A stretch of 64,000 nucleotides of DNA, taken from positions 62,001 to 126,000 of the forward strand of contig BAAIJX010000049.1 of assembly GCA_054600435.1 (NCBI GenBank), given 5' to 3'. A program made the translations under genes and the position numbers. Source of the DNA: Neophaeotheca triangularis. Taxonomy: Eukaryota. Shown piece by piece: positions 1-64,000 of this stretch. Every line of letters starts with the position of its first letter. The stretch's first letter is position 1. The notes below the pieces were generated by a model. It did not search any database and was not told where the DNA came from. It saw only the letters and a list, made by a program, of their open reading frames with translations.

Positions 1-212
1 GCTTCGTACTAACTCCCTCTAACTTTAAACCCTTCTTAGTAGACTTCGATTCGTTAACTAGATCCTTTAACTCCTCTTCTATAAAGCTACTAGTATCGAT
101 CTAATAGTGGCCCTTAGTCATAAAGACTCCCTTAGCGACGATCGCCCCGTCTATAGTAAAGGTACCCTTACTATTAATAGCTATAGCGCTAACGCTATAG
201 TCGACTAGCGCC

Positions 213-363
213 TATTACGGTAGGAGGGTCTACGCTAGCTTAGGTAGGCTTAGGTAGGCACTACCTCCTTAGTATTGTTTACTTATACTTTAGCCTTATA
301 GATAGTTACATAATGCTACTTTGCTTACACTATACATTAAGACCTATACCCTAGATCTTAACA
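213..363 (+). repeat. 5' LTR of element A
   Basis: T(A/G)TTA...TAACA; matches 26155-26305 with about 11 transitions and no indels; followed by candidate PBS TAGTAGCTAAGAA at 366-378. Confidence 0.95.
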
Positions 364-429
364 TCTAGTAGCTAAGAAGAGAAAAGATCATTAGGTAAAC
401 CTATCCCTAAAAAGTCTTACTTATAGTCC

Positions 430-950
430 CTAGTCTACCCGACCGGTAATAGTTAGTATAAAGGAACCTAGTCTGCCTAATCTACTATAGTCTACTCGAC
501 CTACGACGGTCTACCTAGCCCTTCACTATCTACTTAACCCTCTAGGGTCTACTCGCCTAGTAGTAGTCTACTCGACTCGTCACGAGTCTACTTAACTAGC
601 TATAAGTCTACCTGACTAGCTATAAGTCTACTTGACTAGCTATAAGTCTACTCGACTAAGGATAGTCTGCCCTACTCATTTTAGGCCGATAGACTAATTA
701 GGCTCCGGCCTACTCTCTACGGTCTAACTACCGAAGTCTACCTAACTCGCGCTAGTCCGAATCCGAAGTCTACCTAACTTATCCTAGTCTAGTTAACTTA
801 CTAATGTCGACGTAAACCGCGCTACTCTACTCGAAGTCTATTAACTCTAGATGATTTGCCGGAAGACCTTTCCCTTATCCGCTAAATTTAATAAGAGCCG
901 GTAGAGCCTATCGTAGTCTCGTTTAATTACTATAGTCTCGCCTACCTATA
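430..950 (+). repeat. 19-20-bp-period motif array (AGTCTACTCGAC-like core, variable spacers) in the 5' UTR of A
   Basis: Cores start at about 432, 470, 489, 508, 527, 546, 565, 585, 605, 625, 645 and 665, with more degenerate copies to ~940. Confidence 0.85.
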
Positions 951-3900
951 ACTAAGAGAATAAAGGGGAATTTACTATAAGCGTCGTCACACGCGTCTAG
1001 CGAAGACTAGTACTTGTCCTATTAGCTCGCTTAAAACCGATAGCTACTTAGTAAGACCCGATTACATAGCCCTTATAATACTACCTTATAATCCGTAACC
1101 CTACCTTTTCTCTACGAGAATTAGTCTAGTCGGGAACAATTAGGCTTTAAGCGCCTACCCTAGAGCCGTTACTAGATCTTATAGAGTTCTTAATCGATAT
1201 AGCCTATTACCTTTTAAACTTCTATAGTAACGAGCGGAGATCTAAGGCTATCTATAGTAGGAACCTACGGATATAGTCTATAGCTAACAGAATTGTCGCT
1301 AGATACCCTCGCCCTAATAAAGACTATAGAGAGTTCGGTTTCCCTCCGTAGTAGTATATAGACAAGACGTTAATTAACCCTAAAGTGAAAGACCTACTTA
1401 GCGCTTATAAGGGAATTAAGTACTACCCCCTACTTAGAATCGACGAACCTAGCCCGGCGATTATAGGAGTACTAGTAGCTACCTACGCCCTACGACGCCT
1501 ACTATCTAAATCTACGGTAAGGATACCTTCTAAAAGCTAGGCAACTGTCCTAGTAACCCCTAAGCAAACCCCTCTCCTAGAAAGCGAAAGCCTACTTAGT
1601 TCTACTATTAGCGACGACATCGTCTAGAACCAAAAGCCAGTTTTCGCTAGTTTTAAGTCTATAAATCACTAGACCCCTTTACCTAAAACCGAAACCACTC
1701 CCGTAACTAAGAACTTATCGCGATCCCTATCGCCTATCTCTAGAGAGTTCTATAAGGAGCTATATACATTTATCGAACCCTCTAGGCCTACTATTACCCT
1801 CTCTAAACATAACCCTAAGCCGGGTTATATTACTACTCTCCTACGTAGCATTCTACCTCTATAAGAGCCTTTTACTATTATGGCATTAATAATAGAACCT
1901 AATAACAACTAGGAGTACGACGACTATTCCCCCGAGCCCGGGCCTAGTAATAGATAAGGGAAGTAGCCTACTAACTACGCCCCGTAAATGCTTAACCTTA
2001 CGATAGCTACTCTCGACGATATAGTTAACCGCGCTATTACGAACGTAGCGTAAGAAATCGACGCGAGGGTAGAGAGCCGATTCAAGCCCTTTAGGTAGTA
2101 ACTTAAAACTACTAGAGAGACTAATAATAGTACTCGTTAGGTAGACCGGATAGCTGCTAGAGCCCGTAGTAGAGACATAGTTAAAAGTCACTAGGACGAT
2201 TAAAGCACCTAGGAGGATAGAGACTATCGTAGGGAAAGTAGCCGACCCTATAACACTTCCTAGAACCGCCCTAGTAAGAGCGACTACGCTTAGTACTCGA
2301 ATAGGCGGCGCGACAAACCTAACTATGCCTAGTACTCGAACGGGCGGCGCGACAAATCTCGCTAGGGAAAGATATCGGAGGAGCGCCTCCGTGTAGTAGG
2401 TTTTCCTCCTAGCGATTACTAATAGGTAAGCTATCCTAGAGACCTAGACCCCTCCGATTTAGACCCCGAAGGTAGACTATATAGCTAGAGAGATAGGCGC
2501 GGCTATAATAGACTACGAGGGCAATCGAGAGGCCGCTAGGACTCCTACTACCTAAGGTCTCGTTTGCGCTCTAGATCCCACTACCTAAATTTTTTTAAGG
2601 TAGAAGAGATCGGTTTCTTCGACCCTTATCTTTCTATAACCGAGGCGCTAGCCGGCGATATAACGATGTATTAGAATAAACCCTATTTTAGATAAGTCTA
2701 CTTTTTCATCTAGGCGGCCCGTAACTATACCGTAGTTAATAGCTCCTTAGGTATACGCCTCTAGCTTAGTAAGTGTCTACACGGGGGAGCTAGTTAATAG
2801 TTTATAGTATAGCTAAGTAAAGCAGAGAGAAATTTCATACATATAGGGCCTAGCATTAAACGTTAGGAGGTAGCGCTTTATAACAAATACCGCGTCTTAG
2901 TGACCACTACTATAGTAAAGCTGTCGGCCGAGTCCTTTACCCGTAACGACATACGTGTAGAGCGGGCTCCTTCGGAGTTCGTACTTAGCTATTATCGCTA
3001 GGCTTTAGAAGCGAGAATCGATAGTTTAGAAGCCCGCCTAGCATAATGCTAGATAAGGATTAATAGGCAACTCTACTATAACATTAATAAACCTAACGAC
3101 CGAAGTACCTAGGAAGAGATAATAAGGGACATAGAGGACGCGATAGATATATAGAGGGATCTATACCCTCCTCGTACCTTTCCTACTAATAATAACTATA
3201 AGCCGAGTTTTGCCCCACGAGGGAATAAAGACAATAGTAGTAGTCGAGGTAATCGCCCTAATAGGCGGTAGGGGTCCGATAATAGCCGTGACTCTAGTAA
3301 TCGCCGTAATACTAATAGTAATTAGTAGCGATTTTTCCCTTAGCGGTACTTCGAAAACGTAAGCGAGCGGGGAGCTTAGACGTAACCCCTACCCCCCTAA
3401 AGAGAGTTAGGTTCGAGTGACTTAGCCTAGTAGGCCTAGACCCCTCGATAGGGGTAAAACCGCTAGAACCGACCTAAGCCTACTAATTACCATTTAGCTA
3501 GTGTCGAAGAAGGAGAGGAGCAATTAGACGTGGTAAAGGATAATGTTACTAGCGAGGAATCCGCGGATAAAAGCTAGCCGGACGAAGTACTAGTGAACTT
3601 TAACGATGTTATCTACTACTCTAAGGGCGATGATTACTATATAAGTAGCGACCCTATAGACTACTACGTGTCGGAGGCTTTACCCCCTAAGCTCTTAACT
3701 CTATTAGTAGATAGGGCGCTACGACCTCTAGTGTCTCTAGCGCCTATACCGAGTAGAATCTATTACGCGTATTGCCCTAAGACCTTTAGGTCAAAAAACT
3801 CTCTCTATCGTTATCTACGAGCTAAACATAGCTCCCTCTAGTCTACCGGCGTAAAGCCCGTATAACTAGCTAACTACGACACTACGATAATAGCCCTAGT

Positions 3901-6900
3901 AGACCGCGTAGGGGAGATATCTGTCGTTAAATCTATAGCGCGGTCCTTAGACTATTAAGGGTATACTTTCCGAAACTACTACTATCTCTATATTATAATT
4001 CCCCTTTCGTAGTACGGTTAGGACTATACCGTGTGTCTCGACATAGGTATAGTAGTCTCTATAATAGACTCTAGTTTCCTTTCCTAACATTTACCTAACG
4101 CCTTCCGCTATAAGTTTAAGGTTCCTTTCTAAGTCCGAGGGGTTAGTAAAAAGCTCGAGACATGCTCCGAATACATACTCCTTACTTTCTAGATACTTAC
4201 TAAGCGACGAAAGGAACGAATACTATATAAGATAATATACGAGATCTATGTTATTAATAAGCTAAAGCCACTTATACTAGTATCTATAGACATCGCTATA
4301 CCGGAGCTTTTTAAGATTAATATCCTATATAAGATCCTCGAGATCGGAGCGTGTAAAGGAGCTAGAGCGCCCTTACTAGTAAAGCCTAGGGATTCCCCTC
4401 GAGTAGCTTATACTATTAGAGCCCTACACTAGTCGGTCGTGCCCGGGCGAACCCTAGCTAGAGTAGTAATAGTAGTCTGAAAACTCTATAGTAACTAGGA
4501 CTACGAATACTCCCCCCTCTACCTACCTAGCGGTCTTACGGGCTATAAACATGCTATAGACTCTAATTTTAGTTTCGTGATAATACATAACGACACCCCC
4601 TCCCTAGTCACTCTACTAGCCGAGCGATGTTTAGGACAGCTCTCGGAATAGGAGGAGGAAGATAGGTACTACGTAGACCTAGAGGACTATTACCTCGCTA
4701 GCCTCCTACTAAAAACTATCTTTAAGGGCCTCCCTAATAACGAATAGTATGCCCTCGCTAATAGAATTACGATCTACGGCAATACTAGATAGTTCTAATC
4801 CTTAGAAGGCTTAGTCTATAGTTTTATAGACCTCTTTGTCGATAAAGACTAAACTATCGATATACTAGAGAGTAGGCATATACCTATTTATCTTAAGTAA
4901 GGGTAGGAGAAGGAGAAGCTTTTAACGAAGGGCTATAACCTCTTAATAACTAACCGTAAAGTAGTAGACAAGGTCTTTAATAAGCTTTATGCTTAGCATA
5001 AGATAGAGTTTTTATAGTAGTATACTGCCTTCGGTTTTCTAGTATTTGTTATGTAGAAAACTGTCTATGTCGATAGTAAGCCGGTTAGGAAAGGCCGCGT
5101 AGTAGTCGACATACGGGGTCTTAATAAAGTTACTGTTAAGGACAGCTACCCTTTACCCCTATAAGAGGACCTTCTCTAAGCGACCCGTAGTGCTAAAATC
5201 ATTTCGGTAATAGACGCTATAGCCTTTTTCTATTAATAGCTTACCGTAGTCTACGATAGGTATAAACTAGCTGTAAATTCACACTAGGGTTAAAAAATAT
5301 TTAAGGTCGCTATTATAGGTTTTAAAAACTCGGTGGCGTATATCTAGCGAGAACTCGACAATATGCTTTACGAACTACGCCCCTTTTATAGGGCCTATAT
5401 CGACGACATAGTCGTTTTCTCTACTTCTCTCGAAGAGCATGTATAGTACCTTAGGCGTCTTTTTACCGTCCTTACCCGCTATCGAGTTAGCCTTAGCCTA
5501 ACTAAAACCTTTCTAGGCTTCCTATCTACCTCTTTATTAGGCTAACACGTTAGTAGACTAGGTCTCGCTACTTACGAGGATAAGATTAAGGCAATTCTCG
5601 ACCTCCGTTTTCCGAGGTCCTTAAAAGACTTAGAGAAATATTTAGGACTTACTAGCTAGCTTCGCTCCTTAGTCCTATACTATATATAGATTACGGAGCC
5701 GCTATAGAAGCTTAAGACCTAGCTCTTAAAAGGCGGCCTAGTAAAGGGCTCTACGCGGAAGCGCTATACCGCGATAACCCTAGTAAAATTAGATACTAAC
5801 CGACTATAAGAACTTAGCTATAAGGCTTTCTAGACGCTCTAAAGCATTTTTGCTAATATGCCTTTCCTCTACTACCTTAACCCTACGTAGCGTCTCTACA
5901 TTAACATAGATACCTCTAAGGAATTTAGTTTTAGAGTAGCCGTCTATATAGTAGTAAGCGACCTAGACCCCGTAATAATAGGTAGAAAGGCCGCCTACTT
6001 TACTAGGAAAGATGTCTAACCTATAGCTTTCCTTAGTAAGGGCCTTATAGTAGTAGAGGCGAACTACTAGCTAATAGAGCTTAAGATAGCCGGATTAGTC
6101 TAGGTCCTACGTAAAGCGCGACACCTTATCTAGTTAGTTCCTAGGCTAATAGTAGTGTTTACGGACTATACTACTATAGTAGGTATAGCTATATAGTATA
6201 GTCTAATAATAACTACGGCTATAGGCAAGCTAAACCTTCGCCTCGTTAGGGCTAGCTAGTACCTCTCCTAGTTCGCCCTAGATATAAGGTACCGCCTAGG
6301 GCGTATCTATATAGTCCTAGACGCCCTTAGTAGACTACTTAGTAACCTTACTATACCGGTAGAGACCCTAGAAGTAGACACCCTAGACCTAATAGGTTAT
6401 AAGGAATCCTACTATGTTAGTCACGATGCTATATAGAACTAAGATTAGGAACTACTCACTTTCTATATAGCCCTCGTAGAGCTCGATAACGATTTCAAGG
6501 TAGAGCTAATATAAGCCTATAAATCCGACCGCTTTTAGGCGCCGCGACTAGAGTAGCTATTACTCTAGGAGAAGCGTAGACTAGAGGAAACTAGACGGGA
6601 GACGGCGACTACGGTTTCTCCCCCCTAATCGGCATCTAATACCCCTACCTAGACTAGCGCGTCTAAGGCGGTACTATAGGCGCCCCTAACCCCGGCGTAT
6701 CCTCTTGACATAGAGGAAATTAACCCTAATAAGCTTACTAGAGAGCCGGAATCGGCACTATTAGGACTTAAATTTTTTCTACGAGAAGGTTTAATCTACT
6801 TCCGTGATTAGGAAGACGGTAGAGAGCGACTTTACATACCTAAAGGTCTTTTCAAGGAAGTCTTTAAAATAGCCTATAATAATCACTATTACGTAGGTTT

Positions 6901-8316
6901 CTTTCGCTTATATACTCGTATTTAGGCTAGTTTTTATATCCGAAGACTCCCCTACGAGCTCCGTCTCTACATCGCACATTACCCTGATTATAATGTCTAC
7001 TAGACGTTACGCTATCGCCTACTTAGCGAACTTTAGCCTATATAGACTAGACTAATCCCCTACTATACCTAAACTACGGATTAGGTAGTAGGGCTACTAC
7101 TAACATTAGACGGTTTTAACGTAATACTTACTATAACAGACCGTTTCTTAAAGAAGATTCTACTTGTTAAAGGCAAAAACGAGTAGTTAGCATAGTAATA
7201 GGCCTTAGCCTAGCTAGAAGCCCTCCGAGCTACTAAGTAGAATATCCTAATGATATTAATCGGCGACTAGGACAGACTCTAGTTATCTACCTTTTAGAAA
7301 GCACCTTTTAAGAAGCTTAGTACCCGTTTTCTTACGTCTACTACATACTACCTATAGACAGATAGCTAGTTAGAAAGAACGAACTAGATAGTCGAGATTG
7401 CCCTCTACTTTTTCGTTAACACTAATCCTAATTACTATTAGGATATAGCACTCCCTTATATCTAGTCTACAATGAACAATGCCCGTAACATGGTAACGAA
7501 CGAGATCCTAAACATAGTAATATAGGGTTTTAAATTAAACCTCGACGCGCTAAACCCCCTTATCGAGCTACCTACCTAAGACTACGTTATACTACGCTAG
7601 GTAGCGAGAGATTAAGCTTTAGATTCGCTTATACTAGTAGTAGCGGTTATAAAGGACTACTACGATCGTAGCCATAAGCCGGTTCGTTTCCGTCTTAGCT
7701 AAAGGGTATTACTAAAGCTTTAGAAAGGTTACTCTATCCCTAGTCTTATGTCTAGAAAACTAGCGCTATAGCGGGTAGGACCCTTTATAATCACGAGGGT
7801 AGTAGGTCGGCTTACTTACGAGCTCGACCTACTAGAGGGCTAGAAGATATACCTAGTTATCTCTATCGCCTAATTAGAACTAGCGCCTCTTACCCCCGAC
7901 CCCTATAGGAGGGAACCTACGGAATCGGGCCCGGTCTCTATAGATAATAATAGCATGTACGTCTACTAGATTAAGCGATTAATCACGAGGTATATACGAA
8001 AGTAGGTAGGCAAGGATGTTAAATAGTACCTTATTAAATAGGAAGATTAGGGACTAGCTTATAATACCTAGTATAATGTAGACGACCTAGTAGATACGAA
8101 GGAACTTATCGAAAACTATAAGCGTAACTATCCGGGTACTCTAGGGGACCTTAGTATCCGTCGCTATAGCCCCTAGCATTAACCCCTACCGCTACTACTA
8201 GCCCTTTCCCCCCCTCCTCTAATTATGACCTTAGACATAACCCGCTATCTCGTACTAGTTTTACCGTAGACTCCGATAAGTTAGTATGACCTAGCGGCGT
8301 CGACACTAAGACCTCT

Positions 8317-8474
8317 TACTACGACTAAAGGGTGTAGTACTAAGTGTAAGATGTAAACAAGATGAATAAATGAAACTATCTAGCTATAGAGGTAGAAGTA
8401 GCTAGTCTAGGGCTAGGCTACTACCTTCCCTACTAGACTAATAGGGTAAGGGCTCCCTACCTCCTACTATAATA
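8317..8474 (-). repeat. 3' LTR of element B
   Basis: Near-identical to 21247-21404; adjacent to the polypurine tract on the minus strand. Confidence 0.95.
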
Positions 8475-8514
8475 AACTCCCCCCCCTTAAGAGGCGTATA
8501 TGTCCTTATAGGCT

Positions 8515-8815
8515 AAGGTCGTCTTCCTAAAGGGAAGTCGTCTTAGCGAGGTTAAGTCGTTATAGGTAGCGCGAAGTCGTCTTAACAACTAGGAGTCGTG
8601 ACGACTAACTAGAGTCGTGTCGACCGGCTAGAGTCATGTCGACTACTACGAGTCGTCCTAACTACCTAGAGTCGTCTTAATAAACGGAAGTCGTCTCGAC
8701 TATTAGGAGTCGTCTTAACCGCTAGGGGTCGTCTAGGTAGGGAAAAGTCGTCTAGACATTATAGGGCCGTGTTAGCAGCGAATAGTTATCTCGACAGTAA
8801 GAAATCGTTTTGACA
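8515..8815 (+). repeat. 19-bp-period array (~16 units, core AGTCGTCTCGAC) in the 3' UTR of B
   Basis: Cores at about 8517, 8536, 8555, 8575, 8594, 8613, 8632, 8651, 8670, 8689, 8708, 8727, 8746, 8765, 8784 and 8803, with variable 7-nt spacers. Confidence 0.9.
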
Positions 8816-9007
8816 ATATAGGGTTACATTAGCCTTATAGTGTTCGAGGAGCCATTAGCGCTACGAGAGGTAGTAGTATAATAGCTAGCTATAGTAGGAG
8901 GTTAGGGTACGGTTAAAATAAGGCTTAAGGGTTTTAGCGGCGTAGGTAAGTTCCTTTATGCTTTAGATAAATATACTATGTACTGTACTAGTCGTATGTC
9001 GCTCGCG

Positions 9008-9290
9008 CAAAAGCTCGTAGAGGGCGATAGCTATACTAGTATAAGCTATTAAAGTACTAGTCTATAGAAAAGCTCGTAGAGGGCTAAAGCTATACTAGGT
9101 AGAGCTGTCAAATCGCTAGTCTATAGAAAAAGCTCGTAGAGGGGCAAAGCCGTACTAGGTAGAGCTGTTAAAGTGCTAGTCTATAAAAAAGCTCGTAGAG
9201 GGATAAAGCTATACTAGGAAGAGCTGTCAAAACGCTAGTCTATATAGAGCTCGTAGAGGGTTTAAAGCCGTACTAGGATAAGCTTAGAGG
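9008..9290. repeat. ~60-bp tandem repeat (~5 copies) in the 3' UTR of B
   Basis: Unit AAAAGCTCGTAGAGGG...AGC(T/C)(A/G)TACTAG...AGCT...CTAGTCTATA recurs at ~60-bp spacing. Confidence 0.9.
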
Positions 9291-9325
9291 GATAAGCCTT
9301 GTTTTAGTAGAGTAGAGGTGCCGTG

Positions 9326-9440
9326 TAGTTAAAGGGATTTCGCCTTAAGTTAGTAGAGCGAAGGTACCTAGTAGTTAAAAGGGATTATGCCCTAAGTTAG
9401 TAGAGCGAAGGTACCTAGTAGTTATATAGGATTTTACCTA
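9326..9440. repeat. ~47-bp tandem repeat (~2.5 copies)
   Basis: TAGTTAAAGGGATT...TAAGTTAGTAGAGCGAAGGTACCTAG is repeated. Confidence 0.8.
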
Positions 9441-9462
9441 GAGCACTACTTATAACCTAGGG

Positions 9463-12400
9463 TTACGGAACGGTACGGGTACGTTTGCTTACTAACTAGG
9501 GAGCATTTATAGGTAGTAGACGCTTATTAGGGCGGGGCGTCTTGTTTAAGCTACGGGGAGGGACGGTCGCCGGCTTAGCGCTACTAGTAGTTACTCTAGA
9601 TCGAGTGTTATAAGCTAGGCCCGCTAGGGTTAGTTCGATAGTAGCTCGTGGCCTAACGGTAGCTCGTAGCGCTATCCTATCCGCCGTTAGTAAGGACTAG
9701 AAGTCTAGCTTAGGAATGTCGTTAGGAGGAACCGGTACCTAGAATAGTTAAGTGACATCTATACTAGAGGCGTTTCCTATAGAGGGAGGGGGAGCGTCTA
9801 GTTGTTTAAAAGCCTAATTGTTCTACGCTATAGTAACCTAAGGGGGTAGGTCGATAACGTTAAGCTCGCCGTAGCGTATAGCGCCGTCCTTTACTAGCTT
9901 AATGTTAGCGGCTATAGCGGCGAGGGTATCGCGCTTAATATTAGTTATTACCTTTAGCTACTCCCTAGCTTCTTCCTAGAGGCGCTCCGATTTAATGTAA
10001 GCGCGCTCGGATGCCTTTAGGGCGGTATAGTATCTCTACGCCGCCTCGTTATAGCCGTGCTAAGAATCGGCTGTTATCTCGTCGTCGATCGGTAGTAGAG
10101 AGTCCTATTAGGCTCTAGACATCATTAGGGCGTTAGAGCTATTAGCGCTTTACGCGAAAGCGCCCTTACGGGGAGCTTTTATAGCTATTAGGGCCTAGTG
10201 TTTATCTTTAACGAATAGGTCGGCGAGTACTACTAGGCTATAGCGCTTCGTAGCTACTATACTAGGGGGTAGGGGCGGTCCGGCGAGTAAGCGATACAAA
10301 GTCGTAGTTATTAGGACGGGGGCGGTACTAATTAAGGGTACTATAGGAGTTAAGTAGGGTAGGGGGAGGCGGAAAGCGTTACTAGTTCTACCTATAGATA
10401 CCGCTAGAGGGAGGGCGGCGCTTACTAGTAGTACATCGTCCTAGTCTTAGGGGGGAGGTAGGTTTACGGTATAGCGCTAAATCGGAAATGGGTCGGTATC
10501 GTAGAACTCCGCGACGTTAGTAAGCTCCCTAATTACCTCTTAGCTAGGGATGCTAGGGATAGGTCTAGCTAGGGCATTACGGCCTTAGAGCTAAACATCC
10601 ACGACCTATTAGGGCACTACTCGGTATACCGGGTTAAAGCTAGCTTACATGTCGAGGTACGTACGTAGATCGTCCTATACGCGGTCTACGTCTACGTACT
10701 CTAGCTAGTCGATTTTAGTCTAATTAACCTCTATATTAGGGTCGTATCTAAAGATAGGTTTCCCTTTCTAGGAGTGATAAGACTTAGATACGCCCGCTGT
10801 ATTAGGGCGTATCTAAGGGTAAAAAACGAGGTCATTAGTGTCGTAATTAATGCGACGGTCGTCATCGTGTACCGCCTCTAAGGTATCGTAATAGTGTTTC
10901 CTACTACTAAGGGTATATACGCCCTAGACGTAAACGTATCGGTAGCGGTTATCGCTCTTAACGTAGATAACCGCTAGTAGGCCGCGGGGACGGCGAATAG
11001 GTAGGGGCAATACATCCTAGTTAAAATTCGCTAGCTAGTTATCGTGTAGGAATCTTTTCGATAGCACTTTGTCTACATGATAGAGTAGTATAAGCTTGTA
11101 CACGTCATAGTCGCTTAGGATCGCGTTCCTAGGCAGGAGGTTCTCGCGAGAGAAATAGGAGTATATCGTATAGTACTAGTAGTAGCCCTATACCTTAGCT
11201 AGGTTAAGCTCGGAGCTAGGCTCCTAGGAGATTTTAGCGCTTTCGGGGCGGGTCTCGTCGTACATAAGAAACTAGTCCTCTACTTTGTCGACTCCGTTAT
11301 AGCGGCGTATAGTAGTAAAGGGGTTTAGGATTCCGCTACCTATAGTAGAGTTAACGAAAGGGGATAGCGACTACGCGTCATGAACTATAAGGCTAATAGA
11401 GCGTAGGACGAGTTCGGTATAACTATAGGGGTCGCTCTCGGTTTTCTAGCGGGCTTCTTAGAGTGTAGAGTACTAACCTTCGGAGAGGACCTTAATAAAG
11501 TAAGAGAGTACTATAGCGAATCTGTCGCCCGTTACTAAAGTCTTTAGGACTTCGAAGGAGTAGAGCTGTCCTAAACGATTAGTTGCCTAGCGCTTATAGT
11601 CTATTATCTTAGCGAGCTCTTCTATAGGGGTAGCTATTTCGGTACCGAAACCACAGAAAATTAAAGAGTAGAGTAGATTAGTAGGCGCGGCGACGACTTA
11701 GTTATCGTCTTCGTGTACAAAGTAGGCGATTACCCCGGGCTAGGCGTTTAAGATATAGTCTACTAGTCGTATATATAGCTTAGCTTGCTTAAGGGCGAGC
11801 TTAGCGATAGCCTACTTATTATAGTACTTAGGGGACTCCTTAGGGTTTTCGCGTTATACGCCTTTACGGATAGCGCTCTAGCGCTTAGTGTCCTGAAAAG
11901 CGTTGTCAATAGTTAATTAAGCTTTAAGAGTAGCGAGGAGTCGGTCGCCTCTCCTATAGCGGGCTACTACCTAGATCGCTAATTCCTATAGGAGGAGGGC
12001 GCTATCGAGGAGGAGCTAGTTAGGTGTTATAAAGCCGATAAGGTAGGCGAAACTAGGCGTAATGGCGACCTTAGCGCGCTTTACATACTTAATCTAGGTA
12101 AGGGTACGCTCCGAAGGGTCCTTTAGGGCTATAGGAAAAGAAGCGCGAAGTAATAGCTAGTACTCTTCGTTTAACTAAGTAAGGCTAGCGAAAAGTGATA
12201 GGCCTATGTAAGCCGCTATAAGCGCTATAGCTTCCGTACCCTAGGGGCTATAGGTAGCTTTAAGCTAGGGTAGTAACGCGGAGTCGTCGTCGAGCTCTAA
12301 TAGGCGTAGGAAGAGTGTACCGCTAAAGAGTAAATCAATTAGCATAAAGCGGAAGTAAGTAAACAAAAGCTTAGCTAAAGTCTATAGGCGAAGGTCTTTA

Positions 12401-12939
12401 TACTTTAGGTTAAGAAGATTAGTAGTAGCCGAGAGGCCGAGAGTGAAAGTGTTTTAGGTAAAAGAGACGCCGAGGTTAGCGTGAAGGAGGACTACTACCG
12501 CGTTTTCAATTAACTAGGCCTCGTAGGGCTAGAATAGTAGCGATAGAGTAGGAAGGGAGTAGGTATCTAGAATCTATAGTCCGTTACACGCGAAGGTGTT
12601 ACGCTAGTAGGGAGACCACTAGGCTAGCGGTAGGTCTAGCTTTTCAATAGACTAGTAGACTACTAAAGGAGCGGCAGGTTAAGAAGTGTCGGCCGTTATG
12701 CCGTTCTCTCCCTATAGGAGGTAAGGGCGTATAGTTTAGGTTAAGTTAGTCTTTTATATATAAAGGAAGCGTCTTAGTGTAAAGTATAGTAAGAGTATAA
12801 GCTCGTTTAGCGTAAGAGCCGCTAGTAGTAGGTAGGCGGAGGTATACTCGGTTTTAGAGATGTTATCGCTAGGTAGTAATAAGTTAAAGTTGTCTAATAT
12901 ATAAGAGTATAAAGTAGGTAGCTAACCGAGTGTTATCAT
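9463..12939 (-). pseudogene. RIP-degenerate extra ORF (ORF3, ~1158 codons) of element B, unknown function
   Basis: One frame from ATG 12939; its translation aligns block by block with 21762-25373 (e.g. LYSFEVLKTL, YFIKVLSEG, IGSGILNPFT, RYVYV*GVYTL, *LEYVDVDRV, PI*RYTVNLP). The end position is approximate. Confidence 0.85.
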
Positions 12940-13160
12940 AGAGAGAAAGTGTTATATAAAAAGGGTGTTATAGTAAGGTATAGTCGTAAGGTAAAGGAGA
13001 GCTTTTTAGAAAGGTATAGAGTTACGTTGTTATTATTATTACTAAAAGCGGAAAGCAAGAAGTTATGCTAAGAAGTGAAAGGTACTACGTTATATGTCGC
13101 CGTAGTAACGGCAGGCATTATCGATAGCGCTAATAAGAATAGTAACGCCGCCGAGATGCC

Positions 13161-16100
13161 TTAGGTACCCCTAAAGGCATAGGTAGCTACCCTCCTAACT
13201 TGCTAGTAGACTTTCGCTCTAGAGCGTTAAAAGGTAGGACGTAGGTAGTAGGTATTAGTTTTAAGGTAGAGCCTCTCCGGGTCTCCTTTAGAAGTAGAGG
13301 GCGAGGGGTAGCGAGTCGGGGTCGGGATAACTACGGTTAGGTATCGCGGCGCTAGCTAGGGTAAGTAAGGGGGATCGAGTCGTAGTTAAGGTAGTTAGCG
13401 GCATCTACCCCTTAGCTTAAGGTCTCCGTCTATACTAGGATGGGTATAGTCGTATTCTACTATTAACTCCCTAGTATCGGCTAAGTCGTCGGCGTTATAC
13501 TATAGATTGTATACTAGGCCCTAATCTTTCTACTTTACTAGATATTGTTTGACTAGCTTACCCTACTAGGAGCGGACTCTTCTTACTAGTAAGCGCTCGA
13601 TTTCATACACTAAAATCCCGTTATCGTCTATAGAGACGGGGCCTAACTCGGCGGGCCTATAGCTATAAGGGTTAGGGGCCTAGGGAGCTAGTTCTAACTA
13701 AGTAATAGAGACTACTAGGTAGATCTTCTAGTGCGGCGGGAGATCGAGCTTATAGGCTAGTCGGCCTACTATTTAGAGTATCTTGAAAGGGCCCGTCCTC
13801 TACGCTACTAACTTTTTCGGAATGAAACTAGGGATAGTATAACCGCGCTAGAGCTTAAGCAAAACTTTTTGGCCGGGTTTGAAGTAGATAGGTTTATGAG
13901 CGCGGTTATACCTATCCTTTATTACGGTAGCTACTATAGCTAGGGCATCTAAGGCTTAGTCCCTTACTACCTGTCTAAGTGTAACGTAATCCGTAGGTAG
14001 GAGCTTAATAAGGGTGTCTAGCGCGTCTAGATTCGTTCTAAAGCCTTAGATAACCACATTTAGAATCTCGTTAGTAGAGGCATTCCTAGCGTTATTAAGC
14101 GTTAACTAGATATAGGGCAGCGCTACGTCCTAAGGCATGTCCGGGTTTAAATTAATAAAGAAACGTATAGCGATCTCTACAGTTTAGTTAGTTCGCTTAG
14201 ACTAACCGTTAGTTTAGGGGTAGTAGGTAGTAGAAGCGAGGAACCTTATATAAAGCCGCCTAAAAACTTCCTTCTAGAAGGCGGAGAGCTATAGAGGATC
14301 TCTATCACTAATAAGAATCATGGGAATATTCTAATCGGCCGTTCGGAGTACTTCTAACTAGGCTACTACCTACTCTAGGGTAGACTAATCTACGCGCCCC
14401 TTAATTAGTAGGATCTTCTTAGAGAAGCGGTTAGTAACTATAAGTAAGGAGTCGTAGCCCGATAGGGTAGGGGGTAGGGCATAAACCTAGTTAGCGGTTT
14501 AAGTATAATATAGAATTAGGCGAACCTCCGTAGGTTAGAGCTCGCCTAGGGGCCTATGTCGGCGTGTCTAGTATAGCGCGTAGTCTAGGCAATAGGCGAT
14601 ATAGCGCTATAGCTCTTAGGATAAGCGGTAGATGTAAAAACTAGCTTGGACGCAGGTATATACCCTAAAGAAACTAGTATAGTAGTGATTATCGTGTGCT
14701 ATCGCGAAGATCTCCTTGAAAATTAAGTAGGGAATGTATAGGCGTTCTCGGCCGTCGGCATTATCTCTATAGTAGATAAGGTCGTCGCGTAAAAAGAATC
14801 GGAGGCCTAACGGCGATAACTCCGGCTCGCCCTCTAAAGCATCCTTAGTCTCGCTAACGACTTCTATAGGCTAAGTAGGGACAGCCTATAGGGTAGTTAC
14901 GGCCTCTTAGGAGGGCGTCGAGTACTCGGTAGCCTTATAGTAGCGGCGCTCCTCCTATGCCTAGAGTTAGCGGAGGCGGGGAGCCTAGTATAGGTCTAAA
15001 CGATAGCTAGCACGAATTTCCTACTTAAGGTCGTTAGCTATTTCTACTAAAGCTACGTAGAAGGCTAAGGGCTCCTACGACTCGGCGAAATCTAGTAAGT
15101 ATTAAGTATCTAAGCTATCGTAATCTGTAGCGCCGATAGAGACGTAGTAGGCTTCCTCGTAGGCTATAGGGTCGAGCATATTAGTAAGAGCTTCCGCTAG
15201 GGTAGCGAGTTTACCGAGTAGGCGGCTTAAAGCATTAGGGACTAAGTAGATACGGCTAGGTCTATAGTAGACGTCTAGGTTGAATTAGGAGACGTATTAG
15301 CTAGCTCTAACTAGCCGGAGGTTAAGCTTATCGGTATAAGTAGTAGTAGTAAGGCTATGTTAGGTAGCGATGCCCGTCACTACTATATGATTAGTGAAGA
15401 TAAGGGTAGGTAGTAGTAATGACTATATGATATAGCGTGCCTTTTATAGAAGCTAAACTAAACTAGCTATTTCTAACTCTATAGGCTAATAGTGACTCTC
15501 TACTAGGGTAAGTCCTTTACTTAAAAAGGCGATAGGCTAGATGTCTTTCCTAGGAAAGTGTAGAGCTTTCGTTCTAGACATGACCGGGTTAGGGTCTCTA
15601 GCTACTATATAGATAACTGCTCTAAACCTAAATTCTTTAGAGGTATCGACGTTAGCATAAAGCCGTCTTTTTAGATTAAGGTAGTAAAGGAAAGGAGAGT
15701 CCTTGAAAATGGCCTATAAAGCCTCGAAAGCAGTATATACCTAGGCACGGAGCTCGTCTATATTAAGAGTAACCTTCGTAGTAGCTAAGTAACGCTTCCT
15801 AGCGTTACCCTTTATAGGGCTACCCTTAAGTAGCTATGTCTTTAAGGCTTAAAGCGGCTAGGTAATCTAGGCGTAATAAGGGACGGCTTGTCGTAACTAA
15901 CTAGTAAGGCTAAGATATTTCTCTAAGTCCTTTAAGGAACGAGGGAACTAGAGGTTAAGTATAGCCTTAATTTTGTCCTTATAGGTAGTAAGGCCTAGTC
16001 TACTAACCTACTAGCTAAGTAAGGTAGTAGAGGGAAATCCTAGGAAGGTCTTAGCTAGGCTAATACTAACGCGGTATCCTTATAGGACGGTGAAGACTTG

Positions 16101-19100
16101 TCGTAGGTAGTCGAGGTACTCGTCGAGGTTAGCGGAAAAGATAATAATGTCGTCTATATAGGCGCGGTAAAATGGACGGAGGTAGTATAGGATATTGTTA
16201 AGCTCCCTCTAGACGTAGGCCACTAAGTTTTTAAAACCTATAATAGCGACTTTAAAAACTTCCTATCTGTAATAGGAGTTAATAGCGAGCTTATAGTAGT
16301 CTTTTACGGTAGTGAGCTACTAGAAGAAAAAGGCAACTACATCTATAACTAAGATAAGTTTAGTACCTTATATTGCCTAAAGGAGGTCTTCTTAGAGGGG
16401 GAGTAGCTAGCTGTCTTTAACTATAACGAGATTAAGGTTACGGATGTCGACGACTACATAACCCTTTCTTACTAGGGCTCTATCTTTATAGACCGTTTTC
16501 TACATAACGAAGACTAGGGAGCCGAAAGCTATATACTCGTAGGACTACTCCATTTTGCCTTACTAGTGTAGTCTATCGTAGGCCTCGTTAAGTATAAGGC
16601 GGTCTAAGGCGTAGAGCGGATACCCCTTCGTAGACAGCTTCTCCTTTTCCTAGCCGTCTTTAAGATAGATAGGTATATAGTAATGTTTAGGGATGTCTAC
16701 GGTTTAGCCTTTATCGACAAATAGGTCGGGGAAGTCGCCTAACAACATGTTAAAAGCTACTACCTATATATCATCGCCGAACACCGTAATTCTATTAGGT
16801 AGGACGAGTTAGTTAGCTATTAGTAGGCCGTTAAAAACGGTTTTAGGTAGGAGCCCTACTAAACAATAGTTATTAGGGCTAATATAATAGCCCTCCTCGT
16901 CGGTCCACTCTATTAAACGGCCGAGGGGCTTCCTAGCTAGTAGCGTCACTAGTTAGAGAGAGTCGTTCCTAATTATCACGAAGGCTAAATTGGCGTCTAT
17001 AGCGTAGTTATATCCCTTTAACCTAGGGGGAAGGCTCGGGCTAGGTATGAAGTCGAAATCTCTATCCGTAGGGAGGTCTATCTAAGCTAAGGGAACTTTC
17101 GCTAATAAGCGCGGCGGAATAGTGACGGGGTGTATAGCTTTTAGTAATAAACCGAGCTTTAAGTAGTCTCTAGACTTAATGAGTAGGGGTACTCTAATGT
17201 TTCCGTAGGCTCTAATAGTCACGAGCTTATAGGGGATATTAATCTTCATTACCTAGGGGGTAATAATGTCTATAGAAATGAGCATTAATAGCTTTAAGTC
17301 GCTAACAATGTATACCTTATAGGTCATTTCGTAGAGGCCCCTTCTAGTAGGGGTATTAGCGAGCGTCTAAAAGATAAGGTTAGCGTACTCGGAGTATATA
17401 TATAGTCGGGAACTAACTCCATGTACCTAGAAAGGCACTTTTAGCTTATAGAGCTAAATGTTAGGTAAATGAGTAGCTAAAAATCGTTTGTCGATCATAG
17501 ATATAATAGCTCCTATATCGAGGTAGATAGAGTAATCGACGCCTAGCTTAGCTAGCTATATAGCGAGGCGAAGATAGTAAAAATTGTAGAAAGCATATCC
17601 TTAATAGTTAGTCCTAAGAGCTAATAATTTAACGACTAGGAGTTCCTCTTCGTACTTAGGTAAGGAAGTCGTTTTAGGAACTTCGGCTAGTTAGGCGGAC
17701 TTAGAGTCCTCTACCGTACTATGTATAAGCTATAAATGCCTATAGAGGGAGTTTCGTGAGCTAAAAGAATCATTGCATTCTAAGCACCTAAGCTTAGCTA
17801 GGTAGGGCTATATAGCTAATGCTAGTCGTAGTGCCGCTAGTGTAGGAGTTATAATAAGGCTAGGGACTAAAGCCTCGTTCAGATAGGCTTAGACTAGGTT
17901 AGCCGAAGTGAGAAATTAGTCGTCGTCGTCGTCGTAGGCGACAATGTTAGCGAAGTTAACCTCTAGGGCGTCCTCCTTATAGTACTCGTAGTCCTCGTAG
18001 TTCTCTAACTCGTCTAGCTCTACTACATGATTATAGTTATCGACCTCGTCATCCTTATCGATATCGGCTAAGTAATTGTTAGCTAGTCTTAGCTAAGTAC
18101 GTAGGGGCGCTAACTAGGGGGGTTGTTTATCCTAGTAAGATTAGCGTTAGCGACCTTAATTCTATAGACGGTTTATGTTATCTTGCGAACCGAACTCTCT
18201 TTAGGTAGGGGGGGCAGTCTAGGGTTGTTATCTCGGTAAGTAATAGTCTACTATGTTTCCTAGAGGTCGAGCCTAGGGGTTAGGGTTAGGGGTATGGCGA
18301 TTATCGCTTCTAAAGTAGTAGTTGCCTATACTATTAGTGTCGATTAGGGGGTTAGGATAATAATGCTTACTTAGTAGGTTAGTAGGGTAGAGGGGGTATA
18401 ACTTAGCCCAAGTATCTATATAATCCTCTATCTTATGTATTAACTCCTCCTATATAGTAGCGTGGTCTAGTTTGTCGATATCTCATCGTAGCTAGGGCTT
18501 AATGCGAAGCTAACACTAAGCTATCCTAGTAGTTAGGCTGTCGATTTGTGCCTCTAAAGCCTATTAGTAGTAGCTTAAAACGAACTTAGAGGGGGCTCTC
18601 CCCTAGCGTATATCTTTATAGGAAAAGAGTTCCTTATTAAGATTAGTAAGTGTAGTCGTGACTAAGACACGGAATTTGTCGCGTAGTGCTATCTCCTAAC
18701 GTTTAATACCGCGGCTACTACGAAGGTAGGCCCTATTAGCGTTAGTAAGTTAGCTGATAAACTACTAGCTCGCGCCTCTATATAGGCATTTCGGTAACTA
18801 CTACCTCGTAGTAGTAGTAGAGTTAACGGTAGAGTAATCCTAGGTAGATTAGAGGAAGTAGTACATAGAATGGAAGAATTATTTGTTCTAACACATAACG
18901 GAATTACCTACTAGTACGTCGGTTGTGACCGGAAGGTATAGATCGAAATAGCCTACATTATTAGCTCTAAAGTTGCCCTAGTAAGAGCGCGAGCATAACG
19001 GGTTTTAGTTACGGTCGTAGTAGGAGTCGCGTCTACTACGGGAGGTCTTACGAGAGCGATAATCTCTATAACGCTCCCTTCGAGAGTATAGATAGTAGTC

Positions 19101-20750
19101 GGAGTCTAAGCTAGAAGAGCTAGGGTCGTTAGGCTCGTCCCTTGCCTAGTACCTAGGTAGGGAGTTATAGGGAATTTGTCGATAGGGGGATAGAGGCCGT
19201 ATATGTCGCTAGGGGGATAGAGGCCGTACATTTACTTGTTCTTCGCTAGCCTAGGTAGAGAGGCCGGCTCTCCTAAGGCGCTCGTCCTAAGGAGGGGCGT
19301 AATGACGAATCTCTCGCTAGAATTTAATAGAGGGTAACGGCTAGTACGAGGCTGCGTTTAGGAGTAGTCTAGGTTGTCCGAGCTTATAGCGGAATGCTTA
19401 AAAGCGCTCGTTAAGATTAGTACTAGCTTTAGAGCGAACTTATATAGTAGTATGTTAGAACTCGGCGATAGAGGTACTTCTTGTCTCTTCTACCGCCTTA
19501 TAGAGTATCTCCTAAATGCTATCTCGTATAATGTAATCTAGCTCTAGATCCCGTTAGGGTTGTTTCCCCTAGGTCCTAGTACTAGGGCTAGCTAGGGCCG
19601 ACTAACGGTCGTCGTCGTTATAGTCGATAGGGCTATTATAGAGGGTGCCTTCCTATCTAGACGTTATTACGACTGTCGATGCGGGTTAGCCTTAGGGAAA
19701 AGTCTAATCGGCTACGAGAAAGGGGAAAGGGGCGTTTCTAAATTCGCTATAAGTGCGCGGAGGTGACTCTAAGGAGGCCTTTATAGTTAGTAAGGCCTAG
19801 GAAGGCTTAGAGGGCGTCGACTACTTAGTCTTTAGTAGGTCTTCGAAACCGGGGTGTTATAGCAGTTCCGGGGGGCTGTCGTCGCTAATCGTAGAGCTAA
19901 CGTCGTCACTTAGTAGTACCTAGATCTCCGAAGGTAGCGTAAGTAGTAGGGGGTACTAGATAGGATTAATAGCTAGGGAAGGGCGAGAATCCTATGTAAC
20001 GGGGGTTTATTAGGGAGCGGTCGCTAACAGGGAATTCTAGGTAGGATTAACGGCTACGGGAAGACGGGGTTCTTCTATAGTAGGGGGTTTTTAGGGAGCT
20101 ATTACAACCTATCTCTTAGGGGCGACTACAACTTTCCTTAGGGTATGTATAGGGCGGCTTTTAGTAGTAACGATAGTAGCTAGTAACCCTATAAGCGTTA
20201 GCTCGGGCGGGTCTAGATAGAGGGCCGGGTAGTAGCGTATCCTCTCGAAAGCTATAAGCAAATCGCGTACTACTAGTATAATAAGTGATTTCTTAATAGA
20301 CTAATTAGTAGGGAAGCCGAACTCTCCTAGGTCTAGGTAATAGGGTAGCTTTAAGTTATTAGGAGGAGGATATCTTAGAGTTAAGGATTCCTACTACAGA
20401 TAGCTTTAGAGCGACCGAGGTAGGAGTAGAAGGCATATAGCTAGTAAGCCGTAAGCACGATTTGTATAGGTAGCTTAGGTAAGGGGTCTAGTATAATAAA
20501 CACGGTTTAATTAGTAAGCGCTCGACTAAACTTATAGGTAGAAAGCGGAGTTAGAAGGCCTTATAGCTTCCGTAATTAGCCGGTTTAGTATAGCGGAAAA
20601 GGGAGGGTAATGTCCTAATGCTAAGTAGCTTAGGTAGAGGGGCGAAAGGGAGTAGTAGTATAGGTACTAAGTATTATAGTGGCTCGGGCATATATAGAGA
20701 TGCTTGCGATCGATACTAGGTCTAGGATTAGTCTCGTATTCTTATAAGGT
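13161..20750 (-). pseudogene. RIP-degenerate gag-pol of B; start approximate
   Basis: GEFGFP (~20320), VGYFD gag (~18950), C2H2 finger CLECNDSFSSRNSLYRHL (~17730-17790), protease (~17520), RT YIDD (~16155), RNase H, integrase, chromodomain (~13450-13615). Its C-terminal peptide resembles that of A; stop at 13161. Confidence 0.9.
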
Positions 20751-20844
20751 AGTGTACCTTCGAACCTAATGTGTATTACTAATCGACTTAGAGTAGTAGA
20801 ATGTCGTTAAGCGGCATAAGGTTAGCTCGAAGCGGCTAATAAGC

Positions 20845-21200
20845 GTTATAGCGCTTAGAGTAGTTCGAGACGAACTAGGGGCTTGCTAACGACTAAGGGG
20901 TTATAGTGACGCCTATAGCGGGCCGAGACGGGTAGGTAGTGTTAGGACGGTAGTGTGGTGCCGAGATACCTAGCGAGGCTCGAGACGACTCCGGCGTGTC
21001 GAGACGACATCACGGTGTCGAGATGACTTTAGGGTGTCGAGATGACTTTAGGGTGTCGAGACGACTATGAAGTGTCGAGACGACCTTAAGGTGCCGAGAC
21101 GACTCTAGAGTGTCGAGACGACTTTAGCTAGTTAAGACGACTTTATCTAGTTAAGATGACTTCGGCGGGTAGAGACGACTTATAGGTTTAGAGCTAGCTA
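20845..21200 (-). repeat. 19-bp-period array (core GTCGAGACGACT on +, i.e. AGTCGTCTCGAC in element sense) in the 5' UTR of B
   Basis: Units such as GTGTCGAGATGACTTTAGG repeat at 19-bp spacing; the core is the reverse complement of that in the 8515-8815 array. Confidence 0.9.
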
Positions 21201-21246
21201 TCTAGTATTAGTGATCAAGGGATCCTTACTATTCTTAGCTACTAAT

Positions 21247-21404
21247 TGCTACGACTAAAGGGTGTAGCACTAAGTGTGAGATGTAAACAAGATGAATAAA
21301 TGAAACTATCTAGCTATAGAGGTAGAAGTAGCTAGCCTAGGGCTAGACTACTACCTTCCCTACTAGACTAATAGGGTAAGGGCTCCCTACCTCCTACTAT
21401 AACA
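21247..21404 (-). repeat. 5' LTR of element B
   Basis: TG...CA termini; candidate PBS (minus-strand TAGTAGCTAAGAA) at 21232-21244. Confidence 0.95.
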
Positions 21405-21761
21405 CCTCCGGTCGACTAGACACTAGCGAGTTATTTAGACTTAGACAAACCCCTATACTAAGAAAGTCTCCCCCTAAGGAGACCTAGGCCGCTAATTTAG
21501 CGTATAGGAGAGGAGGTTAGGAGGCAGACTTGTAGAGCTACTACTAGAGCCTTCTAGAACTCCTAAGACACTTCACTATATCGTCTATTCTTATCGCCTA
21601 TTAGTAGCCGCGTCGTCGCTATAACGACGAGTATGTAGCGCCTAACGCGAGTCTTAGCACTATGTTCTAAAAACACCTCTTCACTTCTACTTTCGGTAAT
21701 AATAACAATACTACAAATTTTTTACATCTCTACTATTATCACTAATAACCTCCTACACCTT

Positions 21762-24700
21762 ATACAATAAGTAACCGTTAAGAGTAAACTAGTCCTTAAC
21801 TATACCCCTACCTCTTTTCTATTAGACCCTATTGTCCTATATAGCGATTTAGAGGGTAGCGAAGACACTCCCTTCATTAACTTTAAGGCGTAATAGCGAG
21901 AGCGTACCTTTTAGTCCTACTTTTAACTTAACGAGTTCGCCGCCCTCTACCTTAACTACCCTAGAAGGTATAAACTCGAGCTCGTACCGGGAGACTCTTT
22001 TACTAAGGAGATAGCGTAGTTAAAGAAGAACGTAGCGGCAGTCCTATTCGTAGGTAACCTCTTCTATAGTTTCACTTTGAAATCCTACGAGCGCGCGCTC
22101 TACGCGACCGCTAACGCGCTTACTACTAACGGCAAACCGGATAATGACTATCGTTTCCGAACCCTTACCTATTCACTTTTTCTGTCCGACTGTTTCCGAG
22201 TTCGCCGAAACAACTAACTTCATAACCTGACTAGGCTTACTAGCGGCGACCTTTTCTATTATCTCTTAGACCTCTATAAGGCGGCGCTAACCTCCGCCTA
22301 CCTATATATCTAGGCCCTCTACTCCGCGATACTAGTAGAGCCTGTCGACGGTTACTCTCTAGGCCCTTAGACCTTTATAGGTGTCCCTAACATATACGCG
22401 ATTTTTTAACGACCTTCCCCTATAGAGTCCGCCGCCCTAGACATCTAGGCTTTAATCACGAAAGAGTTAGATATAAAAGTAGAGTCTACGCGTCCTCTAG
22501 TAGCCTTTTATAGTACTAAGGGTTACACTATAAGAGAGGGACTTGTTAAGATAGGAGTTATTTTAGCTAACGAGATAATCGAAGCTATAGTATGGCGTTA
22601 CGCTAAAGGAGACTTCTATCTATTCGACCGCGAGAACGAAATCTATGACACTAACTATTAGAAAACCTACCTAAGTTTCGAATCCGCCTATAAGTAGGTC
22701 TATAAGAGAAACCCGACATTTGGCGAGGTCGAACTTATCGATAACACTATCTCGCTCCTTACCCTAATCGACTTAGAACTCCTCTACTGCCTAGCCCCCT
22801 ATACCCTCTAGAACTAGCCCGGAGCACTCTACTACCTCGGTTAACTCGGTATAGGTTAGATCATTTTAGAGCTACTCGAGCTAGAGTAGGCCTCGATATT
22901 CTATGCCTTTCCTAGCGATAGCCTCTTACCTAACGCTAAGCGCACTACTATTTATAACTACGAGGATTTGGTAACGGATACCGCTAGAAAGTTATACACG
23001 TTTAAGTACTTAAAGAACCTATATAACCCCGAACGTTTCTAGTTTACAGCTAACTACTTTATAGCCCTTTTATTAGAAGGCTAGCTTAAGTCCTACTAAG
23101 ACGCTATCTTAGTCGACGAACATAACGGATACCCGTACTTTACGTATAGGGCACTAGGACTAGCGGTAAGAGACCTTTACTAAGAAATAGTACATGTTAC
23201 CGTAGCTATAGGAGGCGGATACCCTAACCCTTTTACTATAACGCGCGAAGATACTAATAGAAACGAATATGAGGGCAAATTCTACATACTCTACGAACCT
23301 TTTGCCTATACTATTAGCTAAGCGCCCGAACGTCACTATAAGACAGTCTTAAACCTATCGTAGACCTATCGGTCTAAGTTCTATTTCTATATCTATAGTC
23401 CCTAGGATAAGAATAACCTACCCCCGGCCTATACCGCTTTAGAAGATACGGACGTTCTCGAGTTACTTATCCTATACTACTATGTAGGTACCCTCTCTAT
23501 CGAGTTCCTCTAGAACTACTACCTAGAGTCCTTTTCCTATAAGGGCTAGCTGCTACTAATACGCTAGTAGCGAGGTAGACCCGGTATCTTCTAGATAGTA
23601 GGTAAGGGCTAGAGATACGCTTATATCTAGGGTATTTATACCCTCTATAGTAGCGGCTACCTCTACTACTACCTCGAGTAGCTAAATAACGACAAAAAAC
23701 GCCTTACCTTAATGTACCCGGTAAATAATACCTATATATAGTAGCGCCCTATAGACCCCGCGGGACTAGCCCGCCCCTCTTATAAGGCCTAGGAAAACTT
23801 AAAGGATAATAGAGTTAAGCTCTAGGACTACGACGATAATCTTTAGGTTAGATAGGACCTTATTCGTTAGCTAGAATACGTCGACGTCGACCGCGTTAAC
23901 ACTAGATACTACGCCTACCTAGACTTATAGGAAGCGCTCCTATTAGGATACCTAGAACGAGTTATCCTAGAGAGCGTTACTCTTACCTAGAGCGAGTAGA
24001 AGAACACTACCTCGTAACCTTAGCCCTTAATAGAAGGCCGCGATGTAATCTTAGACTTAGATAGACCGCTAGATTTCTCCTATAGTAACTATTACCCTAT
24101 ATAGCGCTATGCCTTTAACCTACCGCTACCCCTAGGATTAGAAATTATAGTGATAATATAGTATGGTTAGTAGACTCTACGACGTGTCTTAGGGTTAGAA
24201 GCAGGTTTCCGCCTCCTATAGCCTAACTCTAGGACGAGTATCTAGGCGTAAAGGCATACTACCTCGGCTAACCGAGCTTACTAGGCGGCAGAATAGGCCC
24301 GTACCCCGTCTTACGAGATAGGAGCCCTTTAAATTAGTAACCCTATTCCCTTTAGCCTAGCGCCGTAAGTACTCTAGCCCTACTCTACTTAGAACTAGAG
24401 CTCCGATCCGTTCGTGCGATAAGCGCTATAATAGTCCTAGTAGCCTCCTTTCGTTTCCTCCTAATAGGCGTAGCCCGGTGTCGCTTTCGGGTTTAGAATT
24501 AGCTAGGTAGACTACTAGCCCGCGAACTCCTAGTAACTACGTTAATAGACTACTTACTAGTAGAGTGGCCTACCCTAGCCGACGTTTATATTCGGAGCTT
24601 AATAAACGTAGTCATACTAACTAGGTTTCGAGCTATAGTAGAACCTCGCTCCGTAACCGAGTACCTAGGCCGTATAGTCGTAGCTATACTAACCTCTACC

Positions 24701-25373
24701 CTAGTAAGTTAACTAGTAAGGCGTAGCTTACGGGCCCCTCTCCTAGCCGCATGTCTCGTAAACCTAGACTCCTTTAGGACCGTAGTAGTAACGAGCGTAG
24801 CGTGTCGTCTATTTCGACTAGTAAACCCCCGCGGTACTACATAACGGATTAATGTTAGGAGCCCTACCGTTTAGTACTCTATAGCTATAGACGCCGGCTC
24901 CGCCCGTCTAGCTAATTAATTAGCTTATATCCGGGTACTCGTAAACTACTTATAATATAGCGGCTTAAGAGTATACCTAGGCCTAACTCTATTTAGTAGA
25001 GTCTTTTAACGCGGCTCGGGTTTTATTATAATAAATGGCGACTATTAAGGCTATAACGGAATAGGGGATCCGACGTAACGTTATAATAGCCGAATAGTAG
25101 TCTATATAACATGCCTAGGTAACGCTAGTAACCTTCCCCGAACCCCCGTAAGACTAGTTAGACTAGGTAGCGATATAGGATAATACCCCTACTAACGACC
25201 CGTAGATAGATAACCTCTCTATCGACTTCGCTAACCTTTTCCCTACGTCGCTCCTAGACGCTAGTACATTCGACTAGTAATACCCCTACCGTAACCCTAC
25301 TAGGGCTATATGCGAAACCTCTAATACCGCTACGCTATCGTCGCTAGCTAAGAGGAAAAGGGACGGCCTATAA
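21762..25373 (+). pseudogene. RIP-degenerate extra ORF (ORF3, ~1200 codons) of element A, unknown function
   Basis: One frame read over 3.6 kb. About 790 N-terminal codons are homologous to B ORF3. A TAG/TAA-dense tail (inferred Gln/Pro-rich) ends ...AKRKRDGL. The start is inferred from ATA, assumed to be a RIPed ATG. Confidence 0.85.
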
Positions 25374-25789
25374 GACCGCTCCTACCTATAGGTAACCGGA
25401 GACCTAGCTCCGGTTATGCTCTAGTATAGGGTTTTTTCTTTTCTTACTTCTTATTTCTTACTCGATTTCTCTTCTCTACCGCTATTACTATAGCTCCTCT
25501 AGGCATTACTACCTAACGATAAGGCGTAGTCTAACTATTACCGTACTTTTTACTACGCGTTTTTCTTTCCTATCGTATACTGTCGCTAGAACCGGTCTTA
25601 ATTCCCCGTATACCGCTACTAGAAATAGTTAAGCCGCCGCCCTCCGACCGCCCCTATAGCTCCCGCTACTTACTAGTAATTCGGATAGGGCTAGTGTTTA
25701 GTAAATAGTCTTATTAAAAGTATCGATATTCCTACCGTTACCGAAACGCATTAGCCTAAACCCTTACTAACGTCTCGCCTCGCTATACC

Positions 25790-26110
25790 TATCTACTATA
25801 GATTATTTCGAGACTAACTACACTACTACTACCCTCTATAATACGCTAAAGCTAACTAGACTTTTCCTAGTCTATATAACTCGCTAAAGTCGACTAGACT
25901 TCCGCTAGTCTATATAACTCGCTATAGTCGACTAGACTTCTACTAGTCTACATAACTCGTATAGGTCGACTAGACTCCTACTAGTCTATATGACTCGCTA
26001 TAGTCGACTAGACTCCCTACTAGTCTACATGACTCGTACGGGCTAGCTAGACTCGCTAACGTCGACTAGACTCCTCGCTAGCTATATAACCTACGTTAGA
26101 TAGCTAGACT
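25790..26110. repeat. ~38-bp dyad repeat array in the 3' UTR of A
   Basis: Units GTCGACTAGACT-N6/7-AGTCTA(C/T)AT(G/A)AC-N8, i.e. the 5'-array motif in alternating orientation. Confidence 0.88.
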
Positions 26111-26154
26111 CGGGAGGATAGTAAGGACACTACCTAATATAGTAGGGGGGGACT

Positions 26155-26305
26155 TGTTATAGTAGGAGGGCCTACGCTAGCTTAGGTAGGCTTAGGTAGG
26201 TACTACCTCCTTAGTATTGTTTACTTATACTTTAGCCTCGTAGATAGTTACATAATGCCACTTTACTTACACTATATATTAAGACCTATACCCTAGATCT
26301 TAATA
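26155..26305 (+). repeat. 3' LTR of element A
   Basis: TGTTA...TAA(T)A, preceded by the PPT and followed by TSD GCGCC. Confidence 0.95.
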
Positions 26306-26310
26306 GCGCC

Positions 26311-27279
26311 TTTATACGCTTACTAACACGCGGAGACATAGTAGAACGGTAGTAGAGTAATAAAGGTAGTGAATAAAAAGCTAGCGAAAAAGGGCGATAG
26401 CGAGACCGCGGAAAAAGTAGTCGATAAAGAAAGGAAGAAGGTATTAGAGGTATAAAGAGCGCCTTTTTATTAAACCGCGCTAGGTAAGGTTTTCGAAAGG
26501 TTACTAGAAGTAGGTAACAATAGGAAACTAGGTAAGGTTAGTTTTATTGTCGAAGAATAATAGGAACTGTATACAGCCTAATAGTAGTATATATATAAAG
26601 AACTAAAGTTTACTTACTAATAAAGAAGGTCACCTTATTAAAAGGTAGACTAGCATGCCGAAGGGACTATAGTAGAGTAGAGGCTATTATTGTTATTATA
26701 GTTAAAAGGAGGAAGTCTTCGAAAGAGAAGCGGCTAGTAGGTTACCTCTACGTAATCATAGCGTAATCACGCTAAGGCTCTACTAGCAATTACCGCTCTA
26801 CTAGATTACCGCTACATAGCTATTAATACCGCTTATTACGACGATAACGTACCTCGCTATAGCGAACTTAGATTTAGGTAAATTTACTCTAGGGACCTAA
26901 TAGTGTAATAGTAGTACGTAGTATCACTCTTTTCCTTAGTAAAGACACTACCGAGGTTTTTAATAAGGATGCTAACATGTACGCTATACTAGGGTCGCGT
27001 ATAACGATACTTAAGAAATGCTAGCTTAAGGACGAGCTACTAGAGAGGGAGGTAATTGTCACGACCGTAGCGCTAGTAGGACATTAGCGGCCTAAGCTAT
27101 AGAGTAGCTTAGGAGTACTAAGCGTATATACTACGAAAGTATATAAGATAGCTAATAGTAAAGTCTCCTATCTACTATCGAATAGTTTCTATATTAAAGG
27201 ACTGTTACTATTGTTACCATTATTACGTTCCGCCCTCGCTATGCCATGATCCCGACCGAGTCATAGTCTCGGTCTTATA
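26311..27279 (+). mobile_element. 3' end of LTR retroelement C (continues leftwards as 1-212 across the A insertion); 3' LTR 27057-27279; superfamily undetermined
   Basis: Purine tract AGAGAGGGAGG precedes TGTCACG (27057); the putative LTR ends CTTA(T)A at 27279, exactly where the Copia RT sequence starts. No partner LTR in the window. Confidence 0.65.
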
Positions 27280-28757
27280 ATAAGGTACTAACTATGTTAA
27301 TACCTTTATACTAATACTAAGACTAGGAATAGGAAGGATCCTCCTAGCTATTATATTCTAGCTTAAATAGAGTAGAACCTAGATTAATATAGAGATAGTA
27401 TTCTTAAATCCTAATCTAGATAGATAGATCTTTATCTAAGCACTAGGAGGACTTAAACTTATTCTTAAAGATAAGAAGGGTAAGCTTATAAAGATTAATA
27501 AGGGCTTATATAGTCTTAAGTAGGTAGCTTACCTCTAGTTCTAAGATACTATATCCTATCTTAAGTTAATAGGACTAAAGTAGATAAAGTCTAATATATA
27601 TCTTTTTATTAGTAATAATATACTAGTTTCAATATATATAGATAACTTCTAGATCTTTAGCCCTAAACCTAAGAAGATTAAGTAACTTATTATAGGGATA
27701 AAGAAGAAGTATAGTATTAAGGAGGTAGATACTAACCTTTTCTTAGGCCTATATATTAAGGAGAGTAGGAATACTATTAAGCTATCTTAGAAGTATTATA
27801 CCCTTAATAAACTTAAAGGATATAATCTAGACTAAGTAAGGATAGTTAAGTATCTACTTAACCGCTTATATAAACCTTCTAAGAAGTAATATACTTAGTA
27901 GGTTTATTACATCTTTAATAAGATAATTAGGGAACTACAATTTCTAGTAAACTAAATAAGGCTAGACATTTCTTATATAGTTAACTACTTAGTAAAGTTC
28001 CTTTAAAACCTATCTAAGGAGTATATTATAGCTATAACATATATCTAGAGATATGTTATAGGCACTATAGATAGAGGGCTTATCTATAAGAGATAGGAAG
28101 GGATTTCTATTAAGGCCTACTTAGACTTAGACTTTATAGGTAATCTAGCTATATCTAGATTAATCTCTAGCTTTGCTATTTTTATAAATAGTGTACCTAT
28201 AGTCTAGAGATCTTAGAGATAGAAGGAAGTTATTCTATTAAATACTAAGGTAGAGTATATTACATTAATAGAAACTATAAGGGAAATTAACTAGATATAA
28301 AATCTTTTCCTTAAACTTTAGCCTTTAATAGAATTTAGCTTAAAAACTGTTAAGGTTTATATTAATAACAAGTTAGCTATTTTACTTATAGAAGACTATA
28401 CTAACTTAAAGCAGTTAAAGTATATATCTCTTAGGAACTATTACTATAGGGAATAGCTTAAGAAGGGGGTTATTAGTGTTAAATATATTAATACTACTAA
28501 GCAGCTAGTAGATAGTCTAACTAAGCTAAAGTCCCCTAACTAGATAATTTAAGATTATTATACTTAGAGAGTAACATACCCTTATAGGATGTAGCATTTT
28601 CCCTTTATTTCTAAACTCTATAAAACTACCCTAAGAAAACACTAACTCTAGAAAACTATCTTAGGAGAAACCTACTACATAATGTAGTATTTTCCTTTAT
28701 ACCGACCCCTAAGAAACAATACCCTTATAGGACACTATTACTACCCTTTCCTTTATT

Positions 28758-30085
28758 TTACTTTTTCTAGCTATCCTTAGAACTACCCTAGCTATCCTTA
28801 GTACTACCCTAACTACCCTTAGAGCTACTATCCTTCTTACTATCCTTCCTAACTAAGAGGCTTAAAGAGGAAGAAGAACTACTAGAGCTAGAACTAGAGG
28901 AGCTTCCTATAGAAGTTAGGAAACCCTAAAAGGTACTTTCCCTACTAGACCTAGCTCTTATAGTAGATAGGGTAGATACTAGACCTATTCCCCTATTAAG
29001 GGTAGACCTACTACTATAGATATCTACCCTCTACCTAAAGGCCTAAGCAAATATAGTACCCCTAGCTAGAGTGCTCTAATTAATACTATTAGGGATTAGT
29101 ACTTTAGTATATCTACTAGTCGTTAGGGGAGCTATAGCGGGAGAGCTAGCTATTAACCCTATCCTTCTTAGTAAAGACACTAGAGTTTCCTACGAAGATT
29201 TTATTCATAGGACTAGCTAATAGGCTATCTATATATTAGTAATTCCTATAGACATTAGCCTATAAATACTATAAGCACTATAAATGCTAGTAGTACTTAT
29301 AAGAGAAGTCGTAATGGTCAAAATAGTTACTATAACTATAGTTTCTATATATACCCTTTATAAACTTTTTCCCCTTATGTTCTAAGGTAATATAGTTCTT
29401 CTAGGGGCTATTACCCTTCTTATATCTACTATAAGCTATATCCCCTTTATAAATCTTCCCTCCCTTAGTAGCTTAGGTTATAGTAGTAGGGAGGTAATTA
29501 GTATTCTTAGTAGATTATAGGTTAAACTTCTTACTAGCTACCCTTATCTCTAGCTTATTCTTTAGGGCTAAAGACTTATTAGAAGTATAGAACTACTAAG
29601 CTTTAGTATTATAGAATTATAGTAGTATTTACTTAACGTTATCTAGTCTAAGGTTAACTACGACCTAGTAGATTCTACGTAAAGTAGCTAGGTCTAGCTA
29701 GATATAGTTAAGGACTAAAGATATTAGCGAAATTCTTACGACTTACTACTTATAGACTAGCTAAACTTACTTAGTATTACTAACTAATTCAGGTTATATA
29801 TAGTATAAGTAGAGGGAGTACTAGTTAGGGGCTTCTTACTACTACTAGAGCTACCTATACTACCTATTATACTTTAATTAATAGTAGCTATACTTAGTAC
29901 TATTAGTACTAAAGTTACTAGTAGTACTAAAGGTACTATTAGCACTAAGTTGTTATTAGTGTTACTAGCTAGTATTAGTAGAGAAGCTATTAGTATTAGT
30001 AGAAGGAGAAGCTATTAGTATTAGTAGAAGGTAAAGTTATTAGTATTAAGGTACTTAGTAAAAACAAGAGGAGCTAGTTATAGTA
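28758..30085 (-). pseudogene. RIP-degenerate antisense ORF in the Copia 3' region with a DUF3716-like Cys cluster
   Basis: Minus strand 29310-29440 reads AYSRYRR...KNYITL...KGIYRNYSYSNYFDHYDF. With RIP TAT<-TGT reversal this gives CxxC...C...GxCxNC...C. Ser/Gly/Lys-rich C-terminus; a frame change or intron near 29250-29300; boundaries approximate. Confidence 0.55.
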
Positions 30086-30313
30086 GTAGGAAAGGTTAGA
30101 GAACTATAGTAGGAGGAGTAGGCCTTTTTATAGTGCTACTATGTTCTTTTAGGAGCTTTCTAAAAGTGATAGCAAAACACCTTCTACCTATTACTAGTAG
30201 CTTCTACGTAACAACGTATAGTAGCGCGTAGTAGTAGTAACTGCCGTAAAACGTAGCATTTATATATTCACTACTAAAAAGGGCATTCACGTGTTGCTTA
30301 ACAGTAGGGAGAG

Positions 30314-30463
30314 TGTTATAATAAGCCGTACTGCGCAGCACGTGACAGATGCCTAAGGCATTAGCCGGAAGCCGTAATCTGTCTTTGTAGGCTTTGCTGT
30401 AAAGCACCTAGTTTAGTCCTTAGTAATTAATCAATCGAGTTCGTGCCGCTGCATATTACAACA
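30314..30463 (+). repeat. 3' LTR of the Copia element (150 bp)
   Basis: TGTTATAATA...TATTACAACA, a 10-bp terminal inverted repeat with one RIP-type mismatch, immediately after the PPT. Confidence 0.8.
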
Positions 30464-32213
30464 CGCAAGACCATGCACTCAGACGACAACCTTAACGAAA
30501 AGATGCATCCCAATCTACACGGATCCATAGACCAAACGCCCCGCATACATCGAACGGGACCCAAAACCGCAAGCACCCGCCCACAACCATGAAGCTCGCA
30601 AGCCACTTACAAAGGATGGCTCTCCCCCCTAAAACCACGCGTGAAAGAGCGAAAGCAGAGTTCCTCGTCAAGCTCGGGCTCGGAACCAGGGAAGCGCAAG
30701 TTAGATACAGTAGCAGCAACTTCGACTACTGTAGAAGCTTCCTATCCTTTTCCACGTTTCCACGGTTCGCGGTTATGGCAAGGGAGACAGGCGGCGACCG
30801 AGCCGGCGATTTTGGGAAGCCGGATCTAAGGTTGTCGGACCTAGGCAGAAGGGTGGTGGGATCAGGGGTGCAGCGGGGTGAGTGGTGGAATTCGTTAAGA
30901 GCAGACTAAAGAAGACCTTACAAGAGACGGAAAGATAGCCGCCGTGTGAGTATGCAGGTAGTAGCGTTCCCTCTTCCCCCTACCGCTCCCTTGTCGCTCG
31001 TTGAGCCCTTTTTCTTTCCAGAACCGGACTCGAAAGGGGGAAGGAATGGGTTTGAGGAAGTTGCACTTCTAATGAAGGTATTTACTGAGCAGTACAAGAT
31101 GCGATGATCTTTAGAGTGAAGTGGAGAACGTACCTCCCCACCTACCAACCTTCTGATAATTATTTTATTCTATATACGTATACTCGGGTAGTGAGGGCTA
31201 CCTAGGAACACAACTTTATCTTAAAAAGGAGGCAAAGGCTCGTTCGCTCGCTCGTTTCTAGCTCTCATTAGTCGACTCTTAGGCGTAGGGAATGTACTAT
31301 TAGATGAAAACTAGTGGAGATCTTCTTTTATCCGGTGTGTAACATTTTTCAACAGAGTTTCGAAAAGAAAAACGCAAAATCAATCGCAGCGACGGGTATA
31401 TATCTTTGCACTCCCCCCACATCTTCCCTTTCTTTTCTTTCTTTCCCTCCCTAGTAATCTCCCTCCCTTCCCCTCCCCACTCGCTCCGCCCCTAGCAAAA
31501 AGAAGCAAGAGCGACGTGCCCAAAGACCACCATCTATATCCACATCCTCTGTCTCCGGTCTCGTCTTTTCTCTGCCTCGGGTTGTGCACAGTCTATGCCC
31601 CCTCAAAAGCAGCGTGAAATGTCCCGTAGACCCGGCCGTCTTCTGTGGTCCCGGCCGCTCCGGGGCGAAATCTCGAAGCCATGATGTGGTAGCGCTGTAG
31701 AATATGACTCCGCGCCAAAGCCATGTTTGGGCTGTGTGCTGCCTTGTAGCGAAGCGCGTTTAGCCATCTTCCTCCAGCCTCGTTGGAAGAGCTATTGTTG
31801 TAAATGTTGTTGTTGTTGTTCCAATGGCGTGGGTTTTGGGAGTCGTGGTTTCAGCGTAATTGGGCACGCAGTGTCCATTACATCAGATCCGAGTACTCGC
31901 CTCGCCTGCAATTTCCAATGCGTAAGCTTTGCGTTCGTTATCGCCATGTCTTCCCTTCTTTGCGACCGGAAATGGTATGGGTGAACTTGGGGCTTGAGGG
32001 AGTGCTGGAGCTTGAAGGGCCAAGTACTGTAAACGAAGGGAGCGAGAGGATGGAGCATGCAGTTTGCTCCTCTCCTGAGTCCGCTACCGCAACGCGATTG
32101 GACGGTGGATGAGGTGTGTAAACGGCGCGCGCATTCACACAGTGCAGCAACCGTTACCACAACCACCACTTCACCCTGCTCATCCAGTCGAGTCCGAGCT
32201 TCTCACCCCCTCA

Positions 32214-32921
32214 TCACCTCACAGGATACTGCGGATACGCGCCACCAGCATAAGCATCAGGGTCCACTGACCTATAACCACCGCCACCGCCCGTACCCCT
32301 CCGACTCTTCCTCCTCGGCGGCGCGACACTCGAATGCTCCTCAATAACCTCAATAGTATCATCACCATCAACCCTCCTCTCGGGGATCCTCTCATCCACC
32401 AGAACGCTCTCCCTACCCCCCGCCGCCGGAGCAGGAGCCCCCCGACTCGCGCTGCGTGGGAAATCCCGCGTGATGCGCTCTTGGCGGATGATTCTGTCGC
32501 GTGTGCGCGGGGAGTGCTGGCTCATTTCGGTTTTTCGGCGACTGCGGGTCCGGCGGGGTGGAGGCGGCGCGGTGGCGACGGATTCGACGTCGTAGTCGCG
32601 GCTGCGGATGAAGTTGCGGCTGTTGGAGAGGAACCAGAAGAAGAGAACTAGGAGAAGGAAGCCGGCTATGGCTCCAAGAGTTATGCCCACGACGGCGCCG
32701 GGGGCGGGCCCGGCGTTGAGGCCCTTGTAGGAGGTGGGGATGGACTCGGTGCCTTGGCGGCGGTGGAGGGTGGGTTGAGGTAAGATGTTGCGGGGCGAGA
32801 GGGTGGTGTGGAGAGTTTGGAGGGCGGAGCGTGCAAGGTGGGTGAGGTGTTGGCGTGGGTTGGCGATGTGGGTTGCGCGTGAGAGGAGGTTGCCCGGGAG
32901 GGATGGAATGGTGGGTGCCAT
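32214..32921 (-). CDS. Hypothetical single-pass membrane protein (235 aa)
   Basis: ORF with one hydrophobic helix (GAVVGITLGAIAGFLLLVLFFWFL) followed by an Arg/Pro-rich tail; coding-like codon bias. Confidence 0.75.
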   Translation of the reverse strand: MAPTIPSLPGNLLSRATHIANPRQHLTHLARSALQTLHTTLSPRNILPQPTLHRRQGTESIPTSYKGLNAGPAPGAVVGITLGAIAGFLLLVLFFWFLSNSRNFIRSRDYDVESVATAPPPPRRTRSRRKTEMSQHSPRTRDRIIRQERITRDFPRSASRGAPAPAAGGRESVLVDERIPERRVDGDDTIEVIEEHSSVAPPRRKSRRGTGGGGGYRSVDPDAYAGGAYPQYPVR

Positions 32922-35900
32922 GATCTGGCTGCGGCTTACAGCCTGGTGTAGACTGGCGGTTGTCGCAAAACGGGCTTGTCGTTGTGGTTGTTGCCAACGG
33001 ATTGTTTGATGGGATTTGTGTAGTCTGTAGAGCTAGCAACGGGTTGTTCGCGAGTGGGATGGGTTATGTATGCGTTGGATGTTGTGCTGTGCTCTTTGGC
33101 GGAGGCGGGCTGAGCTGCGTAGGCGGTAGGTATTAGATGGTCTGGTCGGTTACGCGGAGCTTGCGTCGTCAGGTCGCGGCGTGGCTGTTGGTACGGTAGG
33201 GAGTGGGGTGAGACGAATGCCGAGCAAGCTGCAGTACCTAGTGAATATGTACAAAAAGAACGACAAACGTTGGTTAGTTATATGCTGTATAGAGAGGAGT
33301 AGGAGTAGTAGTAGTAGTAGAAGAAGAAGACCGAGGGAGGAAGAGTAGAAGGGAAAGTGTCGCTATGCCTTGCGTGTGCATGTAGTGTACATAGTAAAGT
33401 CGAGTCGTCGGTTGCGCCAGAAAGTGGGAGGTTGGCTGTGGCTGGCTGGCTCGCATGGCAAATCTTGAAATCCGATACGGCTGTAGACGCCACCGCCCAC
33501 CACTATAGCAACGTACGGTAACACAATGACCGTTCATCGAAGTCGACATGCCCTGTACAGCGGCAACGAGACGACAATTGCACAACCAGCGCAATGAGGT
33601 GTCGTCCTTACATTCGCCTCGGAGCACGGTTGGCATTGTTCGAACACGTTCTGTTCTACATACCGGGGATCTGTTAGAGGATACGGAAGATGATTCTTAA
33701 GAAGAGCCTCGTAAGATCTATACACACATATAGGCAGTATCTACCGACTCATATCCAGTAGTTGTAGCCTTTCTTGCCGTCGTTGTCATAGCCGTAACTG
33801 CTGCTCCTACATACTACTATACTGTAGGCAAGGCACTGTAGCCAGTAGGGTAGGTAAGCCGAGCTGACCTCGGGAAAGCTAAAGTGGCGGCGCGGGAGAG
33901 CGGCTAGGCGGCTAATAAATTCGGAGCTGGCCTGCGTTGGAGATGAGTAGCAACCATAACTCGACTACATGGCCCCCTTTACTGCACTTCTCACGGTACA
34001 TCTACTACGCAACTATAAGCCCAAGATCATTTTCGAGACCTCATTGTGCCGAGTGTCAAATGGCAAACATCGAGCTCCCTGCCAGCCTAATGGTGGGCGA
34101 AACGTGGAAACACTCGTCTACTAGCTACTAAACATGAACTCTTGTAGGTGACTACTCTACCCTTGGAACCGCATATACATCACTGAATCGTGTGACTACC
34201 CAGGTAGGTAAGAATTGATTCCGATAGCATGGATCGTAGGCGAGAGATAATTCCGGAGGTATAGGCTGTCAAGTTAAACTACCTACTGCGACTACATGCT
34301 AGTTTCCAATTAGCATGCTGCTGCTTCTTGGCATGCGTAGATTAACCCCCAAGGTATTTCCGGATACACGGTCAGTGAGCTTCACCAATCAATTATGTGG
34401 TGCGCTCAATGAGTCTGCTAACACTATTAAGCCACATTCGTAGTAGTCGGCGTACCGAAACCGCTCGCATAGGACAAGGTTAAGGTGAAGGTGTGGGTTG
34501 TAATAAACTCAATTCAGCAAAACGCAGGGCTGAGGGTAGGGCTGAGGTGGACGGATCATATGATTTACCTGTACGGATGTCGGCCGTCCCCACCGATAAG
34601 CATTCCACTTCTAATATCACCGACGACCATTCCTACCTATATGTGTACTACGCGGAAGAATTGCAGCCAGCAACACGAACAACCTAGTCTGGATATCCGC
34701 TGCGGCGATAAAATAAGAAAATCGCATTATCTGCAAGGAAGACATTGAAGCTGAACGCATTACCAGACCAGGCCTAGTGACTCCCTCGTGGTTTTCTCGC
34801 ACTTTCACCGTCCACCGCTGTTGCTGACTCGTCTTAGATCAAAAGACGACTACATCGAAGCTTGTGCGCATTGGGTCTCACCAGCCCAAGATAACCACAA
34901 ACTCATCATTGGGAGAATGTCTAAGCCTAGGAAGTAGGAGATATAGCACCCCGCGGAGCGTTACCCCGTCTCCACGTTGTAAGCTGATATACCAGCGAGC
35001 TCGCGAGCTACTGCGCGAGCTTCGCTGGATCCAGGTGGACCCTGTTCAGGATTTGGACAGGACTACATCCCAAAGCGTTTCGATCTTGACTCGGATTCGA
35101 ATAATACCACCACTCCGGAGCTCTAAAGGCAGCACGATTGCACGGTATGGCAGCAGAGATGCTTATCGAGCCTCTTAGTGCTACTCAACGAGTAAGCGAG
35201 TTGGGGCTTTTCATTCGTCTATAACGCTGTTCAGATCTCTTGCAGGGATTTAATGCATACTCCACACCATTTTCTCGAAGTCACCATGGCCGGCGCGGAA
35301 CTCGGAGCACGATCAGTTGATACCGGCAAGCCAAGAGCCTTGACCATTGGGGTTTGCTTAGAAGGTGTGCGAGAATTTGCCTGCCTTTTCGCAGACCTTT
35401 CACCACGGACAACGTATGACTCGATCAACTTTGATGGCACCGGCAAGCCAAGAGCCTTTGCAATGAGGGTCTGCTTGAATTATGCAGCTACTCGAGCGCA
35501 TCAGAGCATTTTTGGAAGTTATGCGAGACACAGCATGGTCTTTCGCAGACTCTTCGCCCCGGACGACGCATGGGTCGGATCAAACTCGTTTGACGCGAAT
35601 AAGCCAAGAGCATCGCTCTGAGGGTCTGCTTGAGGCATGCAACTACTTGAGCGTCTTTCTAGGAGTCGACAGCTCTCGACTACAAGTCATTAACATGCCT
35701 GCCTGCAATGGACTCGGCGCTCGGCCATAGGCTGACTACGGTAATTGATCCTAAATTCTGCCACAGTGCTTGCCCATGACAACACCACCAGCAAGCGACG
35801 GCCAAGGGGCAGCACGCTGATGATGTCGTAGCAATTTGGAGCAGGAAGGCCCCCAACATTTCCCCCATGTACGTTGATGGGTGGTGGACCATGGTTGCGT

Positions 35901-36397
35901 TGACGTGCGCTCCACCTGTCGTTATCCGGTTCTTAACGCTCCTTAAGGGGCCTTCCTCTTTCATCATGTTCAGATCCATATCTGGCTCGTCTACTACTAG
36001 TGGTGCATCTAGCGCTCAGGTTTACCATTCTCTTGATGTACCAAGGCCACGGGAAAGTCGCATTGCCTGGCTCTCATCTGGTTTGTCTACTACTGGAGAT
36101 AGATCCAGCGCTCAAGTTACCGACAAGCCAGTTTCAACGTACCAAGGTAAGAGGGTAATACTGCAACGCACAATGTACCACTCACTTGGACTCATACGGG
36201 AGCCCTTTCCAAAACGGTAGCATGTTACCATCGCCACGAGGATGTCCGAAGGTTCCTGTTCCACCTTGAAAGAAGTCCTAGAAGCAAAGAAGGGCATATA
36301 AGAACCCAGATGACCTTCCACAGTCAATCATGTTGGCACAGCAACTTTCGTTCTCTTATCCCCCATTCCCTTGTACCTTTGCTTCTGATAGGTAAGT

Positions 36398-39300
36398 ATG
36401 AGGCTCCTGATCGCCAATCTGGCGCTGAGCGCCGCTGCCGGGGTGAACGCTGCATCGTTCTACCCTAGAAGTGCTTCGCTTCTAGCAGCAAATGCTACTG
36501 CCAGCGGGCTCGACGATCCGGCGGTTGACCCAACCTGTCCGGCCGCTGAAACTATCGTCAGCACGTACACTGTCACTACTGGATTCGACTCCCGTCACGC
36601 TGCCGAGACCATTACTGAGTTTGAGACCGACGTAGAGACGGTTACAAGATACCTTTCCGCACCACCTGATGGCGCGAACGTCGTTACCACCACTATTGGA
36701 ACGGCAGACGACACGAGCGGATTCACTTCCCCTGCATCCACGGCAAAAGAGACTACGGCGCAAGAAATTGTTACCATCACGATCACAACCTCCGACTACG
36801 AGCTGCCAGTGACTACCGCCGTTCCATGGCACCACAACCCCTGGTACTGGGACTGGTGGCGTCAAAAGTGGTCTTGGAAGGGCGGCGAAGAGACGTCCAT
36901 CGTCACCCTCACCAGTATTGAAGTTCCCGTTACAAAGACACGCACTGAGGGCGAGGTCGTCACGACAACAATTACCACTTCTGGACAAGAACAAGAGTCC
37001 ACTCGTACCGTAGGAGAAGGTGGCGAAGTCGTTACGGAGACCGTCACAGTTACCGAGACTGACTTTCCCGTGTCGAAAACCCAGCCGACTGCCGGAGATG
37101 TAATCACGACAACGGTCTACCCCGAGCAGACCACCACATCCACAAGTGTGTACACTTCCAGCGCTGTCATCACCAGGACGATCACCGAGGACGGAACCAC
37201 GGGCATCGAAACGTCCACTGTGCAGCCCGGGGAGACCGTTACGACCACCATCACATCCTACGACCAGATCCCTACAACTTACAGTGTGCCTTCGGATTTC
37301 CCGGATGCGACCTCCTCGACCAGTGGCCCGCCAGGCGATGTATCTCCTCCTGATTCTAGTGAACCCCCCGTCTCTTACATAACCGTTACCACCGTAACCA
37401 GCGTGCCTAGAACGGTAGAGACGGCTACTGCGCCCGGAGAGACGGAGACGCAGATCTCGTACAGCTACACGACAATTACGACTACCGAGCAGGTGCCTGC
37501 CCCGACTGCGGCTCCAGGCGGTGATGACGGATCCAGCGAGCCCCCCGTCTCCTACACAACGGTTACCACTGTAACCAGCGTGCCTAGAACGGTAGAGACG
37601 GCTACTGCGCCCGGGGAGACGGAGACGCAGATCTCGTACAGCTACACGACTATTACGACTACCGATCAGGTGCCTGCCCCGACCGAAGCACCTCCCGGCG
37701 AACCATCCTCCGCGAGTTCTCTAGCCCCTCCATCGTTAGACCCCTCGTCGCCCAGCTCCTCGCAATCCTTCTCCCTCGCTCCAACATCTACCGCAAGCCA
37801 ACTGCCTCCGCCGTTTGGTAATTTCAGTAGCTCGGCTCCGGGATCTGCCTCTTCCAGCCTCACCGAGTCTTCTCCGCTGGTTTCATCCTCGTCTTCGCCC
37901 GATGGACCAGTGCTCGAGACGTTGACCTCTACTGTCTCAGATGTGACAGAGTCCGTTGTTGTGACCTCCTCCGACGGACCAGCGCTCGAAACTTTGACCT
38001 CAACTGCGCCAGCCCTGACATCCACAACCGGAGGAAGTGGACAGGAATTCATCACGCTGACTTCCTACACGGATGGCATTGAGGACTCTTTCATGACAAC
38101 ATTGCCACAGAACCCTTCTGCTACAGGGCCGCAAACCATCGTCGATTTTCGACCTCTGGCTTTCACAACTCTTACCACAACCGGAACCACCAACCAAGAT
38201 GGCCCCGTGACGACGACGCTACCCCCAGGCAGTATAGGCATGGGAACTCAGTCTGTAATCGTCGTGCTGCCCCCAGCTTCAACTTCGATTCCGCTAGAAT
38301 CTTCAACCACAGTGGAGGGACCAGTTCTGGTCACGTCGACCTCCTACACTGACGGGATTGAAGACCCCACCCTGACCACGTTGCCACAGGATCCTTCCGC
38401 AACTGGAACTCAGACTGTTGTTGACTACCGCCCTATCTTCACCACCACTTTCACAAGCACGGATACAGACCTCGATAACGGCCCCGTCACATCAACTCTG
38501 CCTCCCAGCAACACAGGCATGGGAACTCAATCGGTCGTGGTTATCGTTCCACCTCCTGTGACTTCGGGCTCATCTTCTTCCTCCTTGGCGCCGATCCCAA
38601 GCTCCTCAGACGCTATACCCCCAGTAATGACTTCTTCGGCAGCCCCACCAGTCTTTACTACGATCACAAGCTTTCCAACTACCCCCCAAGAAGGCACTCA
38701 AACATCGACGCTGCCTCCTGACAGCGCATCTACGGGGACTCAAACAGTGGTCATTATTCCACCTCCCGTCTCTTCGGTGCCGCCGTCTTCCTCCTCGGCG
38801 CCAATGTTATCCTCTTCGGCAGCCCCACCAGTCTTTACTACGATCACAAGCTTTCCAACTACCCCCCAAGAAGGCACTCAAACATCGACGCTGCCTCCTG
38901 ATAGCGCATCTACGGGGACTCAAACAGTGGTCATCATTCCACCCCCTGTGACTTCTGTGCCGCCAACTTCGTCCGTGACATCTTCGGACATTTTGCCAAC
39001 CACCTCTTCGGAACCTGAAATAGTCTTCACGACCACTACAGTCTTCCCGACTACGCCTCAGGACGGGCCGAGGACGTCAACGCTGCCAGGCAACGGAACC
39101 GACACCAGGACGGTGATTATATACGAGCCTCCAGTCACTTCGGTCTCTCCCACTACTTCCGGGCCAGCACCCTTCTCAACGATTACAACGACCGTTTCCA
39201 CGCCTCTGGAAAGCATCTATACCACTACGAGCTCACCCACAGGTAGTGCGTCAGGTCCACCGGTGGTGGTGGTCGTCGTGCCTGGACCTACCGCAACGAC

Positions 39301-42300
39301 TTCGTCGCTCGAGCCTCTTTCGACCAGCTCTGATGTTGCGCCCACGGCTTCCCCTAGCATTCTACCGCTTTCAACAATTACGTCAACCGTGACAACTCCC
39401 CAAGAGACCCCTACCACCATTACCAGCACACCCACAGGCAGCGCTTCCGGTCCGCCGGTGGTGGTGGTCCTCGTGCCCGGGCCGACCGCAACGACTTCGT
39501 CGCTCGAGCCTCTTTCGACAAGCTCTGATGTTACACCGACGACTTCCGAATCCGCCAGCGTTCCACCGCTTTCGACCATCACGTCAACCGTGTCAACACC
39601 TCAGGAGAGCACATTGACGACTACTAGCACGCCTACGGGAAGCGCATCTGGCCCACCAGTCGTAGTCGTCGTTGTCCCAGGGCCTACCACAGCCACTTCG
39701 CCAGAGCTTCCATCAATGAGCTCTTCCGTGGCGTCTATTTCGACCGATGTCCCTCCACTTTTGACCATCACGTCAACCGTGACAACACCTCAGGAGAGCA
39801 CATTCACGACTACTAGCACGCCTACAGGAAGCGCATCTGGCCCACCTGTCGTAGTCGTCGTTGTCCCAGGCCCAACCCTCACGACTTCGTCGCAGCCTGC
39901 GCTTGATACAATCACCACGACAGTGACAACACCTTTAGAAGACCCATATACGCTCACTAGTATACCTACGGGTACCGCATCGGGCCCACCAGTCGTGGTT
40001 GTGGTCGTCCCAGGTCCAACCATGACAACGTCTTCCCAACCCCTCCCTACAATAACGACAACCTCTTTCGATGACGTTCCGAGTCTCACTACATTTACAA
40101 TTCCACCCACCAACGGTGTCCCTGGCACAGAAGTCGTTATTAGGCCTTACAACTACGTCACTACGACCGCCTACCGACCCGATCTCGACAGCGCTACAAC
40201 CAATACCATCGAGCCTACCGGGAGTGCTAATGGCACCGTGGAAGTTTTGCTCCCTCAACGTACACAGACAATCACTAGCTATGTGAGCGATATTACGAGC
40301 CGGGCTACAAACACTGTCCCGGCTACTGGGGCCGTTAATGGCACTGTAGAGGTTTTGATTCCTCAGCGGACAGAGACAATCACGAGCTATGTCGACATCC
40401 CAAGCCGTATTACAAACACCATTGAGCCTTCCGGGTCCGTTAATGGCACTGTAGAGGTTTTGATTCCTCAGCGAACAGAGACAATTACGAGCTATGTCGA
40501 CATCCCAAGCCGCACGACAAACACCATTGAGCCTTCCGGGTCCGTTAATGGCACTGTAGAGGTTTTGATTCCTCAGCGAACAGAGACAATTACGAGCTAT
40601 GTCGACATCCCAAGCCGCACGACAAACACAATTGAGCCTTCCGGGTCCGTCAATGGTACTATCGAGGTTTTGATCCCGCAACGCACGCAGACCATCACGA
40701 GCTACGTGGATGACATTGCTAGCCGCACTACGAACACAATCGAGCCTTCAGGAAGTATCAACGGGACTGTCCAGGTCTTGATCCCACAGCGCACGCAAAC
40801 TATCACTAGTTATGTGGATGACATTGCTAGCCGTACGACAAACACTATCGAAGCCACCGGGAGTATTAACGGTACCGTAGAAGTTCTGATCCCGCAGCGC
40901 ACGCAAACTATCACCAGCTACGTCGATGACATTGCCAGCCGTACTACGAACACCATTGAAGCTACGGGGACTGTCAACGGTACCGTCGAGGTCTTGATCC
41001 CGCAGCGCACGCAAACTATTACCAGCTACGTCGATGACATTGCTAGCCGTACGACAAACACTATCGAAGCCACCGGCAGTATTAACGGTACTGTGGAAGT
41101 CTTGGTCCCGCAACGCACGGAAACCATTACTAGCTACGTCGATGACATTGCTAGCCGTACGACAAACACTATCGAAGCTAGCCAGAGCGTTAACGGCACA
41201 GTCGAAGTTCTGATCCCGCAGCGCACGGAAACTATCACTAGCTACGTCGATGACATTGCCAGCCGTACGACAAACACTATCGAAGCCACCGGGAGTATTA
41301 ACGGTACCGTGGAAGTTCTGATCCCGCAAAATACCGTCACCACAACGGCGTACCCGTCTGGACTTGAAAGCGCTACCACGAACACGATTCCGCCCTCGGG
41401 AAGCATCAATGGCACAGTAGAGATCCTGTTTCCGAGAACGACGGTGACATCAACAAGCGTAGGAACAGATGTTCCCAGCCTTACCACCACGACTGTCTCC
41501 CAGTCCGGCGAGGTCCCAGCGAGCGAGATCATCTTGTCGCCACCTAGCTTCGACACGATCACTAGCTATGTGAATACGCCAATCGGCAACGACAGCGCGG
41601 CGACGACGGTTCCATTCGAAGGCACAACGCCGGGGACCGTCATCACACGAGTCTTTGTTGGCTTTGTAACATCTACCGACTATGGGACTGCTACCGCGCC
41701 AGCGACTGCGACTTCGACCGAAGCTGAGCCATCTGGCACGCAAAGCGGCACCGTAGTAGTCTCCATTGACCCTGGCTACACTACGTCGACAAGCTGTGTC
41801 CCTGGCTCTGTCGCTTCCAACTTCACTACCACACTGCCGCCCACCGGATCTGCCGAGGGAACGGTCCTTGTAACGAGAACTCCAGGCGTGGAAACCATCA
41901 CCACTCAATATACTCCCGCTGTCGAGCAACCAGCGGATCTTGTGGTCACCAGCACTTCAGTGACGCCTACTGGTTGCCAGACAGGCACAATTGTCGAATC
42001 CTTCCCGGTATCACTTCCGACCGTGCCATGCTCGAGCAATGGTTACCTCAGTCAACAAAGAACGCTGTACTCCGTCGATGTCGACACAGGCGAGACGACC
42101 GAACTGATAACCCTTGACACTGAAGCCAGCATCAATGCCTTGGGATACAATGTCAGGGATGGACTACTTTACGCCTCTGTGCTCGGTGATAACAACCGAG
42201 TGATCAAATTAAATACTCTGGGGAATTGGGAGAATACAGGCGTAGCATTGGATGGTCCCTACACGTCGGGCGATGTTGATCTGGACGGATATATGTGGTT

Positions 42301-42760
42301 GGCCAGGGCCAACACCTTGACCGACGCGCCTTGGGTTCAGGTCAACCTGAACCCTGGAGAAGTGGGCATCGTCGATTCTGGTACTATGGACCCCGCATAT
42401 TTCTTCTACGACTGGGTGTTTGTTCCCAACACAGGTAACTACCTCTGGACGGTTGGGCCTGATCGTAACAATGAGGGTTTCACCTGGCTCCAGCGCTTCG
42501 ACAGAGGCACCAAGACGATTGAAACCATCGGCAACTATGGATTGGTTTACGATTCAAGCGCCGCCATTGGCGCCATGTATGCCGATGACGATGGCCACTT
42601 GGTGGCCAGCAGTAACCTGAGCGGCGAAATTTGGGAATTCGACATCCAGGAGTCGATCGGTCCTGAGAACGCTCGCCAACTCTCCCTCGGTCCTACCACT
42701 GGCTCCAACGACGGCGCCAGATGCGTACAAGCTGGCGCGTTCAGCTTGTTGAGAAGATGA
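36398..42760 (+). CDS. Large secreted Thr/Ser/Pro-rich tandem-repeat adhesin/flocculin-like protein with a C-terminal DUF6923-like domain (2120 aa)
   Basis: N-terminal signal-like peptide; several repeat families including ~11 x 35-36-aa TTNTIE(A/P)TGS(I/V)NGTVEVLIPQRT(Q/E)TITSYVDDIASR; C-terminal globular domain with GYLSQ, INALGYN and SNDGARC motifs. Confidence 0.88.
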   Translation: MRLLIANLALSAAAGVNAASFYPRSASLLAANATASGLDDPAVDPTCPAAETIVSTYTVTTGFDSRHAAETITEFETDVETVTRYLSAPPDGANVVTTTIGTADDTSGFTSPASTAKETTAQEIVTITITTSDYELPVTTAVPWHHNPWYWDWWRQKWSWKGGEETSIVTLTSIEVPVTKTRTEGEVVTTTITTSGQEQESTRTVGEGGEVVTETVTVTETDFPVSKTQPTAGDVITTTVYPEQTTTSTSVYTSSAVITRTITEDGTTGIETSTVQPGETVTTTITSYDQIPTTYSVPSDFPDATSSTSGPPGDVSPPDSSEPPVSYITVTTVTSVPRTVETATAPGETETQISYSYTTITTTEQVPAPTAAPGGDDGSSEPPVSYTTVTTVTSVPRTVETATAPGETETQISYSYTTITTTDQVPAPTEAPPGEPSSASSLAPPSLDPSSPSSSQSFSLAPTSTASQLPPPFGNFSSSAPGSASSSLTESSPLVSSSSSPDGPVLETLTSTVSDVTESVVVTSSDGPALETLTSTAPALTSTTGGSGQEFITLTSYTDGIEDSFMTTLPQNPSATGPQTIVDFRPLAFTTLTTTGTTNQDGPVTTTLPPGSIGMGTQSVIVVLPPASTSIPLESSTTVEGPVLVTSTSYTDGIEDPTLTTLPQDPSATGTQTVVDYRPIFTTTFTSTDTDLDNGPVTSTLPPSNTGMGTQSVVVIVPPPVTSGSSSSSLAPIPSSSDAIPPVMTSSAAPPVFTTITSFPTTPQEGTQTSTLPPDSASTGTQTVVIIPPPVSSVPPSSSSAPMLSSSAAPPVFTTITSFPTTPQEGTQTSTLPPDSASTGTQTVVIIPPPVTSVPPTSSVTSSDILPTTSSEPEIVFTTTTVFPTTPQDGPRTSTLPGNGTDTRTVIIYEPPVTSVSPTTSGPAPFSTITTTVSTPLESIYTTTSSPTGSASGPPVVVVVVPGPTATTSSLEPLSTSSDVAPTASPSILPLSTITSTVTTPQETPTTITSTPTGSASGPPVVVVLVPGPTATTSSLEPLSTSSDVTPTTSESASVPPLSTITSTVSTPQESTLTTTSTPTGSASGPPVVVVVVPGPTTATSPELPSMSSSVASISTDVPPLLTITSTVTTPQESTFTTTSTPTGSASGPPVVVVVVPGPTLTTSSQPALDTITTTVTTPLEDPYTLTSIPTGTASGPPVVVVVVPGPTMTTSSQPLPTITTTSFDDVPSLTTFTIPPTNGVPGTEVVIRPYNYVTTTAYRPDLDSATTNTIEPTGSANGTVEVLLPQRTQTITSYVSDITSRATNTVPATGAVNGTVEVLIPQRTETITSYVDIPSRITNTIEPSGSVNGTVEVLIPQRTETITSYVDIPSRTTNTIEPSGSVNGTVEVLIPQRTETITSYVDIPSRTTNTIEPSGSVNGTIEVLIPQRTQTITSYVDDIASRTTNTIEPSGSINGTVQVLIPQRTQTITSYVDDIASRTTNTIEATGSINGTVEVLIPQRTQTITSYVDDIASRTTNTIEATGTVNGTVEVLIPQRTQTITSYVDDIASRTTNTIEATGSINGTVEVLVPQRTETITSYVDDIASRTTNTIEASQSVNGTVEVLIPQRTETITSYVDDIASRTTNTIEATGSINGTVEVLIPQNTVTTTAYPSGLESATTNTIPPSGSINGTVEILFPRTTVTSTSVGTDVPSLTTTTVSQSGEVPASEIILSPPSFDTITSYVNTPIGNDSAATTVPFEGTTPGTVITRVFVGFVTSTDYGTATAPATATSTEAEPSGTQSGTVVVSIDPGYTTSTSCVPGSVASNFTTTLPPTGSAEGTVLVTRTPGVETITTQYTPAVEQPADLVVTSTSVTPTGCQTGTIVESFPVSLPTVPCSSNGYLSQQRTLYSVDVDTGETTELITLDTEASINALGYNVRDGLLYASVLGDNNRVIKLNTLGNWENTGVALDGPYTSGDVDLDGYMWLARANTLTDAPWVQVNLNPGEVGIVDSGTMDPAYFFYDWVFVPNTGNYLWTVGPDRNNEGFTWLQRFDRGTKTIETIGNYGLVYDSSAAIGAMYADDDGHLVASSNLSGEIWEFDIQESIGPENARQLSLGPTTGSNDGARCVQAGAFSLLRR
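40150..41440 (+). repeat. Coding tandem repeat, 105-108-bp unit, ~11-12 copies
   Basis: Visible in both DNA and translation; each unit has an N-G-T sequon. Confidence 0.9.
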
Positions 42761-43464
42761 GCGTCATCACTCACGGTCGAAGTTCATTCAACATAGAGCC
42801 TTGAGAGAACAGGAAGTTTGCCGTCCTCTTGGAAATGACGGCCAGCGTTTTGGTTTCGTTTTTCTTTTCTCTTCTCTTTTATTTATCCGCCGCAGACACT
42901 GGACATTTTTGTCTGAGTGTAATTCTGCATTCATCTCGGTCTTTTTCTTGCTACAAATGTATCTATCTATTCAGCTTATATAGTCCTTCTCTACAATTCT
43001 GCTTCCGTTCGATGCTGCCTCCTACACCAGCGAGTCCCCATCACTTTCGTCGAGGTATTCAAAAAAAAAAGAGGAAAGAAAGAGATTGAAGAAGGAAAAA
43101 AGGAAAAAAGCTGGACTAAACTTTTGGTATCTTGTACGGCTTGGACTAACGTTAAACATATAAATAGTAGTAAGGAAGACGTTGGACTGCTCGAACCTTT
43201 ACTCGAATCCGGACCCTTCAAATGGAATCAAGACCCCGCCGAAACGTCACTCGGTGCCCCACCAACACCACCACCGCAAACACTCCATTTGATTAATTCC
43301 ATTGGGACGACACTGTCCTTCCCATAACTTCAAGGTTATCTACTCACTCCTCGTCGTCCTTGCAAGATACCACTGCCACTCTTCTATCCCGCATTATCAT
43401 TTCCTACATCTCGTAGCACCTCAGTCTCTCACGCCTACATCCACAACCCATCCATATTCGCACT

Positions 43465-44567
43465 ATGGCTCCTCCAATTCCCTTCGCCGTCATCGGTAAG
43501 AAGACCCCAGAAGCTCGACCTCACGTCTTTCAACATAGTAACTAACTGCCCCAGGCACCGGCTGGATCACCGACTCCTGGATCACCGCCGCCCACAAATC
43601 CTCACAATGGCAACTCTCCGCCGTCTACTCTCGCACCGCCGAAACCGCCTCTTCCTTCGCCTCCAAACACAACTGCTCCAAAACCCACACCACCCTCGAA
43701 AGCCTCGCCTCCGACCCTTCAATAACAACAGTCTACATCGCCTCCCCTAACGCCTCCCATCACGCCCAAGCCAAGCAAATGCTCGTGGCCAAAAAACACG
43801 TCATCCTCGAAAAGCCCGCCACCTCCACCACAACCGAGCTCGCCGACCTCTTCACCATCGCCAACACCCACGGCGTCTTCCTCCTCGAAGCCTACCGACA
43901 CATCCAAGAAAGCAATTTCAAACTCCTCCGCCGCCTGCTCCACACCGACAAACTGCTCGGCCCCCTCCAAGGCGCATCCCTAACCTACGCCTCCTACAGC
44001 TCCCGCTACACGCCCGTCCTCAACAACACGCAACCACCACCTAACATCTTCAACCCGACCCACGGCGGCGGCAGCCTCGTCGACATCGGCGTCTACCCGC
44101 TCGCCTTTGCCTGCGGCCTCTTCGGCGCTCCCAAGTCCCAAACCTACGCGCCGCACATCTGCTCCACGGGCGTCGACGCAGGCGGGCCGCTACTCCTCCA
44201 CTACGACAACTTCGGCGTCAGCGTCAACAACAGCAAAGCTTACAATTCTACCGCGCCTTGCGAGATCTACGGCGAAAAGGGGACGCTGGTCGTCAATGCC
44301 ACGGCGGATATTAGTAGTATTCGGTTTTTGAGGTTTGGAGAAAAGGGAGAGGGGGAGGAGTTGGCCGGCCCCAAGAGGAGTGCTGAGAAGCCTAATGTTA
44401 ATATGGAGGAGGAGGCGGAGGAGTTTGCGCGGGTTTTGAATGAGGGGGATAGCAAGGCGGCTGCGGAGTTGGAGAGGTTGAGTCGTACTGTGTTGGAGAT
44501 TACGCAGGATTTGCGGAGGAAGAACGGGATTTTGTTCCCAGCTGATAGGAGGGAGTTGGGGTTGTAG
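43465..44567 (+). CDS. Gfo/Idh/MocA-family NAD(P)-dependent oxidoreductase (intron 43496-43554)
   Basis: MAPPIPFAVIG|TGWIT Rossmann start across a GTAAG...CTAAC...CAG intron; EKP, LLEAYRH and GGGSLVDIGVYP motifs. Confidence 0.92.
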
Positions 44568-45446
44568 GGAAGAGACGAAAAGGAGTAGTTGTGAATAGAA
44601 GTTGGAGGAGGCAAGAGGGGAGCGTGTATATACCTTCGCAATGTGTGAAATCGCAAGAATGATGCCCCTTTTCCATGGCTCGGCCCCGTGCTAACTAGCG
44701 TTGGCGTCCTTTGTTACTGGACACCCTCAAGTAAGTCCGCAGACTCCTCACCTGGCCTAATTCGTAGCCCCCCCCCCGGCCTGTTCATCGTCATGACTCC
44801 AAACACCTCGACCTAGCGCCAAGGTCGTTCACACCCGATCGCACAGCAAGCGTCCCTCTCCTACTCCAAACCGCCCCTTTACCCCAGACACCCTAGCATA
44901 CAGGACCCAAGCGAGCCCTGAGACAAACACTTCCATTCCGAGACCCTCTGGCCATGGGAATAGCGAATGAACTCTCCCTCCAAATAACCCAAACCCAAAC
45001 ATCGATAGCGAACGAAACGCAACGAAACGAGACCTGCTCGTGACCCAGATTTCGTTGAGAGTAGGAGCTGCTAGCCCCTCAGTGTGAGTATACACTGCCA
45101 TCGATTTTCCATCGCGTCGGTGGGTGGCCATCAGGGGGTAAGGGGTTCATCTGTTGTCGCTGGTAACCCGGTACATCTTTGTCGCGGGCAGAGAGGTGGA
45201 CGGCTTCCTTGAGATCTGCGGAGGGTGTGTCTGGACGCTGAGAAGGGAATGCTGGCGTCTCTTCTTCATTGCTTACCTTTCTTCTGCGTCCTTCCTGCCC
45301 GCGTGTTGTAAGGCGCGAGGTTTTCCCGCCTCTTACTCCGGAGTCGTCACTTCCCTCCGGAGTCTTCACTTCCCTTCTGGACATGGAGACGTCAGACCCG
45401 GTCGCCCAAAAACACCTGCAATCTGAGGGTCGAGCACTCTCTCGCG

Positions 45447-46657
45447 TCACTTGGTGCAAAGCCCCGGCCAATCTGTTAAACACGTCAGCGCCGCCCGTCC
45501 CCAATGCCTCTGAGTAAACCTAACCGAACCCAGCCAAAACCGGGTATTGAAAGTACTCACCAAACCTAGTTCTCTCGCGATTCCACCCCTCGACTCCCAC
45601 CTCATCCCCAACCCTCACTTCCAAACCCTCACTCCCCTCAGCGACAAAAGCGTACCGCCCGAAGACCGGACTCCACTTGGCCCCCTTATCGACCCGACGA
45701 TCGCTCATCATCTTCTTGAGCATTTTCCCCGCCTCGCCCTCTCCCGGCTTACCAGTGTCATAGTCGATATTAATGCTTTGGCAGCGATTACAGTTCTGTT
45801 CGCAATACAAAAGCACACCTCCATCCCCAGAATTCGAAGCTTTGATCCGCAACGACCCCCAGAAATCTTCTTCCCACGCCTCATCAGCGCCGGAAACGAT
45901 GATATTCGGCCGGAATTTCGAAATGTCAAATTCCTCTCCTTCCGGTAAACGGGTGTGGAGGGCGTGCATGGATTTCTCCGAAGCGATGAGGAAAGGGGCG
46001 CAATCGGCAAAGGTGATAGTAGGGGAGCTCTCTTCGGCCGTGTCGCTGGATAGATATCCGGTAGTTTTGGAAACAATGCTGGAGAGCCAGCCGCCACTGC
46101 CTGCGTTCGCCTGCGTTTCTTGCCGCCGCGTCGACATGAGTACTTCGCGCGTGTTGTCGCCTAGGTACGCTAGCACGACTTCGTAACCGAAACATTGCGA
46201 GAACCAGTCGTTTACATTGGCAGGCATGACGTGTGCTTTGGTGCCGCTGCCATGCATAATCACATCGATGACTTCCAAACCTCTGACATTGGGCTCGAGA
46301 TCGATGGGATAGGTTGTCTCCTCTTCGCCCAAAGGCCGGTAAGCGATATCAATGATTCCTCTGCTAGCGTTTCCGTCGGAGGAGGGTATGGAGATGGTGG
46401 GAAAGAAGAGAACCATTTTGGGATAGTAAGCTACGTGCATGTTTTTGTAGCTTGGGGGGCTGTCGGGAGAGTCGCGTTGAACTTGGAGTAGCATGAAGCG
46501 TCTGTCGTGCGTGAAGCCGTGTTTGGTTATTGTGGCGCGAGGGGGACATGTTGCCCGTAGGCCTGGGGGATGGTAGTGTTAGTCTGGTTGGTGTTTGAAG
46601 GGCGGTGGGGATTGTGGTACTTTTGATCGGGTACAGCATTAGGGTTTGGACTTGCAT
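45447..46657 (-). CDS. MOSC-domain (mARC/YcbX-like) protein, 3 exons
   Basis: LYPIK|SLR across an intron; DRRFML, FADCAP, FRPNIIV, EEDFW and CNRC motifs; second intron (GTGAGT...CTGAC...AG) followed by DWPGLCTK*. Confidence 0.9.
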
Positions 46658-47081
46658 GGTGAAACTCCTGGTTGTGGTGTGTAAGATAGGATGGTATGTA
46701 GATTTTCAGGGCTGTTCTGGGTATATAGCTGGTTGTCTCCAGGAAGTAAGGTCGAAAAGAAGACGGGAATGTGAGAGAGAGAGATATGAGGTTGATGCAT
46801 GTCGGATGTAAGGCGCAAAGCGGGGTGCATCCGAGTGAAGCTGATGAGGGATATTCATGACGGAACACATGCTTAGTCCCGTGAGTAAGGTAGTTAAGGG
46901 AAGGACATCATTGAATTCACCGCATAGTTAGGTTTCTCCAATCGGCTTCGATGAGGGTAGCTGGAAAGCAAAACAATCGGTTAAGACATACCTCATAAGA
47001 CGACGAACTCCAACCCATACCCTGTGCCTAGCCGATCATATATCAGTCTATACGTCTATCTGCCCACCCCTATCCATTCCC

Positions 47082-48958
47082 TTATAGAATAAGATAAAGG
47101 CTAGTCAAAAAGCTAGGCCCAACAAACAAGCCCAGCCAAAAGATGATGTTCCCCAAAACCGCCCTCCCCTTCAACAGTTTAGTCTTACTCAACATCACCA
47201 GCGGCATCTGCAACAGCTGCATCGTAAAAAGATACCCCCTAACCTTCTTAAACATCACCGCCATAACCAACTCATGCACCAACGCACTCAGCAGAAAAGT
47301 CACAAACGTCGCCGCCGTCTTGCTCAAATGAAAAGTCGAAATACTCGAATGATAGACATGTCTGAGCAGGAAGTTGTGGACCGGCCTGTTCCAGTCGCGC
47401 GCGTATTGATCCCAAGAGATGCTGTTCCACCAGTCGCCGTAAAAGCCTCTGTCGGCAAAACGCGTCAATTCGGCGAGGACGTTGAGCACGCACTCCCAGA
47501 TCAGATACCAAGTCAGGAGTTGCTCGAGGAGTAGCGGGAACAGCATGTCTGCCACGACGTAGGGGAACTCGGCCCAGCGCTCTTGCACTGTCATGCCGGC
47601 TTCTTTCATTGCGACGGTTTTGGCGACGGGCGGGTAGATGTAGGCTTGGCTGATGACCATCATGACGCATAGCACGCCGAAGGTTGCCGTGGTTTTTTCC
47701 GCTACGTACCACCAGTTTATACGGTCTTGACGGGGGTACTCGAGCTCGTAGGTAAGGGTGGGAAGGCAGGTCCATTCGGCGAAGTTGAAGAGGGTTAAGT
47801 TGTTGGGGTAGGCGTGTTCCGGGACGGTGGCTTTGCCTTGCAGTTCGTGGGTTAGGTCTTCGATGTCGCTTTCGATGATATCTTTGAAGGCTTGGAGTTG
47901 GGTACCGTCGAGCGAGCGGCCAGATTCTATGGCGGAAGCTACACTCGCTACGTCGGATTTTTCTTGCTTGAGGTTTGTCGAGGTTCGTATGCTCATTGAA
48001 GGGCGGCGTTGTTTCATTGAAGCTCGGCCTTCTCGGCCGGTTGTCATGGCTGAGGATTGGGGTGGTGATTTGGAGTCGACGGGACTTGTTGGCCGTGACA
48101 TGGATGTAGGGTCCAGGTGTTCTAGATCCTTCAACTTCTGTAACAACAGTCGTCTTCGGCGGTAGACTCCGGATAGATAGCCGTTGTAGAATGAGAAACT
48201 GTGCTGCTTCATCACGAAGACCAACGCATGCAGCACGGTGAAGATGGTATGCGTCCAAGGCCAGTCCCTATACCACGTCCACCAGTAGACCGTCGCCAGA
48301 TAAGCCGACTGCCATATGTTTTGTATTATCCATCCACTTTTCGCCCAGTTGACCCAGCCTTTTTTGACGGCTTTCTGGAAAAGCAAGCCTTCGGCTGTCA
48401 ACGCACACATCACCCCGTCGGTCAATCCAAGCACAAACACATCATGGCTAAACATCATCTTAGCGATTTGGTTCGGCCCAAGAATACTCCCATAGTCCCT
48501 CCAATTGTGCATTGCGACCCTTAGAAACATCAACACCATGGCCAGCCAGAACAGCGTGAAGAACCCAAAAAACTGACTTTCCGAAGACGCCGGGTTCTGT
48601 CGATCAAAAGTCGTAAACTGCCTGGTGAACACCAAATCTCGAAACCTAACCCTCGGTTTCTTATCCCCGTTCTGCATCTCCTCCCTCTCGACCCCCTTTC
48701 GCAGGATCTCTTTGATCTCCGGATCCTCCGCTGTGAGGATATACCGTCCTCTCTTGTCCGTCCTCTTAAGTTGCACCTGTATACTCCTTCTCCTCGCAGG
48801 GCTGTCCAGACCGTCATCAGATACCCCATTCGCCATGCCATCCAAACCCCCAATCTCAGGTTTCGGGTTGTTGATATCGGCGAGGCTCCTACGGTTAGCA
48901 ACCAGAGTGTCAGGGTCGAGCTCCATATCGTCGTAGTCTTCTACATCAGAGTCTTCTT

Positions 48959-48989
<31 letters not shown>

Positions 48990-49175
48990 TTCTTTAGCTG
49001 AGCCAGATTTCCCAAAGTCCCGTGTTGCTGTGCCGTTCGCGGAGGCGGTATCGCTGGTGACGACGTCCGCCGTTAAAGGCGCTTCGCCATTATCCACGAG
49101 TTTGCCTGTCAATTGTTCGGCGTCTAATGTGTTGTTTGAGGGTAGCGGAGGCCTTTTGGATTGCTTTCGTGCCAT
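47082..49175 (-). CDS. ARE2: Sterol O-acyltransferase (ACAT/ARE, MBOAT family)
   Basis: MKQHSF, YPNNLT, PTLTYELEYPR, FADRGFYGDWWNS, WNRPVHNFLLRHVY and SALVHEL motifs. Confidence 0.93.
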
Positions 49176-49589
49176 GTTTGGGCTGCTCTGGCAGAAGACG
49201 TTACGGTAGGTGTGAAAGTGGGATTGGTTCGACTTTTGGATCGAGGCGGTCGCTGAGGACGATGTTGAATCTTTCTGCAGATGATGAGCCGATTGCAGCT
49301 TTCCGAGTTATTCAATCATGGGCAGAATGTACCCCTCGGAGAATGCCCCGGAATGAAAAATATTAAGAGGTAGGTAGGGAAATATTCTACTTCATTTGGA
49401 CGTAAGGTACTAGGTACCTTACCTTATGTGTCCGGGTGGACTTTCATGTTTAAACAGACGTCATTGCTTGGCAGGATCCCTGACCCTAAGCCTTGAGGTG
49501 GACCTGAACTTAGTTATTAGATGCCTACTGGTCCTACCTCTCTTGACCTCGATCCTAGACACCTTCCAAAACACCAGCCATCCTTCACC

Positions 49590-50723
49590 ATGGCCGAAGA
49601 AGACACAAATGCAGCGCCAACACCAGCGCCGGCACCCTTCTTCCGCGCAAACAAAAGGAGAAAGGTGTACCGTCAGCGTTCGCAATCGCAAGCCGAAGAC
49701 AACGACAACGACCACACATCAGCACGCTCAGAAGAAGAGAAGGACTCCCTAGCACAACAGGCAGTTGTCCGGCCCGCTGCTCGGCCCAAGCGACACGGCA
49801 TCACTTTCACCAACACGAGCATACGGCGCAAAGAGAAGGATGAGGAAGAGGAGGTAGAGGAGAAGGCCTTGGTGCCCGTCGAGCCGCTCGAGCAGGATGT
49901 CGAGACTGTGACCGGGACGGGGAGGTTTGTGAAACCCATGGGTAGAGTTGCAGTAGAGGATAGGCATATGTAGGTCGTGCTCTTTCGTTTGCATCAACGT
50001 GGATGAGGGTGAGGGCTAGAGCAGTGCTGACAGTGTAGGATGGCGTACATAGACTCGAAGCTGGGTAGACAGGAGTCACCGGCGACGATGACCACCACTC
50101 CGACAACAGCAACAACGCAGGCGCCAAACAGCGCACAGCTTCCAGCAACAGAAAGCAACACCACCACTCGAACCGAATCCCACCGCGCAGCCGCTCAAGG
50201 CAAAGTCGAAGAAGTCGACGTCGCCTCACGCACAACCCAGCACCCTCACTCGCGTCACCAACCCCGCAACCTCAACGCCGCCCAGCTACAACCCACACCC
50301 GCGACGGACCCACCCCGCCGCAAACGTCGCCGCCAACCCCCCATGCCCGACCCCACGGCCCAAGCTCGCTCAACCCTGATAGACGAAATCCTCCGAGAAG
50401 GCCGCGAAGCGCATGCGCCCGCTTACGCCACGCCCACTGCCCAGCAACAACAGCGCCCCAGCCAGGGTGAAGGAGGAGGGGACGCCGGTTTTGCTCCCGA
50501 GACGGACGCTGCTGTCGCAGAGGCTTTTGAGCGCGAATTCATGGCGGAGATGCAAGAGCGTAACCGTAGGGGTAGACCTCCGGCTATGCCTAAGGATAAG
50601 GGGGTTGGTGGGATTGGTAGCAAGGGGGCGGAGACGAGTCATGGACCGAAGTTGGGGGGCAGTCGGTTGCAAAGGGAGCGGTTTAAGAGGCATGAGGAGG
50701 AAATGAAGAGGGCGGGGAAGTAG
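49590..50723 (+). CDS. Tls1/C9orf78 (Hep_59)-like nuclear protein (intron 49970-50038)
   Basis: FRANKRRK basic N-terminus; DRHM|MAYIDSKL joined across a GTAGGT...CTGAC...TAG intron; GKVEEVD and GPKLGGSR motifs. Confidence 0.65.
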
Positions 50724-52194
50724 AAGAGGGAAAGAAGGGGGATGTCGAAAGTGTCTGCTTCGCAAGCGGGTAGGTCATGGGTATGGGGATATAGATAGAA
50801 GACACGGGAAGGGGAAAAGACAAAGGGTTGGCACAATATTAGCAGCGCCTGATGGTGGCGGCAAGTGTAACAAGCAAAGAATCCTCGACAGGCTTTTTTC
50901 CGAACCAGCCAATCCACTCCCATCTCCCATCAGCCCTGGTGTCCTCTCAACATGAAACCGACAGTCCCCAGATACGCACTCGCGAGCGGCCAGTAAGTCC
51001 TTGAGCGGCATTAAGCCTAAAATAGCCAATCAATCCAACAGAATTCCCCAGATCATTGGTGCAGACAGTCGACAGAAGTGCAGCGGGTGATTGGAAGGGC
51101 AATGCTAGCAGAAGCTAGGTCGGTGAATGGCAAAAAGGCATGGTACTGCTTGAACCACTGATGTAATCATACATGCCGACAAGACGAAAAAGATTACGGC
51201 TCCGGATGAACGAAAAAGCCACTTATCGGGCTGGTCTGTCCATTCAGGATGTCGAAGTCTACCCGACAAGCAAGGGGTTGGGGAGTACAACTCCGGATTG
51301 TTACGCTGTGGGATATCTGTAGGTTGCCGGCAAGGCCTGAAAGACCGACAGCAGGCGGTGAGTTACTTTCACCCGAGAAGATGAAACGGGACATGGTGTG
51401 GTCTTTCTATCTTGTCGTTCTCTCCTCTCGATAAGAATCTCGCAGCTGGTCTCGGTTCTTGTAAAAGAGGTTTGGGTAGAATCGGAACTGCGCAGCTGGC
51501 TCACGGTCGTCCTGTCCTTGCGAAAAGCAATCATTAGTAGCTCGTATGCATATCAGTGAATCGTTCGCATGTTGGAAGTTCAACGAGCTAGATAGAGAGC
51601 GAGGTTGTCATGTTGAAGGATCGAATTGAGCCGACTCTACCTAGGTACTACTATCTTCTAACCGTCGGCAATACGGCGACTATGGATTCACCTGTTAAGG
51701 TCCATGTACCTTGCAGGTGGCTACTAAAAGGGACAAAGCAGTCGCCGACTTCCGCTCTTCCTTGTTGCAAGTGCCGTCGCCGACGACCATATAAGTTACC
51801 TTGTTTCGTGCAAGTAGGTACGGTACAGTCGATATGACTGCTCATTCGACCTGGTCAGAATAATTCGTAACATGGAACAGGGTTAGGCTCCAGACAATAC
51901 ATGACCACAAACAACACAAACAGTATACTACCCAAGGTACCTGGCTGCCGACACCTCCACTTACCCACGCCAATGCCACACCAACTTTATGTCATGTTCG
52001 ACAGAAGAGGAAGCTGTCTGCGGCTTCAAATGCCGATGTCGCAGTGACGCCCTCTACAACTATGTAGGTACGGCTCGACAGCCACGTAGGTACTTTTGCT
52101 AGGTATTATTGCTAGGTATACAAGCAGAGCACTCCCAGCTTGACAATCCGAACCACACCCTCCCCTCTAATCCCTCCCCTCGTACTTCCTCATC

Positions 52195-53478
52195 ATGTCA
52201 CCGAAAAACTATTCCATAGCCTCCATCCCGGGCGACGGTATCGGCCCCGAAGTTCTCTCGGCCGGCATCCAAGTCCTCCACGCCCTCGCCAGCAGCCTAG
52301 GCACCTTCTCCTTCACCTTCACCCACTACGACTGGAACTCGGACCGCTACACACGCACCGGCCAATACATTCCCCCGGACGGCCTCGCCCAGCTCAAAAC
52401 CCACGACGCCATCTTCTTCGGCGCCGTCGGCCACCCCGATGTCCCCGACCACATCTCCCTCTGGGGTCTCCGCCTCGCCATATGCCAACCCCTCCAACAA
52501 TACGCGAACGTGAGGCCGACGAAAGTCTTCCGGGGCACCGAAGCACCACTGCGCAATTGCAAACCGGGTGATCTGGATTGGGTGATTGTGCGCGAGAACA
52601 GCGAGGGGGAATACGCCGGGCAGGGCGGGCGATCGCATCAGGGACAGCCGTGGGAAGTCGCGACCGAGTTGGCAATTTTCTCGCGTGTCGGGGTGGAGCG
52701 GATTATGAGGTTTGCTTTTGAGACTGCGAGGAGTAGACCGAGGAAGCATCTGGTGGTGGTTACGAAGAGTAATGCACAGCGGAATGGGATGGTGCTCTGG
52801 GATGAGGTGGCCAAGGAGGTTGGGAAGGAGTTTGAGGATGTGACTGTCGAGAAGATGTTGGTGGATGCCATGACTTGTCGTATGGTGCTGCAACCGGGGA
52901 GTATTGACACTGTTGTTGCGAGTAATTTGGTGCGTTTCACTTCCTGCCGTCTAATTGAGTGATTACAGCTGACCGTCTCCTCCAGCACGCCGACATCCTC
53001 TCAGACCTAGCTGCCGCCCTCAGCGGCTCCATTGGTATCGCGCCAACCTCCAACCTCGACCCTACCCGCCAAGTACGTATTTCCCTAGCCATTTCTCATC
53101 CAAAATTCCATCCAAAACCGTCACCTCCAATTGAGTACCCTTTCTCAACTCCTCTCACACCAAACCCACCCCTCCCAACTCAATACTCCTAACACTCCTT
53201 AAAAGAACCCCTCAATGTTCGAGCCCATCCACGGAAGCGCCTTTGACCTAGTCGGCAAAAACAGCGCCAACCCGGTCGGAACCTTCTGGACAGCAGCGGA
53301 AATGCTAGCCTGGCTAGGGGAAGAGGAAGCCAGCAAAGTGCTATTAGAAGCCGTCGAAAAGGTCGTCGAAAGCGGGGTCCGGACGAAAGATTTGGGGGGA
53401 AGTAGCTCGTTGAGTCAGGTTACTGAGGCTGTTGTTAAAGAAGTTGGCAAGGCAAGGCAAGGGGGTGAAAGCTGGTAG
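52195..53478 (+). CDS. Tartrate dehydrogenase/decarboxylase / D-malate dehydrogenase (ICDH/IPMDH family), introns ~52931-52986 and ~53073-53206
   Basis: IPGDGIGPEV, PDHISLWGL, VRENSEGEY, TKSNAQ, NL|HADILSDLAA and MFEPIHGSAFD motifs. Confidence 0.92.
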
Positions 53479-55235
53479 TGCGGAATCTTTTCTTCTTCTT
53501 TTTCCGCCTTCTTCGTGCCTTCCTTTTCCATGTGTCGTCTTAAATGTCTGCTCTGCTTCTCGTCTTTACTTGTCTCATCCCGCTTACCCCTTCTCTTGCT
53601 TTCGTTCTCCACCGCTCGCTCGGTTTGCCCGGGCAGGTAGACACCTAGGTAAGTGACTACTGGTGACTGTCTCCACCAAAAGGTAAGTGTTTGGGTCGCC
53701 AGCTCCCAGCTATCGGGGAACCCTACACCTCGCGAGTTTTGCCGTAGACTTCGACTATTGATACTGAGCCCTCCAGACCTGTCTGTCACCCCAGCTCCCA
53801 ACAACACCACCGAGCGATCGCCAGCTGCTAAACCGGAAGTCATATCATTGCGAACCCTGCCAGCTGACACACACGAGAGGCCTTGCCCAGCGGCCTACCT
53901 CCCAGAAGCGGCAACGACAGTACAGCAGTGAGCAGACACTCTCGCGTGCAATAATGCCCGGCATATACCCTTCGCCGAGCCGAGCTCGCTCAAATCAAAA
54001 CCCGACCGAGTATTAAAGACCACCCTCCCAGCCTTCATTGGCAGTCGCGATAGACACTGCTGGTAGTGGTAGCTGCCCATCAGTATTCGCCCAAGAGTCT
54101 CCACCCACCAGCAGACCAACATCAACCACGTCTCCGCGTCTCGAAAGGGGGAGACCCTCTCTTCCAGGCCCTCTCGAAAAAAAAAAAAGAAAAGAAAGCT
54201 CATTACTCCCACCTCCGTCCCTCCCACATCCTTCCCACGCGTACCACGAAAAACGGATCGCACAACCTCGACAGCTCATGTAGCTCGACCTCGCGCCGTC
54301 GACAGCTATCTACCATCACAACTCTGGCAAGCAGCTAGCTAGCTAGCTACATAGCTTCACGACAGCCCCCCGGTCCTGGCCTCGCGCTGGGATTTGTGTG
54401 ACCGCGGGAAGCTCGGTGGGGACGTGTTGGCTGTTGTTGTTATTATCATCAACATCATCAACAACCGGTCGTTCAGACATGTGCGTCAGTCTGGTCGTTG
54501 GTTGGTTAGTTGGTTAGTTGGACTCAGGCTCACTCAATCGTTTTGCTCGTTTTACTCCTCGGGAGGCTCGGGATGGACATGGGACGATTGTACGTTCCTC
54601 TTGCCGTTGATGGAGAGCTAGCTGTGGGCGAGTGAGTGAGTGAGTGATTAGAGTGATGAGTGAGGGTGATTGGGCCCGGGTGACTCGTGGCTTGGCCATG
54701 GGTGTGGTTTCCGGGCTGGGATTTTCCAAGGGCGAGAGAGAGGGAGAGCCGCAGACCAGGCTCTTTTTTTTTTGTTTTGGGAGTGGGAAAGAGGGGCGGG
54801 GTGGTGGAGTGTTGTCGTTTGTCCAGAGAAGGAAGGGGGCTAGAAGGCGGGCTTTGGCGCGCGAGGGGGTGGTGTTGGGGACACTGCGTTGGGAGAGAAA
54901 GAGAAAAAATGGCTAGATGGATGAAACGGAGTACGTGAGGATCTATCGAGGTATATCGCCAAAACAGAACAGAATCAGAATCAGAATCAGAACTAAGCAG
55001 AAGAGAAGGAAAAGCCTCCCCGTGTCTTGTTTGTCCGTCTTGAACACCCCCCGAACCGAAGCAGAAGAACGCCGTCGCCTTCCAGCGTTGCCTAACCCGC
55101 CTCATACATACATACATACAATACATATGGACACATTTCCTCTACACCAGAAAAAGAGAGAGAAAAAGAAAAGAAAGGGGAAAATTAAAGGGGCTCTACA
55201 TGTCAAACCCTCCCCCCCTACCCGTTTTTTTTTTT

Positions 55236-56882
55236 TTACGTCCCCCTCCTCCCGATTAGCGGTCTCCCCTCTTGCCGCATATACACGACATAGGTGCCGA
55301 CGATACTGGCGGTACTGGCCAACAGCATGACGGCGCAAAAGACCTGGGCGCCGGGCCAGGAAGTGGGGAAAATGGCGCCGCCGACGGGACTGCCGATTAG
55401 AATGCCGAGGGCGCCGCAGAACATGTTGATGCCGAATCTGGTGCCTATGGTGCGCAAATCTTTAGTCATGGAAGCGACGGCGGCGCCTTGGAGGGAGACG
55501 AAAGCGCCGCTGCAGAAGCCGTAGAGGAGGCACCAGATCAGGAGGCCGGGGAAGGAGTCGGTGATGGCGATCCAGCAGAAGGCGAGGATTGTGGCGCCGG
55601 CGGTGCAGGTTGCGAGGACGACGAGGGGGTGGAGGAATTTGTCGGCGATGAGCGAGGGCAGGATGCGGCCGGGGATGCTGCCGGCCGAGAGGATGGTCAG
55701 GAGCCAGAAGCCGTAGCGGATGCCGTGCATGTTTGCGTATTGCTCGATGAAGAAGTAGGGGATGTATTGGCCGACGAAGCCGAAGAAGGTGGCGAGGTTG
55801 AAGCAGGCAAACGGTTTCTCCCGGATGATGGATATGTCGAAGATTTTGCGTTTTCCTGGCGCGCGGGAGCGGGGTTTGATGACAGCGCAGGGGATTGCGA
55901 GGGTGACGAGGGCGATGAAGCCGATGATGCGGACGGACCAGCCGTAGCCGATGCGTGGTTCGAGTTGGTTGAAGACGATGGGGTAGATGACGCCGCCGAG
56001 ACTGGAGCCCGAAGCTGCGAGACCCATGGCGAGGGCGCGTTTGCTGGAGAAGTAGGTGGGCAGGATGGAGACGGCCGTCAGGAAAGCGCAGCCGCCGCCA
56101 ATGCCCGTGATGACGCCTTGGCAGACCATGATTTGCCAGTATTCGGAGCAGATGGAAGTTAGCATGACACCGAAAACGATGCAGAAGCTGCCGATGGGAA
56201 CGAGCATGGCGGGGCGCGGGGAGAGGTCGTAGATGGGGCCCCAGGTGATGGGCGAGGCGCAGAGGAGGAAGGCGGTTAGCGTGCCGATCCAGGCGATTTG
56301 CGAGTTGTCGTGGTCCGAGAGGAGCTCATCGTTGTAGAAGGTCTGAAAGGCTCCGTAGGCGTTGATGATGCCCCAGGTGTTGAAGAAAAGGAAGTAGCCT
56401 CCTAGCACTTGCAACCATGCTGTTGTGCCGCCATCCGGTGGAGGCCCCCCTGGTGGCCCTGTCGGGGGCTTCTTCTCTTCTTGTCTGGGCAATCCTGGGC
56501 TTTCTGGTGGTGCCGGGAGGTATTGTGTAGACTGCGCGGCTGCAGTGTGTTGGTAATTTTTCCATAGTGGTGCGAGGGAATCGGCATTGGAGTGGGCGTG
56601 CGGTCTATTCAATGGCGAGGGCGGAACCATGGAATTCGGCCGTGAGACACCTTGTTGTGAAAACCTGGGACTCATATCATCTTCGTAGAGACTTGGCGGT
56701 CCAGTGCGGAAAGCAGACATTTCTGTATCGCCCGAATTGCGTCGGCGTGGTGATCCATCATACCACGGGGCGTTATCCATCCATGGCGCAGCTCCGGGCC
56801 ACATCTGGTGATGCTGCTGCTGCTGCTGCTGCTGCTGTTCTTCCCCCAAAGGGAGTGGTTCTGGGCGTCTCCTTCCCTCCAT
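55236..56882 (-). CDS. MFS monocarboxylate-porter (MCT/Mch-like) transporter
   Basis: PPDGGTTAWLQV, FNTWG, YFSSKRALAMGLAASGSSLGG and GRILP motifs; multiple TM segments; ATG at 56882 (MEGRRR) assumed as start. Confidence 0.92.
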   Translation of the reverse strand: MEGRRRPEPLPLGEEQQQQQQQQHHQMWPGAAPWMDNAPWYDGSPRRRNSGDTEMSAFRTGPPSLYEDDMSPRFSQQGVSRPNSMVPPSPLNRPHAHSNADSLAPLWKNYQHTAAAQSTQYLPAPPESPGLPRQEEKKPPTGPPGGPPPDGGTTAWLQVLGGYFLFFNTWGIINAYGAFQTFYNDELLSDHDNSQIAWIGTLTAFLLCASPITWGPIYDLSPRPAMLVPIGSFCIVFGVMLTSICSEYWQIMVCQGVITGIGGGCAFLTAVSILPTYFSSKRALAMGLAASGSSLGGVIYPIVFNQLEPRIGYGWSVRIIGFIALVTLAIPCAVIKPRSRAPGKRKIFDISIIREKPFACFNLATFFGFVGQYIPYFFIEQYANMHGIRYGFWLLTILSAGSIPGRILPSLIADKFLHPLVVLATCTAGATILAFCWIAITDSFPGLLIWCLLYGFCSGAFVSLQGAAVASMTKDLRTIGTRFGINMFCGALGILIGSPVGGAIFPTSWPGAQVFCAVMLLASTASIVGTYVVYMRQEGRPLIGRRGT

Positions 56883-59630
56883 ATTTTTCTTTACAGGTCG
56901 CGCCTTCCTTTTCACAAGCGGAAAATCTTCAGTCGGTTGGCATTAGATGGCGAATCGTGAGGGAATGTGTGTGGCGCAGAGTAAAGTGTGTAGACGTGTC
57001 AAAGGTATCAATCAGGGTGTGAAATTGGTAATGGGAAGATGATGCGCCGTGCAAAGGCGAAAAAGGAAGCAACCGCCAAACGAATGTCGCGCTCAATTGG
57101 TAAGACCAGGGCCGAGCAGTAGAAAGAAATGCGGTCGATGATGATGATGGTGTTGGTGGTAGGGGAGCAGTTGCAAAAACCTGTCGAGTTGCGCCGACGA
57201 CGAGCCCACTAGGAGCGACAAGCTTTGGCAACCGGATTGTAGGGAAGAAGAATGATGAGATGCGTGGAAGAGGAGACGGTGAAGGAAAGGACTACTACGA
57301 TACTACTACGAGGGGGTGGAGAGAGGTATCGGGCTTGATCTCGGCTAATTTAGGGTTCCAATTGTTAGGGGAAGATTATCACCTATTATGGAGGAGATGC
57401 TATTATCATCATCCTAGCTTGCCTAGCTTAGCTACCTAGAAGTCGGCAGGGTTATCGTGTTATGAAAATAGAAAAGGGGAGGGAGGTGAAAGTGTCCCCA
57501 CCTGCACTGTTAAGAGGTCACCTAGTCATTGTTGGTACTACCTAGGTAGTAGTAGTAGTAGTGGGCAGTGACCCGCCACCTCATGTTGTATGATGAGAGA
57601 GATGTGCATGCAGTGCTTTAGGCAGACGTACGGTGTACCTGGCAAGGCTGATACGCACCTTGACCTCAAACATGGAGGTACATGGTAAGGAAAGTAGAGT
57701 CTTGAGTACCTAGCTAAGGTAATAGTGTGATGTCGAAGAGTTGGCAGCGTTAATGATTTAGTCAAGACACGAGAAGAAGACTCGAGTAGTCCACTACTAC
57801 TAGTACTACTACTACTACTGTTGTTAGGAGGTACTCAAGCTAGGTAAAGGCGATGATCGGAACCCTGCACCTCCGTTGCAGCGCCTTGTGGATTAGACTT
57901 TGAAGATCGTCCGCTTAACCGTTGTTCCTGGAGCCAAGAGCATGCCCGCCCGCCCTGGCTCGGGTTAACCGGAGCCCTCCTTTTAACAGTCTTTGGAACT
58001 TTCCAAGCTAAACCGACGATTGATATGCCTCGTGGCCTGTCCCCTCACGCATCATAACAACAACACGCTGTGGTCGGTGGGCGGCATGTGGTGATGTTGC
58101 CATGTATGCCGCGCCTTGTGCAACGGTGTGACGGCAGCATGCCGTGGAAGCGAGCAAGATGGATTGGCATTGGCATTGGCAATGCTCCCGCGGGACGATG
58201 ATGTAGGTGGTGTAGGTTGTCATTTCCACGGAGCAACTCTAAAAGTTGTACGAGCGAGTACGACAAAGGATGCGACACGACACGAGACGACGCGACACGA
58301 CAAAAAGACGAGATGAAAGAAATCTGGAGGGAGATGCAATCATGCCTAGAGACTACCCACACGGCAATCTCGGTCTTTCCGTAGCGACACGACTTGTTGA
58401 TGGCATTATTACCTACCTTATTCTCTTTATGAAGATTTCTGCTCAAGAAAAAGAAAAGGCGGGTCAGAAGAGACGAGAGCGGAGGGGAGAAACAGAAGAG
58501 ATACCTTAGCTGGACAGACAGATAGACACCTCATCATCATCAGCAAGCCGGCAAGAAACGGACGCGATTAAGCTTCGCAACGCTTCTGCCTACAAAAAGA
58601 CCAATCTTTCTAAAAATATTGATTGCGAGTAAAAGACTGAATTTTCATCGATATTCATCATCAATCGCATTGCATTGCATACCTAAAGTAAGTACTAGTA
58701 CTAGTAATGCCTTACCTTCCATACTACCTAGGGGCATCTTCGGTTCTTCCCTCTCGGTGAGTCGGTGACGCCGTCGAGCCTGACGGGACCGTTGGATCGG
58801 TTAGGAGAAAATCGTGTCAAGAATCTTGACCGAATCTTGACCGTTTAGCGACGGTTTGACAGGAAGAGGAGGTAGTAGTAGTACTAGTAGCCCCGGCAAC
58901 ACACCTAATAATAATAATACCTTGCCTAGCTCACAAAACCGGTTGTCATCAGCCTTATCCCCCTCTTATTCTCTCACCCTCCTCGGACGAGAAGATTAAT
59001 TACCGCTAAGGTATCGTTATTATTATAGGAAGAAGTTACTCCACGCTTGCTTTTGGCGAGAAGAATCGACGACTAGTAGTTTTATCATCCCTAGCTAGGG
59101 CTTGAGGCCACTCCTGCACCCGCCCCCTTCCCTGCTATTTTGATTTTCTACTACCAAGTAGTATCTAAACTATTTCCTAGTCCCGCCGCCGCTGTTGCTC
59201 CCGCCCGCCCTTTTTTCCAATCTCCCACCTCGTGTGCTACTATTTTCTACCCACTAACCTACTGATCTTCTCCCTTTCTCGCTTGCATCCATCCAACCAA
59301 ACCAACCGATTATTAAGAAAGCCACCCATCGACTTCAATCACGCCTACTACTCTTTCTTCGCCTTGCCGTATCTTCACCTCCTCCTTACTACTGTTTCTA
59401 CACAATACACTATCTTACTTTAGCCACCCGATTTCCCCCTCCTTCGTCATCCACTTTTCAGTCTTTCAGTCTTTCAGTCTTTCCAATATACCCCCGTGTC
59501 CCGTCACACCTCGCGCTCGCTGCTCCTCAGCTGCCGACTTTCGTTGCCGTTGCTGCCTGCGCTATCTGGCCCCCTCCGTCTCCCTCCCACGAGCCATCTC
59601 TTACATTAAGCACTCGCGTCCCTCGGCAGC

Positions 59631-62600
59631 ATGCAGGACGTTACACTATCCGAAGCTTCGGGTGCGCCCATTGATACCCATGAGCTCTCTCATTTGCGCA
59701 TGTGGCAGGATGCTGTTGCTGCAAACCCGAACAAGACCGCCCTGATATCCCCTAATCAAGACTCTACCGCCTTTCGATGGGTTGGCAGCGACTCCAACAC
59801 CACTCACCTCGAATGGACATTTACAGAGCTCGACCGCGCCGCGAGACGGTTAGCGACAAAACTCAACAGTCTCGCCCCCATTAACCGGAGACCTATCGCC
59901 ACTTTGATCAGAAATCAAGCAGAATGGGCTCTCTTCTTTTGGGCGGCCGCCTATCTCCACGCGCCTCTGATGCCCATCAACCCGGCAAACGCAATCAGGA
60001 GCGACGAACTCACCCACATGGTGAAGCTCATGCGACCAGTCGTCTTTGTTTCTGCCGACACCGAGCTGGCCAGCCAGATGGAAACCAGCCTGGACGATGC
60101 TTTCTTGGCTGACATCCCCACAAAGATCCTCCTCACCAAAGGTGACAAGGATCTTAAATCCGAATGGAGCCTACTCACAGAAATCATGTCGGGCGACCCA
60201 ACACCTCCGCACTCCCCTCTGCCACCGGACCACCGTGATTATGGCCTAATTCTCTTCACCAGCGGAACCACATCACTTCCCAAACCTTGCGCGCATACCA
60301 GCGCGCAAGTTGTAAACGCCGCCATTGCTTACATGGAAGCTCGTGATATCACAAAGGACCACAGGATAGTGCATCATCTACCGGGCTTCCACGCTTACGG
60401 TATAACATGGGGTCTCGTCTTTTGGCTTGCAGGGGGTTCAGTAGTCTACCCATCCGCTGCTTTCGAAGCACAAGCCTCCCTCCAGGCAATTGACCGCTAC
60501 AAGTGCACGCACACCTCTCTCGTACCAACGACCGCGCAGTCCATACTGGCGCATCCGGCTCTCCCCACCACCGACCTGAGCAGCATGATCAGCATCGACA
60601 TCAGTGGCGCCGGCGTCCTGCCCAGCGTTGTCACTTCCTGCGAGGCCGCCCTTAAAATCCCGGGCTACACCAGTTACGGCATGACCGAGAGCCCCGGTTC
60701 GCTCATCTGGCCTGAAGGTGCTGGATCCGTGTTGCGCAGAGGCGAGGTTTTCTCCGGCATGCCCAGCAGAGGCACCACCGTGAAGATCTGCGAGCAAGGT
60801 ACTAGGAATGCGATTCCCCGTGGGCAGGCAGGTGAATTGCACGTTCACGGCATTCAGGTCATCGAGGGTTACCTGGACCCAAACGTAGACTCCAGCGCTT
60901 TCTACAAGGATGAAGAGGGCAAGCAGTGGGTTGTTACTGGTGACCAGGCTATCATGGCCAAGGATGGTGCTGTTACTATTGCTGGACGGTACAAGGATTT
61001 GATCATTCGTGGTGGCGAGAATATTTCCCCCGCGAGTATCGAGTCTTACTTGCAAAAGTTTGAGGGCGTACATGTCGTGAGTGTTGTTGCTATACGTCTC
61101 GCCGAGTCTTTTCGCTAACGGCATCGACAGGCCCAAGTTGTAGGAACCCCTGATGAAATGGCCGGCGAGGTCCCAGTCGCGGTCATTCAAACACTCCCTT
61201 CTTGCACTGCAACACCCGCGCAACTCAAGACGGGCGCCTCTGACGCGCTTGGCACCGCTTTCGCTCCAAAGTTCATTCTCAACCTTCAAGACGATCTAGG
61301 CCTCGCCGACTTCCCCAAGACGGCCTCTGGCAAGGTTCGCAAAGTTGAACTGGCTGTCATTGTCAAGGAGTACCTCGCCGCACACCAAGCACCCGCTGTT
61401 AACAAGGACGCCCCCACTGTAGAGTCTCTGATTAACATTTGGACGAAGATCAGTGGCGCCGAGGGTCTTCTCCCGGAAACGTTGCTTGAGAGCTTCGCCG
61501 ACTCGCTGATGATGATGCAACTTTCTGGTATTGTCAAGGCCGAACTCGGCAAGGACATTACTGTCGAGGATTTCAAGGAATGTGAGAAGATCAATGACCA
61601 GGCCGATTTGATCGACTCGAGGCAAGACCGATCGGCCATGGCTCTGCTGCCGCAAAGGGAGGGACCCCCTGGTATCGACGACGTCGCGCATGTCGCCGGT
61701 GACCATGCGGCTTTCCGCACGACGCAGGCGCAGGTCAACTCTGTGATTGCGCCTTTTGGGCTCGCCTGGACCGATGTTGAGGATGTCATGACCCTGCCGG
61801 ACTGGGAGGCAATCTTTGCAAACCGCATTCGTCCTGCTTCGTGGAATTTGCGTTGGAGTTACTCTGCCCCTGTTGATGTTGCGACTTTGGAGCGGGCTGT
61901 TAGGGAGACTTTGCCATACCACCCTACTTTCCGGTCGTTGATTGTCGAGAGGGCTGCTGAAACACCTCTTTTGGCCACCATCAGAGCATGCGATGAGTGG
62001 TTTGCCGCATCCATGACGACTGGCTGGGAGGTGGAGAAGAAGGAAGACATGAACGAGCTGCTGCTAGGACACCCAGAACTAGACAACGCGAGCTCTCCCG
62101 GACCGCTCTTCAAGATACACCTGGTGCACATCAAAGACACGGGAATGTCTGGTTTTGTCCTCATCGCTTCCCACGCCATCATTGACGCCTCCATGACCAA
62201 ACTCTGGACCGACGACCTCATCACCTCCATGCACAACACCGGCACTCTCATTCCCCACGTCTCGTTCAAAGACTACTCGGACGCCTTCCTCGCCCACCGC
62301 GACGGCCCCGAAGCCAACAAAGGCCTCGCCTACTGGACCAACAAGCTTAGCGGCATTGGTCTCCACCCCACCTCGACCTACTGGCCAGAGCAACGCGCGC
62401 CCGAATTTTACAAAGGCAACGACTATGGTTGGCACAACTGGGACGGCAGCAAGCCGACCTCAACCTCCGCCCGCAAAACGCTCCAATCTGCCAAATCCCG
62501 CGCCCAACTCGGTGTACGCCGTCTCGCCGCCATCCAAGACATGACGGCGCTCAAGGCCTCGCACAACGTCCCCGTCTTCATGCTCGTCAAATCCGCCATT

Positions 62601-63239
62601 GCCCTCCTCAATATCCGCCACACTCACGCCCGCGAAGCCATCTTCGGCACCATCAACGCGGCGCGCACCTGGCCCTTTGCCGCCGACTTCACCCCCGACG
62701 AAAAATCCAAATACTCGGGCAACCCGCTCGACATTTCCGGCTGCACGGTAGAATACGCTCTCGATCGCATCGCCGTGGATCCAACGACAACGCTCCTCGA
62801 ATTCATGCAAACCGTCACCAAAGACGAAGAAACAAACTCAGCCTACATCCACACGCCCTTCAACCGCATCGTCTCGGCCCTGCGCTCACCCACATCCGCC
62901 TCGGACCCGCGCAGCCCGGCCGAGCGCGAAACCGACGCCAACGCCCTCGTCCACCTCGTCCGCCGCCAGAGTTTCAACTGGCTGCCCACCTCACCCACGG
63001 CGTCGCAAGACCCCCGGGGCGTCAAGATGGAGCAGATGCTCACGCGCATGGACAACGGGCTCACCATCACCGGCTTCTTGGCCGATGACAAGAAATCCGT
63101 CGCTTTGAGTTTTACCTGGGACGCCGAGCATTTGACTCTGGAGGAGGCTGAAGCGGGGATTGGGGAGTTGAAGGGGTTGTGTGAGGAGTTGGGTCGGAGG
63201 GAGGGATGGGGGAGGAGGGTCGGGGAGCTTGTTGGTTGA
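59631..63239 (+). CDS. NRPS-like enzyme: acyl-CoA-ligase-type A domain, T domain, C domain (intron 61077-61130)
   Basis: FTSGTTSLPK, YGMTE, TGD, GRYKDLIIRGGENI and PKTASGK (A); FADSL (T); ASHAIID (C-domain HHxxxD variant); GTGAGT...GCTAAC...CAG intron joins the two ORFs. Confidence 0.88.
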
Positions 63240-63304
63240 ATTAAGGAAAAGGAGGAGGAATGGAAACGGGGTTTTTGTGCAGTTTTTGGTTGATTGATTG
63301 TTTG

Positions 63305-63428
63305 TTGGGGCGAGGGGGATGGGAATGGGATTGTATCGAATGGAAATGGAAACGGGGATGGAATGGAAATGGGGAATGGAATGGGAATGTAAAGGGAAAT
63401 GGGAATGGCAAAGGAATATGGGAACGGG
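63305..63428. repeat. Degenerate (GGAATG/GGAAAT)n microsatellite in the 3' flank of the NRPS-like gene
   Basis: Visible directly in the sequence. Confidence 0.8.
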
Positions 63429-64000
63429 CGTTTTTGTGTTTTATATTTATGCTGCCATTTCGAGTCATACTCTGGATGTAGGGGACGGATGTTCTTTCTT
63501 TCTCTTCCTATATATATATATATAGATCTAAGGTAGACTTTGGATGTAATGTGGACGCTTTTTTTTTTCCCTTTTTTGTTTTTTTGGAATCTACTGGCTA
63601 TTTTTTTTTTCTTCCCTCTTTTATCTCTTCGCTTTCGATGTAACAGAAGTTCAGCGGTCTGTCCGTTCTTTTTGCCGTAGACAGGTCTAGCTAGCTAGCT
63701 AGGCGGGCTGCTGTGTTGGGGGCTTTTTTTTCCCAGTCGGGGTCCTTGTCCGGATTCATCTGTGTAACGGAGTAAGTAGGCTACCTTGGCTAAGGGGGTG
63801 GTGGCAGTGAGAGAGAAGAAAAGTTAAGCGCGAGTGAGAAGACGAGGAGTGGATATAGTGAGGGTCGTTCGGAGTGGGGCGGGGGTCTTTTGTAGTGGTG
63901 GGCGAATGGGAGTTTATGGGTGAATACGGGGGGAAATGAGGGAAGATTGGGGAGGCTGCTGACAGTGCTATATGGAGTTTTGGGAAATGGCGACTAGAGA

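Follow-up and report, generated by a model that had tools for sequence, protein, structure and literature searches.

The window, that is, the whole stretch of 64,000 nucleotides that was analysed, contains two RIP-mutated Ty3/Gypsy retrotransposons of about 13 kb each, referred to as elements A and B, whose LTRs measure 151-158 bp. Since the host DNA is RIP-mutated, it is therefore fungal. Element B is inserted within the 3' end of the pol of element A. The original prediction gave element A the span 430-26110; the positions of the arrays are confirmed, whereas the span is not a single uninterrupted element, as B (8317-21404) is nested in A. The features of the locus are the following.

208-212, with the second copy at 26306-26310, plus strand: target-site duplication GCGCC of A, read directly
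213-26305, plus strand: element A, with GCGCC on both sides
213-363, plus strand: 5' LTR of A, 151 bp, TG..CA type with RIP changes, 89% identical to 26138-26303 as a repeat pair, and also seen in a local alignment
366-379, plus strand: primer-binding-site-like TAGTAGCTAAGAAG of A, from alignment with B and with TGGTAGCTGAGAAG of the relative L001
413-952, plus strand: 5' array of A, in the leader, about 14 clear and about 7 degenerate AGTC-anchored units, period 19-20, word AGTCTACTCGAC
1262-8311, with the tail resuming after B at about 21410-21800, plus strand: gag-pol of A, RIP-riddled, in one frame (protease LDIG at 4037, RT YIDD at 5396)
8312-8316 and 21405-21409: target-site duplication of B, the copies differing by one RIP-type change
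8317-21404, minus strand: element B, target-site duplication AGAGG/GGAGG
8317-8474, minus strand: 3' LTR of B, 158 bp, 97% LTR identity
8477-8488, minus strand: polypurine tract of B, AAGGGGGGGGAG in the sense of B
8517-8765, minus strand: 3' array of B, 13 units, period 19(-20), the plus strand of the window reading AGTCGTCTYRAC
9009-9284, minus strand: tandem repeat in the 3' UTR of B, 59-bp unit, 4.5 copies
9304-9424, minus strand: tandem repeat in the 3' UTR of B, 47-bp unit, 2.6 copies
9450-12828, 3' limit approximate, minus strand: ORF3 of B, about 1,130 aa through RIP stops, PRPNKR at 9537
12964-20333, minus strand: gag-pol of B (RT YIDD at 16160, protease LDIG at 17522)
20860-21180, minus strand: 5' array of B, in the leader, 11 units in strict 19-nt register (21180-20972) and a degenerate tail, word AGTCGTCTCGAC
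21232-21244, minus strand: primer-binding-site-like TAGTAGCTAAGAA of B
21247-21404, minus strand: 5' LTR of B, 158 bp
21650-25373, plus strand: ORF3 of A, about 1,240 aa through RIP stops, AKRKRD at 25347
25817-26115, plus strand: 3' array of A, 8 units in strict 19-nt register from 25869 and further units, 38-nt super-unit
26141-26153, plus strand: polypurine tract AGTAGGGGGGGAC of A
26155-26305, plus strand: 3' LTR of A, 151 bp

Membership of A and B in Ty3/Gypsy is indicated by direct TG..CA LTRs with a short target-site duplication and, in Pfam searches, by the order of the pol domains in a single frame, namely RVT_1, RT_RNaseH/RT_RNaseH_2, and a Tf2-1-like integrase SH3. The Pfam matches of the A gag-pol are RVT_1 (1.2e-11), RT_RNaseH_2, RT_RNaseH, and SH3_Tf2-1; some pol scores fall below the gathering cut-offs because of RIP. 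The Chromo family of Pfam has no match in the RIP-mutated translations of A or B. A stretch following the integrase SH3 (YLIKxEDxG..YNTxYNVDDL in A and YLVKxKDxG.. in B) looks chromodomain-like by eye. The gag-pol of B also contains a C2H2-like finger near 17759. In A, B, and L001, a primer-binding-site-like 13-14-mer and a G-rich tract adjoin the LTRs, and the differences between the 14-mer of A and the un-RIPed TGGTAGCTGAGAAG of L001 are G-to-A transitions. The Gag-Pol proteins of A and B are 49% identical and their pol DNA is 64-67% identical, while nothing in their UTRs was aligned by blastn. Their LTRs are without internal repeats. In both elements, some 4.4-4.5 kb extend from the end of pol to the 3' LTR and contain ORF3 and arrays. 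The hexamer AGTCTA occurs at 9059, 9118, 9178, and 9237, in the region of the 59-bp repeat of B.

ORF3 had been proposed to be a conserved accessory ORF with an NLS-like end, and both points are upheld. The A and B versions share 28.6% identity over 870 aa in frame (E 7e-55, as compared to about 3e-8 for off-frame pairs). The C-terminal half of the A version is very dense in RIP stops. Five relatives were found among 1.84 billion representative proteins, and intact homologues are present. The family has a conserved core of about 250 aa, a predicted long helix, and a basic C-terminus with TPRPxKR or KRK-type runs in B, A, and the 4 full-length of the 5 homologues. Neither A, B, nor the five homologues match any Pfam family, four homologues (P0001-P0004) have no NCBIfam match above noise, and there is no match among solved structures; these three kinds of search reveal no recognisable DNA- or RNA-binding domain. 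The AlphaFold model, with a mean pLDDT of 38, is unusable. On the strength of these comparisons, ORF3 is a real orphan protein family.

L001 is an un-RIPed relative and the only one whose DNA was read. Its ORF3 runs up to the polypurine tract and ends 41 nt before the LTR, and a 3' array is absent. The visible part of the leader, namely the first 298 nt, contains no array and a single AGTC-N5-GACT word at the contig end. The LTR of L001 measures 458 bp and has its own internal 28-bp tandem repeat.

In each element, a tandem array with a period of 19-20 nt begins 25-55 nt past the primer binding site, between it and gag and outside coding sequence, and a second array ends about 25 nt ahead of the polypurine tract. 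Each unit consists of a 12-nt word and a 7-nt spacer. The words of the two families differ at 2 of 12 positions and can be written jointly as AGTC(T/G)(A/T)CTCGAC. Tandem Repeats Finder detected the 5' array of A at 482-656 (period 20, 9.0 copies) and 585-658 (period 20, 92% matches), the 3' array of A at 25817-26036 (period 38, 5.8 copies) and 25879-26073 (period 19, 10.2 copies), the 3' array of B at 8575-8734 (period 19), and the 5' array of B at 20980-21127 (period 19, 7.8 copies), the last with higher-order periods of 38 and 57 nt. A repeat-pair search gave 11 spacings of 19 in the 5' array of B and also an inverted pair that involves the 3' array of B.

The density of the motifs is not due to chance. 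In the 64 kb window, 10 sites match AGTCTACYYRAC, nine of them at 432-778 on the plus strand and one at 51256, against an expected 0.16, and none of 100 shuffles reaches 10. Similarly, AGTCRTCTYRAC has 9 matches in the window (three at 8575-8719 on the plus strand and six at 21017-21161 on the minus strand), against an expected 0.04, and none of 100 shuffles reaches 9. Both arrays of an element bear the word variant of that element, so that the 5' and 3' arrays have changed jointly between the families. Repeat detection and motif counts against shuffles thus agree with the array positions originally predicted. The same is true of the architecture common to A and B, with an array just inside the 5' LTR in both leaders, of the AGTC-N5-GAC frame with differing central bases, and of the family specificity of the arrays.

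The arrays also differ in orientation between the two ends. In the 3' array of B, 13 of 13 units read AGTCGTC... on the plus strand and are therefore inverted with respect to the 5' array of B. On the plus strand of the 3' array of A, AGTC-anchored units alternate between AGTCTAyATrAC and AGTCGACTAGAC. The latter, as its reverse complement AGTCTAGTCGAC, is identical to the A 5' word at 11 of 12 positions, so that about half of the units are inverted with respect to the 5' array of A. These two unit types account for the alternating orientation at a period of about 38 that had been claimed for this array, with the qualification that (A)GTC-N5-GAC(T), the outer frame, is a palindrome and that direction is given by the central bases only.

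The RIP pattern makes the constraint on the word readable, since transversions represent old differences, whereas RIP-type transitions represent damage after inactivation. Substitutions were counted in word positions 1-12 and in spacer positions 13-19 and were compared by the Fisher test, in unit registers picked by the analyst and with 14 of the 21 listed segments used for the 5' array of A. Under these choices, transversions affect 3/132 word cells versus 19/77 spacer cells in the 5' array of B (p 6.5e-7), 10/156 versus 29/91 in the 3' array of B (p 3e-7), 3/168 versus 19/98 in the 5' array of A (p 8.9e-7), and 12/108 versus 17/63 in the 3' array of A (p 0.011). Per cell, the spacers hence carry 4-10 times as many non-RIP changes as the word, with p of about 1e-6 in three arrays. 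RIP-type transitions number, in word versus spacer, 9 versus 10 (B 5'), 21 versus 20 (B 3'), 25 versus 24 (A 5'), and 7 versus 7 (A 3'). When the anchored positions 1-4 are left out, a hand count of word transversions gives 2/88 (B 5'), 10/104 (B 3'), and 3/112 (A 5'). The depletion of transversions in the word relative to the spacers therefore places the word under constraint; it was kept nearly invariant while the spacers drifted.

This result bears on the view that the arrays are neutral by-products without a function, arising in duplication-prone hypervariable UTRs like the 3' UTRs of plant Tat/Ogre elements and homogenised by slippage or unequal exchange. In its favor, the 3' UTR of B holds two unrelated tandem repeats with 59 and 47 bp units, the 38 and 57 nt periods of the 5' array of B are typical of satellite dynamics, and L001 lacks a 3' array. 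Large plant Gypsy elements, too, commonly have tandem repeats in their UTRs, and these have been attributed to replication (PMC7004042, PMC11963269). However, neutral homogenisation fits poorly with the strong depletion of word transversions in three arrays, with the presence of the same variant at both ends of each element, and with the fact that A and B, whose UTRs cannot be aligned, have retained arrays in both locations and words that agree at 10 of 12 positions. Such an origin appears improbable.

We tentatively read the arrays as cis-recognition modules, selected and specific to each family, in a fungal Gypsy lineage of chromovirus-like type, and most likely as protein sites on duplex DNA. 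Right after the primer binding site and right before the polypurine tract, each element has a cluster in which the 12-nt word recurs about 11-14 times between freely drifting 7-nt spacers. One sequence-specific protein would bind these clusters as duplex DNA and, once bound, would set the transcription or chromatin state of the element. As LTRs of 151-158 bp may be too short for enhancer repeats of their own, the arrays would compensate, by a logic that may resemble that of the 12 Su(Hw) sites in the leader of Drosophila gypsy or of the VANC target arrays. We infer that a protein reads the word, that the reading takes place on DNA, and what its binding brings about. Besides ORF3, a host factor, the C2H2-like finger of Gag-Pol, and direct base pairing between the 5' and 3' arrays are candidates of equal standing for the trans role.

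Several observations count for recognition sites, namely, the motif density far above chance and confined to the arrays save for the match at 51256, the constraint on the word, the persistence of places and words despite diverged UTRs, and the own-family variant in both arrays of each element. The match to the format of the gypsy insulator counts for protein sites. Binding to duplex DNA fits all four arrays in any orientation, including the forward-type units of the 3' array of A, and L001, with its 458-bp LTR, internal repeat, and no 3' array, fits arrays that compensate for minimal LTRs. On the other hand, several points count against protein sites: ORF3 and its homologues show no DNA-binding domain in the searches described, the 3' array lies 13 kb from the promoter in the 5' LTR and has no obvious enhancer job, a 19-bp period does not place successive sites on one helix face, and the sample consists of two elements that share ancestry, and so are not independent, and one partial relative.

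Moreover, the inversion, the adjacency to the priming sites, and the family-specific complementarity are explained at least as well by pairing between the 5' and 3' arrays. The inverted arrays, one adjoining the primer binding site and the other the polypurine tract, would pair in genomic RNA and then in minus-strand DNA, and such pairing would hold the internal ends together and aid both strand transfers in elements with very short LTRs. Complementary elements of this type are known, as CYC5/CYC3 of Ty1 are needed for reverse transcription (PMC3592414, available part) and the bipartite primer binding site of Ty3 links the 5' and 3' UTRs (PMC5371799, available part). Some 25-55 nt separate the arrays from the primer binding site or polypurine tract, and inversion is complete in the 3' array of B and affects about half of that of A. 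Computed, as were all folding energies, on RIP-mutated sequence, the gain of co-folding over separate folds is -64.7 kcal/mol for the two arrays of B (z -9.2, 30 shuffles) and -27.0 for those of A (z -3.0), while cross-family pairs remain at background (-16.2, z -0.3, and -14.1, z -0.8). Folded alone, the 5' arrays show no structure (z -1.1 and -0.03), which would leave them free to pair, but the 3' arrays partly self-fold (z -2.3 and -2.7). The complementarity, however, restates that the same word is inverted and is not independent evidence, the signal in A is weak and its forward-type units are unexplained, known cyclisation elements are single short sequences rather than 12-copy arrays, and L001 does without a 3' array. 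Pairing is possible but rather doubtful, and protein binding sites are slightly favored over it.

The arrays could alternatively be protein sites at the RNA level, in which case Gag or an RNA-binding protein of the host would read the leader array as a multi-site signal for packaging, dimerisation, or export. In retroelements, signals for packaging and dimerisation are located just past the primer binding site, as is Ty1 TIPIRT (PMC5454406, in the available text). The lack of structure in the 5' arrays would suit such a role, as would an arginine-rich stretch and one C2H2-like finger in Gag-Pol, in which no CCHC knuckle was seen by eye, but the finger matches are below the Pfam cut-offs (E 0.0056 and 0.01). 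Furthermore, the 3' array of B is, in RNA, the complement of the word, so that one RNA-binding protein cannot read both arrays. This role is very unlikely.

A special case of the preferred explanation by protein binding is that the element encodes its own reader. ORF3 would be a sequence-specific array reader, serving as a VANC-like anti-silencing, Rev/RRE-like, or targeting module. In its fullest form, a nuclear-targeted orphan protein would read the family-specific word in mirror-image arrays inside both LTRs, protein and word would co-evolve, and each family would control only its own copies through anti-silencing, a boundary against RIP heterochromatin, or synapsis of cDNA ends. The original prediction had invoked plant VANDAL transposons, whose VANC anti-silencing proteins recognise family-specific tandem motifs, and this account is accurate as far as the available text goes (PMC5735166). 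ORF3 is conserved yet, with 28.6% identity between A and B as against 49% for Gag-Pol, is the faster-evolving of the two, and its basic C-terminus, about 250-aa core, and predicted long helix are suited to the model, the C-terminus to nuclear import. The 2-nt difference between the words recalls the VANC6 and VANC21 motifs, which differ by at least 2 nt (PMC5735166, same portion), and Retand elements of plants likewise unite tandem arrays, a long region from pol to the 3' LTR, and an additional, potentially DNA-binding ORF (PMC11963269, available portion). Against the model, ORF3 has no detectable DNA- or RNA-binding domain, and the VANC arrays, in the text available, are in a single orientation and in a DNA transposon (PMC5735166). 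L001 has an ORF3 that abuts the polypurine tract and no array at the 3' end or, save one word, in the first 298 nt of the leader, which slightly weakens the proposed VANC-like link. Taken as a whole, the ORF3-reader model is distinctly improbable.

Tandem arrays in the UTRs of LTR retrotransposons are usually dismissed as hypervariable junk, with the exception of a few insect cases in which they are binding sites for host factors. Full-text searches of open-access papers gave no description of arrays of this kind in fungal elements. New here are the inversion of the 3' array of B, the two-type register of the 3' array of A, the constraint on the word, and the complementarity of 5' and 3' arrays within families only; they provide concrete, testable grounds for proposing that fungal retrotransposons carry a cis-recognition module, alongside an orphan accessory protein family. 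If the element itself encodes the reader, the self-recognition logic of transposons would extend from plant DNA transposons to fungal retroelements, and self-recognition by ORF3, if true, would place a VANC-like protein/cis-array module for the first time in an LTR retrotransposon and for the first time in fungi. If instead the arrays pair, they would represent a new multi-copy form of genome cyclisation.

Four known systems offer comparisons, all drawn from the available parts of the sources. As with the CYC sequences of Ty1 and the bipartite primer binding site of Ty3 (PMC3592414, PMC5371799), sequences at the primer binding site of A and B are complementary to others near the RNA 3' end of the same element; the former are single and short or bridged by tRNA, whereas A and B have about a dozen repeated 12-nt words. 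Large plant elements of the Tat/Ogre/Retand type are likewise Gypsy elements of about 13 kb; several kb separate pol from the 3' LTR, an additional ORF is present, and the 3' UTR contains tandem arrays (PMC7004042, PMC11963269). They belong, however, to plant non-chromovirus lineages, whereas A and B lie in RIP-mutated, hence fungal, DNA; their repeats vary freely in sequence and length, and the portions available describe no matching 5' array of the same word. The ORFs of Retand are antisense and carry TRP28 (PMC11963269), while ORF3 is in sense and matches no Pfam family.

The VANC/VANDAL system shares with A and B dense tandem arrays of family-specific motifs in non-coding parts, which differ by few bases between related families, and an accessory protein besides the transposition machinery (PMC5735166). 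VANDALs are Mutator-like DNA transposons of Arabidopsis, whereas A and B are LTR retrotransposons; ORF3 and its five homologues, which match nothing in Pfam, have no detectable kinship with VANC or any other described protein family, and the VANC motifs are in one orientation, unlike the arrays of A and B, which are inverted between ends. The insulator of Drosophila gypsy comprises, in 340 bp of the 5' UTR, 12 sites of a 12-bp consensus with short variable spacers (PMC2374998). The Su(Hw) consensus YRYTGCATAYYY was considered and is not matched, as the word AGTC(T/G)(A/T)CTCGAC is without the TGCATA core (PMC2374998). In format, the 5' array of B is similar to the gypsy array, with about 320 bp and at least 11 copies of a 12-nt word in the leader; it differs from it in belonging to a fungal chromovirus-like element, in its strict period of 19-20 nt, and in being accompanied by a second, inverted array before the polypurine tract.

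The first 30 kb of the window consist of AT-enriched, stop-riddled transposon DNA, which is followed by a gene-rich block. The composition switches sharply at about position 30500, where the RIP-mutated transposon block (GC 0.31-0.48) gives way to the gene-rich DNA (GC 0.47-0.62). Only two stop-to-stop frames of at least 100 aa overlap positions 1-31000, a scarcity that is the pattern expected from RIP. Two complete LTR elements were delimited by repeat finding and direct reading of the sequence:

213-26305, forward strand: element A; LTRs of 151 bp, 5-bp target-site duplication GCGCC on both sides
8317-21404, reverse strand: element B; LTRs of 158 bp, 97% identical, target-site duplication GGAGG/AGAGG

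The LTRs of A are 89% identical across the 166-nt repeat returned by repeat finding. B is inserted at the 3' end of A's pol, and the two elements are of similar size (about 13.0 kb for A without B and about 13.1 kb for B). In both, Pfam reverse transcriptase, RNase H and Tf2-1-type integrase SH3 domains follow one another in one frame when stops are read as X. The Gag-Pol translations share 49% identity over 2,132 aa and pol alone is alignable as DNA (64-67%), so that A and B represent related but distinct Ty3/Gypsy families.

Each element carries an array of short tandem units just inward of each of its LTRs. Tandem Repeats Finder identified a period of 19-20 at 482-658, 8575-8734, 20980-21162, and 25879-26073, the last of which was also read at period 38. 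In register, all four arrays are anchored on AGTC with a strict period of 19 nt, occasionally 20, and each unit is made up of a 12-nt word that begins with this anchor and a 7-nt spacer:

432-805, forward strand: A 5' array, about 14 clear units, with degenerate units out to 952
from 25869, forward strand: A 3' array, 8 units in strict register and further units
21180 down to 20972, reverse strand: B 5' array, 11 units and a degenerate tail
8517-8765: B 3' array, 13 units

In the 64 kb, 10 matches to the degenerate word AGTCTACYYRAC were counted (expected 0.16), nine of them at 432-778, and AGTCRTCTYRAC occurs nine times in the window (expected 0.04), always inside the two arrays of B; these counts were reached in 0 of 100 shuffles for either word. 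The period of 19-20 in A and the family-specific variants, both put forward in the original prediction, are borne out, and the two ends of each element share a variant proper to that element. In both elements, the 5' array follows a conserved primer-binding-site-like sequence by 34-53 nt and the 3' array precedes a G-rich polypurine tract by about 25-27 nt. Similarity between the A and B Gag-Pol begins at 1262 in A and at about 20333 in B; the 5' arrays lie upstream of both points and therefore belong to the non-coding leader. The junction between the end of the polypurine tract and the start of the LTR, GGGAC-T-TGTTACGG, is common to A, B, and a related element on a metagenome contig (L001). 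In view of this conservation, the idea that the 3' array is a former part of U3 left behind by a moved polypurine tract was rejected. The 3' UTR of B also contains, at 9009-9424, tandem repeats of a 59-bp unit (x4.5) and of a 47-bp unit (x2.6); the A-type core AGTCTA recurs there every 59-60 bp or so (9059, 9118, 9178, and 9237, forward strand), on the same strand as the AGTC word of B's 3' array.

RIP consists of C-to-T and G-to-A transitions that arise after duplication of an element, and transversions among units are thus mostly older than inactivation. Transversions from the column majority were counted in the 19-nt register and compared by a Fisher test between word (positions 1-12) and spacer (positions 13-19). 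The unit registers were chosen by the analyst from an in-register printout; the B 5' sample comprises the 11 strict units only, and the A 5' sample 14 of 21 segments, seven short or irregular ones having been dropped.

Transversions in word and spacer cells of the four arrays
B 5' array: word 3/132 cells, spacer 19/77, p 6.5e-7
B 3' array: word 10/156 cells, spacer 29/91, p 3e-7
A 5' array: word 3/168 cells, spacer 19/98, p 8.9e-7
A 3' array: word 12/108 cells (inflated by two unit types), spacer 17/63, p 0.011

Transitions in word versus spacer numbered 9 vs 10 (B 5'), 21 vs 20 (B 3'), 25 vs 24 (A 5'), and 7 vs 7 (A 3'). With the anchor (positions 1-4) excluded, a hand count gave word transversions of 2/88 (B 5'), 10/104 (B 3'), and 3/112 (A 5'). 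These counts argue for conservation of the word alongside drift of the spacers. Moreover, the words of A and B agree at 10 of 12 positions and the UTRs of the two elements are otherwise unalignable. The arrays could be a neutral by-product, to which a low probability is assigned: a purely neutral origin is made unlikely by this retention of the word between unalignable UTRs and by the presence of each family's own variant at both ends.

The orientation of the units differs between the ends of the elements. On the sense strand of B, the 5' array reads AGTCGTCTCGAC, and in 13 of 13 units of the 3' array this word lies on the other strand, so that the word has one direction in both arrays when followed inward from each LTR. 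In the 3' array of A, two unit types, AGTCTAyATrAC and AGTCGACTAGAC, alternate. The alternating orientation originally predicted for this array is confirmed and sharpened, since the second type is the inverted 5' word: its reverse complement, AGTCTAGTCGAC, differs from the A 5' word AGTCTACTCGAC at one of 12 positions. As the frame (A)GTC-N5-GAC(T) is palindromic, direction can be read from the central bases only.

The arrays may act as protein-binding sites on duplex DNA, a reading that is favored tentatively. Recognition of duplex DNA would be indifferent to orientation and would in this way account for all four arrays; this reading also has the strongest precedents, the Su(Hw) cluster of gypsy and the target arrays of VANC. 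Pairing of the 5' with the 3' array, which is regarded as possible and rather unlikely, better explains the inversion, the place beside the primer binding site and the polypurine tract, and the association with short LTRs, but it leaves unexplained the forward-type units in A and the need for a dozen copies. Ty1 (PMC3592414) and Ty3 (PMC5371799) provide precedents for such pairing. The array RNAs were co-folded, and the gain over separate folds was compared with that of 30 dinucleotide shuffles of the 3' array. The gain was -64.7 kcal/mol for B 5' with B 3' (shuffles mean -17.1, sd 5.2; z -9.2) and -27.0 for A 5' with A 3' (z -3.0), and the cross-family combinations stayed at background (A 5' with B 3', z -0.3; B 5' with A 3', z -0.8). 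The complementarity of the 5' and 3' arrays is family-specific. It restates the inversion of the shared word and hence constitutes no independent proof of pairing. Taken alone, the RNA of the 5' arrays shows no excess of folding over shuffles (z -1.1 and -0.03) and that of the 3' arrays is mildly structured (z -2.3 and -2.7). Binding of a protein to the arrays at the RNA level is considered very unlikely.

If the arrays are bound by a protein as duplex DNA, both elements encode possible readers. In each Gag-Pol frame, a single C2H2-like finger precedes the protease by about 60-80 aa:

about 3767-3830, forward strand: C2H2-like finger of A, with RIP-type Cys-to-Tyr and His-to-Tyr changes
about 17800-17730, reverse strand: C2H2-like finger of B, C-X2-C-X12-H-X4-H

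Its Pfam matches are weak and under the cut-off (zf-C2H2_11, E 0.0056; zf-C2H2_4, E 0.01, a short segment in A), and no CCHC knuckle was seen by eye in the A and B Gag-Pol frames. The finger is a possible candidate for a nucleic-acid reader. The original prediction tentatively proposed for this role ORF3, the accessory frame between pol and the 3' array; as one hypothesis within the protein-binding reading, this is held to be quite doubtful. Its frame is conserved between the two elements:

about 21650-25373, forward strand: ORF3 of A
about 12828-9450, reverse strand: ORF3 of B

The two ORF3 translations are 28.6% identical over 870 aa (E 7e-55; off-frame pairs about 3e-8). Only five relatives (E 1.8e-24 to 9e-5) emerged from 1.84 billion representative proteins in a full HMMER scan, and a further search for homologous proteins returned only the queries themselves. 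The common core of about 250 aa contains MGGAKP, LPPQ.A.LEDADV, RRQ.GRPAI, YTL.GGGH, WQRP, and VD..R. The NLS-like end noted earlier is a conserved feature: basic runs terminate all four full-length relatives, and B has TPRPNKR at 9537 and A has AKRKRD at 25347. Pfam holds no family for any of the five relatives, NCBIfam gave nothing above noise for P0001-P0004, solved structures gave no match at E up to 1, and the ESM Atlas gave no usable match for residues 280-560 of the intact P0003. AlphaFold on the five-sequence alignment produced a low-confidence model (mean pLDDT 38, pTM 0.23), and no relatives were found in viral contigs.

A search for related loci with the same five-sequence alignment yielded a single metagenome locus, L001, a contig of 3,404 bp (GC 0.61) that is not RIP-mutated and encodes P0001. 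Its ORF3 stop is followed by 41 nt and then by the end of the polypurine tract and the start of the LTR as in A and B. The LTR, of about 458 bp, ends in ..TGTCA and is succeeded by TGGTAGCTGAGAAG, which equals the primer-binding-site-like sequence of A and B with G-to-A changes undone and is apparently its pre-RIP form. Given the shared LTR start and primer-binding-site sequence, L001 is a relative that carries ORF3 and whose sequence runs across an LTR, its 3' end being joined to the leader by a tandem copy or else by an assembly that crosses the LTR. L001 has no 3' array, the sole tandem repeat of the contig (28 bp x2.3) lying inside the LTR, and the 298 nt of visible leader hold no 5' array save one AGTC-N5-GACT word some 40 nt from the contig end. 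ORF3 without a 3' array implies that this array is not required by ORF3. The comparison shows that arrays accompany very short LTRs in a small sample (n=3). The primer-binding-site pattern was also met at eight loci in viral contigs, which were taken as chance matches, each having only one AGTC-N5-GAC word.

In the contigs of one run, probably that of the source assembly, at a likeness of at least 80%, the depth of B is about 2-4 times that of A's ORF3 region (a single contig). The contig depth at 8000-21500 versus 21500-25800 suggests that B has two or three further diverged sister copies, one of which covers the 5' array, with no indels there but small ones at 20948-20985. Among other runs, X3 gave no contigs matching the window, X4 three short pieces, and the metagenome X2 eight short pieces. 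No RNA run stood among the four runs returned. At a contig end at 26304, an empty target site, with the left flank joined straight to the right flank, was seen in two runs, which places A within an older multi-copy repeat. To the right of A, an AT-rich block (GC about 0.31) contains a RIP-mutated Ty1/Copia reverse transcriptase at about 27283-27830 on the forward strand (Pfam RVT_2, E 2.2e-13), so that an older Copia-type repeat either surrounds or adjoins A. Positions 193-208 hold an exact 16-nt copy of a unit of A's 3' array, CGCTATAGTCGACTAG, and A inserted 4 bp downstream of it; the flank (193-212, 26306-26320) also resembles the final unit of the array, interrupted by 6 inserted nt. If up to 2 mismatches are permitted, this 16-mer has five matches against 0.13 expected, three of them exact and four in A's 3' array. 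This flank is possibly what remains of the array of a related element; alternatively, the insertion was possibly targeted. The idea that B likewise inserted beside its own word was rejected, only a 7-8-mer, GTCGACAC, lying near its target, which by a rough estimate is compatible with chance. In the GC-rich gene block, long tandem repeats at 37364-37683, 38633-38964, and 40205-41422 have unit lengths that are multiples of three (177 and 180 bp, x1.8; 105/108/216/324 bp, up to 7.6 copies) and are suggestive of a gene for a repeat-rich, probably secreted or wall protein.

Parts of this organization are already known, namely, extra ORFs with arrays in the 3' region from plant Tat/Ogre/Retand elements and leader arrays from Drosophila gypsy. 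No description of such arrays in fungal elements was found in open-access full text, and term searches in PMC11540331 and PMC3248453 gave nothing relevant on extra ORFs or tandem repeats in fungal LTR elements. The gypsy Su(Hw) cluster spans 340 bp in the 5' UTR and consists of 12 sites of 12 bp with variable spacers (PMC2374998), a format almost identical to that of the present arrays. VANC target arrays evolve by tandem repetition, with family motifs that differ by at least 2 nt (PMC5735166). In the plant Tat/Ogre/Retand elements, extra ORFs and tandem arrays occur in a long region between pol and the 3' LTR (PMC7004042 and PMC11963269). In contrast to these plant elements and to gypsy, the elements described here are RIP-mutated, hosted by a fungus, and tentatively described as chromovirus-like; their accessory protein family is an orphan, and they carry the same constrained word in mirror arrays just inward of both LTRs, with variants specific to each family.

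Follow-up and report, generated by a model that had tools for sequence, protein, structure and literature searches.

The two yeast LTR retrotransposons that have been studied best need contact between both ends of their genomic RNA, and this contact is known there only in the form of single short sequences or of a tRNA bridge. In Ty1, a sequence downstream of the PBS, CYC5, forms pairs with CYC3 at the 3' end of the RNA; Ty3 relies on a tRNA that bridges both ends. Arrays of short motifs close to the element ends are known from DNA transposons, for example the 12-bp TnpA-binding motifs in the subterminal arrays of En/Spm. Circularisation of viral RNA is described for HIV-1 in the available text of PMC1976439 and for orthoflaviviruses in that of PMC12168079. 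According to the available part of PMC2374998, the insulator of Drosophila gypsy consists of 12 sites with a 12-bp consensus and short variable spacers within 340 bp of the 5' UTR. Our search of the open-access literature found no description of paired inverted UTR arrays in LTR retrotransposons, and the matches listed there for the core strings reported below are unrelated by title.

Two related elements with such arrays are present in the 64-kb stretch of Neophaeotheca triangularis DNA analysed here (the window). Element B is a 13.1-kb RIP-degraded Ty3/gypsy LTR retrotransposon on the minus strand (8317-21404). It is nested in element A, a related 13-kb element on the plus strand (213-26305). 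The features of both are as follows, each in the order of its own transcript.

21247..21404, minus strand: 5' LTR of B, 158 bp, TG..CA, from the direct repeat search, with TSD CCTCC at 21405-21409
21232..21244, minus strand: PBS-like site of B, TAGTAGCTAAGAA, 2 nt past the LTR; the same 13 nt are found in A
20864..21180, minus strand: 5' UTR array of B, 17 units, period 19, sense consensus AGTCGTCTCGAC + ACCCTAA
13011..20417, minus strand: gag-pol frame of B, with C2H2-like finger, RT, RNase H, integrase SH3 and chromodomain-like tail
10357..12831, minus strand: ORF3 of B, ~850 aa, downstream of pol, homologous to ORF3 of A
9009..9424, minus strand: 59-bp and 47-bp tandem repeats in the 3' UTR, specific to B and without counterpart in A
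8517..8821, minus strand: 3' UTR array of B, 16 units, period 19; in element sense GTCGAGACGACT, the reverse complement of the 5' core
8477..8488, minus strand: polypurine tract (PPT) of B, AAGGGGGGGGAG, 2 nt ahead of the 3' LTR, G-rich and clear
8317..8474, minus strand: 3' LTR of B, 158 bp, with TSD CCTCT at 8312-8316 (5-bp duplication)
213..363, plus strand: 5' LTR of A, 151 bp, with TSD GCGCC at 208-212
432..805, plus strand: 5' UTR array of A, ~16 sense units AGTCTACYYRAC, period 19-20, beginning 68 nt past the LTR
21654..24224, plus strand: ORF3 of A, the homologue of ORF3 of B
25857..26110, plus strand: 3' UTR array of A, 38-bp units in which antisense GTCGACTAGACT alternates with sense AGTCTAYATRAC, stopping 44 nt before the LTR
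26144..26152, plus strand: PPT of A, AGGGGGGGA, clear, preceding the 3' LTR
26155..26305, plus strand: 3' LTR of A, with TSD GCGCC at 26306-26310

LTRs, TSD, PBS-like site, PPT and RT/RNase H/integrase mark B as a bona fide minus-strand element of the Ty3/gypsy group (Metaviridae). The LTRs of B are identical at 152 of 158 positions and those of A at 140 of 151, and all differences (6 in B, 11 in A) are transitions. The LTR of A starts with T(A/G)TTA..GTAGGAGG and that of B is alike. The PBS-like site of B reads as a RIP-changed TGGTAGC... site; a tRNA scan of the window found 0 genes, so there is none to match against these 13 nt. In both elements the domains RVT_1, RT_RNaseH/RT_RNaseH_2 and SH3_Tf2-1 follow each other in a single frame. 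Pfam matches in the gag-pol of B are RVT_1, RT_RNaseH, RT_RNaseH_2, SH3_Tf2-1 and zf-C2H2_11, and RVT_1 of A scores 45.3 bits (Pfam cut-off 29.6); several other domain scores fall under the Pfam cut-offs because of RIP. The pol proteins of A and B share 49% identity over 2099 aa. The chromovirus clade of Ty3/gypsy is characterised by a chromodomain at the end of the integrase. After the SH3 domain a chromodomain-like stretch, ..YLVKxKDxG..YNxxYN.., is read by eye from the translations of both elements, where Trp codons appear as stops; Pfam Chromo gives no match in either integrase tail. The Gag of these elements has a C2H2-like finger where a CCHC knuckle is expected. The lineage is odd in its 13 kb length, its 150-bp LTRs, this Gag finger and a conserved third ORF.

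The gag-pol frame of B contains 159 stops from RIP, the RIP indices are 2.46 (TpA/ApT) and 0.22 ((CpA+TpG)/(ApC+GpT)), and both copies are RIP-dead. No additional copy of A or B is found in the remainder of the 64-kb window, and an Rfam scan of window positions 1-30000 returned 0 families. Contigs of sequencing run X1 at 80% likeness reach a summed depth of 243-562 over B and of 133-139 over the A-only parts. Their differences from the window are mainly transitions, and each of both array bins is covered by more than one contig.

The first-pass annotation had described arrays with a 19-bp period at both ends of B, and this is confirmed by Tandem Repeats Finder (period 19 at 8575-8734, 8.4 copies, score 69; period 19 at 20980-21127, 7.8 copies, score 135), by a repeat search (12 in-register copies spaced exactly 19 nt over 20905-21212) and by in-register reading. 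Only the naming has to be corrected: since B lies on the minus strand, the 5' UTR array is the one at 20864-21180, and the 3' UTR array the one at 8517-8821. The 5' array extends over 20845/20864-21180 with 17-18 units and its core on the minus strand; the 11 LTR-proximal units (20979-21180) are clean and the inner units are degenerate. In the 3' array the core lies on the plus strand of the window. Both arrays are situated just inside the LTRs, as had been noted, and only the PBS and PPT segments part them from these: the 5' array begins 66 nt past the 5' LTR and the 3' array stops 42 nt before the 3' LTR.

Each unit of B is composed of the 12-nt core AGTCGTCTCGAC and a 7-nt spacer. With up to two mismatches the core is found 33 times in the window (19 in the B arrays, 6 in the A arrays and 8 elsewhere) versus 5.55 +/- 2.34 expected, and 0 of 100 shuffles reach 33. 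The earlier statement that cores are conserved and spacers variable holds: the information content in the 5' / 3' array is 1.21 / 1.23 bits for the core vs 0.53 / 0.40 bits for the spacer. In the purine/pyrimidine alphabet, which is blind to RIP transitions, the values are 0.69 / 0.76 for the core and 0.21 / 0.24 for the spacer. An equal divergence of core and spacer, which by the first-pass annotation would have refuted its readings, is not what the arrays display; the rates are clearly different. The core contains the interrupted palindrome GTC-N5-GAC that had been read in it (GTCG-TCT-CGAC). Its best-conserved part is the hexamer AGTCGT in B and AGTCTA in A, and position 6 is invariant in both B arrays.

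Comparison of the 5' array of B with its 3' array gives an identity of 0.66 for the cores and of 0.26 (random level) for the spacers, versus a spacer identity of 0.39 and 0.33 within the arrays. No register brings the spacers of the two arrays into agreement. Likeness is thus maintained in the cores alone, and a recent inverted duplication therefore fails to explain why the two ends resemble each other. Complementarity between 5' and 3' spacers, raised in the first-pass annotation, is not seen: the best register reaches an identity of 0.349, compared with 0.357 +/- 0.029 when the order of units is permuted, and 1169 of 2000 permutations are as good. Three neighbouring 3' units have G at core position 7, and the 5' array shows no change that would match it.

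Arrays are also present in element A, the only further member of the family that could be compared. Its core is AGTCTACTCGAC, and 10 of the 12 core positions are common to A and B. Positions 5-6 are GT in B and TA in A and are identical at both ends within each element, so complementarity has been kept through the family change. Position 7 in A is uncompensated between the ends. The palindromic frame (A)GTC-N5-GAC(T) is found in both families, and the offsets from the LTRs are nearly the same, 66 nt in B and 68 nt in A at the 5' end, 42 nt in B and 44 nt in A at the 3' end. A blastn comparison of A with B detects no UTR similarity outside the coding region. The 3' array of A is made of 8 antisense and 6 sense half-sites. 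As A and B share ancestry, the inverted arrangement counts for little more than one observation.

Both arrays lie between the LTRs and would thus both be in the genomic RNA. The spacers are not complementary, which limits pairing to the 12-nt cores; these are complementary between the ends at 12/12 positions in B and 11/12 in A. Cofolding of the B arrays predicts a gain of -70.8 kcal/mol with 168 intermolecular pairs, compared with -22.9 for a same-sense control and -11.0 +/- 2.9 for 20 shuffles. Nine successive helices are formed in one constant register, the longest with 11 bp. A single core duplex is predicted at -20.6 kcal/mol, and the hairpin that the unit can form locally at -3.1. The cognate gain in A (A5xA3) is -26.5 kcal/mol; in A as in B the cognate pair surpasses the non-cognate combinations, which give -13.6 (B5xA3) and -19.4 (A5xB3). 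The core duplex of A has a central C.C mismatch and reaches -13.0 kcal/mol, and the orientation control of A (-33.6) is no worse than the real pair. The 5'-3' RNA pairing put forward in the first-pass annotation is partly supported: the place of both arrays inside the LTRs, the cofold gain of B and its constant register speak for it, and the spacers, the alternating 3' array of A and its C.C mismatch speak against it.

We favour, with a probability of roughly 0.4, the reading that the arrays are cis-acting parts of the genomic RNA which would zip both of its ends into a segmented panhandle, by analogy with CYC5/CYC3 of Ty1. The analysis demonstrates the two arrays, where they lie, how far they are complementary and which energies are predicted for them, and from this we infer the function. 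Within a full-length transcript, the sense array would be located ~66 nt downstream of the PBS side, and the reverse-complementary array ~42 nt upstream of the PPT side. Pairing would join the cores of 12 nt in both arrays and leave the 7-nt spacers unpaired, so that the ends of the 13-kb RNA would zip into a panhandle of 12-bp helices split by 7x7 internal loops, with many registers possible. This panhandle would keep the PBS/R-U5 end beside the PPT/U3-R end, and such proximity would, as in the analogous systems, help reverse transcription to start and the first strand transfer to proceed. We further infer that intact copies would be transcribed, that their ends would pair in vivo and that replication would be helped. 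The importance of the panhandle may be greater where, as here, the genome is unusually long and the LTRs are very short.

The likeness to Ty1 of Saccharomyces lies in positions and logic, namely complementary cis elements just past the PBS and in the 3' UTR. Unlike the single short pair of Ty1 and the bipartite 5'-3' PBS of Ty3 with its tRNA bridge, the arrays here repeat a partly palindromic 12-nt core ~16 times in 19-nt phasing, their spacers are not complementary and they could pair in many registers; no sequence similarity is claimed. The B arrays may work like the CYC pair but are not one. A stronger version of the pairing, which we regard as unlikely, is that a segmented multi-register RNA zipper represents a new kind of retroelement cyclisation signal, with ~16 helices of 12 bp and deliberately non-complementary 7-nt spacers that would join the ends of the 13-kb chromovirus genome with high avidity. 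No helix would be long enough for dsRNA-triggered host silencing, the core would co-evolve at both ends in each family, and the palindromic sites may double as protein sites on the cDNA. In retroviral and flaviviral RNAs of ~9-13 kb the terminal regions pair over a long range, as far as the available texts on HIV-1 (PMC1976439) and orthoflaviviruses (PMC12168079) describe it; those use unique complementary sequences, in contrast to the phased repeat arrays here.

Several observations speak against pairing. The 3' array of A mixes antisense and sense units, the core of A has a mismatch and its orientation control does no worse, and the G at core position 7 in three adjacent 3' units of B is uncompensated. 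Pairing of the 5' with the 3' end would not require the palindromic frame that both families have in common. The cyclisation signals known so far consist of one short pair each, and arrays with conserved core and variable spacers are otherwise known as sites at which proteins bind. The main rival reading, which we hold somewhat less probable than pairing, is that the arrays are phased dsDNA sites at which a sequence-specific and probably dimeric protein would bind the integrated copy or the cDNA; such sites and RNA pairing are not mutually exclusive. The binder could be a host factor, the arrays then being an enhancer, insulator or anti-silencing boundary flanking the transcription unit. It could also be a protein of the element (ORF3, the C2H2 finger of Gag or the integrase tail) that marks both cDNA ends, comparable to the subterminal repeats of DNA transposons. 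A dimeric element-encoded protein had been suggested in the first-pass annotation, and the frame AGTC-N5-GAC(T) of both families, the phasing and the two-way arrangement in A do fit it, but no binder is found, ORF3 and its homologues being without a Pfam family and the conserved domain of ORF3 without a fold match. The divergent half-sites TAGACT-N6-AGTCTA in the 3' array of A fit orientation-tolerant recognition, and RNA pairing in A is broken by the central base of that frame, a position that would be left unread by a symmetric dimer. In the same direction point the peak of conservation in the core hexamers with the invariant position 6 of B, and the conserved extra protein encoded by both elements (ORF3, with a long helix predicted at low confidence in its homologue P0001). 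The LTRs of just 151-158 bp leave little room for U3 regulatory sites. A role as host enhancer, however, explains neither the second, 3' array nor the PBS and PPT offsets kept within 2 nt, and we know of no LTR retroelement that uses subterminal arrays for an accessory protein and of no fungal counterpart of Su(Hw). The subterminal arrays of the En/Spm type are similar to ours in having a short motif in many copies and opposite orientation within a few hundred bp inside both ends. CACTA-type elements, however, have terminal inverted repeats and a transposase, whereas A and B combine direct LTRs with a PBS-like site, a PPT and RT/integrase, and their replication passes through RNA. A conserved 12-nt core that recurs in constant 19-bp phasing between variable spacers matches the anatomy of the gypsy insulator, and the Su(Hw) array, as given in the available text of PMC2374998, is nearly the same in build as the 5' arrays here (~320-370 bp, 16-17 units). 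Gypsy, itself a Ty3/gypsy element, has one array, whereas here a second, inverted array precedes the PPT. By inspection, AGTCGTCTCGAC and AGTCTACTCGAC are without the Su(Hw) core TGCATA, and the motif does not fit the consensus YRYTGCATAYYY, both as stated in the part of PMC2374998 available.

ORF3 as candidate binder is conserved between A and B with 28.6% identity over 870 aa (E 7e-55), and 10 homologues are found in a representative protein library. Dothideomycetes whose genomes contain ORF3 homologues are Polychaeton citri, Elasticomyces elasticus and Rachicladosporium sp. Pfam has no family for ORF3 or these homologues, and word-indexed protein searches for further relatives returned the queries alone. 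DUF6590, a weak lead from the ESM Atlas (score 0.90, 17% of members), was not confirmed by Pfam and was dropped. The predicted structure of ORF3 has a mean pLDDT of 48 with a confident domain at ~residues 35-205. Foldseek against the PDB gives no match for it at E <= 0.001, and a wide search with VIA-align matched the long helix alone (Z <= 4.7). In the intact homologue P0001 a long helix is predicted at residues 346-403 with low confidence (block-mean pLDDT 37-44). From these models a DNA-binding fold in ORF3 can be neither claimed nor excluded. A metagenome scan with the ORF3 alignment yielded 293 pattern matches, two of which are confirmed: L001 (3.4 kb), with no pol upstream, and L002 (4.5 kb), with a different gypsy integrase on the opposite strand. 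The 19-bp array is absent from both contigs, which is uninformative on arrays in relatives. Among viral contigs, 0/75 candidates from the ORF3 alignment and 0/92 from the pol alignment are confirmed, and the exact two-unit array pattern has 0 matches.

Tandem repeats are frequent in these UTRs, and B adds the 59-bp and 47-bp arrays at 9009-9424 that A lacks. The 19-nt arrays could be functionless neutral minisatellites of a type often met in the UTRs of LTR retrotransposons, which would stem from a single ancestral inverted duplication and owe their likeness to tandem turnover, but we consider this improbable. Spacers are more alike within arrays (0.39, 0.33) than between them (0.26), so units do multiply locally. 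Neutral decay should, however, erase cores and spacers equally, while between the ends the cores remain at 0.66 and the spacers at 0.26, and the core is conserved above the rest of the unit both within and between families. A and B agree in 10 of 12 core positions, in the period and in the offsets despite 49% pol identity and otherwise unalignable UTRs, and a family-specific change at both ends needs a coupling of inverted arrays 12 kb apart. Less probable still is that each unit acts as a small RNA hairpin (GUCG-UCU-CGAC) and the array as a multi-copy signal for Gag binding, packaging or dimerisation. The 5' array is located where retroviral packaging signals lie, the C2H2-like finger of Gag replaces the CCHC knuckle, and the unit hairpins have stems of 4-5 bp at -3.1 to -3.2 kcal/mol (6 bp and -5.1 in the 3' units of A). 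Folded alone, though, three of the four arrays are no better than dinucleotide shuffles (z -0.89, -1.52, +0.50), the 3' array of A (-2.31) being the exception, and the inter-array duplex is far stabler than the hairpins. The loops of the 3' array are complementary (AGA, not UCU), so one RNA-binding protein would not read both arrays. On folding energies the hairpin array was ruled out as the main reading. For the neutral origin, a parallel is found in plant Retand elements, whose long post-pol regions carry tandem repeats according to the available text of PMC11963269. The 59-bp and 47-bp repeats of B look of the kind that this text places between pol and the 3' LTR in Tat/Ogre/Retand elements (PMC11963269). 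Unlike those, the 19-nt arrays keep their core across two diverged families and form a matched pair at both ends.

If the RNA pairing is true, a repeated, phased and family-specific pair of arrays would be a different solution to the contact between the 5' and 3' ends. If the arrays are protein sites instead, these elements would be the first LTR elements in which matched arrays of protein sites mark both ends. Because it is possible to invert, scramble or compensate one array, the arrays offer a clean experimental handle. In either reading they provide a recognisable signature, the same core in opposite orientation ~65 nt past the PBS side and ~43 nt before the PPT side, which is searchable in Dothideomycete genomes.

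The minus strand of 8473–21245, translated with X at stops, encodes RVT_1, RT_RNaseH, RT_RNaseH_2 and a Tf2-type integrase SH3 domain in one frame and in this order. The LTRs at both ends run TG..CA and are flanked by CCTCT/CCTCC, and all six differences between them are transitions. On the same strand a PBS-like site (TAGTAGCTAAGAA) lies 2 nt past the 5' LTR and a PPT segment (AAGGGGGGGGAG) precedes the 3' LTR. Therefore, element B is a 13.1-kb Ty3/gypsy LTR retrotransposon on the minus strand. It is inserted near the end of the pol of element A, directly past a chromodomain-like stretch. The LTRs of A are 151 bp long (140/151 identical; 11/11 differences are transitions), its target duplication GCGCC is perfect, and it also has a G-rich PPT. 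The features discussed below are as follows.

Features of elements A and B (arrays named in the element's own sense; ORF3 is the third reading frame, downstream of pol)
213–26305, plus strand: element A, host of B
432–805: A 5' array, about 16 sense units AGTCTACYYRAC, period 19–20, starting 68 nt past the LTR
~3760–3830, plus strand: Gag C2H2-like finger of A, in a RIP-altered version
8317–8474 and 21247–21404: B LTRs, 158-bp direct repeats, 152/158 identical
8517–8821: B 3' UTR array, 16 units in register, reading GTCGAGACGACT in the element's sense, ending 42 nt before the LTR
10357–12831, minus strand: B ORF3, ~850 aa
~17720–17790, minus strand: Gag C2H2-like finger of B, CLECNDSFSSRNSLYRHLxLIH
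20864–21180: B 5' UTR array, 17 units in register, reading AGTCGTCTCGAC in the element's sense, 66 nt past the LTR
21654–24224, plus strand: A ORF3, ~850 aa
25857–26110: A 3' array, ending 44 nt before the 3' LTR

A and B are related and colinear. Their gag-pol is a single frame with 49% identity over 2099 aa, ORF3 reaches 28.6% identity over 870 aa (E 7e-55), and they have in common a 13-nt PBS-like site and the first 15 nt of the LTR (TGTTATAGTAGGAGG). In blastn their DNA aligns solely between ~2660 and ~7900. With lengths of 13.0–13.1 kb and LTRs of 151–158 bp, both are unusually long for Ty3/gypsy and their LTRs very short. The source organism has further B-like sequence covering both array bins, as seen in one sequencing run's contigs. 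In a second run, labelled as a different organism, a 168-nt contig is identical to the B LTR and PPT segment (8334–8501).

Both copies are dead. Across the left 30 kb of the window the sequence is AT-enriched, with many stop codons, and a single reading frame of at least 90 aa overlaps 1–27000. TpA/ApT and (CpA+TpG)/(ApC+GpT) are 2.46 and 0.22 here, versus 0.85 and 1.06 in the genic right half; we read the former values as the mark left by repeat-induced point mutation (RIP) in fungi. The segment 26306–30500 is also AT-rich (GC 0.33), has RIP-like indices and contains small tandem repeats. It shows no detectable resemblance to either element and probably represents a further degraded repeat. 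To its right, a 2120-aa open frame (36398–42760, plus strand) is internally repetitive, with 105/108-aa units in tandem (DNA periods 105, 108, 216 and 324 at 40205–41422; 177–180-bp duplications at 37364 and 38633), and its sole Pfam match, DPC2, is weak and below cut-off. Ordinary fungal genes occupy 45520–63239: a MOSC-domain protein, an MBOAT acyltransferase, an MFS transporter, and adjacent AMP-binding and PP-binding/Condensation frames of an NRPS-like gene.

Both arrays of B are reported at a 19-nt period by TRF and a repeat search. The unit consists of a 12-nt core and a 7-nt spacer, with a single spacer of 8 nt, and the cores of the two arrays lie on opposite strands. Allowing up to 2 mismatches, the core has 33 matches in the window against 5.55 ± 2.34 expected, a count reached by 0/100 shuffles. 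Information content is 1.21 and 1.23 bits/position in the cores of the two arrays versus 0.53 and 0.40 in the spacers. This contrast persists in a purine/pyrimidine alphabet, which is insensitive to RIP transitions (0.69 and 0.76 versus 0.21 and 0.24). Thus TRF, register reading, shuffles and information content bear out the first-pass annotation of paired arrays on opposite strands with cores better conserved than spacers. Its inverted pair inside the LTRs also stands, with one re-orientation: in the element's own sense the array at 20864–21180 is the 5' one and that at 8517–8821 the 3' one. Elsewhere in the B 3' UTR, 9009–9424 holds two more sets of tandem repeats, of 59 bp (4.5 copies) and 47 bp (2.6 copies), which have no counterpart in A and may well be neutral. 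AGTCTA, the half-site of A, is present in the 59-bp unit on the plus strand.

The architecture is not specific to the B copy, as element A has it too. Ten of the 12 core positions are common to A and B, while positions 5–6 read GT in B but TA in A, each element having its own version at both ends. The 3' array of A departs from a plain inversion: antisense (GTCGACTAGACT) and sense (AGTCTAYATRAC) units alternate in its 38-bp repeat. Sense/antisense half-sites number 11/1 at the 5' end and 6/8 at the 3' end of A, and 8/0 and 2/11 in B. As the two elements share ancestry, finding inverted arrays in both amounts to nearly one observation.

When all units of one B array are compared with all units of the other, cores are 0.66 identical; spacers, at 0.26, are no more alike than expected at random. 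Had one array arisen recently as an inverted copy of the other, core and spacer should show equal likeness, so this origin is rejected. The idea that 5' and 3' spacers match in some register fails as well: the best register gives 0.349 versus 0.357 ± 0.029 for permuted unit order, and 1169/2000 permutations are as good. Since spacers are more alike within arrays (0.39 and 0.33) than between them, while cores are alike across ends, we infer local turnover within each array, with nothing but the core common to both ends. That the arrays are neutral minisatellites is improbable, given this core held in common by the two ends of B and also kept between the A and B families, whose UTRs are otherwise unalignable.

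Our first-ranked, still tentative reading (probability about 0.4) is pairing between the two ends of the genomic RNA, because the pairing follows directly from the sequence and the offsets of the arrays from the PBS and PPT sides are conserved. Being internal to the LTRs, both arrays would share one full-length transcript, whose ends would pair strongly in B-type copies.

Cofolding gain of array pairs (kcal/mol)
B 5' with B 3': −70.8; 168 intermolecular pairs
B 5' with reverse complement of B 3' (orientation control): −22.9
B 5' with shuffled B 3' (20 shuffles): −11.0 ± 2.9
A 5' with A 3': −26.5; 102 intermolecular pairs
A 5' with reverse complement of A 3': −33.6; not informative, as the A 3' array contains both orientations
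A 5' with shuffled A 3': −9.5 ± 3.1
B 5' with A 3' (non-cognate): −13.6
A 5' with B 3' (non-cognate): −19.4

The B cofold contains nine successive helices in a single register, the longest of 11 bp. The B core duplex reaches −20.6 kcal/mol versus −3.1 for the unit's own hairpin, and arrays folded alone have no unusual structure (z −0.89, −1.52, +0.50 and −2.31); stand-alone hairpins are a very improbable account of the units. The A core duplex has a central C·C mismatch (−13.0 kcal/mol). Array offsets agree within 2 nt between A and B, which points to a putative replication-linked cis role. The positions match those of known cyclisation elements: in Ty1, a CYC5 sequence immediately past the PBS pairs with CYC3 at the 3' end, and in Ty3 the two ends are bridged through the primer tRNA.

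Double-stranded DNA sites for a protein are a possible explanation ranked close behind, and compatible with RNA pairing. It is credible because of the palindromic frame, the mixed orientation in A and the fact that, to our knowledge, all known core-plus-spacer arrays are protein sites. The frame (A)GTC-N5-GAC(T) shared by A and B, the hexamer as best-kept part of the core, the divergent half-sites in the A 3' array, and the location of A's sole complementarity-breaking position at the centre of the frame fit recognition by a dimer better than RNA pairing. The anatomy also resembles the Drosophila gypsy insulator, described as 12 sites with a 12-bp consensus and short variable separators in 340 bp of 5' UTR (PMC2374998). 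Against DNA sites, no candidate binder can be named, ORF3 having neither a Pfam family nor a fold match.

ORF3 is a genuine, conserved frame. In a set of 1.84 billion representatives its profile detects 10 proteins at E ≤ 0.001; intact homologues occur in Dothideomycetes and metagenomes, and three of the 10 are hypothetical proteins from Dothideomycetes, namely Polychaeton citri, Elasticomyces elasticus and Rachicladosporium sp. The search for a Pfam family covered these 10 homologues too, likewise with none found. Conserved core motifs are LPPxxxxLEDADV and GxPxPxRRQxGRPA. In the model of one intact homologue (P0001), residues ~35–205 form a confident domain that matches no known fold, and a long helix is predicted with low confidence at 346–403. 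In both elements the C2H2-like zinc finger lies in the C-terminal region of Gag; neither polyprotein yielded a CCHC knuckle.

In the open-access library searched, we found no LTR retrotransposon described as having matched inverted UTR arrays. The arrays represent either a cyclisation signal in multiple copies or a UTR binding-site array that occupies both ends.

Follow-up and report, generated by a model that had tools for sequence, protein, structure and literature searches.

A probable third gene between pol and the polypurine tract in two nested, RIP-destroyed chromovirus-type retrotransposons of Neophaeotheca triangularis

The window analysed here, a 64,000-nt stretch of one Neophaeotheca triangularis contig, holds at positions 213-26305 two complete Ty3/gypsy LTR retrotransposons of ~13 kb each, both destroyed by RIP. 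Element A occupies 213-26305 on the plus strand, and its pol tail is interrupted by element B (8317-21404, minus strand); the features of both are collected in Table 1. Direct LTRs with TG..CA ends and a short target-site duplication are present in both elements, the duplication of B being CCTCT (8312-8316) and CCTCC (21405-21409). The two LTRs of A differ at 11 sites and those of B at 6, and all these differences (11/11 and 6/6) are transitions. Downstream of the 5′ LTR, where a primer-binding site would lie, both elements share the motif TAGTAGCTAAGAA, and G-rich purine tracts adjoin both 3′ LTRs. Over positions 1-26305 the RIP indices TpA/ApT and (CpA+TpG)/(ApC+GpT) are 2.46 and 0.22, the gene-rich half of the window giving 0.85 and 1.06.

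Table 1. Features of the nested elements A and B in window coordinates
Feature	Position	Strand	Remark
Element A target-site duplication GCGCC	left 208..212, right 26306-26310	.	GCGCC / GCGCC
Element A 5′ LTR, 151 nt	213..363	+	starts TA (TG before RIP-type change), ends CA
Element A gag-pol frame, first part, RIP-broken	1259..8316	+	cut at 8316 by B
Element B 3′ LTR, 158 nt	8317..8474	-	
Element B polypurine tract, AAGGGGGGGGAGTT on minus strand	8475..8488	-	
Tandem repeats, ~59 nt unit, between B ORF3 and B polypurine tract	9009..9303	-	
Element B ORF3, ~1051 codons	9463..12618	-	blastp, hmmsearch
B ORF3 conserved core	10642..11265	-	outside-homologue profile, E 2.2e-38
TGA-TAA double stop of B pol frame, candidate genuine pol stop	12933..12938	-	
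Element B gag-pol frame, RIP-broken	12963..20417	-	
19-nt tandem repeats, B 5′ leader	20905..21212	-	
Element B 5′ LTR	21247..21404	-	
Element A pol tail resumed 3′ of B insertion	21410..21654	+	conservation with B pol frame persists
Element A ORF3, ~1165 codons, Q-rich middle	21876..25373	+	
A ORF3 conserved core	23280..23972	+	outside-homologue profile, E 4.8e-30
38-nt tandem repeats between A ORF3 and A polypurine tract	25817..26017	+	
Element A polypurine tract, AGTAGGGGGGGACT	26141..26154	+	
Element A 3′ LTR	26155..26305	+	

Pfam identified RVT_1 (E 1.3e-11 in A), RT_RNaseH and SH3_Tf2-1 in this order in one frame per element, and the first pol part of A comprises RT, RNase H, integrase SH3 and a chromodomain-like end. 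The rve domain itself was not detected directly in the RIPed frames of A and B. A Chromo match was absent from A and sub-threshold in B (E 0.032, 14.6 bits vs a cut-off of 25.1, profile positions 1-50 of 53). Both pol sequences align with the intact pol of a metagenome contig (L002) across H2C2, rve, SH3 and Chromo, and both alignments run through its Chromo domain (867-916). RIP stops fall on aromatic positions in the chromodomain region of A and B. The pol proteins of A and B are 49% identical over 2132 columns, and their DNA matches at 64-67% by self-blastn.

In both elements a further long frame, here called ORF3, lies between pol and the polypurine tract, within the LTR limits and on the strand of pol. 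The preliminary description had reported such a RIP-broken frame after pol in each element, and we confirm it; the ends at 25373 and 9463 are exact, while the starts given as 21762 and 12939 are approximate, similarity to intact relatives beginning at ~21876 in A and ~12618 in B. The frame of A ends ...AKRKRDGL-stop (stop codon 25371-25373) and that of B ...TPRPNKR...SKRTRTVP-stop (stop codon 9465-9463). A start codon was not identifiable in the RIPed ORF3 of either element, and a supposed ATA in A, considered as a RIPed start, was dropped since the codon, which aligns close to the Met of the homologues, is in fact ATT, and ATT is no RIP product of ATG.

On comparing the two frames by blastp with stops masked as X, a single collinear alignment was obtained between A 21654-24224 (+) and B 12831-10357 (-) at E 3.3e-56, with 249/870 identities (29%), 58 gap columns and no frameshifts; shifted frame pairs reached E ~3e-9 at best. 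All the motif pairs quoted earlier from hand translations fall inside this alignment. At the DNA level the two ORF3 regions show no similarity by self-blastn at E<=1e-5, and the earlier claim of protein-level conservation at low DNA similarity is thus borne out over 870 columns. Transversion differences at codon positions 1, 2 and 3 are 0.324, 0.287 and 0.413, the third being highest, an excess that is inflated by the protein-guided alignment. All in-frame stops of the aligned segments are TAA or TAG (50/50 in A and 54/54 in B), and RIP-type in-frame stops over the whole ORF3 number 121 in A and 61 in B. TGA does not occur in the ORF3 frame, as against 3-9 occurrences in the other two frames over the same stretch. 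Twelve stop columns are common to A and B. Opposite a stop of A or B, 9-13% of the cells in the homologues are Trp, vs 1.2-1.3% in the other columns. RIP has killed both copies of ORF3 in the window.

A HMMER search with the A/B profile against 1.84 billion representatives gave 11 matches at E<=1e-3 (best 8.5e-33), and the collinearity of these 11 proteins with A and B extends from an N-terminal QRK motif to a C-terminal basic cluster. A reverse profile, built from these 11 intact outside proteins only, was run on the six-frame translation of the window and gave exactly two matches, which are the cores of B (120.7 bits, profile positions 5-214) and A (93.4 bits, profile positions 2-227), each spanning almost all of the profile; the next match has E 0.81. 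The core consensus reads LPP..L.D.D ... F..G.P..RRQ.G.P ... Y.Y..G.YTL.GGGH ... W.RP ... VD.DR. Among the named relatives are the hypothetical proteins LTR56_025324, LTR15_010193 and LTR81_003723 of Elasticomyces elasticus and B0A51_11254 of Rachicladosporium sp. CCFEE 5018, both genera belonging to the Dothideomycetes. These proteins are collinear with the window frames over their whole length and have both the core domain and the C-terminal basic cluster in common with them; they are, however, intact and unannotated, whereas the window copies are RIP-killed and only ~20-33% identical to them. Several homologues are multi-copy, P0010 being found on 5 contigs and P0018 and P0011 having 7 and 18 member sequences, respectively. 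Sequencing run X1 contains further diverged contigs that extend over B and its ORF3 (e.g. record 1 over 11790-12874), and next to no sequence words were found in runs X2 and X3, which carry the same organism label. Word-index searches for homologues returned queries or close paralogues only and missed known members, and they gauge the family size poorly. Scans of viral contigs and prokaryote genome contigs, limited by the patterns used, gave no ORF3 relatives. We found no description of the ORF3 family in the full-text literature on extra ORFs of fungal gypsy elements and chromoviruses, on Elasticomyces or on RIP in Dothideomycetes.

From the window frames and the homologues, the ORF3 protein has a length of about 1,050-1,400 residues. 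Its layout, as predicted from sequence and models, consists of a helical N-terminal region, an alpha/beta core of ~220 residues, a Q/P/S-rich low-complexity part, a coiled-coil hairpin and a basic cluster. This cluster is placed within the last 45 residues in 7/7 long homologues, and the end of P0004 (...TPRPKKR...GKRPKYM) recalls that of B; the basic tails noted earlier in both frames are a family feature. The N-termini of the 7 long homologues are hydrophilic, and a TM-like or signal-like segment is found in 0/7 (maximum 19-residue Kyte-Doolittle mean <=1.35), in agreement with the earlier remark that an env-type signal peptide or TM anchor is lacking. Thus ORF3 looks like the gene of a soluble protein with a C-terminal basic cluster resembling a nuclear localisation signal. 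The preliminary description had also recognised no domain, and this still holds: Pfam gave no match for A ORF3, B ORF3 or 13 outside homologues, NCBIfam none for 8 homologues, and PDB sequences none for B ORF3 or the core profile. For the core-domain model (pLDDT 73, pTM 0.74) there was no match with Foldseek against PDB at E<=0.001, in BFVD, or with VIA-align against 48,161 chains at Z>=2. The full-length model of P0005 (pLDDT 50) gave only generic coiled-coil hairpin matches (Z about 8, residues 829-929) and, at this low confidence and with its helical N-terminal region barely probed, no Foldseek match. A relation to known accessory ORFs or env was not detected by Pfam, Foldseek, VIA-align or BFVD.

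Taken together, we put at roughly 80% the probability that ORF3 represents a true third gene in a ~13 kb chromovirus-type Ty3/gypsy lineage of Dothideomycetes, coding for a soluble protein that probably serves in the nucleus. Its position between pol and the polypurine tract places it within the genomic RNA, so that it is copied at every retrotransposition. A linkage of pol and ORF3 outside the window comes from P0017 (Elasticomyces elasticus, 1497 aa), which begins 'MIYLVISIAHLEP...GPVTID...LLDRRI', a start that matches B pol (E 1e-5) and A pol (7e-5) where the integrase ends and the chromodomain begins, and continues from residue 102 with 'MAYPYFSNNQRKQL', which is also the opening sequence of its relatives P0010 and P0018. 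P0017 therefore joins an A/B-like pol end to an ORF3 homologue and indicates that the linkage exists also in an intact relative, the link consisting of a single automatic gene model with a match of 52 residues at the protein level. The earlier proposal of an element-encoded accessory protein is accordingly upheld by the outside homologues, the stops on conserved Trp columns, the position relative to LTR and polypurine tract, and this gene model; judged from such sequence evidence, ORF3 is probably a real accessory gene of the element with a predicted nuclear role.

The strongest competing explanation, to which we give a small chance, is that ORF3 is a C-terminal extension of the Gag-Pol polyprotein, freed by the protease of the element. 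Once B and one target-site copy are taken out, the rejoined A has pol and ORF3 in the same frame, the ~76-codon spacer between them has a single stop (TAA), and the conservation of the pol frame continues ~190 residues beyond the chromodomain to reach the ORF3 region; the P0017 model likewise fuses the pol end with ORF3. In B, however, the frame of ORF3 is +2 with respect to pol, whose own frame closes with a TGA-TAA pair, TGA being a stop type seldom made by RIP. Also, a Met 8-9 residues upstream of the QRK motif is the start of three gene models (P0009, P0010 and P0018), in P0011 and P0013 an internal Met stands 5 residues ahead of the motif, and a pol Pfam domain occurs in 0/13 outside proteins. 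Given the shared frame in A, we regard a separate ORF as likely, rather than proven. That ORF3 is instead a host gene, or a gene of another mobile element, adjacent or recently captured, with homologues that are ordinary cellular genes, is very unlikely. All named homologues are indeed annotated as stand-alone hypothetical proteins, and of two short metagenome contigs with an ORF3 homologue, neither shows a pol upstream of it: L001, which has no pol, opens inside ORF3, and the gypsy pol of L002 is unrelated and runs on the other strand. Yet ORF3 occupies the same site in the same orientation, inside the limits of LTR and polypurine tract, in both A and B, which share only 49% identity in their pol proteins, and it is therefore older than their split; a related pol end is linked to an ORF3 homologue in Elasticomyces, and the multi-copy state of the outside homologues also speaks against ordinary cellular genes. 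A glycoprotein gene of env type, such as errantiviruses and Athila-type elements carry, would suit the place 3′ of pol and the large size but is hardly credible for a protein family with a hydrophobic N-terminus or TM-like segment in none of 7 long homologues, a basic cluster as C-terminus, and structural matches confined to those generic hairpins.

If ORF3 is a third gene, its protein would probably be made from its own start codon, either from a spliced or subgenomic RNA or through re-initiation, and would probably enter the nucleus and serve the element there. Candidate tasks would be to bring the integration complex into the nucleus or tether it, or to counter host silencing. A more far-reaching reading, which we consider doubtful, is that ORF3 marks a clade of 'complex' fungal retroelements with a nuclear accessory factor of their own and of a previously unseen fold, acting either in counter-defence (against RIP, heterochromatin or RNA silencing) or as an integration-targeting or nuclear-import factor. 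If true, this would be a fungal counterpart to the accessory genes of complex retroviruses. Accessory genes are the step from simple to complex retroelements, and to our knowledge almost nothing is known of them in fungal retroelements. A third gene of this kind would place a large, conserved and structurally unassigned protein family on retrotransposons in one fungal class at the least, give dozens of "hypothetical proteins" a family worth naming, and account for the size of the elements, which is twice the usual one. The intact copies in Elasticomyces would offer a tractable system for asking what an element gains from a third gene.

Extra ORFs between pol and the 3′ LTR, whether env-like, enzyme-coding or lineage-specific, are familiar from Athila/Tat/Ogre elements, errantiviruses and the bdelloid elements Vesta and Juno. 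ORF3 resembles these in being a post-pol ORF copied through retrotransposition but differs in having neither membrane features nor a detectable relationship to them. Accessory ORFs in plant and animal LTR retrotransposons are also treated in a further source (PMC5408684). In the preliminary description, canonical fungal chromoviruses are said to consist of gag-pol alone and to be well under 13 kb in size, which is too strong: according to passages of Novikova et al. 2010 (PMC2864245), fungal gypsy elements range from 4.4 to >13 kb and some are drawn with an 'add. ORF' of unknown function, and an excerpt of PMC8365987, citing Zhao et al. 2011, mentions an extra antisense gene, brtn, in Boty/BcGypsy1 of Botrytis cinerea. 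The former are like A and B in being fungal Ty3/gypsy elements of up to >13 kb with an extra ORF, a comparison made by description only, the passages giving neither sequence nor family. Boty/BcGypsy1 is likewise a fungal gypsy element with a gene beyond gag-pol; going by its description alone in that excerpt, brtn is antisense, whereas ORF3 lies on the sense strand 3′ of pol and exceeds 1,000 codons. Extra ORFs in fungal gypsy elements are therefore already in print, and ORF3 is a variant of this known kind of feature.

Self-comparison of the window returned two direct repeat pairs together with a long inverted pol similarity, and on resolution at base level these repeats correspond to two complete nested LTR retrotransposons, A and B. 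B is inserted within the pol tail of A, and A minus B measures ~13.0 kb. Both elements carry the motif TAGTAGCTAAGAA immediately 3′ of the 5′ LTR and a G-rich polypurine tract immediately 5′ of the 3′ LTR.

Elements A and B, their tandem repeats and the matches to the core of the extra frame (ORF3), in window coordinates
Feature	Position	Strand	Details
Element A	213-26305	+	LTRs 151 nt, 11 differences, all transitions; target-site duplication GCGCC, perfect
Element B	8317-21404 (13,088 bp)	-	LTRs 158 nt, 6 differences, all transitions; target-site duplication CCTCT/CCTCC
ORF3 core match in A	23280-23972	+	outside-protein profile, E 4.8e-30
ORF3 core match in B	11265-10642	-	outside-protein profile, E 2.2e-38
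Tandem repeats, leader of B	20905-21212		19 nt units
Tandem repeats, B, between ORF3 and polypurine tract	9009-9303		~59 nt units
Tandem repeats, A, between ORF3 and polypurine tract	25817-26017		38 nt units

Pfam, applied to one frame of each element, identified RVT_1, RT_RNaseH and the Tf2-1-type integrase SH3 domain in order, and both frames align to the intact gypsy pol of the metagenome contig L002 across H2C2, rve, SH3 and Chromo. As the direct Chromo match is sub-threshold in B (E 0.032) and the domain search gave none in the A frame, A and B are on sequence grounds graded only as likely chromoviruses. Their pol polyproteins share 49% identity across 2,132 aligned columns, and the pol frames remain conserved for ~190 residues past the chromodomain, spanning the B insertion site, which validates the rejoined A junction. 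RT begins ~4.9 kb from the 5′ end in both elements (A 213-5090; B 21404-16500, minus strand), about double what is usual. Conservation of the gag-pol frame runs from A 2435 / B 19133 onward, with an extra conserved block at A 1259-1594 / B 20417-20061, and B has a weak match (E 0.0036) to zf-C2H2_11, a C2H2-like zinc finger, ahead of its RT. The 5′ half of these elements may contain another unusual coding region.

RIP has strongly mutated the leftmost 26 kb of the window: TpA/ApT is 2.46 there and (CpA+TpG)/(ApC+GpT) 0.22, whereas the gene-rich half to the right has 0.85 and 1.06, and GC is ~41-47% against 50-57%. The longest open frame within the first 32 kb is at most 185 codons. The very AT-rich stretch 26306-32000 that separates element A from the gene-rich half (GC 31-35% at 26-30 kb) is presumably older RIPed repeat debris. 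Further right, a 2,122-codon open frame (36392-42760, plus strand) is filled with tandemly repeated units of ~105-320 nt that are 68-94% identical; its sole Pfam match is a sub-threshold one to DPC2. Ordinary fungal genes occupy 43542-63239, namely a GFO/IDH/MocA oxidoreductase, a MOSC protein, an MBOAT acyltransferase, an MFS transporter and an NRPS-like gene (59610-63239) with AMP-binding, PP-binding and Condensation domains.

The preliminary description had noticed a long extra frame after pol in each element, and these frames, ORF3, are real: the X-masked translation of A 21654-24224 is collinear with that of B 12831-10357 (E 3.3e-56), with 249 identities in 870 columns and zero frameshifts, and shifted frame pairs reach an E of only ~3e-9. 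The low DNA similarity claimed for them also holds, since blastn at E<=1e-5 finds no match between the two ORF3 regions, whereas the pol regions do match. In-frame stops of the aligned segments are TAA or TAG only (50 in A, 54 in B) and the ORF3 frame has zero TGA against 3-9 in the other frames, which fits the outcome of RIP on CAA, CAG and TGG codons. Past the conserved part both frames run through low-complexity sequence, very stop-rich in A, where the stops are probably former Gln codons, and then a coiled-coil-like stretch. Both finish at basic clusters, and here the preliminary description had the endings and the end coordinates exactly right. Transversions are not made by RIP. Their differences at codon positions 1/2/3 are 0.324/0.287/0.413 in ORF3, with the maximum at the third, a weaker pattern than the 0.125/0.074/0.329 of pol in a test that is biased by the protein-guided alignment.

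An HMMER search of 1.84 billion representative proteins with a profile made from both RIPed frames gave 11 matches at E<=1e-3, 4 of these at <=1e-10 (best E 8.5e-33). The outside homologues align to both ORF3s over the whole length, sharing an N-terminal QRK motif followed by SIFR, CERxALDxxG, GLAVRD and MGGAKP, a ~220-residue core, low complexity, a coiled coil and the terminal basic cluster (...TPRPNKR... in B, ...TPRPKKR... in the homologue P0004). In reverse, a profile built from the outside proteins alone found exactly two matches in the six frames of the window, the third best having E 0.81. Trp fills 9-13% of homologue cells at the A/B stop columns as compared to 1.2-1.3% at other columns, and 12 stop columns are common to A and B, one at an almost invariant Trp. 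Relatives with a name come from Rachicladosporium sp. CCFEE 5018 and Elasticomyces elasticus, where they are annotated as hypothetical proteins; those of E. elasticus are P0010 (on 5 contigs), P0017 (85% identity) and P0018 (63% identity, 7 member sequences). For P0011, a JGI relative, there are 18 member sequences. We conclude that a Dothideomycete gypsy lineage carries ORF3 as a real accessory gene, whose conservation extends across elements and across species.

The N-terminus of P0017 exceeds that of P0010 by 124 residues. Residues 1-52, MIYLVISIAHLEP...GPVTID...IQSLLDRRI, correspond to the integrase SH3 domain end and chromodomain start in the pol frame of B (E 1e-5, positions 2561-2610) and in that of A (E 7e-5, positions 2548-2580). 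A has IYLVISIAxLE there, and from residue 102 P0017 goes on with MAYPYFSNNQRKQL, the beginning of P0010 and P0018. Therefore an intact Elasticomyces ORF3 lies just downstream of an A/B-like pol 3′ end in the same direction, the basis for this linkage being one automatic gene model. P0017 (LTR15_010193) apparently joins the pol end to the ORF3 homologue across a predicted intron, and the fusion is probably an annotation artefact; if the splice is real, it would provide a route to ORF3 expression. The metagenome contigs add little on the linkage. L001 carries the P0004 ORF and begins inside ORF3; like A and B it has a tandem repeat behind the ORF3 stop, here a ~70-nt repeat close to it (2686-2845). 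On this contig (1-2607; GC-rich, non-RIPed) the homologue extends upstream of P0004 in frame, interrupted by one stop at 316-318 and another at 733-735, which could reflect a pseudogene, sequencing error or read-through. In L002 (1-4499), only 156 nt correspond to the ORF3 of L001 (98.7% identical); they adjoin an unrelated gypsy element whose intact pol (RT-RH-INT-Chromo) reads in the reverse direction. Either this element is nested within one that carries ORF3, or the contig is a chimera of assembly. In X1, the sequencing run containing the window's sequence, further diverged contigs lie over B, ORF3 included (record 1 spans 11790-12874 with 156 differing letters), the differences between copies being overwhelmingly transitions, and the 3′ part of A has single coverage. 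Two other assemblies with the same organism label (runs X2 and X3) contain next to none of B's 31-mers and almost nothing matching 8317-26305 at >=80% likeness, and the elements may be strain-specific.

An env-like role for ORF3 is rejected, as neither a signal-like N-terminus nor a TM-like segment occurs in any of the 7 long homologues, which bears out the earlier remark on the lack of an env-type signal peptide or TM anchor. ORF3 might otherwise be read as an extension of Pol. In A it lies in the pol frame after a spacer of ~76 codons with a single TAA, and no start codon for it survives in A or B. In B it is in the +2 frame relative to pol, whose frame closes with TGA-TAA at 12938-12933; among the outside gene models, three start at a Met 8-9 residues ahead of the QRK motif and in two others a Met stands 5 residues ahead of it. 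A separate cistron is favoured over a Pol extension by roughly 7:1. All 7 long homologues have a basic cluster within the last 45 residues. The AlphaFold2 model of the core (11-sequence alignment) has pLDDT 73 and pTM 0.74, residues 40-135 being mostly >85, and matched no fold by Foldseek against PDB, by VIA-align against 48,161 chains or in BFVD. The full-length model of the homologue P0005 is poor (pLDDT 50) and matches generic coiled-coil hairpins only. That no domain was recognised earlier agrees with Pfam, which found none in the 11 homologues, and with Foldseek on the core model. The best reading of the ORF3 product is a soluble protein, probably nuclear and possibly oligomeric. Its interest would rise sharply if it proved to be a counter-defence or targeting factor.

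Full-text literature searches found no description of this protein family, which is unnamed and without a known fold, and both window copies are RIP-killed. Extra ORFs are well known in plant and animal LTR retrotransposons. Among fungal gypsy elements, lengths of 4.4 to >13 kb are given by Novikova et al. 2010 (PMC2864245), where the Figure 3 legend lists an 'add. ORF' of unknown function in fungal elements, and Boty/BcGypsy1 is described as bearing an antisense gene, brtn (PMC8365987).
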